Shown here piece after piece: positions 1 to 64,000 of a stretch of DNA of 64,000 bases. Position 1 is the first letter of the stretch; each line of letters opens with the position of its first letter. A program made the position numbers and the translations under genes. The notes below the pieces were generated by a model that had not been told where the DNA came from, ran no database searches, and worked only from the letters and a program-made list of their open reading frames with translations. The stretch lies in the NCBI GenBank assembly GCA_965660445.1, contig CBFIAK010000001.1:192001-256000 (forward strand). The letters are read 5' to 3'. Origin of the DNA: Patescibacteria group bacterium. Lineage in GTDB: Bacteria > Patescibacteriota > Gracilibacteria > UBA4473.

Positions 1-78
1 AGAATTTCTTTATACTGAATATCGAACTCATTTATTAATTTTTTCATTATAAATAAAGTGTAAGATATTTTTTTAAAA

Positions 79-339
79 ATGACAAAACCAAACTCCCCCT
101 ATTATACATTTACAGGTAAAGAAATATTATCAGATATTATGGATATAATCCCAGATGCATCTGAAATACTTCTTTCGCATGGTTTAGGATGTGCAGGGTG
201 TCATTTTAATATGTTTGAAACTCTTGAAGAAGGGTTTCGTGGGCATGGATTTTCAGAAGAAGACCTTGAAAACGTATTAAATGATTTAAATGAAGCTGCA
301 TATGATCTGCAAATACCCTTAAAAAAAGAGGAAAACTAA
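79..339 (+). CDS. DUF1858-family redox/disulfide domain protein
   Basis: 86 aa; GLGCAGC..ETLEEG..GHG pattern typical of DUF1858 (hybrid-cluster-associated CxxC domain). Confidence 0.75.
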   Translation: MTKPNSPYYTFTGKEILSDIMDIIPDASEILLSHGLGCAGCHFNMFETLEEGFRGHGFSEEDLENVLNDLNEAAYDLQIPLKKEEN

Positions 340-783
340 AAAAAGAAGGAGTGTTTTAAGAAAGAAGATAAGAGAAAGAAAAAAGTAATACTCATTTCTT
401 TCTTTTTTTTATATGTGTTTTTAAGGAGATATAGAAACAAAAAAACAAAAAAATAACAGATTCTTCTTTTCAAAAAGTTTTAAACATTTTTTCTTTGTTT
501 TTAAGAGTATTTTTTTTAAAGACAAAAAACCTTTCTAAAAAAGATTTTAGTTGTATACATTTTTTTATAAATAAAAAGTATTCCTTTTTGCAAAAAAAAG
601 AGAGAAAAAGCAAGTAAAATATAGTTTTTGTTTTTATAAAAAGGTTTCTTTGTTTTTAAACATATTTTTACTATTGTATTACTAATTATTTATATATATA
701 TTTCTAAAAATAATACATATTATAGTTTTATATACGTAACAAAAAATATTTTCTTTCAAATATATATTTTTTTATTAAAATAT

Positions 784-811
784 TTGACTTTTTTTGTTTT
801 ATTTATAGGAT
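784..811 (+). promoter_or_regulatory. Putative sigma70 promoter for rpoC
   Basis: TTGACT-N16-TAGGAT about 105 bp upstream of the rpoC ATG; the AT-rich background lowers specificity. Confidence 0.45.
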
Positions 812-915
812 TCTCAAGCTATATGAGAAATAGACATCTCTTCTTTCCGTATATTTCTTCTTAATAAAGGGCATTTTTATGTCTTTTTTCGAGTTTTTAT
901 TCTTCTTTTTCATTC

Positions 916-3900
916 ATGGTACAAACAACAACTCCACATACTCAATCAGATACAGAATTTAATGCTATTGCAATATCAATTGCATCTCCTGAGGATATAT
1001 TACGTTGGTCAAATGGTGAAATAACAAAACCAGAGACAATAAACTACAGAACACAAAAACCAGAAAAGGATGGTCTTTTTTGTCAAAAGGTATTTGGTCC
1101 AGTTAAAAACTATGAATGTGGATGTGGAAAATACAAAAGAATTCGTTATCGAGGGATAACGTGTGAGGTTTGTGGTGTTGAAGTAACACGATCTATTGTT
1201 CGTCGGGAGCGAATGGGGCATGTAAAATTAGCAGTTCCTATTGCTCATACTTGGTTTTTACGATCTACTCCTTCTAAAATAGGTCTTCTTTTAGGTTTGG
1301 CAGTAAAAAAACTAGAACAAGTGGTTTATTTTGCTTCATATATTGTGGTTGATGTTGATGATGTGCAAAAAGAAGAGGAGTTGAAAAAATTAAATAAAGA
1401 ATATCAACAAGTTATAGAACGAGTGAAGGAGGAAAATAGTCAAAGTCTTCGAGCAGTTAAAAAAGCACTTAAAAATGGAGAAATGACAGAAGATCAAGTG
1501 CTTGAATTTGAACGATCACTTTTGGAAAAAGTTGAAGAAGTGAATCAGAATTTTGATATCGCAAAACGACAATTGAAAAGTATTATTCGTGGAGAAGTTT
1601 TAACAGAAACTGAGTATCGTGAAATTTCTTTAAAGTTTGGACATGTTTTTCGAGCTGGAATTGGTGCTGATGCTGTTCGTGAAATTCTTCAAAAAATAAA
1701 TCTTGAATCGTTTATTGAGGAAATGAAGGAGGATTACAAAGCTTCATCAGGACAAAAACAAAAAAAAATCGTAAAACGGATGCGATTAGCGGGTTCTTTT
1801 TTAAGAAGTAATATGAAACCAGAGTGGATGATTTTAACAGTTATTCCTGTTATTCCACCAGATTTACGTCCAATGGTTCAGCTTGATGGAGGACGGTTTG
1901 CTACTTCAGATTTAAATGATTTGTATCGACGAGTGATTAATAGAAATCAACGACTTAAAAAACTTATCCAATTAGGGGCACCTGAAATTATTTGTCGAAA
2001 TGAGAAAAGAATGCTTCAAGAAGCGGTTGATATTTTGATATCAAATCAAGTTCGAAATTCAAAAGCAGGAATGAATTATGTTCAAAAGAGAAAGTTAAAA
2101 TCTCTTTCTGATATGCTTAAAGGAAAACAAGGACGATTTCGTCAAAATCTTCTTGGGAAAAGGGTTGATTATTCAGGGCGTTCTGTGATTGTGGTTGGTC
2201 CTCAACTTCGATTACATGAATGTGGGCTTCCGAAATACATTATGATGGAACTTTTTAAACCATTTGTTATTTCTCGGCTTATTAAGTATGAACTTGTTTT
2301 TAATGTAAAAAGTGCAGAAAAAATGATTCGACTTGGAGAAAAAATTGTTTGGGATGTGTTAGAGGAAGTTATTAAAGGGAAGTGTGTACTTTTAAATCGT
2401 GCACCAACGCTTCACAGACTTGGTATTCAGGCTTTTTATCCTCGTATTGTTGAGGGAAAAGCTATTCAAGTGCATCCATTAGTTTGTCCAGCGTTTAATG
2501 CAGATTTTGATGGAGATCAAATGGCTGTTCATCTTCCTCTTTCGGAAGCAGCTCAAGATGAAGCTCGAAATATTATTCTTTCGTCAAAAAATATTTTAAA
2601 ACCATCAAGTGGGGATCCTGTTATTGATCCATCACAAGATATTGTGCTTGGGTGTTATTTTTTAACAGAAATAATGGATGGATTAAAAGGAGAAGGAAAT
2701 ATGTTTTTCTCTCTAGATGATGCTATTTATGCTTATAATGTTGGAAATATAGATTTAAAAGCAAAAATAAAAATCCGTATGAATGGAGAAATGCTAGAAA
2801 CATCAGTTGGTCGTGTTTTCTTTAATCAGATTTTACCGGAAGGTGTTGAGTTTCAAAACCAAGTGTTTAGAAAGAAATCATTGAGTAAGTTATTAGCTGA
2901 TATTTATACTCTTCATGGAACTGATCAAACAGCTATAGTTGCTGATGCTATTAAAGATATTGGGTTTAAGTATGCAACTATTTCAGGAGTTTCTATTTCT
3001 GCTTTTGATTTATATGGAGCAGAAGATAAAGAAAAAATGGTTGAAAAGGCAGATATTATTGTTGATCATATTAATAATCAGTTTCGACAAGGGCTTATTA
3101 CAAATGACGAACGCTATGAACACACTATTAAAATTTGGTCACGAGTAAAAAATGACGTGATGCAACAAATGGTGGGGCGGTATAAAAGTGGAAATGATAT
3201 CTTTACACAGGTGGATTCAGGGGCTCGAGGGAACTGGGGACAAATCACGCAACTTTCAGGAATGAAAGGGTTGGTATCAAGTCCATCAGGAAAAACAATT
3301 GAGTTACCTATTCGTTCGAACTTAAAAGAAGGATTTACTATTTTGGAATACTTTATTGCGACACATGGGGGACGAAAAGGAAAATCAGATACAGCGCTTA
3401 AAACAGCAGAGGCAGGGTATCTTACTCGACGATTGGTTGATTCCGTGCAAGATATCGTTGTTCGAGAAGAAGATTGTAAAACAGATAAATATCGTGTTAT
3501 TTCTCGGGTTCATTCGGCAAAACTAGGTATTCCGTTTGCAAAACGAATTTATGGTCGATTTTTGGCACAAGATGTTGTGGTTGATGGAAAGGTTGTTGTT
3601 ACAAAAGAAACACTTATTGATGATGCTATACTTCATGTAATAGAAGAGTCTCAGGTTGAATCAGTGGCTGTGTATTCGGTTATGTATTGTACAACGCTTG
3701 GGGGGATATGCCAAAAAACGTATGGATTTGATCTCAGTGCGAATAAAATAGTGAAAATGGGAACTCCTGTGGGGATTATGGCGGCTCAATCGATTGGAGA
3801 ACCTGGTACTCAGTTGACAATGCGTACATTCCACATGGGAGGTATTGCAACGGAGGGAGCGTCTATTACTCAAGGGCTTACGCGTGTAGAAGAAATATTT

Positions 3901-4740
3901 GAAGCACGATCTCCAGCTGCACCAGCTGTTGTTGCTGAAATTTCAGGGGTTGCGTCTGTGAAACGAGGAAAAAATGATACAAAAATTGTTATTGAGTCTC
4001 GTGCTGAAGAAGATGATGTATACGAACTTCGATATGCAATGGAACCAGTTGTTAAAGAAGGTGATGTGGTGAAAGAAAAACAAATTATTGCACGATCAAC
4101 AGAAAGTAAAGAAACAGTTAAATCGTTTTGTGCGGGAGTTGTGAAAAAAGCAGAAGATGATGTTATTATTATTCATCAAAACGAAAAACGACAAAAAACA
4201 TACAGTGTTTCAAATCGAACAACAATTCGAATAAAAGATGGAGATATGGTTAAGAAGGGATCAGCTCTTACGGCAGGGCATTTAGATCTTCGAGAGTTGA
4301 TGGATTTGGCTGGAGTTGATGTTGTTCAGGACTATGTTTTAAATGAAGTTTTGAATGTATATTCTTCTCAAGGACAAGATATTAATGAAAAACATATTGA
4401 GGTTATCGTGAAACAAATGTTTTCAAAGGTGCGAATTATTGATCCAGGAGATACTGATTTCTTACCAGGAGAAGTAAAAGACTATGTGGAGTGTTTGCAT
4501 ATAAATAATGGAGTTACTGATCCAAAGAAAAAAGTTCGATTTGAGCGACTTTTGTTAGGACTTACTCGTGTTTCTCTGTGGACTCAATCATGGCTTTCGG
4601 CGGCTTCTTTCCAAGAAACCACTCGAGTACTCGTTGATGCTGCTGTGTCTCGAAAGATAGATACACTTGACGGATTAAAAGAAAACGTTATCATCGGTCG
4701 GCTTATTCCTGCGGGAACTGGATATAAACACCAAAAATAA
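916..4740 (+). CDS. rpoC: DNA-directed RNA polymerase subunit beta'
   Basis: 1274 aa; N-terminal Zn finger ([15 protein letters not shown]), catalytic [29 protein letters not shown]. Confidence 0.99.
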
Positions 4741-4793
4741 GCTCTAAAAATCATAAAAATACTTATTCTTACTTTTCATAAATATTTCATTTT

Positions 4794-5204
4794 ATGCCAA
4801 CAATTAACCAATTAATTCGAAAACCACGTACTGATAAGGTTAAAAAATCAAAAGCACCCGCTTTGAATTTTAAACTCAATAGTTTGAAAAACAAACAAAC
4901 GCTTTTATTTTCTCCTCAAAAACGAGGTGTTTGTATTAAAGTTTCGACAACAACACCAAAAAAACCAAACTCAGCATTGCGAAAAATAGCGCGTGTTCGA
5001 TTAACAAATGGGTATGAGGTAAATGCTTATATTATGGGAGAAGGACACAATCTTCAAGAGCACTCAGTTGTGCTTTTGCGAGGTGGGCGAGTGAAAGACT
5101 TGGTGGGGGTTCGGTATCACATTGTTCGAGGAGCTCTTGATACACAAGGAGTAACAAACCGAAAACAAGCACGTTCTCGATACGGAGCTAAAAAATCTAA
5201 ATAG
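4794..5204 (+). CDS. rpsL: 30S ribosomal protein S12
   Basis: [26 protein letters not shown]. Confidence 0.99.
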
Positions 5205-5227
5205 TGTCTTCTTTTCTTTAATTTCTT

Positions 5228-5716
5228 ATGACTACTGAAACAACGACAAAATCGGCAAAACCAAAAAAAACAACGGCAAAAAATCCGTTTTCTTATACAG
5301 ATCCGTTACAACAAAAATTTGTAAACTGTATTATGAAAGATGGGAAAAAAACAACAGCACAACGTATTTTAATGGATATGTTTGATGAGTTGTCACGTCG
5401 TGGTGAAAAAGATCCATTGAAAACATTTGAAACATCGTTATCAAACGTGACACCAACGATGGAAGTTCGTCCAAAACGTATTGGAGGGGCTGTGTATCAG
5501 ATTCCAGTAGAAGTTTCGTCTAAACGACAACAAACACTTTCTATTCGATGGATTTTACAATCAGCACGATCTAAAAAAGGACAACCTATGTATAAAGCAC
5601 TTGCTTCAGAAATTCTAGAAGCGTCTCAAGATTCTGGAAATGCAGTCAATAAGAAAAAAGAAGTGCATAAAATGGCACAAGCAAATAAAGCGTTTGCCCA
5701 TTTGGCTCGATATTAA
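5228..5716 (+). CDS. rpsG: 30S ribosomal protein S7
   Basis: IMKDGKK, RIGGAVYQIPVEV, HKMAQANKAFAH. Confidence 0.98.
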   Translation: MTTETTTKSAKPKKTTAKNPFSYTDPLQQKFVNCIMKDGKKTTAQRILMDMFDELSRRGEKDPLKTFETSLSNVTPTMEVRPKRIGGAVYQIPVEVSSKRQQTLSIRWILQSARSKKGQPMYKALASEILEASQDSGNAVNKKKEVHKMAQANKAFAHLARY

Positions 5717-5735
5717 ACAACAACAAGTAAATAAT

Positions 5736-5765
5736 AAAAAAACCTCGATTTTTCGAGGTTTTTTT
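5736..5765. terminator. Bidirectional intrinsic terminator after rpsG
   Basis: A7-CCTCGA-tttt-TCGAGG-T7 between convergent genes. Confidence 0.85.
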
Positions 5766-7521
5766 ATTCATACTCAACTAAGACTCGAAAGTTTTGGTCC
5801 ATCAGATCTATTGGGCGTCCGATATTCATGGTTTCTGCGGTAAATCTACCATCTTCGTTTGTTGATATGGTGTTGAAGAATGATGTTTTTTCTCGTCCGG
5901 AGGTGCCTTGCAATTGAAGAAAATAAGGACGAAAATCATAACTTCCTCTTTGGATACGGGTTTCGTATTCAAGAACAACCTCGCCTGTTTCATTTGGGCT
6001 TATAAAGAGTGGAATTTCAAATACATGAAAACCAGATATTTGTGTTTGATTTATTACTCCTGATGGGCTTTGACCGTTTAAAAAAAGTGTTTCTTTTGGG
6101 GTGAACACCCTGATAATTGTTCTGTTTTGCCCTCCTCCTAAAACCCATCGTAGTTCAGGGGTCAGAAGTGACTGAATGGTTGGATACCATGAATCATACC
6201 CCAGAAGATTTTCGAGTTCATTTGGTTGTATGGCATGAGTTCTGCGCAATCGTATTTTGTTTTTTACGGTTCCGTTTTTTTGTATATGACTATCGTGCTG
6301 TATCTTCGTCCAGACAAATTTTTCTGATTTATTAGCTCCAATATTTATAAAATCAAAATATAAAAAATTGTCTGCATTTGGGTTTTGTATGAGTCTGCCT
6401 GAAATTCCCAATGTATCATATTTTTTTTGGAGTTCTGGATTTTGCGCATAAAGCTGGATATGTTTTTTTTGAGTGAATGCGTTGAGGTTTATATTTTTTA
6501 TGAGTGCTTGAAGTGTTTGTGGTTCTTGTATGTGATTCCAAAGTGTTTTTGAAAGAAGTGCTATAGGGGCTCGAATATTAAATCGACCAGCAATACTTGA
6601 TCCTAGGAGAAATTGAAGCATGAGATCAATATTGTTGTGTGAAACTTCAATCCCCCATTCTTCAATAATAAATGGCTTGAGTGGTGCTATTATATCAGAG
6701 ACAATGTTTTGGTTGAGAGCGATGATATGGTTTGGTATTGGTTCACCAATAGACTCAAAAAATTTTTGGTACTGTTGAGCTGATGTTGGAAAATCGGGGA
6801 AGAAATTTGCATCCCGTAAAGATATATCTTTTGATAAATCATGAAAAAATTCAGGAGCCGGAATGAGTGATTCTTTCTGAATGAGCCTATCAAGTGCATA
6901 CATGTCTTCAAGTTTCCATTCTATATGCGTATCGGTAAAATCAATAATAACAAAACTTCCTACAAATCCACCAGTAGATCTGGGTTCGTTTGTGTTTTGA
7001 AGAAGTATAAGTATGCGTTCGTTATTTTTTTGTGCTTCGTGTTGTATATCAAGTATCGTTTGCAAAACAGTTATAAAAGGAGAAAGTGCTTGTACTCGAT
7101 TATCAAGGTTCTGTTTGAGTTCTTGGTATTGATAAGGAATAATGATCTGAGGGATGCGTTTGTGTTGGTTTTGCAGTGATATAAATGATGTTGTAAGGGT
7201 TTGTATATGGTGTATGACACGATTTAATTCTTCTTTTGGGAGTGTGTTATTTTCGATTATTATTTTTTCTTGTAGGAGTGTTTCTATGGTTTCCCCCACA
7301 GAAGCAAACTCAAACCCCATAGATCGAATAACACTCCATGGATAGAGAGGGGTTATTTTTTGTGATGTTTCTTTGATATTAGTCCATGACATATTCTTTA
7401 TGTCCTGAGTTTGAAACTGGTTTTTAAGCGTTTTAAGAAATGGTTGATTGTAGAGAAACAGACCACCTACCAAAACGGTTATAAAAATCAGTATAGAGAT
7501 TCCCCAAACGAGATATTTCAT
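5764..7521 (-). CDS. DUF4012-like membrane-anchored protein
   Basis: N-terminal TM; LILLQNTNEPRSTGGFVGS, SLRDANFFPDFPTSA and NIGANKS motifs typical of DUF4012. Confidence 0.8.
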   Translation of the reverse strand: MKYLVWGISILIFITVLVGGLFLYNQPFLKTLKNQFQTQDIKNMSWTNIKETSQKITPLYPWSVIRSMGFEFASVGETIETLLQEKIIIENNTLPKEELNRVIHHIQTLTTSFISLQNQHKRIPQIIIPYQYQELKQNLDNRVQALSPFITVLQTILDIQHEAQKNNERILILLQNTNEPRSTGGFVGSFVIIDFTDTHIEWKLEDMYALDRLIQKESLIPAPEFFHDLSKDISLRDANFFPDFPTSAQQYQKFFESIGEPIPNHIIALNQNIVSDIIAPLKPFIIEEWGIEVSHNNIDLMLQFLLGSSIAGRFNIRAPIALLSKTLWNHIQEPQTLQALIKNINLNAFTQKKHIQLYAQNPELQKKYDTLGISGRLIQNPNADNFLYFDFINIGANKSEKFVWTKIQHDSHIQKNGTVKNKIRLRRTHAIQPNELENLLGYDSWYPTIQSLLTPELRWVLGGGQNRTIIRVFTPKETLFLNGQSPSGVINQTQISGFHVFEIPLFISPNETGEVVLEYETRIQRGSYDFRPYFLQLQGTSGREKTSFFNTISTNEDGRFTAETMNIGRPIDLMDQNFRVLVEYE

Positions 7522-8738
7522 GATATTGATTTTTCAAATATTCCACGCAAGACAATGAGAGGAAGAAATAAAAACGGAAACAGGAGCGAGTTTACAAAAA
7601 ATCCATGAACAAATAAAGCAGCTATGCCAGCAGAAAACCCTAAAAATTGATCATTTTTTTGTTTTTTATACCATTGGAGCGGATGAAAAAACAAAGCTCC
7701 AAAAAACCATAAAAACGGAATTATTCCGAGTATTCCTGTTGCTATAAGCACAGTAAGGTGAGTAGAATCAGATCCTCCGGACGAAAAATATGATTCATCG
7801 ACAATACCTTTTCGTGCTGCTTTGTATCGGTATGTATTATATCCAATACCTCCAATGGGGTTTTCTTTCCAAAGAGTGAGGCTTTGCGTCCAGCTTTCTA
7901 ATCGAAGCCCTGCGGTTGGATCTATCTCGGTGGTGCCATCAAAAACAAGTGAATAAGCAGTGCCTATGAGTTGAGAAACTCTTTCGCTTGCTCGTTTGTT
8001 TGAAGCAATTCCAATGCTTGTTACAAGAAGTCCTATGAGGATTATCTTGGGGTTTCGAAACAAGAAAAATATACCAAGTCCTGTTGCTGCTGCAAGGTAT
8101 CCGCTACGAGAATAGGTAAGAAAAAGAGCGCCAATAAAGAGGGCTATGATACCGGTGTAATACCATCGTTTTTTTGGGGTTTTGTACCATCCGCCGATAA
8201 GAATGGGCGTCATAAATGCAACAAACCCTGCTATAAAGTTTGGGTCAAGCCATGTTCCTAAGAGTCGTCCGATATGGGGATCTAATCCGCCTTCTGTAGA
8301 CCATGTGGATATATCGGGTACAAGAAAAAATTGAATGTATCCCAAAAGGATAACACAAAGAGAAATATATTCGATGCGAGTGAGTGCTTTTGTTTGTTCT
8401 TGTGGAGATGAAAACATTTCATACGCCGCCCACCCAAAGACAAGAAACGATGCAAACCGAACACTATAAGCACCAGAAAGAATTATTTCTTTGAGAGATT
8501 CTAGCTCAATAGATCCATACGTAAGACTCACAATTGCAATAGCAAGAAAAGTAAGTCCAGAAGGAAGGAAAAGAGGAAATGAGAACTTTTTTTGTTGTAT
8601 TATTTTGTTTCCAATCCAAAAAAATGTAAATACTGGTACAAGTATATCAGTGGCAAGTATTCCAGATCCGCCTATTGGTATGCGAATAAGAAGTCCGGGA
8701 ATAAGGAGAAACAAACAACTCCAAAAAAGTATTTTCAT
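7518..8738 (-). CDS. O-antigen ligase/Wzy_C family membrane protein
   Basis: Polytopic; RLLGTWLDPN, LTYSRSG, R..W..., PIGGIG motifs. Confidence 0.8.
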   Translation of the reverse strand: MKILFWSCLFLLIPGLLIRIPIGGSGILATDILVPVFTFFWIGNKIIQQKKFSFPLFLPSGLTFLAIAIVSLTYGSIELESLKEIILSGAYSVRFASFLVFGWAAYEMFSSPQEQTKALTRIEYISLCVILLGYIQFFLVPDISTWSTEGGLDPHIGRLLGTWLDPNFIAGFVAFMTPILIGGWYKTPKKRWYYTGIIALFIGALFLTYSRSGYLAAATGLGIFFLFRNPKIILIGLLVTSIGIASNKRASERVSQLIGTAYSLVFDGTTEIDPTAGLRLESWTQSLTLWKENPIGGIGYNTYRYKAARKGIVDESYFSSGGSDSTHLTVLIATGILGIIPFLWFFGALFFHPLQWYKKQKNDQFLGFSAGIAALFVHGFFVNSLLFPFLFLPLIVLRGIFEKSIS

Positions 8739-8845
8739 ATGTTGTTATTTTAGTCTATTACTGATGGTTTGCAAACTGGTCTTCAAATCGAACATGACAA
8801 AAATTTTTTTTTCAGTATAAAGAGAGACGTCTTTTCATTTTTTTT

Positions 8846-10279
8846 ATGGTTATTGTTCGAATGCCACCATCTCCCACGGGATTTTTACATCTCGGTACGG
8901 CGCGTACGGCGCTTTTTAATTACTTGTTTGCAAAAAAACAGAATGGAAACATTATTTTCCGTTGGGAAGATACTGATAAAGAGCGTTCTCGTGCAGAGTT
9001 TGAACGAGAAATTCTAGATGGATTGCGGTGGTTGGGGATGGATTTTGAAAAAGAATCATCTTTGTTTTGTCGGCAAAGTGAAAACTTAGATGTCCATAAG
9101 CAGTGGTTGGGGCGTCTTTGGGAAGATGGAAAAGTGTTTCCGTGTTTTGTGACTCCTGAAGAACTCGACCATCAGCGACAAAAAGCACAAGAAAATAAAC
9201 AGAATTTTGTGTTTTGGTCTCCCTTTCGAGATAAAAACAAAGATGAATTAGAATCGCTGATGGCATCGGGAACTCCGTATGTTTGGCGACTTAAGTCTCC
9301 CCGTGATTTTAATACTCAGTTTACAGATTTGATTCGTGGAGACATTTCAGTTTCTTCGGAAACTTTAGGGGATTTTGTGGTAGCTCGATCTGATGGATCG
9401 GTTTTGTATTTACTCGCAAACGTTATAGATGATTGGACACAAGAAGTGACCCATGTTTTTCGAGGAGAAGACCATATTTCTAATACTCCAAAACAGGTGC
9501 TTTTATATAATGCATTAGGGGCTAAACCTCCTCAATTTGGGCATATTCCATTGGTATTAGATAAATCAAAACGGAAATTATCCAAAAGAAATGTTGATCC
9601 GGATGTTTGTGTGTTGATTCGAGATTTTCAGGCTTCTGGGTTTGTGCCAGAAGCTGTTATGAATGGGTTGGCATTAACGGGTTGGAACCCAAAAACAACA
9701 GAGGAAATTTTTTCGTTACAGGATTTAATTTCTCTTTTTGATGTTGCGGGTATTAACCCATCTGCAGCACAGTATAACTTTGAAAAAATGCAGTGGTTGA
9801 ATACGCAATGGATTCGATCACTTGATCTTGGTGTGTTGCGGGCTCATATGGAGACACTTTTTAATGAAGTGTTTGATGCTTCTATTGAACCAGCTTTGGA
9901 TATCGCTCGACAGAAATCACGGACACTCCATGATGTACGAGAACAGGTTTCATATTTTGTATCAGATCCGGGGATAGAGGTAGAAAACTTATGGCACGAG
10001 AAAATGGGTGTTGATATGCAAACAGTAAAAACAGTGTTCCCTGAGCTTATAAAAGCTTTACAAGAAGTAGATGATTCATCGTGGACTTTAGAAACGATTC
10101 GCGAAGTAAGTGTTGGAGTTATTGAGTCTTTGCAACTGAAAAATGGACAAGTATTGCACCCATTTCGTATTGCGTTATCAAACCATGCGGTAAGCGCACC
10201 TCCATTTGATATAGCAGAATATATCGGAAAAAAAGAAACTATTCGGCGTTTGGAGCGTGTACTTGAAAAGCTTTCGTAG
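8846..10279 (+). CDS. gltX: Glutamate--tRNA ligase
   Basis: RMPPSPTGFLHLGTAR (HIGH-like), THVFRGEDH, KLSKR. Confidence 0.97.
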   Translation: MVIVRMPPSPTGFLHLGTARTALFNYLFAKKQNGNIIFRWEDTDKERSRAEFEREILDGLRWLGMDFEKESSLFCRQSENLDVHKQWLGRLWEDGKVFPCFVTPEELDHQRQKAQENKQNFVFWSPFRDKNKDELESLMASGTPYVWRLKSPRDFNTQFTDLIRGDISVSSETLGDFVVARSDGSVLYLLANVIDDWTQEVTHVFRGEDHISNTPKQVLLYNALGAKPPQFGHIPLVLDKSKRKLSKRNVDPDVCVLIRDFQASGFVPEAVMNGLALTGWNPKTTEEIFSLQDLISLFDVAGINPSAAQYNFEKMQWLNTQWIRSLDLGVLRAHMETLFNEVFDASIEPALDIARQKSRTLHDVREQVSYFVSDPGIEVENLWHEKMGVDMQTVKTVFPELIKALQEVDDSSWTLETIREVSVGVIESLQLKNGQVLHPFRIALSNHAVSAPPFDIAEYIGKKETIRRLERVLEKLS

Positions 10280-10282
10280 AAT

Positions 10283-11611
10283 CTAGTCAAGTTCACCATA
10301 AAGTATGTATCCATTTCGTTTTGTGATACGCACTTGTACTTCTTCTCCTTTAAGTTCTCGTCCGCTTGGAAAATAAACTTCAAAAAATTCACGACTTCGA
10401 CCACTGTTTGTGTAGAGTCCGTTTTCGTTTTTATCGGATTTTTCGACTAATATTTCAAGCGTTTCTCCAATAGATTTTTCTCGGTTTTCAAACGATGTCT
10501 CTTTAATGATTTCATCAAAAAGATGAAACCGTCGTTTTTTTTCTTCGCTATCAATGAAATCTTTTTTCATACGTGAGGCAGGGGTATTTTTTCGTGGAGA
10601 ATAGATAGCTGTATACGAGAAATCAAACTTCATTTCACGTGCAAAATCACATAAAATTTGAACATCCTCTTCTGTTTCACCAGGGAAACCAACGATAATA
10701 TCTGTAGCGAGTGTGGTGTTTGGGATTCGTTTTCGAAGTTGTTCGATTATTTTTTTATAGGTATCAATGGTATAGTTTCGGTTCATAAGACGCAGAACTC
10801 TATCTGACCCGTGTTGAACAGGAAGATGAACGTAAGGGCAAGCGGTTTTCATGGTTGCAAGAGCATCGATAACGTCATCGGTGAAATCTTGTGGGTGAGC
10901 TGATGTAAATCGAGTTCGTGATAATCCTTTTGTGTGAAGTTTGTCGACCTCAAGAAGGAGTTGGGCAAAACATTTTTTGCTTTCGTGTGTATACGAGTTT
11001 ACATTTTGACCAAGGAGTGTTATTTCTTTCGCTCCTTTTTCAACAAGGGTTTCACATTCTTTGATAATATCAGGCATGGGGCGTGAAAGTTCTCGCCCTC
11101 GAGTGTAGGGAACGATACAATAGGTACAAAACTTATCACAGCCTTGCATTATGGGAACATAAACTTGTGTTTTGTTTTTGACCTGTGGCACGATATTAAA
11201 ATAATTCTCAATGCTTCCGCTTCCGAAATCGTTTTCAAATGATGAGAAATCATGATTTGGAAAGAGTGGTTCGATCATTTTCGGGAGTCGAGCGGCGTCT
11301 TCAATTCGAAAAACGAGATCAATGGGTTCGTATTGAAGAAGTTGGTCTTTTGAATTACTTCGGTCTCCTGTTTGTCTTACCATGCATCCAGTAACAGCAA
11401 TGCACATATTTTTGTTTTTCTTTTTTTCATTCACGATAAATCCATAGGCTTTATCTTCTGATTTTTGTCGAACAGAGCACGTATTGACAATGAGTATATC
11501 GGCTTGATCGTCTTGTGTGGGAGCGAATCCTGATTTTTCTAAGATAGCGGCGACTCGTTCTGAATCAGAAACGTTCATTTGGCATCCGAATGTTTTAATT
11601 TTGTAGTACAT
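10283..11611 (-). CDS. miaB: tRNA methylthiotransferase MiaB
   Basis: TFGCQMNVSDSE, NTCSVR, radical-SAM GCDKFCTYCIVPYTRGRE, DIIVGFPGET. Confidence 0.95.
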   Translation of the reverse strand: MYYKIKTFGCQMNVSDSERVAAILEKSGFAPTQDDQADILIVNTCSVRQKSEDKAYGFIVNEKKKNKNMCIAVTGCMVRQTGDRSNSKDQLLQYEPIDLVFRIEDAARLPKMIEPLFPNHDFSSFENDFGSGSIENYFNIVPQVKNKTQVYVPIMQGCDKFCTYCIVPYTRGRELSRPMPDIIKECETLVEKGAKEITLLGQNVNSYTHESKKCFAQLLLEVDKLHTKGLSRTRFTSAHPQDFTDDVIDALATMKTACPYVHLPVQHGSDRVLRLMNRNYTIDTYKKIIEQLRKRIPNTTLATDIIVGFPGETEEDVQILCDFAREMKFDFSYTAIYSPRKNTPASRMKKDFIDSEEKKRRFHLFDEIIKETSFENREKSIGETLEILVEKSDKNENGLYTNSGRSREFFEVYFPSGRELKGEEVQVRITKRNGYILYGELD

Positions 11612-11763
11612 GTGTTTAGAAAAACAAGTGAAATTTTCTTTGGTAGATTATTCAAATGTATAAAAATGACAAGTCATAATAAAGAAGCAAGGAAAAAAGA
11701 CAAAAGAGTTTTGTTTTCTTTATTGAGTCTCTATAATAAGAATGTTCTTAATCTTTTTTTCTT

Positions 11764-12768
11764 ATGGCTCATCGTATTGCTATTAATGGATTTGGTCGCA
11801 TAGGTCGTTGTGTGGCTCGTATTCTTTTAGAAACATATCCTGACAGTGTGGATATTGTTGCTATTAATGATCCTTCTCATGGTCATTCGAGTGCGTTTCT
11901 GTTTGAGTTTGATTCAAACTTTGGAGCGTATCCAGGGCATGTATCGTTTGATGAGTCTATGCAAGAATATGAGATAGACGGGAAACGAATTAAAAAGTTT
12001 GCTACTCGATCTATTGAAGAATTGCCATGGGGAGATCTTGATATTGATGTGGTGATTGAGTCAACAGGTGTTTTTACAAATAAAGATGATTGTGAAAGAC
12101 ATTTAAAACAGGGGGCAAAAAAAGTGTTATTATCGGCTCCGGCAAAAGGTGGAGGGTTTAAAACAATTGTGTTAGGCGTGAATGAACAGACGCTTTCTAC
12201 TGATGATCGATTGGTTTCAAATGCGTCATGTACGACGAATTGTTTAGCACCGGTAGCAAATGTATTACACCAAAAGTTTGGTATTGAGTCTGGGTTTATG
12301 ACAACGGTTCATTCTTATACAACAAGTCAGCGATTATTGGATATGGAAGACAAAAAAGATTTGCGTCGTGGGCGATCAGCTGGGCAGAATATTATCCCTA
12401 CCAGTACTGGTGCAGCGAAAGCGATTGGGCTTGTGATTCCTGATTTAAATGGAAAGCTAGATGGGATTGCTGTGCGCGTTCCGACTCCAACGGTGTCTTT
12501 GGTTGATTTAACAGTTCGGGTTTCTCGGGATGTATCAGTAGAAGAAATAAATAATGCGATGCGTGATGCTTCGTTTGAGAATCCGGTTGTGTTGGGGTAT
12601 GAAGAACGGCCGTTGGTGTCATCTGATTTTCGAAAAGATTCTCGGTCGTCTATTTTTGTGCCCAGTGAAACAAAAACAAATGGTTCAATGGTGAAGGTTT
12701 TGTCTTGGTATGATAATGAGTGGGGGTATTCGAGTCGGTTAGCAGATTTAGCGTATCGTATTTCATGA
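11764..12768 (+). CDS. gap: Type I glyceraldehyde-3-phosphate dehydrogenase
   Basis: INGFGRIGR, SNASCTTNCLAP, WYDNEWGYS. Confidence 0.98.
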   Translation: MAHRIAINGFGRIGRCVARILLETYPDSVDIVAINDPSHGHSSAFLFEFDSNFGAYPGHVSFDESMQEYEIDGKRIKKFATRSIEELPWGDLDIDVVIESTGVFTNKDDCERHLKQGAKKVLLSAPAKGGGFKTIVLGVNEQTLSTDDRLVSNASCTTNCLAPVANVLHQKFGIESGFMTTVHSYTTSQRLLDMEDKKDLRRGRSAGQNIIPTSTGAAKAIGLVIPDLNGKLDGIAVRVPTPTVSLVDLTVRVSRDVSVEEINNAMRDASFENPVVLGYEERPLVSSDFRKDSRSSIFVPSETKTNGSMVKVLSWYDNEWGYSSRLADLAYRIS

Positions 12769-13211
12769 GAAAAATATTTTTTGTTTTTATTTTTGGTGTT
12801 TTGTTGTGGGGGTGTGGATCCTCACAAGAAGAGGTTTTAGAAAACAAGAAATTAGATAATTTAGACACCGTTTCGGGGAGGTCTGGGTATCGGTATGCTT
12901 CAGATTTAGAGTGTAAAATTACAACGGCTACCGATCCATCAAAAGAGGGGGAGGTGTTCCATTTAAAAGGATTAGATTCTCCTATAAATACTATTTCGTT
13001 TGCACAAGACGATTTTCGTCCAATTGTGATGGAACGTGCAGGGATGGGTGTTCAGTTTCGTGGGTTTGTGATAATAAGTACATTGTATGGGCAGTCGTAT
13101 TTGTTGTTTGATGTTGAGACGGGAGTGTTTAGTTTATCGAGTCTTGATATTATTGAGACACTCGATAAAAATACGTATCGTGGGAACTGTGGTGCTTTAT
13201 TGGGTTCTTGA
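12765..13211 (+). CDS. Hypothetical lipoprotein
   Basis: Start overlaps the gap stop (ATGA); MRKIFFVFIFGVLLWG-C lipobox-like signal. Confidence 0.7.
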   Translation: MRKIFFVFIFGVLLWGCGSSQEEVLENKKLDNLDTVSGRSGYRYASDLECKITTATDPSKEGEVFHLKGLDSPINTISFAQDDFRPIVMERAGMGVQFRGFVIISTLYGQSYLLFDVETGVFSLSSLDIIETLDKNTYRGNCGALLGS

Positions 13212-13222
13212 CTTTTTTTCTA

Positions 13223-16200
13223 ATGGTTTTTGTATTTCGTTTTTTATTAAGTTTTGCTCTTGTGATAGCATTTCCATTGTTATCACTTGCACAGTTAACG
13301 ACTGTAAAAACGGTGTATGTAAAACCCATAAATATGACCACAACGGTTTCAGAGGGAGTGCTTCATGGGGTGGGAAATGTTGAATTAGATCCAGAGGTTA
13401 TTGGGCGTTTGTATTGGACTATTACTGATGAGTATGGAGGGATTGTATGGAACGAAAACGTGCCATGGAAATCGGGATATGTTTCGGTTTCTGATAATGG
13501 TTATCCGTTGATAAAGGTTCCGTTTTCGTACGATTTTTCAGTAAAGAAATCGTATGGAGTGTTTAGTGTTCGGTTTTTTATACAAAACAAAGATGGTGCG
13601 CTGGTGGCGCAAGGTCATAAAAAGATAGAAGTTCGAAAAGAAGGCGCACAAACTCGTATTTCAAATCTGCGAGTAGAGACGGTTGGTGATGAATTTGATG
13701 TGTTTGGATTGGTGTTTCAGGAAAACGCGTATGTGTCGGATAAGGTTCGGTTTGTGCCTCGGCTAAAGGTGTATGAATATGAAATAGATGGGGTTGAGGT
13801 ATTGTCGTTATCGGGTGATATGGTGGAGCTTTTGGGGCGTACGAAAGAACAGGTCTCGTTTACGTTTCCGGTTCCAAAAGTACCGAAAGTATATGTAGTA
13901 GAAGTTTTTGCAGAAGATGAGTGGGGTGATCGTTTAACACCGTCTTTGCGGGAAACCTTTGTGATTGAGGGGGCGTTTGCACATGCTGATTCGTTTTCTT
14001 CGAGTCATGCTCAGTTTGCTGAAACAGGTAATATGGTTGATTTTGAAATACGTGGGTTGGTGCGGCGTCCGCGTGATCCTTTGTTAGTGCAGGCGACGAT
14101 TCAGCAATTTTATGGAGACAAAAAAATAGAATCGGTGACGACTCAGCAGACGTTAGAGTTGGAAGAATCTCGTTTTCTAGCTCAATTTGAATACGAGGTG
14201 GTTGAGCAAGGGGCGACTCATTTTGCGGTATCGGTTCGATTGTTGCAGAATGGAGAAGTTTTGGAAGAATCATCGTTTATAACTGATAGATTTGAAGCTG
14301 CTGAAATAGAAGAAGTCGAAGGATGGTCTTGGGGGATTTTGTGGGTGTGTGTGTTTGGAATTTTTCTGTTTTTGGCGTGGTTTTTCTTTGTGAGGAAGGT
14401 GTCGGTAAAGTTGCCATTGGTTTTGCTTGGTGTTTTTATTCCGTTTTTTAGTGTTTTAGCAGAACCTTTACAAGGGAGTATGGATTCATCGGATTTGGTT
14501 TTTGAATGGTTGTATCCTCAGGTCGATACGCATTTCAGTACAAACCCAGAAAGAAGTTCGTTTCGGTATTTGTTTTTTCAGGGCAGATTCGTGAATTCAA
14601 TCACAAATAGTGGAGCGTTGCGGTCTGATACTCGAGTAAGCGTTCGGTTGCGGCATGAGTCTACGGATGTATTGTATGTAACGAAAGATATGAATGTGCA
14701 GTCATTGCATTTTGATATTGTAAAGAATGATGATGGAGATGTGATGGTTGTGGATGATGATTTTCGTCGGTTTTCATTTTTGATACCGACGGTTGATGGT
14801 GAGATTGATATTGTTGAGGATACAAATGGAAACGATGTATACGACATTGCTGATACTGTGGTTTCTTGGCAAGGCTTGCCTGATGGGTCATATGAGATGA
14901 GTTTGGTTTTGAGGAGTACTGCGAGTAATGCAGACCCTTTGCTTACTGATACTCAGCATGTTGTCCTTGATAGGGACAAACCATTGGTTCGGTTTTTGTT
15001 TGAACGAACACAAGACGTGTTTGATTTTGAAGAAAATCGATCGGAACCGCCTATATTTTTTGTAAATGATGATCGTGGGGTTCGGACGCGTGTTGAGTGT
15101 CAGGACGATTCGGGATGTTTTGATCCAGATGGAGATGTTGTGTTTGGTGGGACTGGTGCTTTGGCATCGCAGTGGTATCCAGAATATTTTGTGAAAGGAA
15201 ACTTTTGTGACAGTGGTGATGACTATTGTTATGCAAATGAGAAGATTCGTGGGTTTGAGGTATGTGATGTGGCGGGAAATTGTACGGATTACACGCAGGC
15301 AGAATCACAGATTATGATTCGGTTTTATGACCCACAGTCTCCGGAATGGCAAGAGGAACCGTTGGTGATAGAACAGGAAAGAGAATATAACAATCGAGAC
15401 TATAACCAGAGTCAGGGGGGGGCAAGTCGTGATTATTTGTATGGAGAAGGACGAGCGGGGGCAAGTGCTGCTGAGCAGTCTCGGTTATCATTTGGGGTAC
15501 AAGATGGAACAAGTTCGAGTATGGTGTTGGATCAAACACCATGTGAGCCAGCATCTCAGTCTTCTTTTCGGCCTTATCCGGGGTCTGATCCGCAGTATTG
15601 CGGAATGAGAATGTATCCGTGTCGGCAGTTTTCAGTTTTAGGGGAACGAGTTGTGCCGGTATCGATAAATGGTGATTGTAATTCTGGAAGTTTTGAGAAC
15701 CCTGATGAGTTTTCAGATGATGGGGAGTGTTGTCATTGGCGGTTCCCATATTGTTTACCAATTTATTTTGGCACACCTCCTGATCATTGTAGTGGAGGTG
15801 ATAATACGGATTCCAGTTGTGAATCACCTACACCGTCAGGGGTAGGGGTTTCGAGTACAGTTGTGGGGAGTCCGAGTGGAGAAGATGTTGCATGGCAAGC
15901 AGGAGACTCTGGGGGAGCATGTTTTGTGGAATGTAGTGCGGGGTATGTATGGCAAAATGGTCAATGTGAAATATCAAATAGTAATAGTTGTGAATCACCT
16001 ACACCGTCAGGGGCAGGGGTTTCGAGTACAGTTGTGGGGAGTCCGAGTGGAGAAGATGTTGTATGGCAAGCAGGAGACTCTGGGGGAGCATGTTTTGTGG
16101 AATGCAGTGCGGGGTATTATTGGAATGCGGTTAATAGTGCGTGTGAACAAGAGTTAACTTCGGGGTGTGAAGACCCAGATATTGCCTTGGGGGGATACTT

Positions 16201-18136
16201 TTGGGCTTCGTGTAATGCAGGTGCGACAGATGTATATGATGGACAAACGATTCGAACAAGTGCGGGAGATAGCACGGTGCATGCCTCTGATCGTTCATTT
16301 TTTGGAGGGTATTATCAATGGAGTAGAAACCAGAACGTTATGAATACAGGAACACTTTTTGCTGGTCCAGTAACTGAATCAGTGGCCAATAGTACAACAC
16401 AATTTATTCGTAATAGTAATGGTGCTGGAGATCGGTTTGATTGGGTTACTCCAGTTGGTTCGGTTCGTATTTGGCAACTTGCAGATACGAGGCAAGGGCC
16501 GTGTGCAGATGGGTATCAGGTACCAAGTTCTAGTGTGTGGCAATCAGCGATAAATGATGCGGGGTCTGTAAATACAGTTGGAACACGGTTAAAATTACCA
16601 AAGATGGGGTTATTCCGTTATAATTATGGACATGTGGGTAATACTGGAGCGTATTGGAGTTCTTCAAGTGGAGGGTATACAGGGCAGGCAAGAGCGTTTG
16701 TGTTTGGTTTTGATCCTCGTTCTAGTGGGTTGGGTGTAAACCCAAATTATCATCGGTGGGATGGTTTGCCGGTACGGTGTGTAAAAACACCCTTAGAGTG
16801 TAAGGGATCTGTTCCGAGTAATGCGAACTTGTGTAGTGGTGATAGTAATTTATTAACATCCGATACACCAGTCCGGTTGACCGATAGTTGTTCAGCGGCT
16901 CATAAATGTGAATACGTGTGCAAATCTGGGTATGTGTTAGAAAATGGGGCGTGTGTGCAAGATTTGAGTTGTGCTTCTCCGATGCCTTCGGGTATTGGTG
17001 TTTCTAGTACGGTTGTAGGAAACCCTTTGTCATCTGGGGTTGCATGGCAAAATTCAAATAACACTCAAGCTTGTTTTGTTGAGTGTAGTGCGGGGTATGT
17101 ATGGCAAAATGGTCAGTGTGAAGAGCTTCCAAAAGAGTGCAGTGGGACGATTTGGTCAAACTCAGTTGAATGTAATGGGTATGAGGTTGGGTTATCTCAG
17201 GATAGAACGACATCACTTTTAAACGCATGTACCTCCTCAACGAGTGATCATTGTCATCGAACATGTGCGGAAGGGTATAGAAAACGCATGAATTGGTGCG
17301 AGGCAATTCCAGGATATTTTAGTTGTGATGATACAACGAAGCCATCGGGTGGTGTTGTTTTAAATGAAAACAATCCTTCATCGGTAAATGTTGAATGGCA
17401 ACGATCGAACTCTTCGGGAGAATGTTATTTCCGTTGTGATACGAATCACACGTATAATGAATCGACTAATACATGTGAACCAGACGTTCAATATCGAAAT
17501 TGTCTGCGTCCATCTGGAATGGGGCAAACTGATTTCACAGTTAATTCGGTAACCACTGTTAATCTGAGAGCAAAATATCAATGGACATCAGGAGATAATC
17601 ACTTAGGGGGTGGTAATCCAGGATATATTGGACAATATCGCTCTGTGTGGAATGCTCAAACACGTACATGGAGCGGATCTCCTACTCCAACGTTTAGTCG
17701 AACTCCAAAAGTAACGGATCAAGACTGTACGTATTCTTGTGCAGGGTGGCGAACAGAGAATTCTTTAGGTATATACGGACCCGATTCTCATGCAAATCTT
17801 CGATATAATACTATTTCAAATGCAGGGTCTCGTTGGAATGGAGGGAACACATGTGTTGAAAACTTCTTTCAAGAGTCATGTAATACAGCAGAAACATTGG
17901 CAAGTTTACCAGATAATGCGGTTATGGTGAGTGGGGAAACAGTTGCGAAAACTTATGTATGGAATAATTCTGATAGTCTTGTGACAACGCTGCCTACTTC
18001 ATTTCCGGGTTTAACAGATGAGTATGTCTGGCCATCGCAATGGGTTCATAAATCACTTGATATCTATAGTGGTCGATGTTCGTTTGAGTGTGCATCAGGA
18101 TATACTTGGAATAGGAATACATACCGATGTGAGTAG
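13223..18136 (+). CDS. Large Cys-rich surface protein with internal TM segments, Cys repeats and a Fib_succ_major-like domain
   Basis: ~1637 aa; signal-like N-terminus, beta-rich region, TM hairpin, many C..GY.W..G.C repeats, FWASCNAGA/GGYYQW/GPCADGYQVPS/YWSSS/PVRCVK motifs. Confidence 0.75.
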   Translation: MVFVFRFLLSFALVIAFPLLSLAQLTTVKTVYVKPINMTTTVSEGVLHGVGNVELDPEVIGRLYWTITDEYGGIVWNENVPWKSGYVSVSDNGYPLIKVPFSYDFSVKKSYGVFSVRFFIQNKDGALVAQGHKKIEVRKEGAQTRISNLRVETVGDEFDVFGLVFQENAYVSDKVRFVPRLKVYEYEIDGVEVLSLSGDMVELLGRTKEQVSFTFPVPKVPKVYVVEVFAEDEWGDRLTPSLRETFVIEGAFAHADSFSSSHAQFAETGNMVDFEIRGLVRRPRDPLLVQATIQQFYGDKKIESVTTQQTLELEESRFLAQFEYEVVEQGATHFAVSVRLLQNGEVLEESSFITDRFEAAEIEEVEGWSWGILWVCVFGIFLFLAWFFFVRKVSVKLPLVLLGVFIPFFSVLAEPLQGSMDSSDLVFEWLYPQVDTHFSTNPERSSFRYLFFQGRFVNSITNSGALRSDTRVSVRLRHESTDVLYVTKDMNVQSLHFDIVKNDDGDVMVVDDDFRRFSFLIPTVDGEIDIVEDTNGNDVYDIADTVVSWQGLPDGSYEMSLVLRSTASNADPLLTDTQHVVLDRDKPLVRFLFERTQDVFDFEENRSEPPIFFVNDDRGVRTRVECQDDSGCFDPDGDVVFGGTGALASQWYPEYFVKGNFCDSGDDYCYANEKIRGFEVCDVAGNCTDYTQAESQIMIRFYDPQSPEWQEEPLVIEQEREYNNRDYNQSQGGASRDYLYGEGRAGASAAEQSRLSFGVQDGTSSSMVLDQTPCEPASQSSFRPYPGSDPQYCGMRMYPCRQFSVLGERVVPVSINGDCNSGSFENPDEFSDDGECCHWRFPYCLPIYFGTPPDHCSGGDNTDSSCESPTPSGVGVSSTVVGSPSGEDVAWQAGDSGGACFVECSAGYVWQNGQCEISNSNSCESPTPSGAGVSSTVVGSPSGEDVVWQAGDSGGACFVECSAGYYWNAVNSACEQELTSGCEDPDIALGGYFWASCNAGATDVYDGQTIRTSAGDSTVHASDRSFFGGYYQWSRNQNVMNTGTLFAGPVTESVANSTTQFIRNSNGAGDRFDWVTPVGSVRIWQLADTRQGPCADGYQVPSSSVWQSAINDAGSVNTVGTRLKLPKMGLFRYNYGHVGNTGAYWSSSSGGYTGQARAFVFGFDPRSSGLGVNPNYHRWDGLPVRCVKTPLECKGSVPSNANLCSGDSNLLTSDTPVRLTDSCSAAHKCEYVCKSGYVLENGACVQDLSCASPMPSGIGVSSTVVGNPLSSGVAWQNSNNTQACFVECSAGYVWQNGQCEELPKECSGTIWSNSVECNGYEVGLSQDRTTSLLNACTSSTSDHCHRTCAEGYRKRMNWCEAIPGYFSCDDTTKPSGGVVLNENNPSSVNVEWQRSNSSGECYFRCDTNHTYNESTNTCEPDVQYRNCLRPSGMGQTDFTVNSVTTVNLRAKYQWTSGDNHLGGGNPGYIGQYRSVWNAQTRTWSGSPTPTFSRTPKVTDQDCTYSCAGWRTENSLGIYGPDSHANLRYNTISNAGSRWNGGNTCVENFFQESCNTAETLASLPDNAVMVSGETVAKTYVWNNSDSLVTTLPTSFPGLTDEYVWPSQWVHKSLDIYSGRCSFECASGYTWNRNTYRCE
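15815..16116 (+). repeat. Intragenic tandem duplication, 171-bp (57 aa) period; diverged third copy at ~16967-17122
   Basis: AGTTGTGAATCACCTACACCGTCAGGGG starts at 15815 and 15986, near-identical for ~130 bp. Confidence 0.95.
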
Positions 18137-18230
18137 TTCAGCCTTATTTGACATTCATTGTAAAACAGTGTAAATATTTATTATAAGAATACGATATTCT
18201 TGTTGTTTCACATTTTTTTGGGGGTCTCAT

Positions 18231-18746
18231 ATGAGATTTTTCTGTCTTTTTTTAGGGCTTTTTTGCACAGAGTTTGTGTTAGCTGATGAGTGCGAGGTTC
18301 GCACAGCGGAATTGTTAAAAATGGAGCATGACACTGTTGTTATACAACGGAAAAAAGAATGGTCTGTGGTAAACCAGATTGTTTTTAATCGAGTGCTTCA
18401 TACTCACGAAGAGGATTTGGACTATATTATCTGTAGTGAGTCGATTATTATTCGTCGAAACATTATGCCTTTTGGGAACCTTTTGGTTCGTCAAGTGGGG
18501 TATAAGATGCAATATATATTTTCAATGCCTGACGATGGAGGGCATTGGTTTTATTTTGAAATCGATGTCTTCTCTGATGCTATTTTGCGCGATTATCAAG
18601 AAAAGAGGGAAAATGATGTTTACATGGCAACACAAGACAACATAAACATCTTTTTTTCTAGAGATTTTCCTCATGATTTATTTTACGGATCTTTTTTGAA
18701 TGATACGTCGGCTTCGGTTGATCGTGTCTTTAAACATTTCCGTTAA
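18231..18746 (+). CDS. Hypothetical secreted protein
   Basis: 171 aa ORF with signal-peptide-like N-terminus (..VLA-DE), followed by a terminator. Confidence 0.65.
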   Translation: MRFFCLFLGLFCTEFVLADECEVRTAELLKMEHDTVVIQRKKEWSVVNQIVFNRVLHTHEEDLDYIICSESIIIRRNIMPFGNLLVRQVGYKMQYIFSMPDDGGHWFYFEIDVFSDAILRDYQEKRENDVYMATQDNINIFFSRDFPHDLFYGSFLNDTSASVDRVFKHFR

Positions 18747-18752
18747 ACTTAT

Positions 18753-18784
18753 AAGCTTTGGTTGAAAAAACCAAAGCTTTTTTT
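18753..18784 (+). terminator. Intrinsic terminator
   Basis: AAGCTTTGGTT-gaaaa-AACCAAAGCTT followed by a T-tract. Confidence 0.75.
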
Positions 18785-18817
18785 ATGAGTTTTTATAGAG
18801 TAAATGGCGGACGAAAT

Positions 18818-18831
18818 GGAGACCGGTCTCC
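18818..18831. repeat. Isolated REP-like palindrome GGAGACCGGTCTCC
   Basis: Perfect 14-bp palindrome identical to the core of copies at 20.5-21.4 and 57.0 kb. Confidence 0.85.
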
Positions 18832-18905
18832 TGTTTTGGGATAATAAAAAAACCATTTTCTCATTTATTTCAGAATATTGAAAGCGTGAGAAAATGGTTT
18901 CGGTG

Positions 18906-19388
18906 TTATTCAATAAGTTTTCGGGCTTCCTCTCTATTAATTATTGTTATTGGAAGTTGTTTAAATTCAATAACCTTGTTATGGTTATTTTTATCATGAA
19001 CATAATACAACTTCCTTCTGCCTATAAGAAATTGACAATATTGAATAAGAAATTCGTTAGAGGGATTTTCGATGTCTGTGTGAGAGACTCCAAATAAATC
19101 ACCTAAAACTGGATCACCATAAAATACAAATTTCCAGAAAGATTCTGTTTCTTGCAAAACAATAAAGAGTTCATCTTTGTGTATGTTTTTCATTATATTT
19201 CGAATGTCTTGAGGGGAAAGATCCCCCCATCCTATTTTATAACCTTTTTTGTTGTACCAGCTTGTGTTTTGAATGAATTTTTGAGAGCGTGTTTGACTCG
19301 TTATAAGTCCAAAGTGATAAGGCTTCCCGTCTCGATTATAAAAAGCGCCCTTTTCAAGGCGAATATTTTGGAGTATGTGCAGACTCAT
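18906..19388 (-). CDS. Hypothetical protein
   Basis: 160 aa ORF; WYNKKGYKIGWGDLS looks like a conserved segment but no family is recognised. Confidence 0.6.
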   Translation of the reverse strand: MSLHILQNIRLEKGAFYNRDGKPYHFGLITSQTRSQKFIQNTSWYNKKGYKIGWGDLSPQDIRNIMKNIHKDELFIVLQETESFWKFVFYGDPVLGDLFGVSHTDIENPSNEFLIQYCQFLIGRRKLYYVHDKNNHNKVIEFKQLPITIINREEARKLIE

Positions 19389-19594
19389 AGATTTCTGAAT
19401 CCTTTATATTGTTAATGAAGAATGATGATGTGTTCATTCTTAAAAATAAAAGAAATAAACACGAGTATCTAACGAAATAAAAAAGAACCCCAATAATGTA
19501 AACACTATTGCATTAGCTCTTATATTATAAAAAAAGTAGTGCGTCAACAAAAAAGCCTGTTTCCGAGAAAGAAATTGGGCTTTTAATTGTGTTC

Positions 19595-19679
19595 TGGTGG
19601 GCAGGACAGGATTCGAACCTGTGAAGGCTAAGCCGGCAGATTTACAGTCTGCTGCGTTTGACCGCTCCGCAACCTACCC
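19595..19679 (-). tRNA. tRNA-Tyr(GTA)
   Basis: Reverse complement GGGTAGG..GCAGA-CTGTAAA-TCTGC..GGTTCGAATCC..CCTGCCC-ACCA; long variable arm, encoded CCA. Confidence 0.97.
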
Positions 19680-19906
19680 TTTTGTGGTAAAAAGCTACAG
19701 AAGTCTAATTTTCTTCTCAAAAAAGTCAAGCAAGAGAAGTATTGTGATTTTTTTGAAAACGATACATTCGTATTCCTTTATAAGGACGCTAGTGATTTCT
19801 TTGAATAATCACTATTTTATGCATAAATCGAGAAAATTTAGTTTTTTTGCAAGAGGGTGAGAATCTCTTTTTGACCTTTCTCTAAAAAATTATATGATTT
19901 TTATGT

Positions 19907-20503
19907 ATGGGATATAGATCTGTTCCTTTTCAAACAAATACGTACTACCATATTTATAATAGGGGGTGGAATAAGCAGCGTGTTTTTTTTGATAAAAATG
20001 ATTATAATCATTTTTTTGATCTTATTACGAAATATAGAAAAAAAGAACAATTTCAGAACATTGTTTTTATAGCATATTGTTTTTTACCAAACCATTTTCA
20101 TTTCATTCTTAAGGAAGAAGTAAAAACGAATGAATCTGTTGAGAACAAAGAAATTTTGCATTCAGGAGAAGAAACAAAAAATATATCTGAATTTATGCGA
20201 TATTTATTGGTTTCGTATGCAATGTATTTCAATAAACGGCATGGAGAAGAAGTAAAACCTGAAAAAAAAGCACCTGTATTTGAAGGAAGATTTCAGTCTC
20301 GTATTATTGGCCATGAAGATTATCTGAACTATGTGCATACCTATGTCGAGTATAACGCTATAAAGCACGGGCTAGTAGAACGACCAGAAGACTGGCCGTA
20401 TTCAAGTTTTCAGTTTCGGAAACACCAAACAGAAACAGATGAATTATTTCAGGATATCCTTGATAAAATGAACAGAGATGTTTTTGATCCAGGATTCATA
20501 TAG
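19907..20503 (+). mobile_element. REP-associated tyrosine transposase (RAYT, HUH/Y1 superfamily)
   Basis: 198 aa; YYHIYNRG, AYCFLPNHFHFIL (HUH), FEGRFQSRII, YVEYN..KHGLVERPEDWPYSS; palindromic repeats immediately downstream. Confidence 0.88.
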
Positions 20504-20544
20504 GTAACTTGACTTCTCTTTTTGAAGATGTGTTATTTTATTAC

Positions 20545-20835
20545 AATGGAGACCGGTCTCCATTATGTGTAGATATAGATTCAAAAAAATATTCTAAAAA
20601 AACAAAACCGCATATTTAAGTCAAAAGTTGGAGACCGGTCTCCAACTTATTGGGATTCAGGTTGAGAAATAAGGAACAATCATAAGGCTGTGCACAGTCT
20701 TGTGATTTTTGTGATTCCTGCGATTTATTCTAGATTCTAGATTCTGGGTTCAGGATTCCATGTAGCTCCTGCGCTTCCCCATAATTCATGATTCTTGCTT
20801 TATAATTCTGAAGTGAGAAAAACTTTCTCACTTTA
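20545..20835. repeat. Mosaic repeat locus R1
   Basis: Palindromes 20545-20564 (20 bp) and 20625-20648 (24 bp), 30-bp hairpin 20678-20707, AGATTC heptamers, AAGTGAGAAA/TTTCTCACTT hairpin. Confidence 0.9.
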
Positions 20836-20853
20836 CTGCACTTCCTCTGTCTT

Positions 20854-21080
20854 TCTGTTTGTCATTTTTTGACCACCAAAAAAGAACGAAAAAAGGTGGG
20901 CGACGGTTCTCTATACATGGGAATGAAATGATTCATCAGTGGGAAGCTCTGAACTCCAATTTTTTCATAAATTTAGAATCACAAAAGAAGAGAAAAATTG
21001 TCAGACAGCAGAGCTTCATTATTCCACTGCTTTCATCAATCATTCGCATGTCTTTCGAAAGTCGCGAAAAAAGGAACAGA
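20854..21080. ncRNA. Candidate structured rod-like ncRNA (strand unknown)
   Basis: Nested complementary segments listed in the findings; no convincing ORF. Confidence 0.45.
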
Positions 21081-21566
21081 TTAGAATACGGAATCTTGAA
21101 TCTAGAATCTTGTTTCCATCACAAAAATCACAAGGCTTTGCAAATCCTTGTGATTCCTGCGCTTCTTGCGATTTTACCAAGATTCAAGATTCCAGATTCT
21201 AGATTCTCATTTAGATTCTAGATTCTATTATTATACAATAACTCTAAAAAAACAAAAAATATTATAGCAAAGCCAAAAGTTGGAGACCGGTCTCCAACTT
21301 TTGGCTTAAATATGGGTTTTTGTGTGTCAAACTCTCAAGTTTCCATTATTTTTCAGTCTATACCTACGAAAAATGGAGACCGGTCTCCATTTTATAAGAA
21401 TTAAGATTGAGATTTAGATTGAGAAATAAGGAACAATTATAAGGCTGTGCACAGTCTTGTGATTCCTGTGCTTCCTGCGATTTATTCGAGATTCCAGATT
21501 CTAGATTCAGGATTCCATGTAGCTCTTGCTCTTCCCCATAATTCCTAATTCATGATTCATACTTCA
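21081..21566. repeat. Mosaic repeat locus R2 including the two-palindrome (REPIN-like) unit
   Basis: Hairpins 21126-21155 and 21435-21464; palindromes 21270-21307 (38 bp) and 21370-21393 (24 bp); GAATCT/AGATTC heptamer arrays. Confidence 0.92.
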
Positions 21567-21637
21567 CTATTACTATACAGTAACCCAAAAAAACACACAG
21601 TAAGACCAAGAATACGAGACCTGTCTCGGGGGGGGCT

Positions 21638-22669
21638 TTATCGTTTTATTTTTTCTTCGATATCACCAATACTCGCTTGTCCGCATTGGGCCCCAAATTT
21701 TTGAATCACAAACCCTGAGCTCCAAGCTCCCCATAACAGTTGTTCATCAACGGGTTTTTCTAAAAGAAGGGATGTGAGTATTCCAACCGAAAACGCGTCT
21801 CCTGCCCCAAGGGTGCTTTCTATCGGTACGTCAGGAGCGCATACGAAAAAATGGTTTCCATCATTATCAAAAAGTTGTGCTCCTCTATTGCTATCAGTAA
21901 TCACCACTTTTCCAACTCCCGCATCAAGGAATTTTTGAGCAATCGAACGCATATCAAAAACATGCTCAGGAATGAAAGGAGGATTTATAGATATGTTTTT
22001 TCCACATATCGATTCATCCAAGTCTTTAAACGAAACTTTTTCAGCTGTTTGTTGTGTAAAATATTCACTCTCTTCTTTATTGAGTATTAGCACATCAATT
22101 ACCGGAAATACTTTTTTAAAATGATCAAATCCGTATTGAAACTGAGTTTTTCCTGGGTTCCACCCAATAAGACTTTTCAGGTTGTTTGTCTTCCATTGCG
22201 GAAGCGCTAACAAAAAATCATCAGATTTATCTGTAAGATGTCCTATATAAAGAGATCTCGTCGATGGAGCATTGAACAGATGCGATGGATTAAAATCTTC
22301 TTTTGGGTTTTTGTAATTCAGAACGCTTCGGTGTCCGTCTTGAGCGTTTAAAATAACCGATAAACTCGATTCGCTTTTTTGAGAAATAGTAATGTGAGAG
22401 GTGTCAACCCCTTCTCTGCCGAGCATGTGTCGGATAGTATGCCCTACCGTGTCATCACCCAAAAACCCAAAAGTCGCCGTGCGCATACCAAACTTTAAAA
22501 ACCCAACACTTGCATTTGCCGATGACCCCCCACAAGATTGAGAAATTTTTTGTAACAATATTTTTTCTCCTACCGGAATGATAAAGTTTTCATTCGTTTC
22601 AAGCGGTGTTTGAGGTGTTACAAACACATCAAGTGTAATGGATCCGAAAGTGAGTACATCGTATGTCAT
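21638..22669 (-). CDS. PfkB-family carbohydrate kinase
   Basis: Start MTYDVLTFGSITLDVF; GGSSANAS, WNPG, LILNKEE, STLGAGDAFSVG anion-hole motif. Confidence 0.9.
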   Translation of the reverse strand: MTYDVLTFGSITLDVFVTPQTPLETNENFIIPVGEKILLQKISQSCGGSSANASVGFLKFGMRTATFGFLGDDTVGHTIRHMLGREGVDTSHITISQKSESSLSVILNAQDGHRSVLNYKNPKEDFNPSHLFNAPSTRSLYIGHLTDKSDDFLLALPQWKTNNLKSLIGWNPGKTQFQYGFDHFKKVFPVIDVLILNKEESEYFTQQTAEKVSFKDLDESICGKNISINPPFIPEHVFDMRSIAQKFLDAGVGKVVITDSNRGAQLFDNDGNHFFVCAPDVPIESTLGAGDAFSVGILTSLLLEKPVDEQLLWGAWSSGFVIQKFGAQCGQASIGDIEEKIKR

Positions 22670-22675
22670 CCTTGT

Positions 22676-22735
22676 ATTATAAAGAAAAATAAGCAAAAAG
22701 TCAATTTGACGGTGAGAAGATATTTCTTTTAAGAT
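22676..22735. promoter_or_regulatory. Back-to-back divergent sigma70 promoters
   Basis: Minus strand TTGACT-N17-TATAAT-N6-ATG (pfkB); plus strand TTGACG-N18-TAAGAT-N8-ATG (22744). Confidence 0.6.
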
Positions 22736-22743
22736 ACAAGAGA

Positions 22744-25350
22744 ATGAAAAAAATAATACTTCTCGCTTTTGTCTCTCTTGTGCCTTTCCTCGTGAACGCA
22801 TCAGAACTTGGAGGATTTACCACTCACACCATTAACCCAAGCGTCTTTGATGTTCTTCTTGGAAAAACTGATTTTGGTGGAGATTATGACACAGAAGTCA
22901 GCTCAACTGAGCGTATCACAGCTGAAGAATACGACGGAATCGTACTCAAACTCAAAGCAATCAATGATATTTTGTTTCCTGCTGATTGTGACGACGGTTC
23001 AGTGCTTGTGTGGGATGCAGATGTGTCTTCTTGGGAATGTGGAGCTTCGGAAAGCGGTGGCGGGAGCAGCAGTGACGCATGGATTGTTGATGAAGATAAT
23101 ATGTATGCGAATGTGTCCGGAAATGTTGGAGTGGGAGTTTCTGACCCACTCGCGAAACTTCATGTTGTTTCCGATACAGCAAATCCTATTCGTCTTGAGG
23201 CGGATATTACCAATACTACTGGCTCGACTCAAATTGATATTTTTAATGATGATGCCACTCGTTGGGCATTGGGAGTGAATAGTTCAGCGCATCCAACTCA
23301 TCCTGGTGATGGGTATCTGTGGGGGTACCAAGCAGAAGATTTTCGGTTTGGTGTGCAGGGAACAGAAATACTGAAACTCGGTGCTGATGGAACAATTTCA
23401 ATTCCTTCTTTAGGAGAATGCGGAACTCTTTATACTGATAGTGATGGGGTCCTTACCTGCGGTTCTGGCGGAAGTGGTACCGATGTGGTGTGTAGTGAAG
23501 AAGGTGAAGTTCTGAAATGGATGAATACCGCAGAAGAAGGTGATCCGCAAGTGTATGGATGGGTGTGTGCGGTTGATGAATCATCGTATGCATCTGAAGC
23601 TTTATCACTTGGGTTTTGTGTCGTTTCAGATGGAAATATGCCCAATACTCAATGGATTGCAGGGAGTGGGCCTGTGTTTCGGAAAACTGATGATGAGTCT
23701 GATCCCATGAAACCAGCTCGGTTTTTTCCAGATAAAAATCTTTATGATGGATCGGATTGTGCGTTATCGTGTGCCGATGGATACTCTTGGGATGTCGATA
23801 GAGGATCGTGTGTTCTCCCAAAAAGAATGTGCGGAGAAGGAGAATTCTTAGTTGGGTTTGATGGTATGGGAAATGTTGTGTGTGAATCAGTACGAGAGAT
23901 GACCAGTTATATGACATTTATCGATTCTTTGGGGGCGTGTTCTTCCGTGTCAGATATTCAAGTGATGTGTATGGGGCCTCCAAAAATGCCAATGCCTTAC
24001 CCAAACCCAACACCAGAGTATCCAGACCCCATGCGTGACCCAAGAAACTGTGGAAACCCTCTCGATATTGCGTTTTTTACTCAAGATGATCGAGATTCAA
24101 AAATGTATCGAGTGTTATCTGTAGGCAACGATTGCTGGATGGCTGAAAACCTCAATTTTGATCCGGGAGGGGGGAGTCGGTTGTGTGACCCCGATTCAGG
24201 CGCACCAAATGGGAATTGTACGCTTGGAGGGTTGTATAGTTTTGAAACTATTTTGGGGAATAATGTGAATACGGATGATTTTGATTTTACGTGTGGACAA
24301 AATGGGTGTTATAGAGGAAGCGGAAACCCCAAGTCAGCAGTTGCACCAGTGCGAGGTATTTGTATGCAAGGATGGCATATTCCTACAAAATCTGAGTTTC
24401 AAGGGCTGTCTGGGTATTTACAAACAGAATCGGCAACGGTGGAACGGTTTGGTGTGAATGAAGACGGTGGATATGCTTATTATGATACTATAAATAATCC
24501 TGCGGGGTGGCAGTTTTGGGATTTTTCTGATAAATACTGGGCTGCCTATAGAAACGAATGGACTGATACCAATAATGATAGACTTATTGAGCTTCAGTAT
24601 TTAGAAACAGAAGATGATAATTTTTCATTAGAATCTCTTATGACATCGTTTAGTCAGTTGGGATCGAATGATCCAGATAACTATGCTTATGCACTTCGGT
24701 GTGTCAAAGATCGATCAAATACACAGTATGAATGTAGTGGTACTTTGCCACAAGGGGCTGAGTATTGGGATTGGAGCGACGGACAAACCCCCACGACTCC
24801 AAATGAATCAAAACGGCATATTTTTAATTACGCTGCTAATTATACGCAAGACGCAAACCGGTTTGATTTGCGATGTGATTGGAAATGTAAACACGGAGAA
24901 TATGGGTATTATTACGACTCAAATGTGGGGCAGTGTGTGAGTAATACACCGTTTTGTAATCGACCTGATGATACTGTTTTCTTGGATCCCCAAGGAGAAT
25001 GGAACGATAATGGTGAGTGGCGACGTATGCAACCTGGGATTAATTATACGAATGTACAAACACGGAGTTTATCAGGAACAGGGCAACCATTGAGTTGTCA
25101 GACTCGTTGTTTTGATGGGTATGATCTCACGCAAAACGGGTGCGTGGAACGTCAACCTATGCAAAACCGGTTTGGTTGTGGTTGGTTACCTCCAAACGCT
25201 AACTGGGTTCGTGATGGGCGATATACCACTCCAAATGAGCGACGATGGAAACCGTTTTATGACCCTGATAATGACGACGATGATGCCTGTGCTTATTACT
25301 GTACTGGAAGCACTGAGTTTACTGGGAATAACACATTGGGGTGTCGGTAA
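22744..25350 (+). CDS. Secreted Cys-rich protein with Fib_succ_major (FISUMP)-like domain
   Basis: Signal peptide; GNVGVG..P.AKLHV beta-repeat, CWMAENLNF, GGLYSF, RGICMQGWHIPTKSEF, AYALRCVKD; Cys-rich repeats. Confidence 0.75.
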   Translation: MKKIILLAFVSLVPFLVNASELGGFTTHTINPSVFDVLLGKTDFGGDYDTEVSSTERITAEEYDGIVLKLKAINDILFPADCDDGSVLVWDADVSSWECGASESGGGSSSDAWIVDEDNMYANVSGNVGVGVSDPLAKLHVVSDTANPIRLEADITNTTGSTQIDIFNDDATRWALGVNSSAHPTHPGDGYLWGYQAEDFRFGVQGTEILKLGADGTISIPSLGECGTLYTDSDGVLTCGSGGSGTDVVCSEEGEVLKWMNTAEEGDPQVYGWVCAVDESSYASEALSLGFCVVSDGNMPNTQWIAGSGPVFRKTDDESDPMKPARFFPDKNLYDGSDCALSCADGYSWDVDRGSCVLPKRMCGEGEFLVGFDGMGNVVCESVREMTSYMTFIDSLGACSSVSDIQVMCMGPPKMPMPYPNPTPEYPDPMRDPRNCGNPLDIAFFTQDDRDSKMYRVLSVGNDCWMAENLNFDPGGGSRLCDPDSGAPNGNCTLGGLYSFETILGNNVNTDDFDFTCGQNGCYRGSGNPKSAVAPVRGICMQGWHIPTKSEFQGLSGYLQTESATVERFGVNEDGGYAYYDTINNPAGWQFWDFSDKYWAAYRNEWTDTNNDRLIELQYLETEDDNFSLESLMTSFSQLGSNDPDNYAYALRCVKDRSNTQYECSGTLPQGAEYWDWSDGQTPTTPNESKRHIFNYAANYTQDANRFDLRCDWKCKHGEYGYYYDSNVGQCVSNTPFCNRPDDTVFLDPQGEWNDNGEWRRMQPGINYTNVQTRSLSGTGQPLSCQTRCFDGYDLTQNGCVERQPMQNRFGCGWLPPNANWVRDGRYTTPNERRWKPFYDPDNDDDDACAYYCTGSTEFTGNNTLGCR

Positions 25351-25399
25351 ATAGGTATACAAAGAAATATTTTTAGGTCATTGCAAGCAAAACAACCAA

Positions 25400-25436
25400 A
25401 AAAAGAGAAAACAGATGTAACGTTTTCTCTTTTTTT
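25400..25436 (+). terminator. Probable intrinsic terminator
   Basis: AAAAAAGAGAAAAC..GTTTTCTCTTTTTT hairpin after the 22744 gene. Confidence 0.6.
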
Positions 25437-25472
25437 ACGTTATAGAAACTGGTAATACGTACGAAAAATAAT

Positions 25473-25500
25473 TTGATTTTTTCTGTTTGATTCGTATGAT
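25473..25500 (+). promoter_or_regulatory. Putative S-layer gene promoter with ~320-nt leader
   Basis: TTGATT-N16-TATGAT; ATG at 25825. Confidence 0.45.
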
Positions 25501-25824
25501 TGCCGAGGTTTGAACAGCTTGTGGCATTCTGGCTTAACTCCTGTTCCGCTTCATGCGCAAAAAGATCTCAGCTCTTTGACACAGACGACAAAAAGAAAAA
25601 GCTTGTGTTTCAGTATAGACATCTTCGAAAGAAGACGAAAGAAACAACACACACTTTTTTTAGAAAAAGCATGCAGATGTATCAGATGGTATTTCCAGTT
25701 GTTATTGCACGCTTCATCACAAAGAACGAGAAAGACAGAAAAAAACAAATCAGACATTTTAAGAACGAGATACTCCAAATATATATATCGCTTTTTCTTT
25801 ATTATTTTTTAATTACTACTAAAA

Positions 25825-28800
25825 ATGGGATTCTTTACGAATATTAAACAAGGAATTGCATCAGTAGCATTAGGAGCTATGGCATTTGCGGTTTTACCGT
25901 TGAACGCACAAGCACAACTTATGTTCTCTGATGTAATGGAAATTCCTTCTTGGTCTGTGGAAGCTATTGAAGAGCTTATGGATCAAGGAGTGATTAGTGG
26001 GAACGACGATGGATCTTTTGCACCAAATCGACAATTAAATCGAGCAGAAGTTTCAAAAATTATCGTTCTTGCGACTGGTCTTCCAATTGACACATCAGGA
26101 GGTTCTGCCTTTCCAGATGTAACAGAAGGAGATTGGTTTTATGACTACGTTGTAACAATGTATAACTACGGGTACATCAATGGATACCCTGATGGACTTT
26201 TCCGACCAGGTGTTGGGATCAACCGAGCTGAAATGGCTAAAATGGTTGTGAACGCATTTGAATTGGATCAAGACCTTTCAGGAGCTCCTCATTTTGGAGA
26301 CGTATCATCAAGTGATTGGTTTTACGGATTCGTTGAAACAGCATACAACGCAGGTCTTATGCGAGGATACGGTGATGGTTCATTCGGACCAGCAAACGCT
26401 GTAACTCGTGCTGAAACTGTAAAAATTGTATACGATGCTCAGTTAGCAGTTATGGCTCCAGTTGGACCAGCTGACGGAACATTGGAAGTGGCTTTGTCTA
26501 TGGACACACCACGAGGAACAAACATTCCTTACAACGCAACTTCAGTGCCATTCTTGACTGTTGAAATGACTGCATCTGATGATAGTGATGTAGAAGTTTC
26601 TTCTATGACTTTCACTCGACTTGGTTTGGGTGACAACGACGATTTCAAAAAGGTATGGCTTGAAATTGACGGGTTCAAAATCGGAAACGATAAATCAGTA
26701 AACAATGCTGACATCGCAGAACTTCGGTTTAATCCTCCAATCGTTATTCCAGCTGGAATGACATTGATGGCTGACTTGGTAGCATCTACTAAGTTCACTG
26801 GTGATGATCAAAATGTTGGTCATTACAACCGATTTGCTGTTGTATCAGCACAAGACATTGTATCTTCTGCATTAAATGTTGTAGGAGACTTCCCAATTGA
26901 AGGGGAAGAAATGCAAGTAACATCATACGAAGTTTCACAACTTCGATTCAGCGCTTTGGGATCAGACACGACTATTGAAGTTGGAAACAGCTTTGTAGAA
27001 GTTGGTAAATTCCGAATCTTAAACGGTTCGAATACAAACAAAGACGTTGAGCTTCGAGCTATTACCTTCAAAAACGATGGTACAGCTGAAGTAGCTGATG
27101 CATTTGAAAACTTGTCATTGTATGTTTCAGGAGAACAAATTTCAGCTGAAACAATCATTGACGGAGACTACGTTACATTCCGACTCGATAACGGTATCAC
27201 TGGTGGATACGTTGTAGAAGACGGAGACAGCCGAATTTTCTCTATTCGAGCTGATGTAGTTTCTGCTGAACGAAACGACACAATCAACTTCAAAGTTGAT
27301 AACTATGAAGACATTGTAGGTGTTGAAATCGGAACAGCATTTGGTGTTCGAGCAGTAGCTGGAGACGCAGGACGATCTTTAAGCACTTCAAATAACGCTC
27401 AAACAACAGCAACATCTCCGGCTTGTGTGGCAGGAACAAACGTTGCTGAAGACAACTGTGCACGTTTATACATGTACAGCGTTGATTCAGGAGACTTGAA
27501 CGTTTCTCGAGACCCAGCGTCTTTAGGAAACCAAGAATACGCTCCAGGATCAAACGATGTTGTGTTTATGACGGCACGATTGGTAGTTGACCAACCGCTT
27601 TTGGCTGATGGAGTAAACCTTTACATCGCTTCAGGATCTACGGTTGACGGAGACGACAAATTGACTGAATTCAACAACCGATTCGATAACTTCCGATTGT
27701 ACTTAAACGATCGAATGATCGATAGTGAAAACGATTTCGTAGGTGATACTGATTGTACAGTTACGGCAACGTCATGTTACCTTGAATTCGATACAACATT
27801 CGAAATCGCAGGAACATCTATCTTGAAATTGGTTGGGAATATTACACAAAACGCTGAAGACGACGATCAAATCAAATTGAGCGTTTCAGCAACAAACTTC
27901 TCTTCAGTAGAATACATTTCTACAGGAGACCAAGTGTCTACATCTCAATTATTGGGATCAGCAACGTCTTCATTTGTTCAAGTACAACAATCAAGCTTGG
28001 TTATTTCTCGAACAGATGGTCTTCCATCTGGGCAAGAGCTTGTAGCAGGGGTTGATGACATGACATTCTTAGGGTTCGTTTTGGATAACAACGATTCAGG
28101 AGATGTAAATGTAACATCAATCACTATTGCAGCTGATACAGATGCCAATACCACTAATGCTGGTGACGGAGTTTCTGGTTCGGCTCGAACATACTCTAAC
28201 TTTACAGGAGCAATCTTTGTAGACGGAGTACAACAAGGTTCTGCGAAAAACTTTACCTCTACTGGTTCAGCTACTTTCAACGACCTTTCAACTGTGATTC
28301 CTTCGGCTTCACAAAAAGAATTCACTCTTGTAATTGATACAATTGAGGCTTCTGCAACTGATATTGCAACAACTATTAGCGATGCTGGTGGTGCTGTAGC
28401 AGAATCAGGAGTAGCTACATGGACTGTAACAAGTACAACTGGTATGACTGTTGGTGACCTTTTGGTTGTAACTGATGGTACAAATACTGATGTACGAGCT
28501 ATTACAGCAATTGTAGATGCTGATAGTGTGACTGTGGATTCTGCAGCTGGTAATAACTATGCAGCAGGAGATACAGTAACTATTCGACACCAAATCAAAT
28601 TCGACGTTAGTGACGTTGATGCTGATAACGTTGAAAACGGACAATCAGTTGAAATTACACCAACTTCTATTGATGGGAATCTTTTCGTTCTTGTTGATTC
28701 AGGAAGCTTAACTGTAAGTATGGGTTCAACTGTGTTCTCAGATATTATCGTTGCTGGTCAAAAAGAAGTTGAAATTGGACGAATCCGATTCAACGCTTCA

Positions 28801-30102
28801 GATGATGAAGTACATATCAAAGATATTCGTCTTGAAAACGACGTAAATGCTGATGGTACTGTTGATAATGAAGGTGCAGGGGATCGAGTTGATTTCAAAC
28901 TCTACAACGAAGCTGGACAACTCATTCAAACAAAACAAATGGTAAATGGAGCATTGCACTTCCAATTGGCAAATCAAGACCGAATTCGAGTGCCAAAAGA
29001 TGATTCAACATTTGTAACGATGAAAGTTGATGCTCGAGCAATCACTCAAGCCGCTCAAACTGGTGCACGATTAGCACTTTCTTTGGATGAAGGTCATCTT
29101 ACGAAGGGTATCGAAGCTATTACTGCCGCTACTGGTTCAGATATTTCTACTCCAGCAGCAGCTGCAGGATGGCAATCAGCTGCACAAGATGTAACGACTG
29201 AAGACTTTGTTATTTACCGAAGTCAAATCAGTGTAAATCATGCATCTGCACAACCAAACTTTCAAGATCCATCAACAGCATCTCAAGAAATTTACCGATT
29301 TACGGTAACTTCTGATGCGGCTCGACAAACAGAACTTGGTCGAGCAACATTCCGAATTGATCTTTCAGGTATGGAAACAGCAGCTAATGCATCATTTGTT
29401 GTTCGACAAGTGAAAGCAGATGGAACTATTGATAATAGTGCAAACGTAGCGACAACTTCAGATACTTTCACTGCAGCGTCAGATGTATCTGGAAACGTAA
29501 CTGTTTCATTTACAAATCAAAAACTTTCAGCTGGTGAGTCACGAACATACGCACTCTTCATGGATCAAACTACCAATACTGGTGGTGGAGACGCTGATGA
29601 TGATGCGGTGTCTGTAACAATCTTGCAAGATACAACATATGCAGCTCCAAATACACGAACTGCACAAGCATTAGTTGGTACAACATTAACTGTAGCAGGT
29701 GCAACACTTGATGCAGATCCTGCAGCAGGAAATATTACAGTTGGTGGTCAAACTATTGCAGTTGATATGCCAGACTTTGCAACTACAGCACAAATGGCTA
29801 CTACAATTGCAGCTGCAATTGACGGTAATGCAAATTTCTCTGCATCAGCTAATGGATCAGTTGTAACTATTACTTCAGTAGATACCAAAACTATTACAAG
29901 CTCTACTATAGATACTACAGCACTTATTGCCGCTATCTATGCAGCAGATGGTACTGATGATCAAACAATCACTGCTGATCAAACAGCAACACGAATGATT
30001 TGGTCTGATGAATCAAGTTCAGCTCATTCTGATACGACAGCTGACTGGTTGAACGGATACCTCATTGATGTTGATACAACTGCGAACGTAAATGCAGACT
30101 AA
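25825..30102 (+). CDS. S-layer protein with three N-terminal SLH domains
   Basis: Signal peptide; three F.DV...W....GY.DG.F.P....NRAE/TRAE SLH repeats; long acidic Thr/Ala/Val-rich body; strong codon bias. Confidence 0.9.
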   Translation: MGFFTNIKQGIASVALGAMAFAVLPLNAQAQLMFSDVMEIPSWSVEAIEELMDQGVISGNDDGSFAPNRQLNRAEVSKIIVLATGLPIDTSGGSAFPDVTEGDWFYDYVVTMYNYGYINGYPDGLFRPGVGINRAEMAKMVVNAFELDQDLSGAPHFGDVSSSDWFYGFVETAYNAGLMRGYGDGSFGPANAVTRAETVKIVYDAQLAVMAPVGPADGTLEVALSMDTPRGTNIPYNATSVPFLTVEMTASDDSDVEVSSMTFTRLGLGDNDDFKKVWLEIDGFKIGNDKSVNNADIAELRFNPPIVIPAGMTLMADLVASTKFTGDDQNVGHYNRFAVVSAQDIVSSALNVVGDFPIEGEEMQVTSYEVSQLRFSALGSDTTIEVGNSFVEVGKFRILNGSNTNKDVELRAITFKNDGTAEVADAFENLSLYVSGEQISAETIIDGDYVTFRLDNGITGGYVVEDGDSRIFSIRADVVSAERNDTINFKVDNYEDIVGVEIGTAFGVRAVAGDAGRSLSTSNNAQTTATSPACVAGTNVAEDNCARLYMYSVDSGDLNVSRDPASLGNQEYAPGSNDVVFMTARLVVDQPLLADGVNLYIASGSTVDGDDKLTEFNNRFDNFRLYLNDRMIDSENDFVGDTDCTVTATSCYLEFDTTFEIAGTSILKLVGNITQNAEDDDQIKLSVSATNFSSVEYISTGDQVSTSQLLGSATSSFVQVQQSSLVISRTDGLPSGQELVAGVDDMTFLGFVLDNNDSGDVNVTSITIAADTDANTTNAGDGVSGSARTYSNFTGAIFVDGVQQGSAKNFTSTGSATFNDLSTVIPSASQKEFTLVIDTIEASATDIATTISDAGGAVAESGVATWTVTSTTGMTVGDLLVVTDGTNTDVRAITAIVDADSVTVDSAAGNNYAAGDTVTIRHQIKFDVSDVDADNVENGQSVEITPTSIDGNLFVLVDSGSLTVSMGSTVFSDIIVAGQKEVEIGRIRFNASDDEVHIKDIRLENDVNADGTVDNEGAGDRVDFKLYNEAGQLIQTKQMVNGALHFQLANQDRIRVPKDDSTFVTMKVDARAITQAAQTGARLALSLDEGHLTKGIEAITAATGSDISTPAAAAGWQSAAQDVTTEDFVIYRSQISVNHASAQPNFQDPSTASQEIYRFTVTSDAARQTELGRATFRIDLSGMETAANASFVVRQVKADGTIDNSANVATTSDTFTAASDVSGNVTVSFTNQKLSAGESRTYALFMDQTTNTGGGDADDDAVSVTILQDTTYAAPNTRTAQALVGTTLTVAGATLDADPAAGNITVGGQTIAVDMPDFATTAQMATTIAAAIDGNANFSASANGSVVTITSVDTKTITSSTIDTTALIAAIYAADGTDDQTITADQTATRMIWSDESSSAHSDTTADWLNGYLIDVDTTANVNAD

Positions 30103-30162
30103 TCAATGGATATGATATCTATCATGCCAATCTTCCTTGCCTAAAACACAAGGAAAACCACA

Positions 30163-30198
30163 AAAACCCCCAGCGCCTTCGGGCACTGGGGGTTTTTT
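30163..30198 (+). terminator. Intrinsic terminator of the S-layer gene
   Basis: AAAAACCCCCAGCGCC-ttcg-GGCACTGGGGGTTTTTT. Confidence 0.9.
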
Positions 30199-30209
30199 GT
30201 GAAGCGCAG

Positions 30210-30349
30210 GAGCGCTTTAGCGCTCGAATCTTGAATCTTGAATCTAGGGAAAATCACAAGGTTTTCTAAAGCCTTGTGATTTTTGTGATGGGAACAAGAT
30301 TCTAGATTCAAGATTCTAGATTCTCATTTAGATTCAAGATTCCTACTTC
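30210..30349. repeat. Mosaic repeat locus R3
   Basis: GAGCGCTTTAGCGCTC 30210-30225, heptamers, hairpin 30252-30281, GATGGGAACAAGATTC linker, AGATTC heptamers. Confidence 0.9.
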
Positions 30350-30413
30350 TCTCTTGTTATTCCTTTTTTCATTTCTATAATACAACTAACACATTCCTTT
30401 CCCCTTTTCTTCT

Positions 30414-31655
30414 ATGTCTCTTCAATCCCAAGACCCCGCCGTATACAGCGCTCTTCAAGGCGAAATTGAACGCCAAAGCACAGGGCTCGAACTTATCCCG
30501 TCAGAAAACTATGTGTCTCAAGCCGTGCTTGAAGCATCTGGTTCTATACTTACCAATAAATACAGCGAAGGATACCCTGGACGTCGTTACTACGGAGGTC
30601 AAGAATATACCGATATCATCGAAAACCTTGCCATCGAACGAGCGTGCAGTCTTTTCAATTGCCAATACGCAAACGTGCAACCTCATTCTGGTGCTCCTGC
30701 CAATATCGCTACCTATTTTGCGTTGCTTCAACCCGGAGACACTATTTTAGGAATGGATCTTTCCCATGGTGGGCACCTAACCCACGGACACCCCGTGACT
30801 CATATTGCCAAAATTTTTCGGTTTGTACGATACGGTATGAAAGATATTACTACCGGAGAAATAGACTACGAAGCTCTTCGCCAAACAGCCCTCAAAGAAA
30901 AACCAAAAATGATCTTAGCCGGGTTTTCCGCCTACCCGCGTGAACTCGACTACCAAAAATTTGCCGATATCGCCCAAGAAGTCGGCGCTTATGCCGTTGC
31001 CGATATCGCCCATATCGCCGGACTTATCGCCGGAAAAGCACTCGCAAACCCGTTTGACTACGGGTTCGATGTGATGCTCTCAACAACCCATAAAACCCTT
31101 CGAGGTCCTCGAGGTGGGCTTATACTCGTGAAAGAGAACCCCGATATCATTAAAAAAATTAATAAATCAGTGTTCCCTGGGTTCCAAGGCGGTCCACATA
31201 TGCACCAAATTGCCGCTAAAGCAGTCTGCTTTGCAGAAGCACAAGATCCGTCGTTTCAAACCTATGCTCAAAACGTTATCCAAAACGCCAAAGCGATGGC
31301 AGACGTGTTTCTGCAAGAAAAAATTCGACTCATCACAGGAGGAACGGATAACCATCTTTTACTGGCGGATGTCTATAGTTCGCTCGGGGTTACCGGAAAA
31401 GAAGCCCAAACTGTGCTTGATGAAGTAGGAATCACCCTCAATATGAACGCTATCGCCGACGATCCACGCCCCCCCCTTGATCCATCAGGAATACGGTTTG
31501 GTACCCCAGCCATAACAACACGAGGGTTTGGTGTAAAAGAGTCAAAACAAGTCGCTCACGTGATGATTAACGTCTTAAGAGACAAAGATAACCCCGAAAC
31601 TAAAAAACGCGCTCGAAACGAAATTTTAGCGTTGTGTGAGGAGTATGCAGTATGA
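30414..31655 (+). CDS. glyA: Serine hydroxymethyltransferase
   Basis: LIPSENY, NKYSEGYPGRRYYGG, STTHKTLRGPRGG (PLP lysine). Confidence 0.98.
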   Translation: MSLQSQDPAVYSALQGEIERQSTGLELIPSENYVSQAVLEASGSILTNKYSEGYPGRRYYGGQEYTDIIENLAIERACSLFNCQYANVQPHSGAPANIATYFALLQPGDTILGMDLSHGGHLTHGHPVTHIAKIFRFVRYGMKDITTGEIDYEALRQTALKEKPKMILAGFSAYPRELDYQKFADIAQEVGAYAVADIAHIAGLIAGKALANPFDYGFDVMLSTTHKTLRGPRGGLILVKENPDIIKKINKSVFPGFQGGPHMHQIAAKAVCFAEAQDPSFQTYAQNVIQNAKAMADVFLQEKIRLITGGTDNHLLLADVYSSLGVTGKEAQTVLDEVGITLNMNAIADDPRPPLDPSGIRFGTPAITTRGFGVKESKQVAHVMINVLRDKDNPETKKRARNEILALCEEYAV

Positions 31656-31813
31656 ATCTCTGATTCATACTTCAGAATCTTGAATCTAGAATCTAAATTA
31701 GAATCTGGAATCTTGAATCTAGAATCTTGTTCCCATCACAAAAATCACAAGGCGTTGCAATGCCTTGTGATTTCTTCTAGATTCCAGATTCTAATTTGAG
31801 CTCTTTAGAGCTC
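31650..31813. repeat. Mosaic repeat locus R4 (approximate reverse complement of R3)
   Basis: GTATGAATC-tct-GATTCATAC, GAATCT heptamers, CTTGTTCCCATC linker, hairpin 31743-31772, GAGCTCTTTAGAGCTC 31798-31813. Confidence 0.9.
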
Positions 31814-31940
31814 CATAATATACCAAAAATTCACTTTGGCTCCCTTGGGTGGTGCTGAAGTGAATTTTTTCCTTTTTAAAAGGGGGTATTCTCGATTTAT
31901 CGAGATATAGAGGGGGAAATGGTTTCCCCCTCTACCCCCT

Positions 31941-32432
31941 TTACTGTATCTCAATCAACTCCACCTCAAATTGTAGCGGAGATCGTGGTGGAATAACGGG
32001 AGGGTATCCGTTTTCTCCGTATGCGAGAGAATACGGAATTAAGAGTTGTCTGACCTCTCCTGTTTTCATACCAACAAGTCCTTGGTCCCATCCAGTAATA
32101 ACTTGCTTTGCTCCGAGTATCAAAGAAAATGGTTGGTTTCTGTCTCGGCTTGAATCAAACTTTGTTCCGTCTAAAAACGTACCTGTGTAATGAACAACCA
32201 CTCGATCGCCTACCTTTGCTTCTGCGCCAGACCCTTCTGTAAGGGTTGTGATTTCGAGTTGTGTTACCGAGTCAGCCGTTCTAGGTGTTGGTGTATTCAT
32301 AGTATCAGATGATGAAGAAAGAGAGTTATCAGTGGAAGTGTTTTCAGGGGTATTTGGGTTTTCCGTATTCTGCGTTGTGCCACATCCTATAAGCACAAAA
32401 GCAACCATACCCACAAAGAAAGAATATTTCAT
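31941..32432 (-). CDS. FKBP-type peptidyl-prolyl isomerase, lipoprotein
   Basis: LIG-C lipobox; VHYTGTFLDGTKFDSS, VITGWDQGL, LAYG, IPP..L.FEVEL. Confidence 0.93.
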   Translation of the reverse strand: MKYSFFVGMVAFVLIGCGTTQNTENPNTPENTSTDNSLSSSSDTMNTPTPRTADSVTQLEITTLTEGSGAEAKVGDRVVVHYTGTFLDGTKFDSSRDRNQPFSLILGAKQVITGWDQGLVGMKTGEVRQLLIPYSLAYGENGYPPVIPPRSPLQFEVELIEIQ

Positions 32433-32540
32433 GAAAAAGAAATTAAATATTTCTTTTACCCTACTCACACTCCCAAAAAAATCAAGAAACTATTCGTCAA
32501 GATATAAAAAATAAGTATAGTAACCCTATATTTTCTTGGT

Positions 32541-33806
32541 ATGCATTTTTCTGAATTTCAGGCTGCACAGCGAGTTCTCATCTATGGATTTGGAATCGAA
32601 GGTCAATCAAGTTTTCAGTTTCTGACCCAACAGTTTCCACAGAAAATAGTCCATATGTATGACAAAAACCCGCAATATATTGATCATCCTCAGTTTCAGT
32701 CGTTGCCCCTTGATGACTACGATATTATCGTTGTGAGCCCCGGAGTCGATCGGTATTCTTTTTCAAAGTCTCAACAAAAAAAACTAACCGGACAATGTGA
32801 TATATTCTTTGCGAATATTACAGAACCACAACGTCAAAAAATTATCGGTATCACCGGTACAAAAGGAAAATCAACAACCACAAAGTTCTGCTTAGATCTC
32901 CTCACTCGATGGGGCAAATCAGTTGTTGCATCAGGAAACTACGGAAACCCCCTTCTTGATATCTATCGTGATTTTCAAAACAATCAATATGACTATGTGG
33001 TGTGCGAACTCTCGAGTTATCAGTTGCAACATCTTCAATCATCACCCCATATAGCCTTATTTCTCAATATCTATCCCGAACACCTTGAACGTCATCACGG
33101 ATACGAAGGATACAAAGAAGCCAAGTCACGGTTGTGGCAGTTTCAGTCCGAAACAGATATCGTGTTTGTTCAAGAAAAGTTTTGTGATTTCGTCCAAAAT
33201 ACACCCCAAACATGCATCTGTGCATCAGCCGTTGATGCCTCGTTTTTTCCAGAAAAATCTATATTTCGAGCAAACCATTTCCTCGAAAACTTCGGACTCG
33301 TGTGGGAACTTGCTCAATACCTCGGTATTGAAAAAGAAGTATTTACCCAAACCGCACAAACCTTTGTTGGACTCGAACACCGACTCGAGTTTGTCGCCGA
33401 AAAAAATGGAGTCCAATTCTTTAATGATTCAATCTCAACCAATATCTACAGCGCTGCTCGCGCTCTTGAGTATTTTGCTCATACACTCGGGTTTCTCATT
33501 ATCGGAGGACAAAACAAAGACGGCGAATACGAACTCCTCTACCAAGCACTCCAAAAGTATTGTCCCAACGCATGGGTGGGAGTGCTTCAATCAGACGTGA
33601 GCCATTCAATACAAAGTGTTTTTGAACATCATCAGTTTACCCAGTTTTCTCTTGTCTCGTCTCTCGATGAAGCCGTACGTTTGAGCGTCACGAAAACACC
33701 ATTCGGAAAAGTGTGTTTATTGTCGCCATCAGCAAAAAGTTTTGATGGGTTTCGTGATTATAAACACCGTGGAGAAGTGTTTAAACAATCAGTTTATGCC
33801 CTATAA
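32541..33806 (+). CDS. murD: UDP-N-acetylmuramoyl-L-alanine--D-glutamate ligase
   Basis: VSPG, GITGTKGKSTT, ELSSYQL, GLEHRLE, NDSISTN, LLSPSAKSFD. Confidence 0.93.
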   Translation: MHFSEFQAAQRVLIYGFGIEGQSSFQFLTQQFPQKIVHMYDKNPQYIDHPQFQSLPLDDYDIIVVSPGVDRYSFSKSQQKKLTGQCDIFFANITEPQRQKIIGITGTKGKSTTTKFCLDLLTRWGKSVVASGNYGNPLLDIYRDFQNNQYDYVVCELSSYQLQHLQSSPHIALFLNIYPEHLERHHGYEGYKEAKSRLWQFQSETDIVFVQEKFCDFVQNTPQTCICASAVDASFFPEKSIFRANHFLENFGLVWELAQYLGIEKEVFTQTAQTFVGLEHRLEFVAEKNGVQFFNDSISTNIYSAARALEYFAHTLGFLIIGGQNKDGEYELLYQALQKYCPNAWVGVLQSDVSHSIQSVFEHHQFTQFSLVSSLDEAVRLSVTKTPFGKVCLLSPSAKSFDGFRDYKHRGEVFKQSVYAL

Positions 33807-34865
33807 CGCTTTACTCGAAATTCCTCGATCAGCGAAATATTTTTTGTAATCAGACAGGGTTTTTATGAGTTTTCCTAAAATATCAAACCGAGATTCATAC
33901 AACGGATGATCAGGTGTGATGTGCTGGAAATAAGACCGAAACACAGGAAAAACACAGTAATATTTTCGCATTTGGTGGTGTTTTTTTTCTATTTGATGCG
34001 GTGTCGATTCTGGAAACCGATCAATTATATCAATTGCGTTTACCTCAAAATCAGCATATTTCACCGCTACCGCTTTTGGGTTTTCACATACCAACGCAAT
34101 ATAGTTTTTATACAACTCGTTTTTTATTTTTCGTTTTCCTGATTGTCGCCCGAGTTGTAACTGTGACTCAATTAGCGCATCAAAATCGGGTTTAGAAACC
34201 GTCGAAATTATATCAGTGACCTCTTTTGCTTCAATGTATTCTTCACTATTTGCGTCTGCGTTTGAACCCCTTATAAGAAACTGAATATTATTGAGTGCTT
34301 TGTGTTCAATGTCTTGCGTGTGATGCATTTTGTGTAAATGTTGTTTCTTGGCTAAATACAACGGATTGTCTTCAATGGTGTCATGTAGCAACCCCGCAAT
34401 AACAAGCGTTTTATTGGGAGTGCGTACGTGTTTTGTTAAAATATTATACGCAACTTCTAATACATGCCCAATAACGGGTTGCCCTTCAAGTCGGTTTTTT
34501 TGATCAATGTGTACTTCAAGAGCTAAAAGAAGCATATTGAAAATTTGTCGTTGATCTTGTTCGCTCTCAAACTTTTCACAGACCTGTGTCATGAAATTAT
34601 CAAGTAATTCATGAATAGACCGAATTTTCTCAACCCGAGATTTTAAAACTTCTAATGATACCGGCTGATTTAGAATCGGTGAAGACGCTAATATATACTC
34701 AGTATCAATATTTTTTTTCGGGTTATGAAACTGTAAAATTTCAAGAATCCGTTTTCGAAAAGTTTTTACCGTTTGATACGGAATCATCTCACCACGATTT
34801 GTCCTCGTTGAGAAATGAACGAGTTCTTGTAGTTCTTGTAGAGGCGTGTGTGTGTATGATTCCAT
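33801..34865 (-). CDS. HD-domain protein, RelA/SpoT hydrolase-like
   Basis: H..Q.R..G.P...H..EVA, AGLLHDTIED, AVAVKYAD motifs. Confidence 0.6.
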   Translation of the reverse strand: MESYTHTPLQELQELVHFSTRTNRGEMIPYQTVKTFRKRILEILQFHNPKKNIDTEYILASSPILNQPVSLEVLKSRVEKIRSIHELLDNFMTQVCEKFESEQDQRQIFNMLLLALEVHIDQKNRLEGQPVIGHVLEVAYNILTKHVRTPNKTLVIAGLLHDTIEDNPLYLAKKQHLHKMHHTQDIEHKALNNIQFLIRGSNADANSEEYIEAKEVTDIISTVSKPDFDALIESQLQLGRQSGKRKIKNELYKNYIALVCENPKAVAVKYADFEVNAIDIIDRFPESTPHQIEKKHHQMRKYYCVFPVFRSYFQHITPDHPLYESRFDILGKLIKTLSDYKKYFADRGISSKAL

Positions 34866-34935
34866 AAGAAAATCCCTCCATTATACCACAAAAGAAGGAT
34901 TTATTCAAGAAAGACACCCCAAACTTCACCGTATC

Positions 34936-34966
34936 AAAAAAACCTCGCTTTTGGCGAGGTTTTTTT
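34936..34966 (-). terminator. Intrinsic terminator of tuf
   Basis: A7-CCTCGC-ttttg-GCGAGG-T7. Confidence 0.85.
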
Positions 34967-34992
34967 GTGTATCAAACGAAGTATTCGTTTTT

Positions 34993-36186
34993 TTATTTTA
35001 AGATTTTTGTAACTACTCCTGCTCCTACAGTTCGTCCTCCTTCTCGGATCGCGAAACGAGTTCCTTCATCAAGAGCAATTTCTTTTCCAAGAACAACTTT
35101 GAATTTTGCGTTGTCTCCTGGCATTACCATCTCAACTCCGTCTGGAAGAATAATTTCTCCTGTTACGTCTGTTGTTCGGATAAAGAACTGAGGTTTGTAT
35201 CCTTTAAAGAATGGTGTGTGTCGACCTCCTTCTTCTTTTTTCAAAATCAAAACTTCTGCTTCAATTTCACTGTGTGGAGTAATCGTTCCTGTTTTTGCCA
35301 AAACTTGTCCTCGTTCAATGTCGTCACGTTCAACTCCTCGAAGCAAAAGCCCCACATTGTCTCCCGCTCGACCTTCATCAAGCAATTTTTTGAACATTTC
35401 AACTCCCGTAACAATTGTTTTTCCAGTTGGTCGAAGCCCTACAATTGATACTTCTTCTCCAACTTTTACAATCCCTTGTTCAATACGTCCTGTTGCTACA
35501 GTTCCTCGTCCTTTAATAGAAAATACGTCTTCAACAGCCATTAAGAATGGTTTGTCTGTGTCTCGTTCTGGTTCAGGAATTTCAGAATCTAGCGCTGCCA
35601 TGAGTTCCATGATTTTGTCCCCCCATGGTCCTGCTGGGTCTTCAAGAGCTTTTAACGCTGAACCTCGAATGATTTTTGCGTTGTCTCCATCAAAATCTCG
35701 TTTAGAAAGTTCTTCACGAACTTCCATTTCTACCAAATCAATCATTTCTTCGTCATCAACCATGTCGCATTTATTCAAAAATACAACAATGTTTTGAACC
35801 CCTACTTGTTTTGCCAAAAGAATGTGTTCTTTTGTTTGTGGCATTGGTCCATCAGTGGCAGCAACTACCAATACAGCTCCATCCATTTGTGCGGCTCCTG
35901 TAATCATGTTTTTAACGTAGTCAGCATGCCCTGGACAGTCTACGTGTGCGTAGTGTCGGTTTTCTGTTTCGTATTCTTGGTGAGAAGTAGCAATGGTAAT
36001 ACCACGAGCTTTTTCTTCAGGTGCATTGTCGATTTTATCGAATGCAATTTCTTTGTTCACGTTTGAGGGAAGTCTGTTTGCTAATGTGTAAGTAATCGCA
36101 GCAGTCAAAGTAGTTTTCCCGTGGTCAACGTGTCCAATGGTACCCACATTTACATGCGGTTTTGAACGGTCGAATTTATCTGCCAT
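34993..36186 (-). CDS. tuf: Elongation factor Tu
   Basis: [33 protein letters not shown]. Confidence 0.99.
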
Positions 36187-36421
36187 TTGTATAGAGAATT
36201 AAAAAAGTACCCCCACAATGTATTTTTTATTTTGGTTTTGTCAAACTTTTTTCCCATTGCATAAGCCCTGAAACCATGAAAAATGTATTGACACTTGGGG
36301 TTATATATACTAAACAGAATCTGTTTAAGGGATGACGCGTATTTATGTGTCTCAAACAAATACTTCGTTCTTTTATATTTCGACAAAACATATTTATTTT
36401 CATAATAAAAAGGAGGGCGCT

Positions 36422-36922
36422 ATGCGTTCATATTTTCTCTTATTGCTCTTGTTCTTGAGCAGTATAACAATCGCGTCTTCGTATGAAGACAAAACAGAAC
36501 ATGCACTCCGGTGCACAAAAGAACTCGCGCAAGTAAAAGAGTACTTTATTGATCTTGGATACCCATTTAAAGACGAATATAAATCAGGCGATGCTCGTGT
36601 CATTGAGTTTGTCCGAGATGGAATAACTATTTATATCGGCTGGGAATCAGGGTATGTGCTTCGATCAGATGTGCATGTCTATAAAATATTTATAAAAAAA
36701 CCAGACGCCAAAAGAAATCTTATCATTCTGTACGATTGGTGGAAAAACGTATATGATTTCTATTATGCAACCGAATACGGAAGTGAGTTGTCAGAAGATC
36801 CTGAAAAATCAGGTGTGTATGCTTCATCGGTTCACCTTTTTCTTGAGCCGCTTGGTTTTAAGGAGTACGAACGACGTGTGGAACTGATCTTTAGTGATTT
36901 TAAAAAATCACTTAATAAATAA
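36422..36922 (+). CDS. Hypothetical secreted protein (paralog of the next gene)
   Basis: AAGGAGG RBS before ATG 36422; signal peptide MRSYFLLLLLFLSSITIA. Confidence 0.7.
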   Translation: MRSYFLLLLLFLSSITIASSYEDKTEHALRCTKELAQVKEYFIDLGYPFKDEYKSGDARVIEFVRDGITIYIGWESGYVLRSDVHVYKIFIKKPDAKRNLIILYDWWKNVYDFYYATEYGSELSEDPEKSGVYASSVHLFLEPLGFKEYERRVELIFSDFKKSLNK

Positions 36923-36948
36923 TTTTTTTTTACAAACGGAGGAATTCT

Positions 36949-37467
36949 ATGCGACTACTCAATGCACTGGTTATGGTGTTGTTTTTCTTATTCTTTTTTT
37001 CAGCTTCTGCTCAATGGTATTCATATGAGACAGAAGGTGATTTTGTCCTCAAAAACGAGGAAAAATTAAAAGAATTAAAAAACAAACTCACCAAAAACGG
37101 ATACGTTATCCTATCAGATTACCAAAAAGGTGACATACGAGGGTTTCAGTTTTCTGTCAATGAAGACGCCCCATTTATTGCCATTGTCGCCTACGAAAAA
37201 GGAACCATATGGCGGTGGGATGTGCGATTATATACCATAATCGCCAAACCCAAAGAAGCACAAAAACCCGTCGAAATTGTTTGGGGTAAGGACGATCTGT
37301 ATGATCTGTATTACCTTAACAACAATACCCAAAGTCGAGTCAGCAATGACCCAGCGAAAACAGGTATTATTTTTACGTCTATTCCAGAACAACTGGAAAA
37401 ACACGGTATGAAATCAGTTTCTGTCCATATAAAAACAGTGATAGAAACGTATTTCAAAAAACCATAA
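36949..37467 (+). CDS. Hypothetical secreted protein (paralog of the previous gene)
   Basis: GGAGG RBS; signal peptide ending ASA-Q; aligns with the 36422 product. Confidence 0.7.
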   Translation: MRLLNALVMVLFFLFFFSASAQWYSYETEGDFVLKNEEKLKELKNKLTKNGYVILSDYQKGDIRGFQFSVNEDAPFIAIVAYEKGTIWRWDVRLYTIIAKPKEAQKPVEIVWGKDDLYDLYYLNNNTQSRVSNDPAKTGIIFTSIPEQLEKHGMKSVSVHIKTVIETYFKKP

Positions 37468-37474
37468 ACACTCT

Positions 37475-37505
37475 ACACCACTTTTCTAGAAGTGGTGTTT
37501 TTTTT
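37475..37505 (+). terminator. Intrinsic terminator
   Basis: ACACCACTT-ttctag-AAGTGGTGT followed by a T-tract. Confidence 0.75.
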
Positions 37506-37518
37506 ATGTCTCGTTCCC

Positions 37519-37992
37519 TTATAATCGAAAGATTTGATCGTCTTCTTGAAGATCAAAAAGCGGCGCATTAATGAGCGTTTCTACTTCTTCTTCCTCAAGA
37601 TCACCAAAGTTCCAGCAATCAAGTATTTGTACGGTCACTGCTTCGTGAAACTGTTTTCGAAGTGATGACTTGAGTGTTTCAGTCTGCGAGTTCTGTGCGT
37701 ACACAATACCATACTTTTCTGGAAAATGATGCCGTTCAATAAGTGTCTCTTTCGCTTTGTTTAACACAAACGGGTTGTCGAGTACATGCTCTGCATCCAA
37801 ATCAATAACGTTCCCACAAATCTCAAGAAGAAGAGTGTGTTCGAGCATCACAGGGCGTCCGAGTATCTCGGAAGCTTTTCGTGAAAAAGACGCTTCATCA
37901 GGTGAAGAATGAAGCAATTTTTTTTCGAATATTAAACAATGAGGCCGCGGGATGAATGATTCGAGTGTTGAGTACAATGCCTTTGTAGTCAT
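37519..37992 (-). CDS. Hypothetical protein
   Basis: 157 aa ORF filling the gap between convergent and divergent neighbours. Confidence 0.6.
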   Translation of the reverse strand: MTTKALYSTLESFIPRPHCLIFEKKLLHSSPDEASFSRKASEILGRPVMLEHTLLLEICGNVIDLDAEHVLDNPFVLNKAKETLIERHHFPEKYGIVYAQNSQTETLKSSLRKQFHEAVTVQILDCWNFGDLEEEEVETLINAPLFDLQEDDQIFRL

Positions 37993-38109
37993 ACGAATTA
38001 TAAAAAGACACCGGCATAATAATCATTGTTCAAAAAAATCAAAGAAAAAAATGACATTTCTTAAAAATATGGCACAATTTAAAAAACATTTCTTTTTTTA
38101 TTTTTTGTT

Positions 38110-39237
38110 ATGGATCTTCTTATTGGGTTTGCAGTATTGTCTATTGTGCTTCTTGGGGGCTTCTTTTTTATCAGTTCAAAAATTGAGAAAATGAAGTCTT
38201 CAGCCGATACCGAAAAAATAGAAAAAACATTGTTTCAACTTGAAAGTCTGCATAAATTGCTCGGCGAAAATCGACGTGAAACCTCAGAAAATATGTCGAA
38301 AAACTCAGAAAAAATACAAGCTCGTCTCGACCAAACAATTGATTTTTTAATGAAACAGTTATCAGATGTGAATAAATCAGTCGACGGAAAACTCACCGAA
38401 AACACGAAAATACTCGGAGACCGGCTCGATAACGCCGCAAAAGTGATCTCTTCAGTGCGAGGAGAGCTCGGGAAAATGCAAGAATTGAGTCCTCATATCA
38501 AAGGACTCTCAAATATCTTCAATTCGCCAAAACTGCGAGGCGGTATGGGGGAAAAAATACTTGAAACAGTCTTGTCTGAACGACTTCCAAAAAATATGTG
38601 GCAGTTGCAGCATACATTTAAAGGCGGAGAAACTGTTGATGCGGCTATTTTTACGCAATCGGGTATTATTCCTATTGACGCAAAGTTTCCGCTCGATAAT
38701 TTTCGTAAACTGATTGAGTCTGACTCAGAAGAAGAAAAAGTACGTGTAAAAAAAGAGTTTGAAAAAGATGTGAAAAAACAAATAACCGATATTGCCAAAA
38801 AATATATCCGTCCCGATGAACGCACAACCCCCTTTGCAATTATGTATCTCCCCGCAGAAGACCTCTATTATGAAGCCGCTATCCGTTCAGAATCCCTCAC
38901 TGATTTTGCTGCTGAAAAAAATGTAACGATGGTGTCTCCTAATATCTTTTATCATTTCTTAGGTATCGTGCTTCTTTCTTTGCAAAGCCAAAAAATGAAC
39001 GAACAAGCCGGAAAAGTGTTGCAACTTATTAAAGGAGTGCAAGTGGAATCAGAAAAGTTTGAAGAAACACTTTCTCTGCTTTCTGGTCATATAAACCGAT
39101 CCGCTAAAGCAATGGAAAAAGCCGAAGGAGGATATAAAAAACTGACCACAAAAATAGAAACCATTGCTCATGTAGGAGAAATGTTACCAGAGAGTAGCAC
39201 CCAAACATCGTTATTGGAAAATCACGATGAGGAATAA
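38110..39237 (+). CDS. rmuC: DNA recombination protein RmuC family
   Basis: N-terminal TM and coiled coil; RGGMGE..LE, VDAAI, PIDAKFP, KKYI.P, FAIMYLPAE.LY. Confidence 0.9.
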   Translation: MDLLIGFAVLSIVLLGGFFFISSKIEKMKSSADTEKIEKTLFQLESLHKLLGENRRETSENMSKNSEKIQARLDQTIDFLMKQLSDVNKSVDGKLTENTKILGDRLDNAAKVISSVRGELGKMQELSPHIKGLSNIFNSPKLRGGMGEKILETVLSERLPKNMWQLQHTFKGGETVDAAIFTQSGIIPIDAKFPLDNFRKLIESDSEEEKVRVKKEFEKDVKKQITDIAKKYIRPDERTTPFAIMYLPAEDLYYEAAIRSESLTDFAAEKNVTMVSPNIFYHFLGIVLLSLQSQKMNEQAGKVLQLIKGVQVESEKFEETLSLLSGHINRSAKAMEKAEGGYKKLTTKIETIAHVGEMLPESSTQTSLLENHDEE

Positions 39238-39881
39238 GGATGTGATTTGATGCCCTCAAGATTTCCGTTTTTGAGCATTTGCATCTCTGTTTCAGAATCT
39301 TTTTTTGAAAGAATATCACAAGCGTCTGCTCCGTCATATTTTGCTCGTCCCATGCCATGCATTAAAGCATCGTCTCGTAAAATCGGGTTTTTGAGCATGT
39401 GAAAAACGACCTGACAAATCCGTTCTCCTACATATAACCGAATAACCTGTGATGTTGTTCGGTTTAAAATAGGAATCATTAAGCTTCCTGAATAATGAGC
39501 GTCTATAATACCTGTGAGATCAACAGTGAGTCCGCGTCGATTAATAGAGCTTCGTGGATAGAGTATCCCCATAATGTCGTCAGCAGAAAGAGTAATTGAT
39601 TCCAGTGTTGATGCTAAAATAGATTCCCCTGGAGCCAACTCAAAGTATTGCCCTGGTTGGAGTTCTAGTTTTTCAAAATTGTTCCCTGCAGATTGTGTCA
39701 CGTCAACCGTGAGTATGCGTCGCCCTTCTTTTTCAAGAGTCCATATTTTGGGAATATAAAACACAGTGCCAAGCCGTAAATCAACAGCGTGAGGCTGGTT
39801 TTGAAACTGATCAAGTTGAGGAGAAAACACGATTTCACCTGATTGGATTCTGTTGTGGATATCGTGTCGAGTGAGAATCAT
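39222..39881 (-). CDS. dcd: dCTP deaminase
   Basis: QPHAVDLRLG, RSSINRRGL, GIIDAHYSG, GERICQ. Confidence 0.88.
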   Translation of the reverse strand: MILTRHDIHNRIQSGEIVFSPQLDQFQNQPHAVDLRLGTVFYIPKIWTLEKEGRRILTVDVTQSAGNNFEKLELQPGQYFELAPGESILASTLESITLSADDIMGILYPRSSINRRGLTVDLTGIIDAHYSGSLMIPILNRTTSQVIRLYVGERICQVVFHMLKNPILRDDALMHGMGRAKYDGADACDILSKKDSETEMQMLKNGNLEGIKSHPYSSS

Positions 39882-40387
39882 AAAACCTGATAATGAAGAA
39901 GCACAGAATTAAGCCCGAGTTTTTGTGTGTCTTTAAGTTCTAATTGGAGACCAATTTCGGTATCAAACAAAGACATACCCGTTCCAAAAATAACAGGACT
40001 GATCGTCAGCATGACATCAGTAATGAGTTTTTCTTTGGCGAAAAGTGTGTTTATTTTTGATCCCCCAGCAATTACTACTTCTTGAAACCCTTCGTTTTCA
40101 AGTTGCTGAAGTATTTTTTTAGGTGGCTCGTTGCTAAACTCTAAATCAGGGTTATCAGACACCCGGTCTGTTTTTTTTGTCATCACGATGTTTTTTCTAT
40201 TGGGTAAGGGACGTCCAATAGTATCAAACGTTCGAGACCCCATAATCAAAACGCCTGCGTGAGTAGTGTGTTTTTGAAAAAAAAGTTTGTCTTCTTTTTC
40301 TGTCCAATCTGCAAAATGGTTTTCGTGTTTTGCAATTTTTCCATCAAGCGTAACCGCCATAACAAGAGTAACCTTCATGAGATTCAC
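39878..40387 (-). CDS. Dihydrofolate reductase family protein
   Basis: MAVTLDGKIA, LIMGSRTFDTIGRPLPNRKNIV, IAGG. Confidence 0.85.
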   Translation of the reverse strand: MNLMKVTLVMAVTLDGKIAKHENHFADWTEKEDKLFFQKHTTHAGVLIMGSRTFDTIGRPLPNRKNIVMTKKTDRVSDNPDLEFSNEPPKKILQQLENEGFQEVVIAGGSKINTLFAKEKLITDVMLTISPVIFGTGMSLFDTEIGLQLELKDTQKLGLNSVLLHYQVL

Positions 40388-40447
40388 TTATGAAAATAAG
40401 TTGTCTTTGTCTACTGTATCGTCATTACAAAAAAATTCAAGCGGGTT

Positions 40448-41806
<1,359 letters not shown>

Positions 41807-41863
41807 CTAAAAAAAGACGAGAAAAATCATTGATTCTTTCATTTCATGTATCATAATACGCCC

Positions 41864-43147
41864 ATGAGTTATTTTGAAATCAAAGGGGGAAACCCACTTT
41901 CTGGCGATGTTTTTGTTTCTGGTGCGAAAAATGCCGCTCTTCCTATGCTTTGTGCGGCTCTCCTTACACCTCAAGAATGTGTGTTTGAAAACGTGCCACA
42001 GATATCCGATATTGATACGCTTCTTGATATTTTTAAAGAAATTGGTGTTGAGGTTGATCGAGACAAAAAAGCGAAAGAAATACGTATTCGTGCCAAAAAT
42101 ATTAATATCGATGCACTCGCCGAATCAGAATTAGTGCGTAAGTTTCGTGCGTCTATTTTAATTATGGGGCCCGTGTTGGCTCGTATGGGAGAATGCCGAA
42201 TAAAACAACCCGGAGGATGTATTTTAGGAGCTCGATCAAACCATATCCATACCGATGGATTATTGACTTTCGGAGCAGTCGACAAAAGTAAAGATGATGT
42301 TTTGCATTTTGAGTATACCCGACCAACACTCGAGAAATCACGAGTGTTGCTTTCGGAAGCTTCTGTGACCGGAACCGAAAACCTCGCTCTGTTTTTAGCG
42401 TATCAACCAGAAGAATCAGAAATGTTTTTTTGTGCAACCGAAATGCACGTGCGTGCAACGTGTGAAATGCTTGTTGGTATGGGAGCCTATATCGACGGTA
42501 TCGGAACACATTCTCTGCGTATTCGAGGAAACAAAAACTTAAAAGGTGGACGGTTTCGGATTCCTCCTGATGGACTGCTTGTGGGCACATACGCTATTGC
42601 CGGACTTTTGACCCAAGGAGAACTGAATATCTACAACGTAAACCATACAGAACTGTTTTCGTTTTATGGGGCATTGAAACGAATAGGTGCTCAGTTTGAA
42701 ATGAGTGATAATTGTCTAAAAGTGTTTCGGAGTCCTTCGTTGCAATCAATCCCAAAAGTGCAAACCGCTATATTCCCTGGGTTCCCCACTGATTTACAGT
42801 CTCCATTTGGAGTACTCCTGACTCAGTGTGAAGGAAAATCGATGGTGTTTGAAACATTGTTTGAAAACCGGTTATCGTATCTGTATGAACTTGAAAAAAT
42901 GGGCGCTCAAATCGTGATTATGAACGCTCATCAAGCTCAAATATTTGGAAAAACACAACTCAAAGGAACATCAGTACAAAGCTGGGACTTGCGTGCGGGA
43001 GCGGCAATGGTGCTCGCCGGTCTTATTGCAGAAGGGACTACCAAAGTCACAAATATTAACTATATCGATCGTGGGTACGAATTGTTTCCTGAAACACTTC
43101 AGTCTTTAGGTGCTGATATTACTCGTGTGACCGATAGTGTTTGCTAG
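41864..43147 (+). CDS. murA: UDP-N-acetylglucosamine 1-carboxyvinyltransferase
   Basis: SGAKNAALP, RASIL, PGGCILGAR (catalytic Cys), PGFPTDLQ, DLRAGAA, IDRGYE. Confidence 0.97.
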   Translation: MSYFEIKGGNPLSGDVFVSGAKNAALPMLCAALLTPQECVFENVPQISDIDTLLDIFKEIGVEVDRDKKAKEIRIRAKNINIDALAESELVRKFRASILIMGPVLARMGECRIKQPGGCILGARSNHIHTDGLLTFGAVDKSKDDVLHFEYTRPTLEKSRVLLSEASVTGTENLALFLAYQPEESEMFFCATEMHVRATCEMLVGMGAYIDGIGTHSLRIRGNKNLKGGRFRIPPDGLLVGTYAIAGLLTQGELNIYNVNHTELFSFYGALKRIGAQFEMSDNCLKVFRSPSLQSIPKVQTAIFPGFPTDLQSPFGVLLTQCEGKSMVFETLFENRLSYLYELEKMGAQIVIMNAHQAQIFGKTQLKGTSVQSWDLRAGAAMVLAGLIAEGTTKVTNINYIDRGYELFPETLQSLGADITRVTDSVC

Positions 43148-43164
43148 TGGGTTCTCTATAATTA

Positions 43165-43197
43165 AAAAACACGAGATAAAAACTCGTGTTTTTTTTA
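43165..43197. terminator. Bidirectional intrinsic terminator
   Basis: A-tract-CACGAG-ataaaaa-CTCGTG-T-tract between convergent genes. Confidence 0.75.
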
Positions 43198-43220
43198 TGT
43201 TCAAAACGAATAAGAATCAA

Positions 43221-43997
43221 TTAAGACTCTTTTTCTTCAGTTGTTGTATCAGAAGTATCCATTTCTTGTGTTTCTTCCATTGTTTCTGTTTCTTCTGTGT
43301 TTGATTGATCAGCTGGCATTGAGTCTTCCATATCCATTGTTTCCTCAGCGGTTTCTTCATTCATCTCTTCCGGAGTTTCTGTGTCTTCTGCTACCGGCAT
43401 TTCCATGTCATCAAGATGCCGAGGTGGAGTTATTTGTAATCGAAGTCCTTCCACGATAATGAGTTGAACATAAGATTTGTCGTATGCTTCATAAGAAACA
43501 GTAATGTTATTACTTCCGATAGTAGCACTGATATTCGTTGCATTTGGGTCTACTTCATAGGCAGCAGATCCTTGGAAGTATCCAGTTTTGTCTTGAAGCG
43601 CTAAAGCAATGTAGTTTCGGCTTCGTTCACCAATGGTTCGAGTGAGAATAAGAGCGGTGTCTTCTCGATCGTCTCGATTGACATCTCCCGTGGCAGTAAA
43701 AGTGGCTTCAGTGGTCTGTATAACTTCGGGGTCTTCACTTAAAACAACGGTAGAAACTCCGTCTTTCAAACTGACTGGCACTCCGTCAATATAATAACTA
43801 TTGTTGAGCGGATTTGGCCCAAAAACAGCGGTATTAGCAGGAACCTCAAGAATGTTTGCATTTTTTGTAATGTCTTCTTGAAGACTAAAGAACTCAAAGG
43901 CATATTTTTCTTCTTGGTATTGATAGAAGATATGGGTTGCGATAATGGCACTCGCGCCAAAGAGAACAAAGAGAAGTATGGCTTTCGTATTTTGCAT
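43221..43997 (-). CDS. Hypothetical membrane-anchored protein with acidic low-complexity tail
   Basis: N-terminal TM; GDVNRDDREDTA (FG-GAP/Ca-binding-like); E/T/M-rich C-terminus. Confidence 0.65.
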   Translation of the reverse strand: MQNTKAILLFVLFGASAIIATHIFYQYQEEKYAFEFFSLQEDITKNANILEVPANTAVFGPNPLNNSYYIDGVPVSLKDGVSTVVLSEDPEVIQTTEATFTATGDVNRDDREDTALILTRTIGERSRNYIALALQDKTGYFQGSAAYEVDPNATNISATIGSNNITVSYEAYDKSYVQLIIVEGLRLQITPPRHLDDMEMPVAEDTETPEEMNEETAEETMDMEDSMPADQSNTEETETMEETQEMDTSDTTTEEKES

Positions 43998-44170
43998 GAG
44001 TAAAAAAGATTATGAGAATACCTTTATAATATAAATACCTTCAGAAAAAAACGCAATAAGTTTTTTATGCAGAAAAAACGCAAAAACAAAAAAACGTGTT
44101 TAAAAAACAGAAGGATTTGACAATATTAAAATTATTTCTAGAATCTCGGGGCTATATATTTTCCTGATTT

Positions 44171-44806
44171 ATGAATACCGCTTCTTTTTCGCTTACGGCT
44201 CAACAAAGATCAATGACTAAAAAATCAGCACGTGATGCCCGAGACAATAACCATGTTCCGGGTGTGCTTTATGGACATAATGTTGATCCAATAAGCATTG
44301 AAATTCCGTATTCTGATGTACTCAGAACGTATCGAAAAGCTGGTGAATCAGCTCTTATCGATCTCTCACTTGGGTCAAAAAAATACAAAGTATTGATCCA
44401 TAAAATCGATTTGCATCCTGTGCGTCGAACAATTCATCATGTTGATTTGTATGTGGTGAACCTCAAAGAAAAAACAGATGTACATGTACCGCTTGAATTT
44501 ATAGGAGTCAGTGAAGCAGTGAAATCAAAAGGAGGAATGCTTATGAGAGAACACGAAACATTGACTATTCGGTGTTTGCCATCAGATATTCCATCACATA
44601 TAGATGTGCCCCTTGAGTCATTGAAAGACTTGAACGATTCAATTTTCTTATCAGATCTAAAACTCGATACCAAAAAATATGAAGTAATGGGGGTTGAAGA
44701 AGATATTGTTCTTGTGACCGTTCTTGCTCCAAAAAAAGCAGAGGAATCTACAGAAGTTGAGGATATGCAAGGTACAGAAGAAGTTGATTCTGTTTCAACA
44801 GAATAA
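44171..44806 (+). CDS. rplY: 50S ribosomal protein L25 (CTC form)
   Basis: VPGVLYG, HPV....HVDL, VPLEFIG.S.AVK.KGG, CLPSDIP. Confidence 0.93.
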   Translation: MNTASFSLTAQQRSMTKKSARDARDNNHVPGVLYGHNVDPISIEIPYSDVLRTYRKAGESALIDLSLGSKKYKVLIHKIDLHPVRRTIHHVDLYVVNLKEKTDVHVPLEFIGVSEAVKSKGGMLMREHETLTIRCLPSDIPSHIDVPLESLKDLNDSIFLSDLKLDTKKYEVMGVEEDIVLVTVLAPKKAEESTEVEDMQGTEEVDSVSTE

Positions 44807-44846
44807 ACCAAAAAAGTTCTCCAAAAAGAAAAAATACGATTGGTCT

Positions 44847-46517
44847 TTATGCATGTGGTTTTATATCCACAATATGCATACTGAGTGATCGTTTTTCTTT
44901 CCAATAAGAGTCATTAAACGTGTAGAGAATATCAACCGTCATCCCTTCTTCTACGTGAGGAATAAAAGAATCAGCAAAAAATCCAACAAAAGTAACTTCT
45001 TTGTTTTTACACTGCGTGAGTAATCGAATATGGTTTTTGTGCTCGCCCATCGTGTATATTTTTTGAATAAGACAATGCGTAATTCCCCACACGGGGTTTG
45101 GATTGCCAGATCCAAACGGAGCAAACCGACGAATCGTATCAAGTGTTTGTAAATGTAATAAATCAGGAGACAAAAATGGGTAATCAAGAGACTCTTCTTT
45201 AGGGCGTCGTGTAGCAAAATATTCATCAAGCGAACGAATGAAAAGTGTTTGATGTTCTGGTTTCATTCGAAACCCTGCCGCTCCATCGTGTCCACCGTAT
45301 GATTCTAAAAACTCAGATGTTGTGTGAAGTGCTTCGATAATAGAATACCCATCAGGAGCGCGACATGATCCGCCTAAAAACCCATCGTGTCGCATGCAAC
45401 AGGCTATAACAGGAACATTGAGTGTTTGAGCATGTTTTGAAGCCAATAGCCCTAAGATTCCGTTTTGCCAATGAGGTTCGAACAAAAACTGACAATGAGC
45501 ATGCGGTCTTATTTGGGAAATGCTTTCGTCATACAGAAGTTGAGTGAGTGTCTTTCGGTCTTGGTTGAGTTGTTCGAGTTCGTCCAAAAGTTGCTTGCTT
45601 TTTCTCTCATCACTGAGAAAAAACTGAACGGCCGTTTGTACGTTTCCGAGTCTGGAAGCAGCATTAAGCCGTGGAGCAATTACAAACCCAATAGTGTCAC
45701 TCGTGATTGTCTCTGGGTCAATATTATGTCTCTCAAACAGAATACGAATCGATGGCCATTGTGTGCGCTTGAGTGCCTGAAGTCCAAGTTGTACTATCGA
45801 TCGAGCCTCTCCAACCAAAGGAATACAATCAGCGACAAGACCAATAGTGGCTATCTCAAGAAGTTTGTGAATGAGAGCGTATGCATCTGATGGAGTAATA
45901 TTGGATTCCTCTATGCAGGCTTGTAACACTTTAAAGACAACCGCCGATCCCGATAGGTGTGATTCTGGGTATGGGCAGGTGGGCAGAAGTGGGTTTATAA
46001 CGCTGAATGCCGGACGGTGTGTTATGTCTGGGTTTGGGCTATGATGATCAGTAACAATAACATCAATATTCTTTTCTTGTGCATATAAAAGTGATTCTAC
46101 ATCGTTTACTCCACAGTCACACGTGATAATAAGACTTACATTTTTCGATGCGATTTCATTAATAAGATGGTTTTTAAGTCCATGAGAATCTGTGTTTCGG
46201 TCTGGAATGCGGTATGATACTTGCGCCCCTAAGGCAGAAAGGCCTTCCATAAGAAGAACGGTTGATGTAATTCCATCAGCATCAAAATCACCAAAAATCA
46301 TGATGCGTTCTTTGGTTTGTATGGCTGTTTTGATTCGTGCGATGGCAGGTTTGATATCACCCAGTAAAAACGGAGAATGGAGGTCTTCAAACCGAGGTTG
46401 AAAAAATGAGTCCAAAAAAGAGCTTTTTTTGTATTGAGATAAAAGCCATTGTTCTAGTTGTGAAGGAGTCTCAATGGGAGGTGTTGGGTGCCAGAGTTTC
46501 TGTAAAAGCGATGTCAT
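44847..46517 (-). CDS. recJ: ssDNA exonuclease RecJ
   Basis: GDFDADG, ITCDCG, TDHH, PRLNAASRL, GGHDGAAG, APFGSGNP.P. Confidence 0.93.
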   Translation of the reverse strand: MTSLLQKLWHPTPPIETPSQLEQWLLSQYKKSSFLDSFFQPRFEDLHSPFLLGDIKPAIARIKTAIQTKERIMIFGDFDADGITSTVLLMEGLSALGAQVSYRIPDRNTDSHGLKNHLINEIASKNVSLIITCDCGVNDVESLLYAQEKNIDVIVTDHHSPNPDITHRPAFSVINPLLPTCPYPESHLSGSAVVFKVLQACIEESNITPSDAYALIHKLLEIATIGLVADCIPLVGEARSIVQLGLQALKRTQWPSIRILFERHNIDPETITSDTIGFVIAPRLNAASRLGNVQTAVQFFLSDERKSKQLLDELEQLNQDRKTLTQLLYDESISQIRPHAHCQFLFEPHWQNGILGLLASKHAQTLNVPVIACCMRHDGFLGGSCRAPDGYSIIEALHTTSEFLESYGGHDGAAGFRMKPEHQTLFIRSLDEYFATRRPKEESLDYPFLSPDLLHLQTLDTIRRFAPFGSGNPNPVWGITHCLIQKIYTMGEHKNHIRLLTQCKNKEVTFVGFFADSFIPHVEEGMTVDILYTFNDSYWKEKRSLSMHIVDIKPHA

Positions 46518-46627
46518 AAAGAAAACAAAAAGAAAACATTGAAAAGAATAGGAAAGACGTTATATTCAAACTCGAGTCATGCAGGACATAGTATGCCAAT
46601 GTTTTGTAAAAACTTCTATCTTTTTTC

Positions 46628-47530
46628 ATGGATTTTCAACAGTATAACTTTCGATGGCACGATGAATCAACTGTGCAAATACAAGCCCATCACAAGGGAC
46701 GGTTTGCTCGTCGAAATATGCAAATTGGTGATGATTTTACCTTGCATATCGTCTCAGATGTGTCTTGCTGTGGAGTCCTGAATGATTCAGGGTTTTCGCC
46801 GTGTCCTTCTGGTAAACCCGGAAAATCAAAATGCGAAGACTGTCGAGCACGCGAACAAAAAGAGAGTTTTGTGTTTACTGTTTTTGATGGGTTTAATCAA
46901 GAACATTTAAGTTCTGACGATCTGCAAATGATTTCTGGGCCTCATGTGGTGTATTGTGCTTTCTTTGATGATGGTATGATGAAAGTAGGGGTCTCTAAAA
47001 AAGAACGTATGACGCTTCGGCAACTCGAACAAGGTGCGTATGCAACTTTGTATGTTGCCGAAACTTCAGATGGTATTCGTGCTCGACAAATAGAAACAAC
47101 TATTCGAAAAAATGGGCTACAAGATAAAGTGTTGGCGTCTCAAAAAAAAGATTGTATTGATCCGGGGTTTTCAGAAACCCAAACGAAAGAAAAACTTGAA
47201 TCAGAATGGAACCGTCATTGTGATGTGTTGTTGCAATCAGGAGTTTTTCGGTCTTGTATCCATGAAAAACCTATTTTTCAGTCATGGAGATCTCATTATA
47301 ATCTTGATGCGCTTCAAAAAGATTCAAAACCGTTGCATGCCGTGACGCTCAAAAAAAATGAATGGGTGAGCGGGAAAATAATAGTGAAAAGAGGGGCTTT
47401 TCTTGTCCTTGATACCGGAGAAGAACATATACTTTTACATATGAAATCGTATAATGGGTATGGTATTCGTTGTACCCCAAAACCGTTTGGCGTACAATTG
47501 GGCACAGCGTTACAAAATTCTTTATTTTAG
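46628..47530 (+). CDS. DUF2797-like protein
   Basis: Cys cluster (C..C..CEDC), PHVVYCA, KVGVS, R..EQGA. Confidence 0.7.
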   Translation: MDFQQYNFRWHDESTVQIQAHHKGRFARRNMQIGDDFTLHIVSDVSCCGVLNDSGFSPCPSGKPGKSKCEDCRAREQKESFVFTVFDGFNQEHLSSDDLQMISGPHVVYCAFFDDGMMKVGVSKKERMTLRQLEQGAYATLYVAETSDGIRARQIETTIRKNGLQDKVLASQKKDCIDPGFSETQTKEKLESEWNRHCDVLLQSGVFRSCIHEKPIFQSWRSHYNLDALQKDSKPLHAVTLKKNEWVSGKIIVKRGAFLVLDTGEEHILLHMKSYNGYGIRCTPKPFGVQLGTALQNSLF

Positions 47531-47539
47531 TTTTCTTTT

Positions 47540-48454
47540 ATGGTTCTTGTTTCTATCCAGCCTCGTAAAGAGCCTTGCACACTTGAGCAAACTCGAAAAG
47601 TCGTTCTTTCAAAATACGATATGCATAATCGTGATTTGCGTTTGGTGTTTACTCGGAAAGAAAAAAGTGTTATTCGCCCACTTGGGAACTGTATTATTTT
47701 GAGTATCCGGTCAGTGAAAGTGATTTTAGGAGACGGAGAAATATTAGTATTTAACGGAGAAAGTCCGAAAATTCAGAACTATTTTATTCCGTTCGTTATC
47801 GGAAAAATAGAGAAAGCGAGCGAAGATGATCTGCAAGTGTTTGAACACCTCGCTCTTGAAATTACGTTGACCTATATTATGGATAAGTTTCAGCGTCGAC
47901 TCGAAGAACTGGATCGAACGTCTATACAGATATTGGATAAATTGAACGAAAATAAAGTAAAAGAAACAACATTTGAACAATTATTACACCTAAAAAAACG
48001 GTTATTGAAACTGGAAACACAATTGCGAGAACTCGAAGATGACCTAACAGAACTCGTGGATGACGAAGAAGATTTGAAAGATTTTCATATTCAAAACCCA
48101 GAAGATGATACGGATAATATTGAGTCTATCTTAGAAAATGCTCTTGAGTCGGTAGAAGATATTGCCCATAAAACACGAGAACTTGAAGAAAATATAGACG
48201 ATGCTCAAGAAATCCTTACTTTGAAAATGAATAATATCCGAAATATGGTGATTAAGTTTGATCTTTTGTTAACGACAATCACTTGTTTTTTGGCTTTATT
48301 AGCAGTTGTGACGGGGCTTTATGGTATGAATGTTCCAAATCATAACGAAGGGAACTCGTCAGCATTTTGGGTTATTACGTCCACCATGTTTATACTTGGG
48401 GCAAGTGGGTTTGGAGTTTTGGCACTCTGGATGCGTCGTAAGAAAATCATCTAA
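47540..48454 (+). CDS. CorA/Mrs2-family Mg2+ transporter
   Basis: C-terminal two TMs with GLYGMN signature; long helical stalk. Confidence 0.88.
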   Translation: MVLVSIQPRKEPCTLEQTRKVVLSKYDMHNRDLRLVFTRKEKSVIRPLGNCIILSIRSVKVILGDGEILVFNGESPKIQNYFIPFVIGKIEKASEDDLQVFEHLALEITLTYIMDKFQRRLEELDRTSIQILDKLNENKVKETTFEQLLHLKKRLLKLETQLRELEDDLTELVDDEEDLKDFHIQNPEDDTDNIESILENALESVEDIAHKTRELEENIDDAQEILTLKMNNIRNMVIKFDLLLTTITCFLALLAVVTGLYGMNVPNHNEGNSSAFWVITSTMFILGASGFGVLALWMRRKKII

Positions 48455-48999
48455 AGTGGGGTTTCTTTTTTTGGTAAAAAGAATGTCTCACTGATCCAAA
48501 TGAACGAGGGGAGGATAAAGAGAACAGTATAGTGTTGAATGAAAAATGGAGCTAAAAGAGACCCCTGAAATAAAGTTTGAGGGTTCGCTTTTAAAAGAAA
48601 CGCTTCAGAGAAGGAAAGCCCAGCATAGAGCACCACAAATGAAGATAAAAAGAAAGAGGTTGTGATGAATGAAAAAATAAGATGAAGCAAAAGCCGAAAA
48701 CTCCAGTGTTTATGCTTTTTGTGTGCGAATCCAACAGGGGCTTTTACAAACAAAATAATCAAAAAACAAAGAAGAAGTGCCACTTGGAGTCCGCCGATAA
48801 AAGTGGGTATGTGAGGTGTTTGTGATACACTTGGGAGAAATAGAAAAAACTGGATACTGTCTATGATCCCTTTTATAACAAATAAAGTAATATATAAATT
48901 CACAATAAACCCAATAATAAATGGTTTTCCACCTATAAATTGAAAGACTATTAAAAGACCTCCAAAGCACAGCAGTAATAGATCCCATCCTAAGTTCAT
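48451..48999 (-). CDS. Hypothetical polytopic membrane protein
   Basis: 182 aa, about five hydrophobic segments; directly downstream of efp. Confidence 0.65.
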   Translation of the reverse strand: MNLGWDLLLLCFGGLLIVFQFIGGKPFIIGFIVNLYITLFVIKGIIDSIQFFLFLPSVSQTPHIPTFIGGLQVALLLCFLIILFVKAPVGFAHKKHKHWSFRLLLHLIFSFITTSFFLSSFVVLYAGLSFSEAFLLKANPQTLFQGSLLAPFFIQHYTVLFILPSFIWISETFFLPKKETPL

Positions 49000-49013
49000 A
49001 TGAAATGAGGGAG

Positions 49014-49574
49014 TTACTTTGCCCGTTCTACATATTCACCAGAATCGGTGTTGACGACTATTTTTTCTCCGGATTCGATAAAGAGTGGTACTCGAATAAC
49101 AAACCCTGTTTCGAGTGTTGCTGGTTTTGTACCCCCTTGTGCACGATCTCCTTGCACTCCGGGATCTGTTTGTGCGACTGTCAATATCATCTTCGGAGGG
49201 AGTTGAATATTGATAGGTCGAGATCCAAAATAAAGAAGATCAACCGTCATGCCATCAATCAAAAACGATAAAGAATCACCAAGTATATCTTTTTGAAGAA
49301 CAACGGTTTCATAAGTTTCTTGGTCCATGAATTCATAGTCACCGTTTTGTTCATATAAAAACTGAGCTCGCCGAAACCCAATGTCAGCAGGTTCTATTTT
49401 ATCAGATCCTTGAAACGTACGATCAAGTGCTGAACCAGTGATAAGGTTTTTTAGTTTTGTTTTCATAACTCCACCTCCACGAGCTTGTTTGGAGTGTTGA
49501 TTCCATGTGACCACATAAGGTTCTGAATCAAGAATTATATTCGTTCCAACTTTTAAGTCTGTGATACCCAGCAT
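49014..49574 (-). CDS. efp: Elongation factor P
   Basis: Start MLGITDLKVG; KLKNL.TG, QFLY, FMDQETYE, PGVQGD, KPATLETG, VPLFI. Confidence 0.95.
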   Translation of the reverse strand: MLGITDLKVGTNIILDSEPYVVTWNQHSKQARGGGVMKTKLKNLITGSALDRTFQGSDKIEPADIGFRRAQFLYEQNGDYEFMDQETYETVVLQKDILGDSLSFLIDGMTVDLLYFGSRPINIQLPPKMILTVAQTDPGVQGDRAQGGTKPATLETGFVIRVPLFIESGEKIVVNTDSGEYVERAK

Positions 49575-49736
49575 GAGAATAAAATTAAAAAAAATGTCGC
49601 TTGAAGTATAGAGTGTGTTTTTCGCGTGGTCAAGGGTTTGAGAGAAGTTTGTGGAGGACTTGTTTTTTTGTAAAAACACGTATATTGATTTATTCGGCTT
49701 GATAGTGTATAATGAAAGGAATATAATACTTTTGAA

Positions 49737-50504
49737 ATGATTCTCTTGCATTCTCAGTCGTTTCCTCATTATGGATTAGATCGGTTTTTCGGGTTTGCGA
49801 AATCCGCTGGTTATGATGGGGTGGAAATTTTAGTAACAGCGAACTACGATACTCAAAATGCATCGTATATTAAAGAACTAGAAAAACGGCACGATATTCG
49901 AGTGAAAGCTTTTACGCTCCCAAGCAAAGTGCCTATTGAACTTTTAAAAGGGTTTCAAGATGTGGTCAAAGAGTTTCCACAAGCGAAACTAAACATGTTT
50001 CCAGCTCAATCTTTTTCGTTTACATACAAAAAATGGCTTGAAAATATTGCTCCAAAACTGTGTCGAAAATATGATCTGAAAATGAATTATCGGAATATGC
50101 CGATTGATTTCTTGTTGGGAGTAATCCCAAAAAATTCGGAAAATTCGCTCCATAGTCTGCGAGAAAAGGGTACTATTTGTCTTGATTTATCAGCCGTATG
50201 GTCGAGTAAACAAGATATTATGAGAACCATTCATTTTTTAGGTGATAAATTGCAATCAGTGTATGTCTCGAATGTGTATCAGAATCGTCCTTATTCTCGT
50301 TTAGAAACAGGAATTTTGCCGATTGAGAGTTTTTTAACAAAACTCAAACAAGAAAAATATAAAGGTCAGATTGTTCTCAATGTTTCAGCCCGTGATCTCC
50401 AACAAGGAAACGATGAAAAAATGGTAGAAGTATTAAAAGAATCAAGAATATTTATTGAGAAATATTTGATACATGGTGGAGAATCTTCTCTTGATGACTT
50501 GTAA
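49737..50504 (+). CDS. Sugar phosphate isomerase/epimerase-like TIM-barrel protein
   Basis: AKSAGYDGVEI, ICLDLS, YKGQIVLN pattern of the AP_endonuc_2 family; metal ligands look degenerate. Confidence 0.6.
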   Translation: MILLHSQSFPHYGLDRFFGFAKSAGYDGVEILVTANYDTQNASYIKELEKRHDIRVKAFTLPSKVPIELLKGFQDVVKEFPQAKLNMFPAQSFSFTYKKWLENIAPKLCRKYDLKMNYRNMPIDFLLGVIPKNSENSLHSLREKGTICLDLSAVWSSKQDIMRTIHFLGDKLQSVYVSNVYQNRPYSRLETGILPIESFLTKLKQEKYKGQIVLNVSARDLQQGNDEKMVEVLKESRIFIEKYLIHGGESSLDDL

Positions 50505-50532
50505 AAAAACCGTCTGTGTGTAGATTGTGAGT

Positions 50533-51111
50533 ATGAAAATACTCATCAATACCGCCATTAAACCTCATTTTTGTGCGTGCGTCGATACCGATGAGCGTCT
50601 TTTGGATGTGGTGTTTTGGGATACTCCACGACAAGACGGAGAACACATATATGCGTTTTTTAAAAAACATGAATCACTTTTGTCACAAATAACCGCTATT
50701 GGCGGTATTTCTGGACCTGGTGGGTTTTCGAGTTTGCGTGTGGGAATGTTGGTACTCAATACGTACCGGTTTGTGTATGGATGTGAAATTTATACGGTTT
50801 CTGCTGATATGTGTATGCAAGAATACAAAAAAAATATGCCTGCTCATACCGTGATAGTCCTCAACTCATTTGGAAAAAAAGGATGGATTGTGAAAGAGAA
50901 CGGGTTTGTCTTGGTGGATGATATTGCACAATGGGTCAGCGAATCATCAGATAGACTGTGTCTTGATTTTTTACCGTTCGAAAAAAGAAATGGACGAAAA
51001 AACGATGTTGAAGTGGATACATCAGCGTTTCCAATAATGCTGTATCGGGCATTGCAAAAATCAAATTCTGTAGCGGCGGCACATCCTGAGTATGGGTTTG
51101 ATGTCGTTTAA
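50533..51111 (+). CDS. tsaB: TsaB-like t6A biosynthesis protein
   Basis: ILINTA N-terminus; ISGPGGFSSLRVG motif. Confidence 0.7.
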   Translation: MKILINTAIKPHFCACVDTDERLLDVVFWDTPRQDGEHIYAFFKKHESLLSQITAIGGISGPGGFSSLRVGMLVLNTYRFVYGCEIYTVSADMCMQEYKKNMPAHTVIVLNSFGKKGWIVKENGFVLVDDIAQWVSESSDRLCLDFLPFEKRNGRKNDVEVDTSAFPIMLYRALQKSNSVAAAHPEYGFDVV

Positions 51112-52370
51112 GATACCGATTGCATCCATTCTCGTGCAAATCGACTTATGTTTCCCGCACCCATAAACAAAAGAATATCGTTTTCTTGCAGATGTGCACA
51201 CAGGTTTCTTACATCATCATGGGTGGTGACTAAGTGTGCATTTGTAATAGATTCGGCAAGTATTGCAGACGATATCTTTGATTTGTCCTCTGCTGAGTCT
51301 CGAGCTTCGTAAATAGGATATATTCCTACCACATCAGGAGTAGAGAGAACCGTTTCGAACTCTTTCTGAAACGTATGAGTGCGAGAGAATTGATGGGGTT
51401 CGTAGAGAAGCCCGATACGAGACCCCGGAAATTTGCTACGAAATGCATCAATGGTAGCTTTTATTTCTGTGGGATGATGTCCGTAATCATCATACACAAG
51501 AATTCCGTTATAAGAACCGATATGTTCTTGGCGTCGCCCTGTTCCTGAAAAATGAAGAACGCCTTTCCGAAACGATTGTATATCAAGAGGAAGTATGTTT
51601 CCGAGTGCGAGTGCGAGATGAGCGTTTCTTTTATTATGGTCTCCAAAGAGAGTCAGGGTATCGACTTGAGATGCCTGAAAATCAACTTCAATTTTTTGTG
51701 TAGGAATATCACGAAGAAGGTCTTTTGTAACGTGATCATCGCTGTGATAGATGACGGTATTTGATTGTAAGAGGAATGACCGAAATGCGTTGAAGTATTC
51801 TTTTTCGGTTTTATAGGCATCGGGATGATCCCATTCTATATTGGTAATAAGGGTTATATCGGGTGTGAGAAACCGAAAATTGTTTCGGTATTCGCAAGCT
51901 TCTAATACGATAAATTCATTACTTCCGGAATGAAAGTTTGAGTTTTCAAATAAGGGAAGTGTTGATCCAACAAAGAATGTTGCGTCAAATGAAGCCGCCA
52001 TAGCACCTCCGGCAATAAGTCCGCAGGTTGTTGTTTTTCCATGTGTTCCTGCCACAGCAATAGTGGTGTATTTTTGAGAAATGTGCCCGAGAAATTCAAA
52101 ATAAGAATACAAGGGGATTGACCGTCGTTGTGCTTCGACGCGTTCAGCATGTTGTGTATCAATCGCTTCTGAATAAATAACCACGTCACATTCATCGGGG
52201 ATGTTTTTCTTGTGTTGAGGAGTGTATACACGAATTCCTTTTGATTGAAGTAGGTGTGTAATAGCACTTTCTTGTTGATCAGAACCACTCACGGAATGTC
52301 CTTGCTGGTGGCAAAATTGTGCAACAGCAGAGAGTCCGATTCCACCGATTCCAATACAATAAATATGCAT
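51108..52370 (-). CDS. murC: UDP-N-acetylmuramate--L-alanine ligase
   Basis: Start MHIYCIGIGGIGLS; VSGSD, VAGTHGKTTT, EACEY, DDYGHHPTEI, EPHQFSRT, MGAG. Confidence 0.95.
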   Translation of the reverse strand: MHIYCIGIGGIGLSAVAQFCHQQGHSVSGSDQQESAITHLLQSKGIRVYTPQHKKNIPDECDVVIYSEAIDTQHAERVEAQRRSIPLYSYFEFLGHISQKYTTIAVAGTHGKTTTCGLIAGGAMAASFDATFFVGSTLPLFENSNFHSGSNEFIVLEACEYRNNFRFLTPDITLITNIEWDHPDAYKTEKEYFNAFRSFLLQSNTVIYHSDDHVTKDLLRDIPTQKIEVDFQASQVDTLTLFGDHNKRNAHLALALGNILPLDIQSFRKGVLHFSGTGRRQEHIGSYNGILVYDDYGHHPTEIKATIDAFRSKFPGSRIGLLYEPHQFSRTHTFQKEFETVLSTPDVVGIYPIYEARDSAEDKSKISSAILAESITNAHLVTTHDDVRNLCAHLQENDILLFMGAGNISRFAREWMQSVS

Positions 52371-52467
52371 ATCGTCTTTTATGGTTTCAGTATAGAAGAA
52401 ACCATAAAAAAAGAAAAACAAGCGTAAGAGTATTGTGTTTTTGAGAAATTTTTTTACATTGACTACG

Positions 52468-54234
52468 ATGTCGAGTCTTAAAATAAAAGTAGGAATCCAC
52501 GATTCGTTAAAAGACGTGATTCAGTGTATTGCACAATCAAATACTCAAAAAATAGTGTTTCAGTGTGAGCGTGGAGTTGTGCTTTTCTCTGATATTGCAG
52601 CTCTTAAAAAAATAAAACAGGAAGCAGAGACGCATTCTGTAGAGTGTGTGTTTATAACATCACAAGAATTTGTACGAAAAATACTAGAGTTTCAAAAATT
52701 TACAGTTTTTTCTTCGATAGAGGAATACGGAGAAGATACAGAAACGCCATGGATGGCATTATCTCATTGGAAAGAGATACATACCAAACCGAAACACGTG
52801 CAAGAGGAAAATAAAGATGAGTCTTTCCCGAGTATAGTGCAAAAAGAAGAAAGTAATGAGGATATTCAATTAGACGATGAAGAGGGTGATTCGACGGTAT
52901 CTTCTTCGTTTGAAGTGCGTACTATTGATGACGATATTAAAAAACCAAAACGAGGAATCATCTTTTTTCTCGGTGTTTTTCTTATTGCATTGCTTGTGTT
53001 TTTGATTTTATGGCTTTCTCCTCGGGCGGTTGTGTTTATAAAACCAGAAGTATCGGTGGTGCCCTTGACACAGAACTTTTTGATTCAGCTTCCGCTTCCC
53101 GATGGTGTTGATACGGGGACAGTATTGCTTCCGACAATTCGTGGTATTTATGTGGAAAATGAAGTACAAGAAACGCAAACATTTCCAACAACGGGAAAAG
53201 AGTATGACCTGACTAATGCGTATGGAAGCGTGACGCTGTATAATGAAACAACGAGTCCTAAATTTCTTGTTCCTTCTCGATTATCTACGACGGATGGAGT
53301 TATTTTTCGGTTTTCAGAAGAAGTTACTATTCCTCCAAAAGTAGGAGACACTCCTGGAAGTATTATTGTGAATGTTGTTGCCGATCCCTATGATGCAGAT
53401 GGAAATCCGATTGGGCATCGTGGGAATATACCAGCGGGTACGGAACTTTTTTTTCCAGCACTGAGAGATGATTTACGAGAAATATTTTATGGAATTGCTA
53501 ACCGTGGACCTTTAGTGGGTGGGTCAACCTTGACACATTACTTTATGGCTGATGATGATATTGCCAAAACACGAGAATTTTTAGAAGAATCTTTTCGTCA
53601 TAGAGCACTTCAAAAACTCAAAGAAGAAGTAGAAGCTCGTTCTTTACGGGAAGGGAAAAACTATATTCTTCTTGATCATCCGGCTTTGTTGCAAACAGAA
53701 ATTATAGAAGAATCATTTCCAGAAGAATTAGTGGGACAGGCTATTGAAACTTTTGATGTATATGTGAATTTAAAACTTCAGGGAATTGTGTTTGATCAAG
53801 GTGAAATTATAGAGTTTTTAAAAAGCAAAGCAGAAGAAGTGCAAGACGAAAGGAAAAAACTTTTATATGTTGATCCTGTTTCTGCTAATTATGCAGTTCT
53901 TCCTACATTAGAGCTTATTGTGGCGACGAATAATACAGAAACAGAAGAGCAAGAAGCTCAGCCGAGAAAGTACGTAAATGAAATAAATCAAGTAAAGATA
54001 TCTGTACAAATGAAAGGTATCGAGATGTATGACTTTTATGCTTCTTCTTTGGATTCAGAGGAATGGAGATTGTCGCTTAAAAAAGAAATCGCAGGACGAT
54101 CTCGTCAGGAAGCATTAGGAATTTTGACGAATTTTCCAGAAATAGAAAACATAACCGATATTCATATTTCTCCTTTTTGGTCACAGTCAATTCCGTTATT
54201 ACTCGATCAAATTGAGTTTGTGGTACAGGAATAG
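52468..54234 (+). CDS. Membrane protein with baseplate J-like extracellular domain (CPR-type)
   Basis: Cytoplasmic N-terminus, acidic linker, one TM, A.G.VTLYN, GVIFR....VTIP, V.A...G..GNI, GG motifs. Confidence 0.65.
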   Translation: MSSLKIKVGIHDSLKDVIQCIAQSNTQKIVFQCERGVVLFSDIAALKKIKQEAETHSVECVFITSQEFVRKILEFQKFTVFSSIEEYGEDTETPWMALSHWKEIHTKPKHVQEENKDESFPSIVQKEESNEDIQLDDEEGDSTVSSSFEVRTIDDDIKKPKRGIIFFLGVFLIALLVFLILWLSPRAVVFIKPEVSVVPLTQNFLIQLPLPDGVDTGTVLLPTIRGIYVENEVQETQTFPTTGKEYDLTNAYGSVTLYNETTSPKFLVPSRLSTTDGVIFRFSEEVTIPPKVGDTPGSIIVNVVADPYDADGNPIGHRGNIPAGTELFFPALRDDLREIFYGIANRGPLVGGSTLTHYFMADDDIAKTREFLEESFRHRALQKLKEEVEARSLREGKNYILLDHPALLQTEIIEESFPEELVGQAIETFDVYVNLKLQGIVFDQGEIIEFLKSKAEEVQDERKKLLYVDPVSANYAVLPTLELIVATNNTETEEQEAQPRKYVNEINQVKISVQMKGIEMYDFYASSLDSEEWRLSLKKEIAGRSRQEALGILTNFPEIENITDIHISPFWSQSIPLLLDQIEFVVQE

Positions 54235-54235
54235 A

Positions 54236-54500
54236 AGAATTCTTCGAATTCAGAATCTTGAATCTTGAATCTGGAGTCTTGAATAAATCGCAGGAATCGC
54301 AGGAATCACAAAAAAATCACAAGGATTTGCACAGCCTTATGATTTTTCCTTATTTCTTAATCTTCATCTCAATCTTATTTCTTAAAACAGAGACCGGTCT
54401 CCAACTTTTAGCTTTGTTGTGCGTTTTTTTGTTTTTTTGAAATCATTTTATAATATTGTTTTAGATTCCGGATTCGAGCGCCTCAGCGCTCTTGCGATTC
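54236..54500. repeat. Mosaic repeat locus R5 with fused palindrome
   Basis: Heptamers, AATCGCAGG 9-mers, hairpin 54315-54344, 6-mer array, GAGACCGGTCTC 54390-54401, GAGCGCCTCAGCGCTC 54476-54491. Confidence 0.9.
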
Positions 54501-54526
54501 CCTCTAAGAGAACGTATACTGACGTT

Positions 54527-54997
54527 ATGTATATAATTGGGATTGATCCGGGGTATGATCGTTGTGGGTTTGCGGTATTGCGTTTCTCTCAAGAAAACCA
54601 ATCACCAATTATCGAGCTTACAGGAGTGCTGACAACTCAGAAAACACAAACATTCCAAAATCGTTTATATGAAATTGGAACCGATATTGAAAAACTGTTT
54701 CAGCGGTTTCCACCGACATGTGTTGTTTTAGAAGATTTATTCTGGGGAAAAAATCATAAAACAGCCTTATTAGTCTCTCAAATTAGAGGCGTTATTACCT
54801 ATCAAGCGTTGCAACATGGAGCTATTGTAAAAGAACCAAAACCAGTGGAAGTAAAAAATATGTTTACTGGAAACGGAAAAGCAACCAAACAAGAAATGAA
54901 GAAAATGGTTGAGCTTGTATTTCAAATCAATGCACAAGATATTCTAGACGATACTATAGATGCTATCGCTATGGCGGCTATAGCGAATGTAGCTTGA
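54527..54997 (+). CDS. ruvC: Holliday junction resolvase RuvC
   Basis: MYIIGIDPG..RCG, VLEDLF, RGVI, P.EVK..FTGNGKATK, DDTIDAIAMA. Confidence 0.93.
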   Translation: MYIIGIDPGYDRCGFAVLRFSQENQSPIIELTGVLTTQKTQTFQNRLYEIGTDIEKLFQRFPPTCVVLEDLFWGKNHKTALLVSQIRGVITYQALQHGAIVKEPKPVEVKNMFTGNGKATKQEMKKMVELVFQINAQDILDDTIDAIAMAAIANVA

Positions 54998-55030
54998 CTA
55001 AACGAATAAATATATTGTATAATATAAAGG

Positions 55031-56035
55031 ATGGACTCAAAAGATACGTCTAAAGAAGAAAATAAAAAGATAATTCCTTCAGAAGAATCTGATATTTCTG
55101 TGAAAAAAAAACCACCAGTTGTGGCGGCGGAGTCGAGTGCTGTGATCGATGAGGATGACGAAGCACTGTATGATGAAGATGAAGACGAAGATCTTTTGGT
55201 CGAAAACGATGGCGATTTTTTTTGGTTATTACAACGAGCAATATGGACTATTGTGAAAATTCTTTTTTCTTTTGGGGCGCTCTTTTTGATTGTTTGGGTT
55301 ATTTGGAGTGATGATGAAGAAGTATCTGTACAAGAAACTGAGCAACAAGCCGAGTCTGTGCAAGAAAACACTCCCTCAGTTGATCCAGTTCAAACACAAA
55401 CGGCGAAAAAACAGTTACCGGTTGAAAAGGCGACTCCTGTTTCTTCAGAGCCATCCCCTGCGTTTCAAAATCGTGCTGTGCAGGATGCCCTTCAGGAAGA
55501 AATCATCTTAAGAGATGATATTGGAGTTTATATGCAATGGAATAAACGAGTGAAGACTTTTTTTGAAACCCGCATGGATGTTACTCGTTGGGGGGAATCT
55601 CCAGAAGTTCGATCACAATCACTCGATAAATTTTTAGACGATATTTATACCTTTGTTACGGAATCTATTCACCTGCGGAGACAGCTCGTTCAGAAACTCA
55701 ATGGGTACTATAATGGTATTACGCATAATACAGAACTTATCGAATATCACACCCTGCGTTTAAATGAAGCATTGTCTTTAGTGCGTCCAGATGAAGTTGA
55801 GTTTCACGTGTATAAAAAAATAGCGTTCCAGAAACAACGAGAACAAAACACGGTTTTTTATGATACGAATAAATACGCACTCCAAATGATGGAAATGTAC
55901 GATAAAGCTCTCAGAGATGTTTATTATAAAGCACAAGCCAACAAAAGAGCTCTTATTTATAATATTCAAGTCGTGCAGTTTCAAGACGATCCATTTGCAA
56001 GAGTTTTAACACCTGCACAGTGGCAATCGCGATAA
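55031..56035 (+). CDS. Hypothetical single-pass membrane protein
   Basis: Acidic N-terminus, TM, helical C-terminal domain; strong promoter directly upstream. Confidence 0.65.
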   Translation: MDSKDTSKEENKKIIPSEESDISVKKKPPVVAAESSAVIDEDDEALYDEDEDEDLLVENDGDFFWLLQRAIWTIVKILFSFGALFLIVWVIWSDDEEVSVQETEQQAESVQENTPSVDPVQTQTAKKQLPVEKATPVSSEPSPAFQNRAVQDALQEEIILRDDIGVYMQWNKRVKTFFETRMDVTRWGESPEVRSQSLDKFLDDIYTFVTESIHLRRQLVQKLNGYYNGITHNTELIEYHTLRLNEALSLVRPDEVEFHVYKKIAFQKQREQNTVFYDTNKYALQMMEMYDKALRDVYYKAQANKRALIYNIQVVQFQDDPFARVLTPAQWQSR

Positions 56036-56051
56036 AGCTATTATTGTTGAG

Positions 56052-56510
56052 TTATTGTGGAAAAGCCCATCCTTTAACCTCACTTTCATCAATCCACGTT
56101 TGAGTTTCTTGTAATATAAAGTCCCAACCAACTTTTGTTTTCGTTCCATGAGCAAGTAAAACTTTATCATCTTGTGTATGAATAAGTATTTGTGTACTCT
56201 TTGGTGGTTTTATTTTTGATAAATAATTAAATTTTCTACCATCTTCACATTCGTAACAACAACCTATATCTGAAGTATGATTTGTAAGAGAATGTTCTTC
56301 AGTTTCAATAGAATTCAGGAGTTTATATACGTATTTTGAAAATTCATCACTCGTTTGAAACACCGGATGAAGAATTTCAGTTTTTAAACTATGGAGTCGG
56401 AGGGTGTCTTTATCTTGAATAGCTTCTTGTATTCGTTTTTGGAAATGAGCGCAGAAATCTTCGGGAGAATGAAATTGATGTATTTGTTCGTAATGGGATT
56501 CGTAGTTCAT
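56052..56510 (-). CDS. Hypothetical protein
   Basis: 152 aa ORF. Confidence 0.55.
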   Translation of the reverse strand: MNYESHYEQIHQFHSPEDFCAHFQKRIQEAIQDKDTLRLHSLKTEILHPVFQTSDEFSKYVYKLLNSIETEEHSLTNHTSDIGCCYECEDGRKFNYLSKIKPPKSTQILIHTQDDKVLLAHGTKTKVGWDFILQETQTWIDESEVKGWAFPQ

Positions 56511-56642
56511 AATAGTAAATGAGTATGAATTTTTCAGAAAAAATTATAGTCTTTGAACGAAAAAAATCAAAAAAAACAAGGAATCCTTTATTTGACAAAA
56601 AGAGAATGCTCGTTAATATGCATGCGTTCTTTTTATACATAT

Positions 56643-56717
<75 letters not shown>

Positions 56718-56724
56718 CAAAAAA

Positions 56725-56814
56725 GCACGAGTGGCGGAATTGGTAGACGCGCTAGCTTGAGGGGCTAGTGAGATATTTTTTCTCGTGGAGGTTCAAGTCC
56801 TCTCTCGTGCACCA
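56725..56814 (+). tRNA. tRNA-Leu(GAG)
   Basis: GCACGAG acceptor stem, CTAGC-TTGAGGG-GCTAG, long variable arm, GGTTCAAGTCC, ACCA end. Confidence 0.96.
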
Positions 56815-56820
56815 GAAGAG

Positions 56821-57262
56821 CAGTGAAGTGAAAATTAGAATCTTGAATCTGGAATCTAGAATCTAGAATAAATCGCAGGAATCACAAAACAATCACAAGG
56901 TTGTGCAAAGACTTGTGATTTTTCCTTATTTCTTAATCTTCATCTCAATCTTAATTCTTATAAAATGGAGACCGGTCTCCGTTTTTTGTAGTTATAGACT
57001 AAAAAATAATTAAAGCTTGAGAGTTTGACATGCAAAAGTTTATGTTTAAGCCAAAAGTTGGAGACCGGTCTCCAACTTTTGGCTTTGTTGTGCGTTTTTT
57101 TGTTTTTTTAGGGTTGTTGTATAATAATAGAATCTTGAATCTAAATAAGAATCTGGAATTTTGAATCTTGAATCTTGAATCTAGAATAAATCGCAGGAAT
57201 CACAAGGTTGTGCAAAGACTTGTGATTTTTTCCATAATTCCTAATTCATACTTCCTACTTCT
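56821..57262. repeat. Mosaic repeat locus R6 (contains an inverted copy of the R2 two-palindrome unit)
   Basis: Hairpins 56891-56920 and 57198-57227; palindromes 56967-56980 and 57048-57085 (38 bp); heptamer arrays. Confidence 0.92.
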
Positions 57263-57409
57263 AAACTCACAGATTTTATTTCGATTGACTCTTTCTTTAT
57301 TTTTGTAATACTTTGGTCTGTACTTTGAGTGTGTTTTAGAGAGAACAGCAAAACTAGGAAAAGATTGAAAAAACCTCATTTTTCTGGTATAATAGAGTTT
57401 CTGCAATTC

Positions 57410-59839
57410 ATGAAAAAACACAAAAAAATTCTGCTGAGATTATCAGTCCCTCAAAATAATAAGAGAGGGCCAGTTGCTTTTGAGCAGATTTTAGCGAGTC
57501 TTCATGGACTTCTGACAAAAGAAATCCAACGAAGTGGAGACGAGGAAATAACGTTTGAAATTGTGCGAAAAGATCGTCGTATCTATTTTTATATTGTCGT
57601 ATCTACGCATTTGCAAACACTTATTGCGTCTCAGTTTTATGCGCAATACCCAGATATTGAAATCGAAACAGTGAAAGAATATTTTACAAAAAACTTTATT
57701 AAAGGAAAACAACTTCTGCTTGCCGATCTTCAGCCAGGAGAACCATGGGTGTTCCCTTTTAAACGACATCCTCAATTTTTCGATAGCTCATCAGGGCTTT
57801 TTGAAGATCCTATTGGTCCTATAACCGCTGCATTATCACATCTGCAAAATATAGAAGATTCAGCCGTTATTCAGTTCGTTATTACTCCTATTGATCCAAC
57901 TTGGAACAATAGAGCTAAAAAAGTATTAAAACGGTTTATGAGTGGTGGTGTTTGGGATTGGCAATGGCTGAGAGATAAGTATCAATGGGTAATGCTTGAT
58001 CCAAGCACTGAAAAATCGGTTCAGAAGTTCTTTGTACGAAAACTTATTGATGTTTTCTTCTGCTGGAGCGGAAATGCCGCAATGCCTGTATCAGGCGGGC
58101 AAACAGAAGCAACATCAGGAAAACATGATCGGGAAACAGTATTTGATGCCGCGTATGACAAAACAACACGTCTTAATTTTGGAACGAACATACGAGTTAT
58201 GTATATCCATAAAGACCCAGATAGCGCTCATGCAGATGCAAAAATACGTGAAATAGCAGGAACGTTTCAACAGTTTTCGTTACCGCAAATGAACCATTTT
58301 ATCGTTCAACGTATCGAACGAAATCACCAAAACCAGTTATTTAAAGATATGGTTGCTCGACGCAACCGAAATCCATTTGCATTGAGCCAAGAAGAATTAG
58401 CAACAATATACCATTTGCCAACAGAAACAGTCAGAAGTGCGGGGATTCAATGGGTAATTTCTCCGAAACTAGAACCTCCAGTCGATCTTCCTTCCGATAA
58501 CGAAGAAAGTATTACTCTTATTGGAGAAACAAATTTTAGAAACCAAAAACAAAAATATGGTATTCGTGTCGATGACCGTCGTCGACATGTGTATATCATC
58601 GGGAAAACAGGTATGGGGAAATCAACACTATTGGAAAATATGATTTTTTCAGATATTGCCGCCGGAAAAGGAGTAGGGATTATCGATCCACATGGAGATT
58701 TGGCAGAAGCAGTAATGCGATTTATCCCAAAACATAGAACAAATGATGTTATCTATTTTGATCCTTCAGATCGTGATTTTCCAATTGCGTTTAATATGTT
58801 GGAAGGAAAAAATAAAGAACAAAGAAGTCTTATTGCTTCTGGACTCGTTGGCGTTATCAAAAAATTAAATATTGATTCATGGGGACCACGACTTGAGCAT
58901 TTCTTAAGAAATACAATATTAGCCTTAGTTGAAGCACCAGATACAACTATGCTTGGGATTACACGTATGCTTGTCGATCCAGTCTATAAAGAAAAAATAC
59001 TTCATTTTGTTCAAGATCCTATGGTTCAGAGTTTTTGGAGAACAGAGTTTGATAAACTAGCCCCTCAAAAACGAGCAGAAGCTATCGGACCTATCCAAAA
59101 CAAAGTTGGTCAATTTCTCGCAACCCCTATTATCAGAAATATCGTTGGACAACCAAAATCAACCCTTGATATTCGGTTTGCTATGGACTCTGGGAAAATC
59201 GTTATTGTTAACCTTTCAAAAGGAAAAATAGGAGAAGATAATTCCTCTATGCTCGGATCACTCCTTATTACAAAGTTTCAAATTGATGCAATGAGCCGAG
59301 CCGATATCCCTGCAAAAGATCGACGAGATTTCTATTTGTACGTAGACGAGTTTCAAAATTTTGCTACCGATTCGTTTGCATCTATTCTTTCTGAAGCTCG
59401 AAAATATAAACTCAATCTTACTATGGCCAATCAATACGTAGCGCAAATGTCAGACGAAGTGAAAGCGGCTGTATTTGGAAATGTAGGATCCCTTGTGTCA
59501 TTTCAGGTAGGAATTGATGATGCTCGTGTGTTTTCAGAACAGTTTGATCCAGAAGTTGTTGAACCTATTCATTTAGCTTCTGTCCCTAAGTATTCAGTGT
59601 ATAATCGTATTATGGTTGATGGAATCACTTCTCCTGTTTTTTCAGCTGTAACGTTACCGCCACCAGATATTCAAGCCGATGAAGATCGAGAAGAACGGTA
59701 CCAAAAAATATTAAAATTCTCTCGTCAAAGATACGCAAAACCACGCGATACAGTAGAAAACAAGATTATTCGATGGACTCGCCCAGAAGAAGAAAAACGG
59801 AAAAAGAAAGACGATGATGTCGATGACAAATCAAGATAA
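57410..59839 (+). CDS. VirB4/TraG(VirD4)/HerA-like P-loop ATPase (CPR-type)
   Basis: DRRRHVYIIGKTGMGKS (Walker A), IDPHGDL, LYVDEFQNF (Walker B), LSEARKY, ANQY. Confidence 0.88.
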   Translation: MKKHKKILLRLSVPQNNKRGPVAFEQILASLHGLLTKEIQRSGDEEITFEIVRKDRRIYFYIVVSTHLQTLIASQFYAQYPDIEIETVKEYFTKNFIKGKQLLLADLQPGEPWVFPFKRHPQFFDSSSGLFEDPIGPITAALSHLQNIEDSAVIQFVITPIDPTWNNRAKKVLKRFMSGGVWDWQWLRDKYQWVMLDPSTEKSVQKFFVRKLIDVFFCWSGNAAMPVSGGQTEATSGKHDRETVFDAAYDKTTRLNFGTNIRVMYIHKDPDSAHADAKIREIAGTFQQFSLPQMNHFIVQRIERNHQNQLFKDMVARRNRNPFALSQEELATIYHLPTETVRSAGIQWVISPKLEPPVDLPSDNEESITLIGETNFRNQKQKYGIRVDDRRRHVYIIGKTGMGKSTLLENMIFSDIAAGKGVGIIDPHGDLAEAVMRFIPKHRTNDVIYFDPSDRDFPIAFNMLEGKNKEQRSLIASGLVGVIKKLNIDSWGPRLEHFLRNTILALVEAPDTTMLGITRMLVDPVYKEKILHFVQDPMVQSFWRTEFDKLAPQKRAEAIGPIQNKVGQFLATPIIRNIVGQPKSTLDIRFAMDSGKIVIVNLSKGKIGEDNSSMLGSLLITKFQIDAMSRADIPAKDRRDFYLYVDEFQNFATDSFASILSEARKYKLNLTMANQYVAQMSDEVKAAVFGNVGSLVSFQVGIDDARVFSEQFDPEVVEPIHLASVPKYSVYNRIMVDGITSPVFSAVTLPPPDIQADEDREERYQKILKFSRQRYAKPRDTVENKIIRWTRPEEEKRKKKDDDVDDKSR

Positions 59840-60041
59840 GAATCTTGAATCTGGAATCTAAATAAGAATCCGGAATCTGGAATCTTGAATCTTGAATAAA
59901 TCGCAGGAATCACAAAAATCACAAGGCTGTGCAAAGCTTTGTGATTTTTTCTATAATTCATAATTCTGAAATCGGAGATTTCACTGCGCTTCTGCGATGG
60001 GAACAAGATTCCAGATTCCGGATTCGAGCGCTTTAGCGCTT
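59838..60041. repeat. Mosaic repeat locus R7
   Basis: Heptamers, 9-mers, hairpin 59917-59946, GATGGGAACAAGATTC linker, GAGCGCTTTAGCGCT from 60026. Confidence 0.9.
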
Positions 60042-60047
60042 ATTTCA

Positions 60048-60488
60048 CTACGCAAAGGTTGATCCTGTTTTTTCAAGTGCTGTTTTTGCACTCGCAGAAA
60101 CAAGTATTCCTTGATCAATAGATACTTTTTTAGAACATTCTCCATCACCAAGAATTTTTACTTTTCCATCGTTTCGATGAATGAGTTTTTTAGCAAGCAA
60201 TGTTTCGTAAGAAATGGTTTCACCCGCTTCGAAATGGTTTTCAATATCAGCAAGATTTAATGTCTTTGCTTCAACACGGTTTGGGTTTCGAAACCCTCCT
60301 TTTTTTGGCATTCTTTGAATTAAAGGCGTCTGACCTCCTTCAAATCCAATTCGAACACCTCCACCAGATCGTGCGTTTTGTCCTTTACATCCGCGTCCAG
60401 CAAATGTTCCGTTACCAGTACCAATTCCTTGCCCTTTTCTTTTAGGGGCTTTTCGAGGAACATTCGGTTTGAGTTCGTGTAATTTCAT
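60048..60488 (-). CDS. rplO: 50S ribosomal protein L15
   Basis: GRGCKGQNARSG, GFEGGQTPL.QRMPK. Confidence 0.97.
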   Translation of the reverse strand: MKLHELKPNVPRKAPKRKGQGIGTGNGTFAGRGCKGQNARSGGGVRIGFEGGQTPLIQRMPKKGGFRNPNRVEAKTLNLADIENHFEAGETISYETLLAKKLIHRNDGKVKILGDGECSKKVSIDQGILVSASAKTALEKTGSTFA

Positions 60489-60528
60489 GAGAATAAAAAA
60501 TGAGTGAGGAAATGAAAGAAAAGAAGTC

Positions 60529-61200
60529 TTATTTCTTTTTTGTTTTTGCCGTTGGTTTCTTTGATGGCGCTTTTTCTACTGCTTTTTCTGCTGCGCTTTC
60601 TTTTTTTGGAGTGTCTGATGATGCTTCTTCTTTGCTATCAGTTGCTTTTTTAGGGTTTGGGTCTTGATTAACCATTGCTTCAAGTGCCGAAAATGTTGCA
60701 CGAGTAACGTTGAGTTTGTTTCGTGATCCGTGTACTTTTGAAAGTACGTCTTTTACGCCCGCAAGTTCAAGAATTTTTCGAACAGCTCCTCCAGCAATAA
60801 TCCCTTTCCCTTCAGTTGCTGGAAAAAGAAGTACTTGTGATGCTTTGAAATTTCCTTTCTGTGGATGAGGTAATGTTCCATTAAAAATGGGAATGTGAAT
60901 CATGCTTTTTTTTGCCTTTGAAACAGCTTTTTGAATTCCAATCATTACTTCTGCAGATTTCCCGATTCCAAACCCAACACGTCCTTTTTGGTCCCCAATA
61001 ATCACAGATACTCGAAACCGGAGTCGTCGACCTCCTTTTACCACACGAGTTACTCGATCAATCTGAAGAATTGATTCTTCAAACTCTTTCACTTCTCGTG
61101 GTTTTTTGTCTCGAGAAACTCTTCGTTGAGGTCTTTTTTCAGAAACAGGTGCGTCTGAATGTTGTTTTTGTTCTGGTGCTGTTGTAGTTTGTTCTGTCAT
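60529..61200 (-). CDS. rpsE: 30S ribosomal protein S5
   Basis: IDRVTRVVKGGRRLRF, GIIAGGAVR. Confidence 0.97.
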   Translation of the reverse strand: MTEQTTTAPEQKQHSDAPVSEKRPQRRVSRDKKPREVKEFEESILQIDRVTRVVKGGRRLRFRVSVIIGDQKGRVGFGIGKSAEVMIGIQKAVSKAKKSMIHIPIFNGTLPHPQKGNFKASQVLLFPATEGKGIIAGGAVRKILELAGVKDVLSKVHGSRNKLNVTRATFSALEAMVNQDPNPKKATDSKEEASSDTPKKESAAEKAVEKAPSKKPTAKTKKK

Positions 61201-61215
61201 GAAGTAATGAAGTAA

Positions 61216-61560
61216 TTAAAAGTTAAGCCCCCCTTCTCGAGCTTTTTCTGCAAGTGCTTTGATTTGTCCATGGTATTGATACCCGTTTCTATCAAATGCA
61301 ACATCAGTTATTTTATGAGTTTTTGCAATATCAGCAATCATGAGCCCTACCTTTTGTGCGGCAGCAATTCCAGTTTCTTTCAAAGATAATCCAGAAGTCG
61401 ACCCAAGAACCTTTCCCGTTGTGTCATCAAACAATGATGCATATATAGTTCGGTTTGAACGATAGACAATAAGTCGCACACGACCAGATTGGCGTGCTAA
61501 AGCATGTGTTCGTCGTGATCGAGCAAGTCGTCGAGATGTTTTCAATTGAGTAGTTTTCAT
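61216..61560 (-). CDS. rplR: 50S ribosomal protein L18
   Basis: RL.VYRSNR.IYA, FDRNGYQYHG. Confidence 0.95.
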   Translation of the reverse strand: MKTTQLKTSRRLARSRRTHALARQSGRVRLIVYRSNRTIYASLFDDTTGKVLGSTSGLSLKETGIAAAQKVGLMIADIAKTHKITDVAFDRNGYQYHGQIKALAEKAREGGLNF

Positions 61561-61572
61561 ATCAAATCAAAT

Positions 61573-62124
61573 TTATTTTTTAGAAACAGATTTACCAGCT
61601 TTTCGAAGAATGTATTCTCCTTGGTATCGAATCCCTTTTCCTTTATAGGGTTCTGGTTTTTTGTATGACCGAATTTCAGCAGCCACTTGCCCAACCAATT
61701 GTTTGTCAGTTCCAGAAATCGTAAATACCGTTTGGCTTTTTTCCGCAAAAGTAACAGTTATTCCCTGTGGAATTGCGTGATTGACTACATGTGAGAACCC
61801 AAGATAGAGTTCTACCATGTCGCCTTTTACCGATCCTCGATATCCCACTCCTTTGATTTCAAGTGTCTTTTCAAATCCTTTCGTTACACCTTCAAACATA
61901 TTCGCAATAAGACTTCTGTAAAGACCATGACGAGCACGTGACGCCTGACTTTCATCAATTGGAGACACAGTGACTATTTGGTTTTCTTGTGTCACACGAA
62001 CCAATGCTGGTTCGTATTGTTGCACAAGCTCTCCTTTGGGTCCTTTTGCTTTTAATATATCAGCTTCAATGGTGAGTGTTACACCAGAAGGGATTGAAAT
62101 CGGTAGTTTTCCTATTCGAGACAT
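61573..62124 (-). CDS. rplF: 50S ribosomal protein L6
   Basis: MSRIGKLPI, KGPKG, PEPYKGKGIRY. Confidence 0.98.
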   Translation of the reverse strand: MSRIGKLPISIPSGVTLTIEADILKAKGPKGELVQQYEPALVRVTQENQIVTVSPIDESQASRARHGLYRSLIANMFEGVTKGFEKTLEIKGVGYRGSVKGDMVELYLGFSHVVNHAIPQGITVTFAEKSQTVFTISGTDKQLVGQVAAEIRSYKKPEPYKGKGIRYQGEYILRKAGKSVSKK

Positions 62125-62154
62125 GAAATGTAAGAATTAAATCGATAATGAAAA

Positions 62155-62529
62155 TTAACTAATATCACACAGGTATTCTCCGCCAATGTTTTTTGATCGT
62201 GCTTCGTATCCAGTCATAACCCCTTGTGAGGTAGAAATAATAGAAATACCAAACCCATTCAATACTTTTCGAATTTCACCCGCTTTTATATATATACGTT
62301 GTCCACAATGAGAAACTCGAGTCAAAGTGAGTTTTCGTGGAGTCAATTCAAGTACAAGTTCTGGAAATTGACCACTTTCATCTTTTTGAGCCGATGATAT
62401 GAAATTATTTTTCTGCATAACGAGTGCCATTTCGTGTTTTACACGAGAATATGGTAATCGCACAGTGGTTTTTCGCGCACCTTGTGCGTTTCGTATACGA
62501 GTCAGAAAGTCAGCAATTGGATCTACCAT
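62155..62529 (-). CDS. rpsH: 30S ribosomal protein S8
   Basis: Start MVDPIADFLTRIRNA; IISTSQGVMT, GGE. Confidence 0.96.
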   Translation of the reverse strand: MVDPIADFLTRIRNAQGARKTTVRLPYSRVKHEMALVMQKNNFISSAQKDESGQFPELVLELTPRKLTLTRVSHCGQRIYIKAGEIRKVLNGFGISIISTSQGVMTGYEARSKNIGGEYLCDIS

Positions 62530-62573
62530 AAGAGTTATGAAAAATAATAAGTATAAAACAAAATAAAGTGTGT

Positions 62574-62798
62574 CTACCAAGACGATTTTCGAAGTCCTGG
62601 AATTTGTGCTTTTTCAGCGTATTCTCGGAAACAACATCGACAAATACCAAAATCTCGCAAGAATCCGCGAGGACGACCACATAACGCACATCGGTTATAT
62701 GCTCGTGTAGAATTTGGAATTGCTCGTCCTTCTTTTTTTGCGAGAAGGTATCGTTCCATAAGTTTTTGTTGTTTGACGACGATTGCTTTTCTTGCCAT
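62574..62798 (-). CDS. rpsN: 30S ribosomal protein S14 (Zn-binding type)
   Basis: [29 protein letters not shown]. Confidence 0.95.
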
Positions 62799-62801
62799 GG
62801 A

Positions 62802-63362
62802 TTATTTCTTTTTAAAAGGAAATTGAAGAGCCTCTAACAAGGCTTCTGATTGTTTTTTATCTTTTGTAGACGTCACGATTGTTACTTGCAATCCGTGAAT
62901 GTGTTTTGAGTCTTCCGGTTGTACTCCTTCAGGAAACACTGTGTGATCAGCAAACCCGAGAGAAATATTCGCATTTGCATCAAAAATGTTTCGTGAAACC
63001 CCTCGGAAATCTCGAACCCGTGGATAAGTGATGTGAATCAATTTGTGTAAAAAATTGTAAGCCTCTTTTCCTCGGAGTGTCACAGAAACCCCAACAGGGT
63101 TTCCTTCTCGAAGTTTGAAATTCGAAACAGAAAGTTTTGCTTTGCGTATAACTGGTTTTCGCCCAGTAATCGCTTCAATATTTTTCTCAACAAAAGTATG
63201 ATCTTTCTTCCCAACTTTTTGAAGATACGAACCCATACCAACGTTCACACAAATTTTTTCAATTTTAGGAACATTCATAAGGTTTGAGATATTCAAATCT
63301 TTTTGAAGTTTTGATCGAACCTCATTCACATACGTGTCGTATAATGGTGAAATAACAGTCAT
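62802..63362 (-). CDS. rplE: 50S ribosomal protein L5
   Basis: VPKIEKICVNVG, FKLREG, PRVRDFRG. Confidence 0.97.
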   Translation of the reverse strand: MTVISPLYDTYVNEVRSKLQKDLNISNLMNVPKIEKICVNVGMGSYLQKVGKKDHTFVEKNIEAITGRKPVIRKAKLSVSNFKLREGNPVGVSVTLRGKEAYNFLHKLIHITYPRVRDFRGVSRNIFDANANISLGFADHTVFPEGVQPEDSKHIHGLQVTIVTSTKDKKQSEALLEALQFPFKKK

Positions 63363-63367
63363 TCTTA

Positions 63368-63739
63368 TTATTTAGATTTAGAAGATTTTTTTACAGCAGG
63401 TTTTTCTGCTTTTTCTTTTGAAGCTATTACGCCCTTGGTAACAACCTCACCAGATCGAACCGCTACACGAACTTTTTCTCCACTTTGTTTTTCGTATCGA
63501 ATACGTGTTGGTTTACCAGTTTTAGGATCTACAACTGCCACATTTGAGATATGAATAGGAGCTGAAAATTCAACTCGGTCACCTGCTTGCCCATTACGAG
63601 CTTTTACATGTTTTGTTTTTAAATTAATTCCCTCAAGAGTAACGGTGTTATTTTTTTGAGATATTTTTGATACAACCCCTGTTTTACCACGGTCTTTTCC
63701 TGTGAGAACAATAACGGAATCTTGAATTCGAATTTTCAT
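63368..63739 (-). CDS. rplX: 50S ribosomal protein L24
   Basis: [11 protein letters not shown] motif, APIHISNV. Confidence 0.95.
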
Positions 63740-64000
63740 AATACTTCAGGCGCTAATGAGATAATCTTTTGAAACCCTTTTGCACGAATTTCTCGAGAAA
63801 TCGGACCAAATACACGAGTTCCCTTTGGTTGGTTGTCGTTATTCACAATAACAACGGCGTTGTCATCAAAGCGAATCATTGATCCGTCTGCTCGCTTAAT
63901 AGGAGAAATCTGACGCACCACAACTGCTTTTTGAATAGATTTCTTTTTCACTACTCCTTTTGGAGCCGCTTCTTTCACAGAAACCACAATAACATCTCCA
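63736..64000 (-). CDS. rplN: 50S ribosomal protein L14 (5' part lies outside the window)
   Basis: [27 protein letters not shown]. Confidence 0.95.

Follow-up and report, generated by a model that had tools for sequence, protein, structure and literature searches.

Intergenic repeats of a Patescibacteria group bacterium as a putative two-layer REP/BIME-like mosaic next to a RAYT-like transposase gene

BIMEs of E. coli are mosaics in which Y and Z REPs alternate in orientation and are connected by a set of named linker motifs. Intergenic direct repeats of heptamers are known as STRR in cyanobacteria. The replication origins recognized by HUH Rep proteins of circoviruses and geminiviruses contain a hairpin that is nicked in its loop and has short iterated binding sites alongside, while Y1 transposases of the IS200/RAYT fold cut beside hairpins and not in the loop. 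REP-RAYT systems of Pseudomonas and Enterobacteria are described as consisting of an HUH Y1 transposase that is present in one copy, is inherited vertically, and has an iterated palindrome on its flanks (PMC3116915; PMC3337134; bioRxiv 10.1101/119735), with the REP given as a 20–40-nt imperfect palindrome having a conserved GTAG or CGTC head (PMC3733652), and intergenic direct repeats of the TAACTGA heptamer have been reported for Beggiatoaceae, Cyanobacteria, and Bacteroidetes (PMC4679880).

The window, that is, the whole analyzed stretch of 64,000 nt from a Patescibacteria group bacterium (GCA_965660445.1 CBFIAK010000001.1:192001-256000), was compared with 100 dinucleotide-preserving shuffles of itself. 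A sequence-only reading had listed seven stretches assembled from the same modules, and all seven are verified: GAATCTNGAATCT is present in 34 copies (shuffle mean 0.03), the 28-nt core of the 30-bp hairpin, with at most two mismatches, in nine (0.07 expected), and GAGACCGGTCTC, with at most one mismatch, also in nine (0.04 expected). The nine 30-bp hairpins of that reading, most of them said to have a central TGCA, are recovered in the same number, eight having TGCA as read off the match table, and two GAGACCGGTCTC copies, at 18819 and 21616, fall outside the loci it had listed. Tandem Repeats Finder places period-7, period-9, and period-6 series where they had been noted. As the first two loci occupy one 1.1-kb spacer, the seven loci correspond to six intergenic regions; all six are 3' of a gene or tRNA, as had been stated for every locus, and three are additionally 5' of the next gene. 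In the only public run containing the stretch, the summed contig depth is 112–303 in five of the six repeat-covering bins and 57 in the remaining one, which contains the tail end of the first locus, compared to 17–22 in unique bins, hence the repeats are multi-copy in the data rather than an assembly artefact. We interpret them, with confidence that is neither high nor low, as a lineage-specific, non-coding and non-autonomous mosaic of the REP/BIME kind that consists of two layers and would have been copied between spacers and reshuffled at palindrome centres.

The gene directly 5' of the largest repeat cluster (P0001, 198 aa; 19907..20503, plus strand) is the only Y1_Tnp locus found in the genome (Pfam Y1_Tnp, 29.2 bits at a cut-off of 23). 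The sole PDB sequence match of P0001 is TnpA-REP (4ER8), with the HUH and Tyr motifs aligned, and both motifs are invariant across 13 homologues. The best fold match of its AF2 model (pLDDT 78.6) is 4er8_A, with TM 0.56/0.66, and its NCBIfam REP_Tyr_transpos score, 58.4 bits, is below the cut-off of 80. Judged by these sequence and model comparisons, P0001 is a predicted RAYT-like Y1/HUH transposase whose best structural match is E. coli TnpA-REP, and the earlier suggestion that a RAYT is involved agrees with the presence of this one gene beside the cluster. RAYT homologues are found in 73 of 400 other genomes of the class, mostly with one or two matches per genome, and supported pairs in the RAYT tree group genomes of the same genus, a pattern corresponding to a single copy per genome with apparent vertical inheritance. 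The further proposal that other small nucleases may each own a module gains no support from the families that were tested in this genome: DUF559 has 0 matches, the TnpB zinc-ribbon family has one match of 17 bits, below the cut-off, and the one four-helix-bundle gene (C1:488920) is beside no repeat locus.

Five of the 29 genome copies of the GAGACCGGTCTC 12-mer palindrome are located within 3.6 kb of the RAYT gene, the nearest at 42 bp 3' and the next at 1.1 kb 5' of it. Only this palindrome flanks the gene on both sides, as the 30-bp hairpin is present 3' of the RAYT gene and absent 5' of it. In the class, a 10-bp perfect CG-centred palindrome is iterated at least twice at 17 of 20 RAYT loci, compared to none of 26 control loci. 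Moreover, three genomes of the same family that have RAYT homologues contain 34, 13, and 11 iterations of the GAGACCGGTCTC 12-mer (0 for the control pattern), and AGTTCGAACT has 70 copies in genome G024, vs 0 for its control pattern. Given this association, the GAGACCGGTCTC palindrome is most likely the cognate REP of the RAYT. Its core is a perfect 12–14-mer, extending to 24 and 38 nt in the two pair members, and GTAG is found 8–10 nt after the first pair member in several copies here, but not in relatives. In relatives, palindromes also occur in frame inside genes, the RAYT gene itself included (10 of 19 loci). The palindrome type changes 13 times on the RAYT tree, vs 14.0 for shuffled labels, and sister RAYTs with 100/96 support carry different palindromes; as the type is not clustered on the tree, a tight enzyme-to-sequence match does not follow.

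In the window, an isolated GGAGACCGGTCTCC palindrome (18815..18835), outside the coordinates of the sequence-only reading, lies 1.1 kb 5' of the RAYT gene. The composite locus at 20545..20835 begins 42 bp 3' of the RAYT stop codon and contains a palindrome pair (20549 and 20631, 82-bp spacing), a 30-bp hairpin (20678-20707), 9-mers and GAATCT heptads in inverse orientation, heptads of the second series, and a small end hairpin. The composite locus at 21081..21566 is arranged as a heptad arm, a hairpin (21126-21155), an inverse arm, a palindrome pair (21283 and 21376, 93-bp spacing), a hairpin (21435-21464), an inverse arm, and second-series heptads, and is adjoined by a variant palindrome at 21616-21627. 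Between the two repeat patches there is a unit of approximately 235 bp (20862..21097, minus strand), one of three near-identical genome copies, which encodes a 37-codon ORF (20936-21049, minus strand) and yields no credible match in Rfam, all scores being far below the gathering ones. This unit does not belong to the modules and could represent cargo or a small gene.

The remaining elements of the window vary in complexity. The simple element at 30210..30349 (end hairpin, three heptads, hairpin, long inverse heptad arm) sits between the own terminator of the upstream gene (30162-30197) and a glyA site resembling a promoter (30354-30381), and folds into a single long hairpin (–35.4 kcal/mol, z –8.3). 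The next one, at 31650..31813, comprises a heptad arm, a hairpin, a short inverse arm, and an end hairpin (–35.5 kcal/mol, z –9.1), and the stop codon of glyA (TGA, 31653-31655) lies within its first heptad. The element 5' of ruvC (54236..54500) has a small hairpin, heptads, 9-mers, a hairpin, and the 6-mer series, the remainder being one short-form GAGACCGGTCTC palindrome, T-runs, inverse heptads, and an end hairpin. A full composite of about 440 bp (56821..57262), located 3' of two tRNA genes, runs from an arm with a hairpin through the 6-mer series, a palindrome pair (56968 and 57061, 93 bp apart), and T-runs to a second arm with a hairpin and second-series heptads; seven more near-full-length copies of it are present in the genome (303–396 bp aligned, 75–85% identity). 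Finally, the element of about 200 bp at 59838..60041, whose start coincides with the stop codon of the ATPase gene upstream, consists of inverted heptad arms around two inner hairpins, with an end hairpin (–49.1 kcal/mol, z –8.2). Whole elements thus fold into long compound hairpins with z of –8 to –9.

By self-BLAST, the dispersed and composite character of the repeats, proposed from the window, extends to 36 high-copy loci (at least 20 self-BLAST hits each), which make up 11,499 bp, or 1.16% of the genome of 991,330 bp. The hairpin has 44 genome copies, and there are 99 heptamer arrays with 316 units, 89 of these arrays being inside the high-copy loci; out of the other ten, eight are loose two-unit matches within ORFs, and two are at a tRNA spacer. 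Composites of 300–470 bp recur with 66–88% identity, one repeat pair reaches 93.5% over 278 bp, and other loci do not exceed 88% over at least 300 bp, the repeat copies being old or fast-changing by their sequence divergence. Two contig ends are within repeats. The locus density on contig 1 is uneven, with dense regions at 144–308 kb and 788–828 kb and no loci at 605–788 kb.

Thirty-three of the 36 loci could be placed, and all of these are intergenic, the repeat reaching 1–26 bases into a flanking ORF or tRNA at 13 of them. The repeat-bearing spacers (32) include 15 convergent, 16 tandem, and one divergent, and 31 of them are 3' of a gene. Compared to the background, convergent spacers are overrepresented (162 of 903 in the background, binomial p 1.6e-4) and divergent ones underrepresented (161 of 903, p 0.03); the median spacer length is 470 bp with repeats and 42 bp without. 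This localization agrees with transcription punctuation, in which the 30-bp hairpin, having an A-tract on one side and a T-tract on the other, would either terminate transcription intrinsically in both directions or stabilise mRNA 3' ends, and would have spread because it is useful at gene ends. A T-rich tail (at least five T in eight) accompanies 43 of 44 hairpins on at least one strand and 21 on both, the median RNA fold is –12.5 kcal/mol, and a consensus scan rates one hairpin and one palindrome as terminator-like. Still, we consider this explanation unlikely, since at some loci a separate G+C-rich terminator precedes the repeat (30162-30197; C1:440.9 kb), the heptad arms, 9-mers, and second hairpins far exceed what a terminator needs, pairing of the inner stem is not maintained by compensatory change, 42 same-family genomes manage without three phased GAATCT units, and the element orientation tracks neither gene strand nor replichore.

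The "grammar" of modules described for the window holds genome-wide: the arms, which fall into at least six types and consist mostly of four-heptad GAATC blocks, are joined at palindromic centres, with 18 pairings around 44 hairpin centres. Four different palindromic centres are used in the elements, array interruptions and linkers are conserved, and 15 of the 44 hairpins are at a constant distance from a palindrome arm. The arm pairing is non-random, with no pairs of two non-heptad arms vs about four expected by arithmetic on the pairing counts. With palindromes and linker arrays situated 3' of genes, the description as a composite BIME-like mosaic stands. The idea of accretion is correct in that the elements are composite, but is too loose, as whole arms and composites of 300–470 bp recur with a fixed internal layout; instead of being accreted without order, the arms are recombined at palindrome centres under rules.

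The hairpins and heptads also differ in what is conserved. In each hairpin half, the outer 9 bp hardly vary among the 44 copies, while the rest of the elements differ by 12–34%. The variable inner pairs are paired in 22 of 44 hairpins, vs 22.0 expected from shuffled halves, and no compensatory change preserving the inner stem pairing is observed among the 44, hence the two halves assort independently, which argues for sequence-level constraint. For the heptads, conservation was scored on arrays aligned from the linker, with the heptamer itself unused. At the GAATCT positions of the three linker-nearest heptads, the top base is found in 74–91% of 74 anchors (including approximately 13 chance anchors, counted by eye), and at the seventh position, only in 39–41% of the same anchors. 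Fifty of the 99 arrays have exactly four heptads, with 32 different seventh-base patterns among these fifty. The GAATC core held at a 7-bp period with a randomised seventh base likewise argues for constraint at the sequence level, and its phasing together with the fixed four-block looks more as if a binding factor imposed constraint than as if selfish copies decayed neutrally.

The omega repressor reads 7-bp heptads, and the heptad blocks and 9-mers could similarly be sites of a host DNA- or RNA-binding protein with a GAATC core every seven bases, architectural or regulatory rather than selfish. The contrast between GAATCT and seventh positions, the frequent four-unit arrays, and the near-invariant outer 9 bp of the hairpin halves all fit this possibility, which nonetheless seems distinctly unlikely to us: Omega_Repress, the one binder family searched, has 0 matches in the genome, the loci form no simple chromosomal pattern, the arrays are missing from relatives, and recognition by the element's own transposase could give the same conservation.

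The heptad/hairpin family was found in no other genome searched. The exact hairpin pattern has seven single unrelated matches in 185,579 species genomes, three in metagenome contigs, and one in viral contigs, and three phased GAATCT units are present in none of 42 same-family genomes. The loci are not seen fixed and orthologous in distant relatives, a situation that the sequence-only reading had named as contrary to its interpretation, and the gene order near glyA and atpD is not kept in relatives. As relatives sharing the palindrome and RAYT are without the heptad/hairpin layer, RAYT is insufficient for this layer. The same absence is consistent with heptads and hairpins being an inert, RAYT-independent fossil shaped by slippage, template switching, and ectopic recombination, so that only the GAGACCGGTCTC palindromes would be RAYT substrates. 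Moreover, the three short-form palindromes (single rather than paired) fit deletion between two 12–14-bp direct copies, whole segments are tandemly duplicated at C1:359 kb, 441 kb, and 749 kb, and near-identical dispersed copies were not found. We regard this explanation as very unlikely, as 36 separate spacers over 1 Mb are hard to reach by slippage and recombination alone, the uneven conservation argues for ongoing constraint, and the arm pairing rule and the constant distance from hairpin to palindrome arm also stand against it.

In the preferred interpretation as a two-layer mosaic, the first layer is the GGAGACCGGTCTCC palindrome, usually a pair 93 bp apart, which most likely serves as the cognate repeat of the RAYT at 19907-20503. 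By analogy with E. coli TnpA-REP, RAYT would bind the single-stranded palindrome hairpins, then cut and rejoin beside them. The second layer comprises arms, each having a four-GAATC-heptad block, a linker, and one to three 9-mers repeating the hairpin stem, inverted around palindromic centres, which are the 30-bp hairpin and two hairpins of smaller size. Whole arms or composites would be copied into tolerant intergenic sites (at the 3' ends of genes, downstream of tRNAs, or in the gap separating a terminator from the following promoter), the copies being afterwards reshuffled via exchange at palindrome centres. The analysis shows how the elements are built, how many there are, and where they lie, as well as the RAYT, its link to the palindrome, and the independently assorting hairpin halves; we infer that RAYT also moves the second layer, that the elements have been mobile until recently or are so now, and that the exchange occurs at hairpin tips. 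Points that weigh against this interpretation are the old or fast-changing state of the copies, the palindrome types not being clustered on the RAYT tree, the missing second layer in relatives with both palindrome and RAYT, the conservation pattern of the heptads, and the low NCBIfam score of P0001. A bolder and rather improbable variant is that, across this class of bacteria with small genomes, a RAYT-like enzyme acts on fast-turnover CG-centred palindromes, some of them in frame within genes such as its own, and that in this one genome the system grew an origin-like module of hairpin, 9-mers, and four heptads, which the enzyme would nick and rejoin at the hairpin tip or close to it, thereby swapping arms. 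If true, enzymatic arm exchange would account for the independently assorting hairpin halves as well as for the pairing rule and the grammar of the mosaic, and would be a mode of repeat evolution undescribed for REP/RAYT systems.

The system resembles REP-RAYT, as characterized in the cited descriptions, in having a single-copy HUH Y1 transposase with the genome's own palindrome iterated around it, with paired palindromes, extragenic repeats, and lineage-specific repeat families. It differs from these descriptions in that the palindrome is a short perfect CG-centred 12–14-mer, apparently without a consistent GTAG or CGTC head, occurs in tens rather than hundreds of copies, is found in frame within genes of relatives, and switches type between sister RAYTs; P0001, moreover, is under the NCBIfam RAYT cut-off. 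As in BIMEs, a few palindromic units alternate in orientation, with a small set of linkers, at 3' gene ends and with one RAYT, but here phased heptad blocks and 9-mers serve as the linkers, the palindromic centres are of four different kinds, and an arm-pairing rule operates; the likeness that we propose to enterobacterial Y and Z REPs concerns organisation. With the TAACTGA and STRR repeats, as far as their published descriptions go, the heptads share tandem 7-base units, few per set, in many intergenic sets with patchy phylogeny; in contrast to those sets, typically just upstream of start codons, they are 3' of genes and inside larger palindromic elements. TCTAAGY arrays, which we observe at start codons in four other genomes of the class, are closer to the TAACTGA case, as described, than the heptads studied here. 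Similar to HUH Rep origins, a hairpin is adjacent to direct repeats of its own stem (9-mers, then heptads) with an HUH enzyme nearby, but here this enzyme belongs to the Y1 transposases with the IS200/RAYT fold, and no replication function is implied. As for MITE features, the elements have inverted heptad arms, their ends show no consistent duplication, and DDE_Tnp_1, the sole DDE family searched, has 0 matches in the genome. As judged by sequence, the repeats are a REP/BIME-like mosaic of an already known kind of selfish repeat, novel in its variant form.

All seven intergenic stretches for which the sequence-only reading had claimed dispersed repeat modules contain them, and its interpretation of the loci as a BIME-like composite of non-autonomous repeats stands: a two-layer BIME/REP-like mosaic of non-autonomous repeats is the best-supported account. 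In the window, GAATCTNGAATCT has 34 copies compared to 0.03 in shuffled sequences, the 30-bp hairpin core, 9 compared to 0.07, and GAGACCGGTCTC, 9 compared to 0.04. In the assembly as a whole (991,330 bp in five contigs, approximately 37% G+C, with the window at C1:192001-256000), self-BLAST with a threshold of at least 20 hits per locus yields 36 repeat loci covering 11,499 bp, or 1.16% of the genome. The genome contains 44 copies of the 30-bp hairpin, 29 copies of the 12-bp palindrome GAGACCGGTCTC, and 99 heptamer arrays with 316 units. Eighty-nine arrays lie inside the 36 loci; the other ten are eight loose two-unit matches within ORFs and two arrays at a tRNA spacer. The first layer would be the palindrome of the RAYT-like transposase P0001, and the second, a private heptad-and-hairpin family. 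We infer that the elements are mobile and that the RAYT has a role in the second layer as well.

The sole public run containing the window is labelled as a marine plankton metagenome. Summed contig depth in this run is 112-303 in five of six repeat bins and 57 in the sixth, compared to 17-22 in unique bins. This DNA run (X1) and another from the same study (X3), both available as contigs, are broken at repeats, and the joints reflect repeat copies, so that no polymorphism is seen in them. No RNA run was listed for 52400-60100, a result with no bearing on whether the loci are transcribed. Repeats are also found at two contig ends of the assembly. Exact 77-bp contig-end overlaps (C1:518-594 with C2:1-77; C4:8488-8564 with both C1:801253-801329 and C1:794040-794116) look like assembler k-mer overlaps, and the contigs probably join through repeats.

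When tokenised, the loci appear as chains in which arrays alternate with palindromic centres. One common full form, approximately 200-250 bp long, consists of an end hairpin, GAATCTN heptads, 9-mers, the 30-bp hairpin, inverse second-series heptads, a small hairpin, inverse 9-mers, inverse heptads, and another end hairpin; its reverse complement is present too, and a second form has second-series heptads on the outside. In a composite of approximately 440 bp, a palindrome pair is placed between two arm-plus-hairpin units, and seven more near-full-length copies of it (303-396 bp aligned) have 75-85% identity. As single-stranded DNA, whole elements are predicted to form long, compound hairpins, with folding energies of -35 to -49 kcal/mol and z from -8 to -9.

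The heptad arrays are not free-running microsatellites, as the unit number clusters at four (50 of 99 arrays have four units, 35 two, 12 three, and two five), and one conserved 12-base interruption and three linker types recur. When the arms are read outward from the 44 hairpin centres, six or more types can be told apart, combined in 18 different pairings. The partner of the 15 palindrome-type and 12 second-series arms is always heptad-type or unclassified; pairs among these two types are absent, compared to approximately four expected by simple arithmetic from arm counts. A palindrome arm is linked to 15 of the 44 hairpins, that is, the two layers are physically tied.

Both the heptads and the hairpin show signs of constraint. 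Arrays were aligned from the linkers, the heptamer itself not serving as an anchor. At the six specified positions (GAATCT) of the three linker-nearest heptads the top base is kept in 74-91% of 74 anchors, approximately 13 of which, as counted by eye, are chance ones left in the set, and at the seventh position, split among G, A, and T, in 39-41% of the same 74; moreover, the 50 four-unit arrays have 32 different seventh-base patterns. A binding protein reading the heptads could lie behind this conservation, and the pattern keeps such a reading alive, but we regard it as improbable.

In the hairpin, the outer nine pairs are near-invariant across 44 copies. The inner positions were compared to expectation with right halves shuffled: positions 13/18 are paired in 22 of 44 hairpins with 22.0 expected, positions 11/20 in 17 with 20.3 expected, and the six inner pairs sum to 181 with 184 expected (p = 0.74). 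Thus, each half of the hairpin has a history of its own, and compensatory change does not maintain the inner stem. Use of the 30-bp hairpin as a terminator would agree with the T-rich tails at 43 of 44 copies and is kept alive by the conservation pattern; we consider it unlikely, if a little less so than the heptad-reading protein. It also seems improbable, to about the same degree as that protein, that the HUH enzyme would use the hairpin with iterated stem copies as an origin-like site, swapping arms at the tip.

The mosaic interpretation is linked to the RAYT gene through the palindromes. The ORF of P0001 (19907-20503, plus strand, 198 aa; Pfam Y1_Tnp at 29.2 bits, cut-off 23) ends 42 bp before the largest repeat cluster (1,024 bp in the self-BLAST map) and is the only Y1_Tnp locus in the genome. 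Among solved structures, its sequence matches E. coli TnpA-REP (4ER8) alone, the HUH and tyrosine motifs being aligned. In fold, the AlphaFold model (13 homologues, pLDDT 78.6) also matches 4er8_A best (TM 0.56/0.66), ahead of IS200/IS605 transposases. The NCBIfam model of REP-associated tyrosine transposases yields 58.4 bits, under the cut-off of 80. Of 400 other genomes in the class, 73 carry RAYT homologues, as do 20 of 42 from the same family; most of these genomes have one or two matches. Many genomes from other families of the class (e.g., G217, G195, G251, G362) have RAYT homologues with one to eight in-frame TGA codons, as if TGA were a sense codon in these lineages. This pattern is absent from the family to which the window belongs, except for single stops in three genomes.

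Apart from runs of A and T, the genome has no iterated palindrome other than GAGACCGGTCTC, of whose 29 copies five are situated no more than 3.6 kb from the RAYT gene. A perfect 10-bp palindrome with at least two copies around the gene was found at 17 of 20 RAYT loci (including that of the window's genome) and at none of 26 control loci from the same class. The palindromes vary among genomes and have in common the CG centre: AGTTCGAACT, AGACCGGTCT, AGTCCGGACT, and AACCCGGGTT are each seen at more than one RAYT locus, and GATCCGGATC, ATCCCGGGAT, CACCCGGGTG, and ACCCCGGGGT, each at one. The 12-mer GAGACCGGTCTC has 34, 13, and 11 copies in three RAYT-bearing genomes of the same family, and AGTTCGAACT, 70 copies in G024, with no copies of the control pattern in either case. 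In 10 of 19 relatives' loci, palindromes are also situated within the ORF of the RAYT itself, where they occupy the variable linker that follows the HUH motif. Based on these sequence comparisons, GAGACCGGTCTC most likely is the cognate repeat of P0001.

In these relatives, the iterated palindrome of the respective genome, often as a pair, lies in frame within the RAYT ORF at, e.g., L055:1796-1828, L052:1749, L054:1730-1761, and L059:1734-1761, and in G232 and G281 (loci L069, L070) palindromes are also seen inside other coding regions. Co-evolution of the RAYT and its palindrome was considered and gained no support: on the RAYT tree (21 rows, in-frame stops of five recoded or broken homologues read as X), clustering of palindrome types does not exceed that of shuffled labels. 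Sister RAYTs with different palindromes occur, which counts against a tight enzyme-to-sequence match.

The heptad-and-hairpin layer, judging by its sequence, appears to be private to the window's genome among the genomes searched. In 185,579 species genomes, JGI metagenome contigs, and viral contigs, the exact 30-bp hairpin pattern has no hits other than single, unrelated ones; these scans may leave out records of the window's own genome. In viral contigs there are seven homogeneous arrays of GAATCTN units and one hairpin on its own, and a second module accompanies none of these. Three phased GAATCT units are seen 38 times in the window's genome; elsewhere in the class, 10 of 400 genomes have one to six occurrences, and the 42 genomes of the same family have none. 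The GAATCT loci inspected in other genomes of the class are plain arrays without other modules. Genomes sharing the palindrome and the RAYT match the 442-bp composite only marginally, at or beside the palindrome.

No orthologous pair of filled and empty sites was found in the glyA and atpD neighbourhoods of relatives in other genera. The glyA neighbours (the FKBP and SLH genes) are not beside glyA in 11 relatives' loci, and DUF6941 follows atpD in 2 of 15, the atpD neighbours otherwise being different. In relative G013, an rsmI match is located 1.3 kb from atpD with other genes between, and a 58-bp spacer without repeats separates atpD from the adjacent convergent gene.

Placement was assessed on a gene map of crude ORF calls and ARAGORN tRNAs. 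Thirty-three of 36 loci were placed in 32 intergenic regions, and the other three are at contig ends. Convergent regions are overrepresented (15 of 32, compared to 162 of 903 in the background, p = 1.6e-4), divergent ones underrepresented (1 of 32, compared to 161 of 903, p = 0.03), and 16 of 32 are tandem; a tRNA gene adjoins eight of 32. The median spacer is 470 bp with repeats and 42 bp without them, and because of the latter value 1.2% of a 1-Mb genome in a rule-bound repeat mosaic is unexpected. At 13 of 33 placed loci the repeat extends 1-26 bases into the flanking ORF or tRNA. In the window, the glyA stop codon (31653-31655) lies inside the first heptad of its 3' element. The element at 59838 begins at the stop codon of the upstream gene, and that at 30210 has the strong terminator of the upstream gene itself (30162-30197) on one side and, on the other, a promoter-like site preceding glyA. 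Element orientation has no bias by gene strand or replichore; based on GC skew, the origin is placed at approximately 160 kb of contig 1, and the terminus, at approximately 650 kb.

The flanking genes are ordinary, among them those for SHMT, FKBP-type isomerase, RuvC, ribosomal protein L15, HerA/TraG-like ATPase, ATP synthase beta subunit, and BipA, and the genes between repeat loci are either ordinary (ATP synthase beta subunit, TP_methylase family, BipA, 3-dmu-9_3-mt family) or have no Pfam match. At C1:800968-803640 (L074:14969-17641), two large repeat clusters enclose a TP_methylase family gene and a DUF6941 gene; compared to G024 and G291, in which DUF6941 comes after atpD in the same orientation, this pair is inverted relative to atpD, and the called N-terminus of the DUF6941 ORF runs into the repeat. 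At C1:749246-749672, 3' of tRNA genes, there is a tandem duplication of approximately 165 bp, each copy comprising an inverse heptad array of four units together with a small hairpin; in G032 (L024), an array and hairpin of similar kind follow a tRNA.

Two further repeated units were observed. One, of approximately 235 bp (20862-21097; also C1:793864-794144, C1:801086-801354, and the end of C4), is near-identical in three aligned copies, with differences confined to one five-column stretch, the flanking repeat modules being far more diverged. It contains a 37-codon ORF (20936-21049, minus strand) whose predicted product, with a hydrophobic stretch and a charged tail, is reminiscent of a type I toxin or small membrane peptide; homology of one copy to the others stops within the loop of the neighbouring small hairpin. 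The other is a hairpin with the conserved loop TGGCTSCCTTGGSTGGTGCTG of approximately 21 nt (31826-31868; C1:441046, 441331, and 441444; C2:10362). Its stems vary between copies, still being complementary in the two intact ones, and at 441 kb of C1 the hairpin is split, with the loop triplicated around heptad elements.

The proposal that other small nucleases own some of the modules gained no support among the families tested in the genome: DUF559 and DDE_Tnp_1 have no hits, the Cas12f1-like/TnpB zinc ribbon has one 17-bit hit below the cut-off, and the single four-helix-bundle gene is far from every repeat locus. As for a heptad-reading protein, Omega_Repress has no hits in the genome either. 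A CsrA-sponge role of the CAGGAAT 9-mers was among the readings considered. Restriction-modification was also rejected, as GGTCTC, GTCTC, ACCGGT, GANTC words, AGCGCT, GAATTC, TCTAGA, and others have observed/expected ratios of 0.70-1.43 with no avoidance pattern. The only Rfam-type RNA matches at gathering score in the window are three tRNAs, and at 20500-21650 known RNA families, with E up to 1, give only weak matches far below gathering scores.

To our knowledge, REP/RAYT systems have been studied almost only in Proteobacteria. In the literature searched, we found no description of RAYT/REPIN systems in Patescibacteria, Peregrinibacteria, or the candidate phyla radiation; supplements of REPIN/RAYT surveys might list RAYTs from uncultured phyla. 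The only co-mention there of REP-associated tyrosine transposase and the candidate phyla radiation, in one paper, is a KEGG label, and six names for these phyla are absent from the main text of a phylogenomic survey of HUH enzymes. The mosaic forms a compact test case, with a single enzyme, its likely cognate palindrome, and another repeat layer, the pattern of which (a GAATC core per seven bases, blocks of four, invariant outer and unpaired inner stems) leads to sharp predictions of binding and cleavage. The class-wide link of RAYTs to fast-changing CG-centred palindromes, including those within coding sequence, is a separate lead on substrate choice.

Heptamer arrays of another type, TCTAAGY, are seen in other genomes of the class (L033, L034, L037, L038, and L042, G006 and G023 among the genomes; L031 and L043 in G260; L032 in G116). 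Several of those inspected are located 10-25 bases upstream of a start codon, and in G260 (L043:1500-1983) inverted arrays flank what by eye resembles a gene for a small four-helix-bundle (23S rRNA IVP-like) protein. The TCTAAGY arrays resemble the TAACTGA repeats described for Beggiatoaceae (PMC4679880).

What the first reader, a model, noticed from the sequence alone, without database searches (positions are those of the whole stretch)
20854..21080. ~230-nt rod-like structured RNA candidate embedded in the RAYT repeat cluster
Seen, nested pairings from outside in: TCTGTT 20854-59/AACAGA 21075-80; T6 20865-70/A6 21067-72; side hairpin CCACC 20873-77/GGTGG 20895-99; GCGAC 20900-04/GTCGC 21061-65; ACATG 20915-19/CATGT 21047-51; GAATGA 20921-26/TCATTC 21040-45; TGAT/ATCA; CAGTGG 20937-42/CCACTG 21024-29; GAAGCTCTG 20943-51/CAGAGCTTC 21009-17; CAATTTTT 20957-64/AAAAATTG 20993-21000. 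It is single-copy in this window and lies between direct-repeat modules. Inference: helices interrupted by internal loops suggest a functional RNA rather than a decayed inverted repeat. Options are a divergent 6S-like RNA, or an RNA/ssDNA cargo or partner of the HUH enzyme.
Basis: partly seen in the sequence, partly recalled or inferred. Interest (0 to 1): 0.7.

Follow-up and report, generated by a model that had tools for sequence, protein, structure and literature searches.

The report
Widespread folded repeat element, replication-oriented
The 227-base hairpin is one copy of a previously uncatalogued family of small non-coding repeat elements, found in tiny-genome bacteria, many Bacteroidota and environmental DNA, whose folded shape is preserved by evolution and which in the small genomes always points the same way relative to DNA replication.

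Summary
The element is single-copy only within the window. The ~1 Mb genome has 3 full copies and 1 copy cut by a contig end.

A covariance model found the same architecture in:
- 19 of 43 genomes of the same family, with up to 14 copies;
- 5 of 150 other genomes of the phylum;
- 21 of 101 Flavobacterium genomes, with up to 37 copies;
- other Bacteroidota;
- 61 places in 80 metagenome loci.

No Rfam family matches. The rod is kept by compensatory change: 85-86% of cells are paired, against 51-52% in shuffles, in two alignments.

Conserved parts are a 5' T-run/A-run/A-run module whose three run lengths co-vary, two internal-loop blocks, and an apical AACTC...TCA(G/A)ACA loop. No gene is linked to the element. 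G.U is not favoured over A.C.

In three small genomes, 27 of 27 copies lie with the same strand on the G-rich (leading-sequence) strand, whatever the direction of neighbouring genes.

Best reading (about 0.45): a non-autonomous mobile element that acts as folded single-stranded DNA. A structured RNA remains possible (about 0.28). The 6S reading is not supported. A link to the neighbouring RAYT/HUH gene is not supported by co-occurrence.

The parts
20850..21087 (+). Whole repeat unit (copy A). The + strand is the 'model sense' used throughout.
   Evidence: Limits come from the alignment of the 3 full copies and the cut copy. Covariance models R1 and R2 match 20850-21090 and 20859-21079.
20864..20871 (+). 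5' strand of helix S1: (A/C)TTTTTTG, T-run at 20865-20870.
   Evidence: Pairs with 20877-20884. The T-run and A-run lengths co-vary across the family (Spearman 0.82, n=57). The extension below the run also covaries (GTTC/GAAC, CCTC/GAGG, CCCC/GGGG, GCTC/GAGC).
20873..20877 (+). CCACC, 5' strand of helix S2; it lies in the loop of S1.
   Evidence: Pairs with GGTGG at 20895-20899. Relatives have GTCGCC/GGCGAC, GCCGCC/GGCGGC, CAG/CTG or TTGATC/ATCAAG. Helix 1 has changes on both sides in 6 of 6 and 5 of 6 pairs.
20878..20884 (+). A-run 1 plus G (AAAAAAG), 3' strand of S1.
   Evidence: Invariant block AAAAAAGAA in 15 of 15 aligned sequences.
20889..20894 (+). A-run 2, a possible third strand of an intramolecular triplex or the A-rich loop of a pseudoknot.
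   Evidence: Its length tracks A-run 1 (Spearman 0.58, n=57; triplets (6,6,6) x20, (5,5,5) x6, (7,7,7) x4, (4,4,4) or (4,4,5) x5). Interrupted runs keep C/G/G at matching places in three copies (L170; L297 and L300). The triplex itself is inferred, not shown.
20895..20899 (+). GGTGG, 3' strand of S2.
20900..20904 (+). GCGAC, base of the long rod; pairs with GTCGC at 21061-21065.
   Evidence: The equivalent helix in the family has 89-94% of cells paired, with CG, GC, UA and AU all seen.
20927..20942 (+). 5'-arm region that corresponds to the conserved internal-loop block (family consensus near TCAYTCGCTAAA).
   Evidence: Block visible in alignments A4, A5 and A6. This copy is a diverged version.
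20952..20956 (+). AACTC, 5' half of the conserved apical loop.
   Evidence: Invariant in 15 of 15 sequences from at least two phyla.
20957..21000 (+). Variable apical hairpin (CAATTTTT/AAAAATTG with a 26-nt loop).
   Evidence: Relatives carry other hairpins here: GTCCCGCC/GGCGGGAC, a 2-bp GC/GC hairpin, or a ~100-nt insert.
21001..21007 (+). TCAGACA, 3' half of the conserved apical loop (family consensus TCA(G/A)ACA).
   Evidence: TCA.ACA is invariant in 15 of 15.
21014..21041 (+). 3'-arm region that corresponds to the second conserved internal-loop block (family consensus near TTTACGCTCATTTCGTG).
21061..21080 (+). GTCGC plus the purine-rich tail GAAAAAAGGAACAGA, which can pair with 20854-20870.
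   Evidence: The tail is not conserved in the Flavobacterium sufflavum copies, which end sharply after ...CTAAGGAC. This outer pairing is therefore not a family feature.
19907..20503 (+). RAYT-like Y1 (HUH) transposase ORF, 198 aa, about 350 nt upstream. It is context, not a shown partner.
   Evidence: Pfam Y1_Tnp 29.2 bits against a cut-off of 23, E 1.1e-6. Homologues found in 21 of 43 family genomes.
20535..20808 (.). Left block of dispersed REP-like modules: GGAGACCGGTCTCC hairpins at 20544-20566 and 20626-20648, and a second module at 20675-20758.
   Evidence: These modules recur at dozens of places on contigs C1, C2 and C4.
21084..21565 (.). Right block of the same REP-like modules, partly inverted relative to the left block.
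   Evidence: Inverted pairs I1-I4 and direct repeats D1-D6.

Best explanation
The rod is a copy of a stand-alone, non-coding, non-autonomous repeat element of a widespread family that is not in Rfam.

Architecture on the model-sense strand (shown):
1. A 5' module: T-run, short loop, A-run, 5-nt linker, second A-run. The loop pairs with the bases that follow the second A-run.
2. A rod of about 130-190 nt whose helices vary freely in sequence but stay paired.
3. Two sequence-conserved internal-loop blocks.
4. A conserved apical loop, AACTC-[variable hairpin]-TCA(G/A)ACA.

Behaviour (shown): copies are gained and lost between related genomes, can multiply to dozens, and carry no gene of their own.

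Mechanism (inferred): the element works as folded single-stranded DNA exposed at the replication fork. It is recognised through its conserved loops and the 5' module, and copied or moved in trans by an enzyme that I could not identify. In the small genomes this would place the model-sense strand on the lagging-strand template. Also inferred, not shown: the 5' module forms an intramolecular triplex or pseudoknot.
For: Family and structure:
- R1 and R2 hits run the full model length. R2 finds 19 of 43 family genomes with 1-14 copies, 5 of 150 other genomes of the phylum, 21 of 101 Flavobacterium genomes with 37 copies in F. sufflavum, other Bacteroidota, and 61 hits in 80 metagenome loci.
- Covariation in alignment A6 (40 sequences): 84.7% of cells paired against 52.4% in shuffles and at most 48% in slid controls; 43 of 43 pairs changed on both sides; score 0.717 against 0.191.
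- An independent metagenome alignment, A7 (47 sequences): 86.0% against 51.3%; score 0.751 against 0.187.

Mobility:
- At one orthologous intergenic site the element is present in G046 and G047, present with its apex deleted in G016, and absent in G048.
- Copies within a genome are near-identical: 98% here, and similar in F. sufflavum.
- In one Flavobacterium genome it occurs in tandem arrays.
- Its distribution is patchy.

No gene of its own:
- 267 ORFs within 3 kb of 57 metagenome copies give no cluster spanning more than 2 loci.
- 244 ORFs near 26 F. sufflavum copies give none either.

DNA rather than RNA:
- G.U+U.G against A.C+C.A is 58 against 64 and 57 against 61.
- No consensus promoter or terminator lies at the element.
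- Many copies abut stop codons within 0-9 nt.

Replication polarity:
- The sign of the local 20-kb GC skew equals the element's strand in 24 of 24 copies of two closed genomes and 3 of 3 here.
- Flanking genes point every way: opp/opp 8, same/same 7, convergent 7, divergent 2.
- Established knowledge: IS200/IS605 elements use single-stranded intermediates and target the lagging-strand template (abstract of PMC6006769). Several IS families show replication-linked orientation bias (abstract of PMC3971601).
Against: - No transposase or other partner was found. The obvious candidate, a Y1/HUH enzyme, is undetected in the genome with the most copies and does not co-occur with the element.
- I saw no target-site duplication, terminal inverted repeat or fixed target motif. 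The mode of movement is therefore unknown.
- The polarity is weaker in Flavobacterium. In F. sufflavum 17 of 26 copies agree with local skew. A closed Flavobacterium genome has opposite copies 6-10 kb apart.
- Copies within one genome can be about 60-70% alike and still fold. One site is occupied in three species of a genus. This looks more like long-term selection on each copy than like a pure parasite.
- The strand that folds is unsettled. The antisense strand folds more stably in 34 of 40 elements. On the antisense strand the three runs read U-U-A, the order of the better-known pyrimidine-motif triplex.
- The counts come from alignments fitted to the model, and related copies are not independent.
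Confidence: 0.45

Rival explanations
1. It is a gene family for a structured small RNA, read from either strand, spread by duplication and horizontal transfer. The 5' module would be an RNA pseudoknot or triple helix. The conserved purine-rich (antisense) or pyrimidine-rich (sense) loops would be protein-binding sites.
For: - Strong covariation and conserved loops are what functional RNAs show.
- Helices S1 and S2 together form the topology of an H-type pseudoknot with an A-rich third segment whose length tracks S1.
- On the antisense strand the runs read U-run, U-run, A-run, the order that U.A-U triple helices need (inference). The antisense strand folds better in 34 of 40 elements.
- If the sense strand is transcribed, the strict co-orientation with replication is what highly expressed RNA genes show.
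- One Flavobacterium subfamily keeps about 45 nt upstream of the element. By eye, against a Bacteroidota promoter consensus recalled from memory and not scanned by any tool, this stretch holds a weak promoter-like box.
Against: - G.U is no commoner than A.C on either strand (58 against 64; 57 against 61). This is unusual for RNA helices.
- There is no shared promoter or terminator across subfamilies.
- Copies start 0-9 nt from neighbouring genes.
- No Rfam family matches.
- Copy number swings from 1 to 37 between species of one genus.
- If the antisense strand is the RNA, all 27 copies would be transcribed head-on to replication.
Confidence: 0.28
2. It is a replication-linked single-stranded DNA signal kept by the host, for example a priming or protein-loading site on the lagging-strand template. 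It would resemble the single-strand origins of rolling-circle plasmids, and would not be a selfish mobile element.
For: - 27 of 27 copies have the same strand on the lagging-strand template.
- Structure is kept in diverged copies and at an orthologous site.
- A rod with conserved internal and apical loops recalls ssoA-type origins. This is recalled knowledge, not tested here.
Against: - Only 19 of 43 genomes of the family carry it, and 5 of 150 elsewhere in the phylum.
- Copies are very unevenly placed; 13 of 14 lie in one replichore of G016.
- Flavobacterium shows bursts and tandem arrays.
- The polarity is weak there.
Confidence: 0.1
3. It is a REPIN-like substrate of the neighbouring RAYT (HUH Y1) enzyme, which would cut and rejoin its hairpin as single-stranded DNA.
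For: - A RAYT-like ORF lies 350 nt upstream in the same orientation.
- In G016 a homologue lies about 1.2 kb from a copy.
- The element sits in REP-like clusters here and in a Flavobacterium genome.
- The replication polarity fits HUH chemistry.
Against: - F. sufflavum has 37 copies and no Y1_Tnp hit at E<=0.01.
- The closed genome G048 has 10 copies and no homologue of this RAYT at E<=1e-5.
- Homologues occur in 11 of 19 genomes with the element and 10 of 24 without. Pfam Y1_Tnp occurs in 15 of 19 against 16 of 24.
- The RAYT is flanked by its own short GGAGACCGGTCTCC hairpins, which are far more numerous.
Confidence: 0.1
4. It is a divergent 6S-like RNA.
For: It is a rod of about 200 nt with internal loops. 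No 6S gene was detected elsewhere in the genome with RF00013.
Against: - No 6S model hit on the element even at E<=10.
- 3-4 near-identical copies here, and up to 37 elsewhere.
- Absent from most relatives.
- Flavobacterium loci that carry the element gave no Rfam hit of any family at E<=0.01.
Confidence: 0.02

Closest known systems
REP / REPIN elements and other small structured bacterial repeats (ERIC, BOX, Correia)
   Same: Short, non-coding, intergenic and multi-copy. It folds as a hairpin, clusters with other repeats, and its copy number differs sharply between relatives.
   Different: It is much longer (160-240 nt) and has an asymmetric architecture: a 5' three-run module, conserved non-complementary internal loops and a conserved apical loop. 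It occurs in at least two phyla. It is not tied to a RAYT. It has strict replication polarity in the small genomes.
Non-autonomous derivatives of IS200/IS605 elements (PATE-type), moved as single-stranded DNA by a Y1 HUH transposase
   Same: No terminal inverted repeats or target duplication were seen. Function depends on a folded single strand. Orientation is tied to the replication fork (abstract of PMC6006769).
   Different: There is no pair of similar subterminal hairpins at the two ends, and no fixed target tetranucleotide. No Y1 transposase was detected in the genome with the most copies. No autonomous parent was found.
TMECO / BoxC intrastrand triplex motif of enterobacteria (Holder et al. 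2015, PMC4666352, sections 15 and 16 read)
   Same: One strand carries a pyrimidine run, a loop, a purine run, a short loop and a second purine run. It is a dispersed repeat whose copy number varies between strains.
   Different: The runs here are A/T, not G/C, and 4-8 nt long, not 9. They are only the 5' module of a larger rod-shaped element. Triplex formation is inferred from length co-variation, not measured.
Integron attC sites and ssoA-type single-strand origins (recalled, not tested)
   Same: Imperfect hairpins that act as folded single-stranded DNA. Structure is conserved more than sequence, a few loop or bulge bases are conserved, and function is strand-specific.
   Different: This element is dispersed singly in chromosomes, not in cassette arrays or on rolling-circle plasmids. 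BLAST of the F. sufflavum-type copy found nothing in 72,556 plasmids or 50,697 phage records.
6S RNA
   Same: A rod of about 200 nt with internal loops.
   Different: No model match, multi-copy, and patchy distribution.

Membership tests
6S RNA (Rfam RF00013 and relatives) | Match to the 6S covariance model | tested here: not met
   No 6S hit in the window at gathering score. None in 20500-21640 at E<=10. None in the whole genome at E<=1.
6S RNA (Rfam RF00013 and relatives) | One (rarely two) housekeeping gene per genome, broadly kept among relatives | tested here: not met
   3 full copies plus 1 cut copy here; 1-14 in relatives. Absent from 24 of 43 family genomes at E<=0.001.
6S RNA (Rfam RF00013 and relatives) | Binds RNA polymerase holoenzyme through a central bubble | not testable with these tools
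   Needs biochemistry.
Any described RNA family (Rfam 15) | Covariance-model match | tested here: not met
   Only weak chance-level rows, all far below gathering scores. No hit at E<=0.01 in six loci from other taxa that carry the element.
REP / REPIN with RAYT | Co-occurrence with a RAYT (Y1 HUH) gene in the same genome | tested here: not met
   Homologue of the window's RAYT in 11 of 19 genomes with the element against 10 of 24 without. No Y1_Tnp in F. sufflavum, which has 37 copies.
REP / REPIN with RAYT | Unit made of short (20-40 nt) palindromes, singly or as an inverted pair | tested here: not met
   The unit is 160-240 nt and asymmetric, with non-complementary conserved loops. The short GGAGACCGGTCTCC hairpins beside it are a separate and much more numerous repeat.
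IS200/IS605-derived non-autonomous element | Orientation tied to the replication fork (active strand on the lagging-strand template) | tested here: met
   24 of 24 copies in G016 and G048, and 3 of 3 here. Only 17 of 26 in F. sufflavum.
IS200/IS605-derived non-autonomous element | Similar subterminal hairpins at both ends and insertion 3' of a fixed 4-5 nt target | tested here: not met
   One hairpin module at the 5' end only. Flanks are A/T-rich but share no fixed motif. Exact junctions could not be set from the one empty site.
IS200/IS605-derived non-autonomous element | A Y1 transposase, or an autonomous parent with the same ends, in the genome | tested here: not met
   None in F. sufflavum. 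No recurrent neighbouring gene.
Classical MITE (DDE-transposase dependent) | Terminal inverted repeats and a target-site duplication | tested here: inconclusive
   In this genome the ends TCTGTT and AACAGA are inverted. The F. sufflavum copies have unrelated ends and no duplication that I could see in 5 copies. Exact ends are not defined in most genomes.
Intrastrand triplex motif (TMECO-like) | Pyrimidine run, purine run and purine run of equal length on one strand, with short loops | tested here: met
   Run-length triplets (6,6,6) x20, (5,5,5) x6, (7,7,7) x4, (4,4,4) x1 and near-equal others, in 57 of 65 copies that the pattern could parse.
Intrastrand triplex motif (TMECO-like) | Physical triplex formation | not testable with these tools
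   Needs CD, NMR or melting on DNA and RNA oligonucleotides of both strands.

The most novel reading that the evidence does not exclude
This is a new class of replication-polar, single-strand-acting genetic element. It would combine an intramolecular triple helix or pseudoknot with a long rod bearing conserved loops, and would spread across phyla (tiny-genome Patescibacteria-like bacteria and Bacteroidota) without any known transposase. That would mean either an undiscovered host-encoded or fork-coupled copying mechanism, or a domesticated signal used in lagging-strand replication.
Probability: 0.25. Interest if true: 0.85.

Novelty: new variant of a known kind. Interest (0 to 1): 0.72.

Why it matters
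- **New family.** Small structured repeats are usually lineage-specific and poorly understood. This one is defined by a clear and testable architecture, is absent from Rfam, and is common in environmental DNA (61 model hits in 80 metagenome loci). It is shared by very different bacteria, including genomes of about 1 Mb that carry almost no other mobile DNA.
- **Open mechanism.** Strong structural selection, strict replication-strand polarity in the small genomes and the lack of any linked gene make it a good handle on how non-autonomous elements are copied at the fork. They also allow a test of whether some bacterial 'repeats' are functional single-stranded DNA or RNA.
- **Experimental access.** Cultivable carriers exist, for example Flavobacterium sufflavum with 37 copies, so the open questions (RNA or DNA, which strand, which partner) can be tested directly.
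- **Annotation.** A covariance model of this family would remove many spurious small ORFs; 14 of 40 elements are stop-free in one frame.

Tried and rejected
- **Rfam.** The whole window at gathering scores gave only three tRNAs. The intergenic region at E<=10 gave only chance-level rows. Six loci from other taxa at E<=0.01 gave nothing.
- **Plain BLAST of the element in 41 relatives** gave only short A/T-rich matches. These nevertheless pointed to the shared 5' module.
- **First genome-contig scan.** Of the 80 loci kept, 10 gave full-length-looking R1 hits that I folded. R2 gave 21 hits in 75 of these loci. The Arcobacteraceae hit of R1 was not confirmed by R2 on that genome.
- **Expression.** No RNA holder was listed. 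The only holder is a DNA run from a marine plankton metagenome.
- **Promoter and terminator scan.** Nothing lies at the element.
- **Protein-coding reading.** The stop-free frame in copy A has no Pfam hit. 14 of 40 elements are open over at least 90% of their length, but in differing frames, and 26 of 40 are not. Rejected.
- **Partners in the own genome.** No reverse transcriptase. No convincing TnpB-type domain; one 17-bit sub-threshold hit inside a 1061-aa frame. No IS110 transposase. Retron, DGR, omega-RNA and bridge-RNA readings are therefore dropped.
- **SRP reading.** The element lacks the SRP motifs by eye, and it is multi-copy.
- **Hammerhead reading.** The reverse strand of copy A holds CUGAUGA, but this is not conserved in relatives and there is no Rfam hit.
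- **Phage or plasmid carriage.** Four pattern hits in viral contigs, of which one is a weak R2 hit. No BLAST match in plasmids or phages.
- **Neighbour-gene clustering.** Nothing recurrent.
- **Structural aligners.** mafft-qinsi and mafft-xinsi are not installed. I used covariance-model alignments instead.
- **Helix S1.** Column counts are weak because of the homopolymer runs; slid controls pair as well. Its support rests on run lengths and on the covarying extension.
- **Literature.** Five searches found no description of this element. Papers used: PMC4666352 (outline, sections 15 and 16), PMC11602168 (three passages), PMC3971601 and PMC6006769 (abstracts). Supplementary MITE catalogues of PMC11602168 could not be seen and might list it.
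Full report
**1. The observation**

All ten listed helices are in the minimum-free-energy structure. The fold is far better than dinucleotide shuffles on both strands:
- RNA parameters: z -4.61 (+) and -4.35 (-).
- DNA parameters: z -5.37 (+) and -4.24 (-).

The element lies in an intergenic gap of about 1.1 kb, between a RAYT-like ORF (19907-20503, Pfam Y1_Tnp 29.2 bits) and a PfkB-family kinase gene on the other strand (21638-22801). It is flanked by REP-like modules, partly in inverted order, so that the wider region 20535-21401 is itself roughly palindromic. Those flanking modules recur at dozens of places in the genome.

**2. It is not single-copy**

The window lies in a 991-kb assembly of 5 contigs, scored 100% complete. 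The element occurs three times in full and once cut by a contig end. Two copies are identical. Copy A, in the window, differs from them at 5 positions, all in the 5' arm; three of these break pairs that the other copies keep. The shared unit is about 20850-21087.

**3. It belongs to a large family**

No Rfam family matches. BLAST in relatives found only a short A/T-rich match. That match turned out to be a shared 5' module.

A covariance model built from the three copies (R1) then found full-length hits of about 160-210 nt, several per genome, in 9 other genomes of the same family. All showed the same layout. A second model built from five diverged members (R2) gave the following.

| Set searched | Result |
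|---|---|
| Genomes of the same family | 19 of 43 (including this one), 1-14 copies |
| Other genomes sampled across the phylum | 5 of 150 |
| Flavobacterium genomes | 21 of 101 |
| F. sufflavum | 37 copies |
| A 0.6-Mb MAG labelled Patescibacteria | 3 copies |
| Other Bacteroidota (Myroides, Winogradskyella, Segetibacter, Sphingobacteriaceae, an Ignavibacteria MAG) | hits present |
| Metagenome loci | 61 hits at E<=1e-4 in 80 loci |

All 150 sampled genomes of the window's phylum are 0.7-1.2 Mb. This fits Patescibacteria.

Viral contigs, plasmids and phage records hardly carry the element.

**4. Anatomy (model sense = window + strand)**

- **Helix S1.** A T-run of 4-8 bases plus a few flanking bases pairs with an A-run after a short loop.
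- **Helix S2.** The loop of S1 pairs with the bases that follow a second A-run. In this copy that is CCACC at 20873-77 with GGTGG at 20895-99.
- **A-run 2.** It is joined to S1 by a linker of about 5 nt (GAACG here).
- **Internal loops.** Two sequence-conserved, non-complementary blocks, near TCAYTCGCTAAA on the 5' arm and TTTACGCTCATTTCGTG on the 3' arm.
- **Apical loop.** AACTC-[variable hairpin]-TCA(G/A)ACA, at 20952-56 and 21001-07 here.

In 15 sequences from at least two phyla the invariant columns are the T-run, AAAAAAGAA..AAAAAA, AACTC and TCA.ACA.

**5. The structure is under selection**

| Measure | A6 (40 sequences) | A7 (47 metagenome sequences, none used to build the model) |
|---|---|---|
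| Cells forming standard pairs | 84.7% | 86.0% |
| Same, in shuffles | 52.4% | 51.3% |
| Same, in slid structures | at most 48% | at most 52.9% |
| Pairs changed on both sides | 43 of 43 | 42 of 43 |
| Covariation score | 0.717 | 0.751 |
| Score in shuffles | 0.191 | 0.187 |
| Score in slid structures | at most 0.139 | at most 0.163 |

Two caveats apply. Both alignments are fitted to the model, and copies are related.

S1 is obscured by its homopolymer runs in column counts. It is supported in two other ways. Its run lengths track one another (T-run against A-run 1, Spearman 0.82, n=57). Its extension covaries: GTTC/GAAC, CCTC/GAGG, CCCC/GGGG and GCTC/GAGC.

**6. The three-run module**

The length of A-run 2 follows that of S1 (Spearman 0.58). 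The length triplets are (6,6,6) x20, (5,5,5) x6, (7,7,7) x4, and (4,4,4) or (4,4,5) x5. Where the runs are interrupted, a C in the T-run, a G in A-run 1 and a G in A-run 2 sit at matching places (L170; L297 and L300).

This is the pyrimidine-purine-purine order of the TMECO/BoxC intrastrand triplex motif of enterobacteria (PMC4666352, sections 15 and 16). Together with S2 it has the topology of an H-type pseudoknot with an A-rich third segment. On the opposite strand the same bases read U/T-run, U/T-run, A-run, which is the order a pyrimidine-motif (T.A-T or U.A-U) triplex needs.

I infer a triple-stranded or pseudoknotted 5' domain. It is not shown, and some subfamilies lack S2.

**7. It comes and goes, and has no gene**

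In one genus, the gap upstream of recX holds the element in two species, a shortened copy in a third, and no element in a fourth. The shortened copy lacks the apex and still folds as a hairpin.

Copies are near-identical within this genome and within F. sufflavum. They are diverged within others. One Flavobacterium genome has tandem arrays with a period of about 300 nt.

No protein recurs next to the element:
- 21 loci of the family showed none.
- 244 ORFs near 26 F. sufflavum copies showed none.
- 267 ORFs near 57 metagenome copies gave a largest cluster of 2 loci.

The element is not coding.

**8. Replication polarity**

In two closed genomes of the family, GC skew shows two clean domains. 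The sign of the local 20-kb skew equals the element's strand in 24 of 24 copies. In this genome the same holds for 3 of 3 copies. The model-sense strand is thus always the G-rich strand, which is the template of the lagging strand.

Flanking genes point every way: 8 opposite/opposite, 7 same/same, 7 convergent and 2 divergent.

In F. sufflavum only 17 of 26 copies agree with local skew. Skew there follows gene direction, so the test is poor. A closed Flavobacterium genome has oppositely oriented copies a few kb apart. The strict polarity is therefore shown for the small genomes only.

**9. RNA or DNA, and which strand**

| Evidence | Result | Points towards |
|---|---|---|
| G.U+U.G against A.C+C.A | 58 against 64; 57 against 61 | Against RNA on either strand |
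| Shared promoter or terminator | None found | Against an independent RNA gene |
| Public RNA runs | No RNA run listed; not testable | Neither |
| Pyrimidine-pyrimidine against purine-purine mismatches, sense strand | 133 against 54; 163 against 47 | One strand matters; can be argued either way |
| Which strand folds more stably | Antisense in 34 of 40 | Antisense |
| Which strand is exposed at the fork | Sense | Sense |

I leave the strand open.

**10. The HUH/RAYT idea**

The RAYT-like gene is next to copy A, and a homologue is about 1.2 kb from a copy in G016. Against this:
- Homologues are in 11 of 19 genomes with the element and 10 of 24 without.
- Pfam Y1_Tnp is in 15 of 19 against 16 of 24.
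- Closed genome G048, with 10 copies, lacks a homologue at E<=1e-5.
- F. sufflavum, with 37 copies, has no Y1_Tnp hit.

The own genome also has no reverse transcriptase, no convincing TnpB-type domain and no IS110 transposase.

**11. Verdict**

It is a member of an uncatalogued, cross-phylum family of structured, stand-alone repeat elements.

| Reading | Odds |
|---|---|
| Non-autonomous mobile element acting as folded single-stranded DNA at the fork, partner unknown | about 0.45 |
| Structured RNA | about 0.28 |
| Host replication signal | about 0.1 |
| RAYT substrate | about 0.1 |
| 6S-like RNA | about 0.02 |

My five literature searches found no description of the element. Supplementary MITE catalogues could not be read.

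Noticed in passing
window 20535-21401: The whole intergenic region is a nested, roughly palindromic stack of repeat modules around the element. Inverted pairs: I1 20602-20648/21277-21323, I2 20535-20587/21349-21401, I3 and I4. Copy B elsewhere in the genome shares the inner 530 nt of this arrangement at 82% identity.
   Followed up: partly
window 18814-18836, 20544-20566, 20626-20648, 21278-21300, 21371-21393: Short GGAGACCGGTCTCC hairpins flank the RAYT-like ORF, like a REPtron. With a second module (about 84 nt, at 20675-20758, 21123-21206 and 21432-21515) they recur at dozens of places in this 1-Mb genome.
   Followed up: partly
whole genome G000: Neither the small nor the large bacterial SRP RNA model (RF00169, RF01854), nor 6S (RF00013), gives any hit at E<=1 in an assembly scored 100% complete. 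The SRP RNA may be very divergent or unassembled.
   Followed up: no
loci L044, L063, L064, L066, L079, L082, L092, L093, L108 (Acetobacteraceae and Rhodospirillales MAGs): The loose 5' pattern (T-run, gap, A-run, GAA, A-run) hit many GC-rich alphaproteobacterial MAGs, always at 30 nt length. None gave an R2 hit. This may be a different repeat with the same three-run motif.
   Followed up: no
G256:C8:2593-3488 (L307) and L308:3712-4715, 7155-8001: In one Flavobacterium genome the element sits in tandem arrays (period 299-413 nt, 96-97% identity) together with GTCATTGCGAG...CGCAATGAC-type palindromes. It is again embedded in another repeat family.
   Followed up: partly
L035:1501-1799; L073:3903-4108; G016:C1:172374-172490: Size variants that keep the fold: a copy with a ~100-nt insert in the apical loop, a copy with a ~45-nt insert in the 5' arm, and a copy with the apex deleted.
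   Followed up: partly
G016 (closed genome, 1.33 Mb): 13 of 14 copies lie in one replichore (33-604 kb) and only one in the other (883 kb). In the sister genome G048 the split is 5 and 5.
   Followed up: no
window 13208-18136 and 25825-30102: Two very long ORFs (1642 and 1425 aa) lie near the element. The first has no Pfam hit at E<=0.01. The second was not searched.
   Followed up: no
window 20859-21221 and homologous places: One frame runs stop-free through the element and on into the flanking repeats (120 codons here). 14 of 40 family members are stop-free over at least 90% of their length, so gene callers are likely to predict spurious small proteins.
   Followed up: yes
G016 and G048 element junctions: In 8 of 24 copies the 3' end of the model hit lies 0-9 nt from the end of a convergent gene. 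This hints at insertion right behind stop codons or into terminator regions.
   Followed up: no
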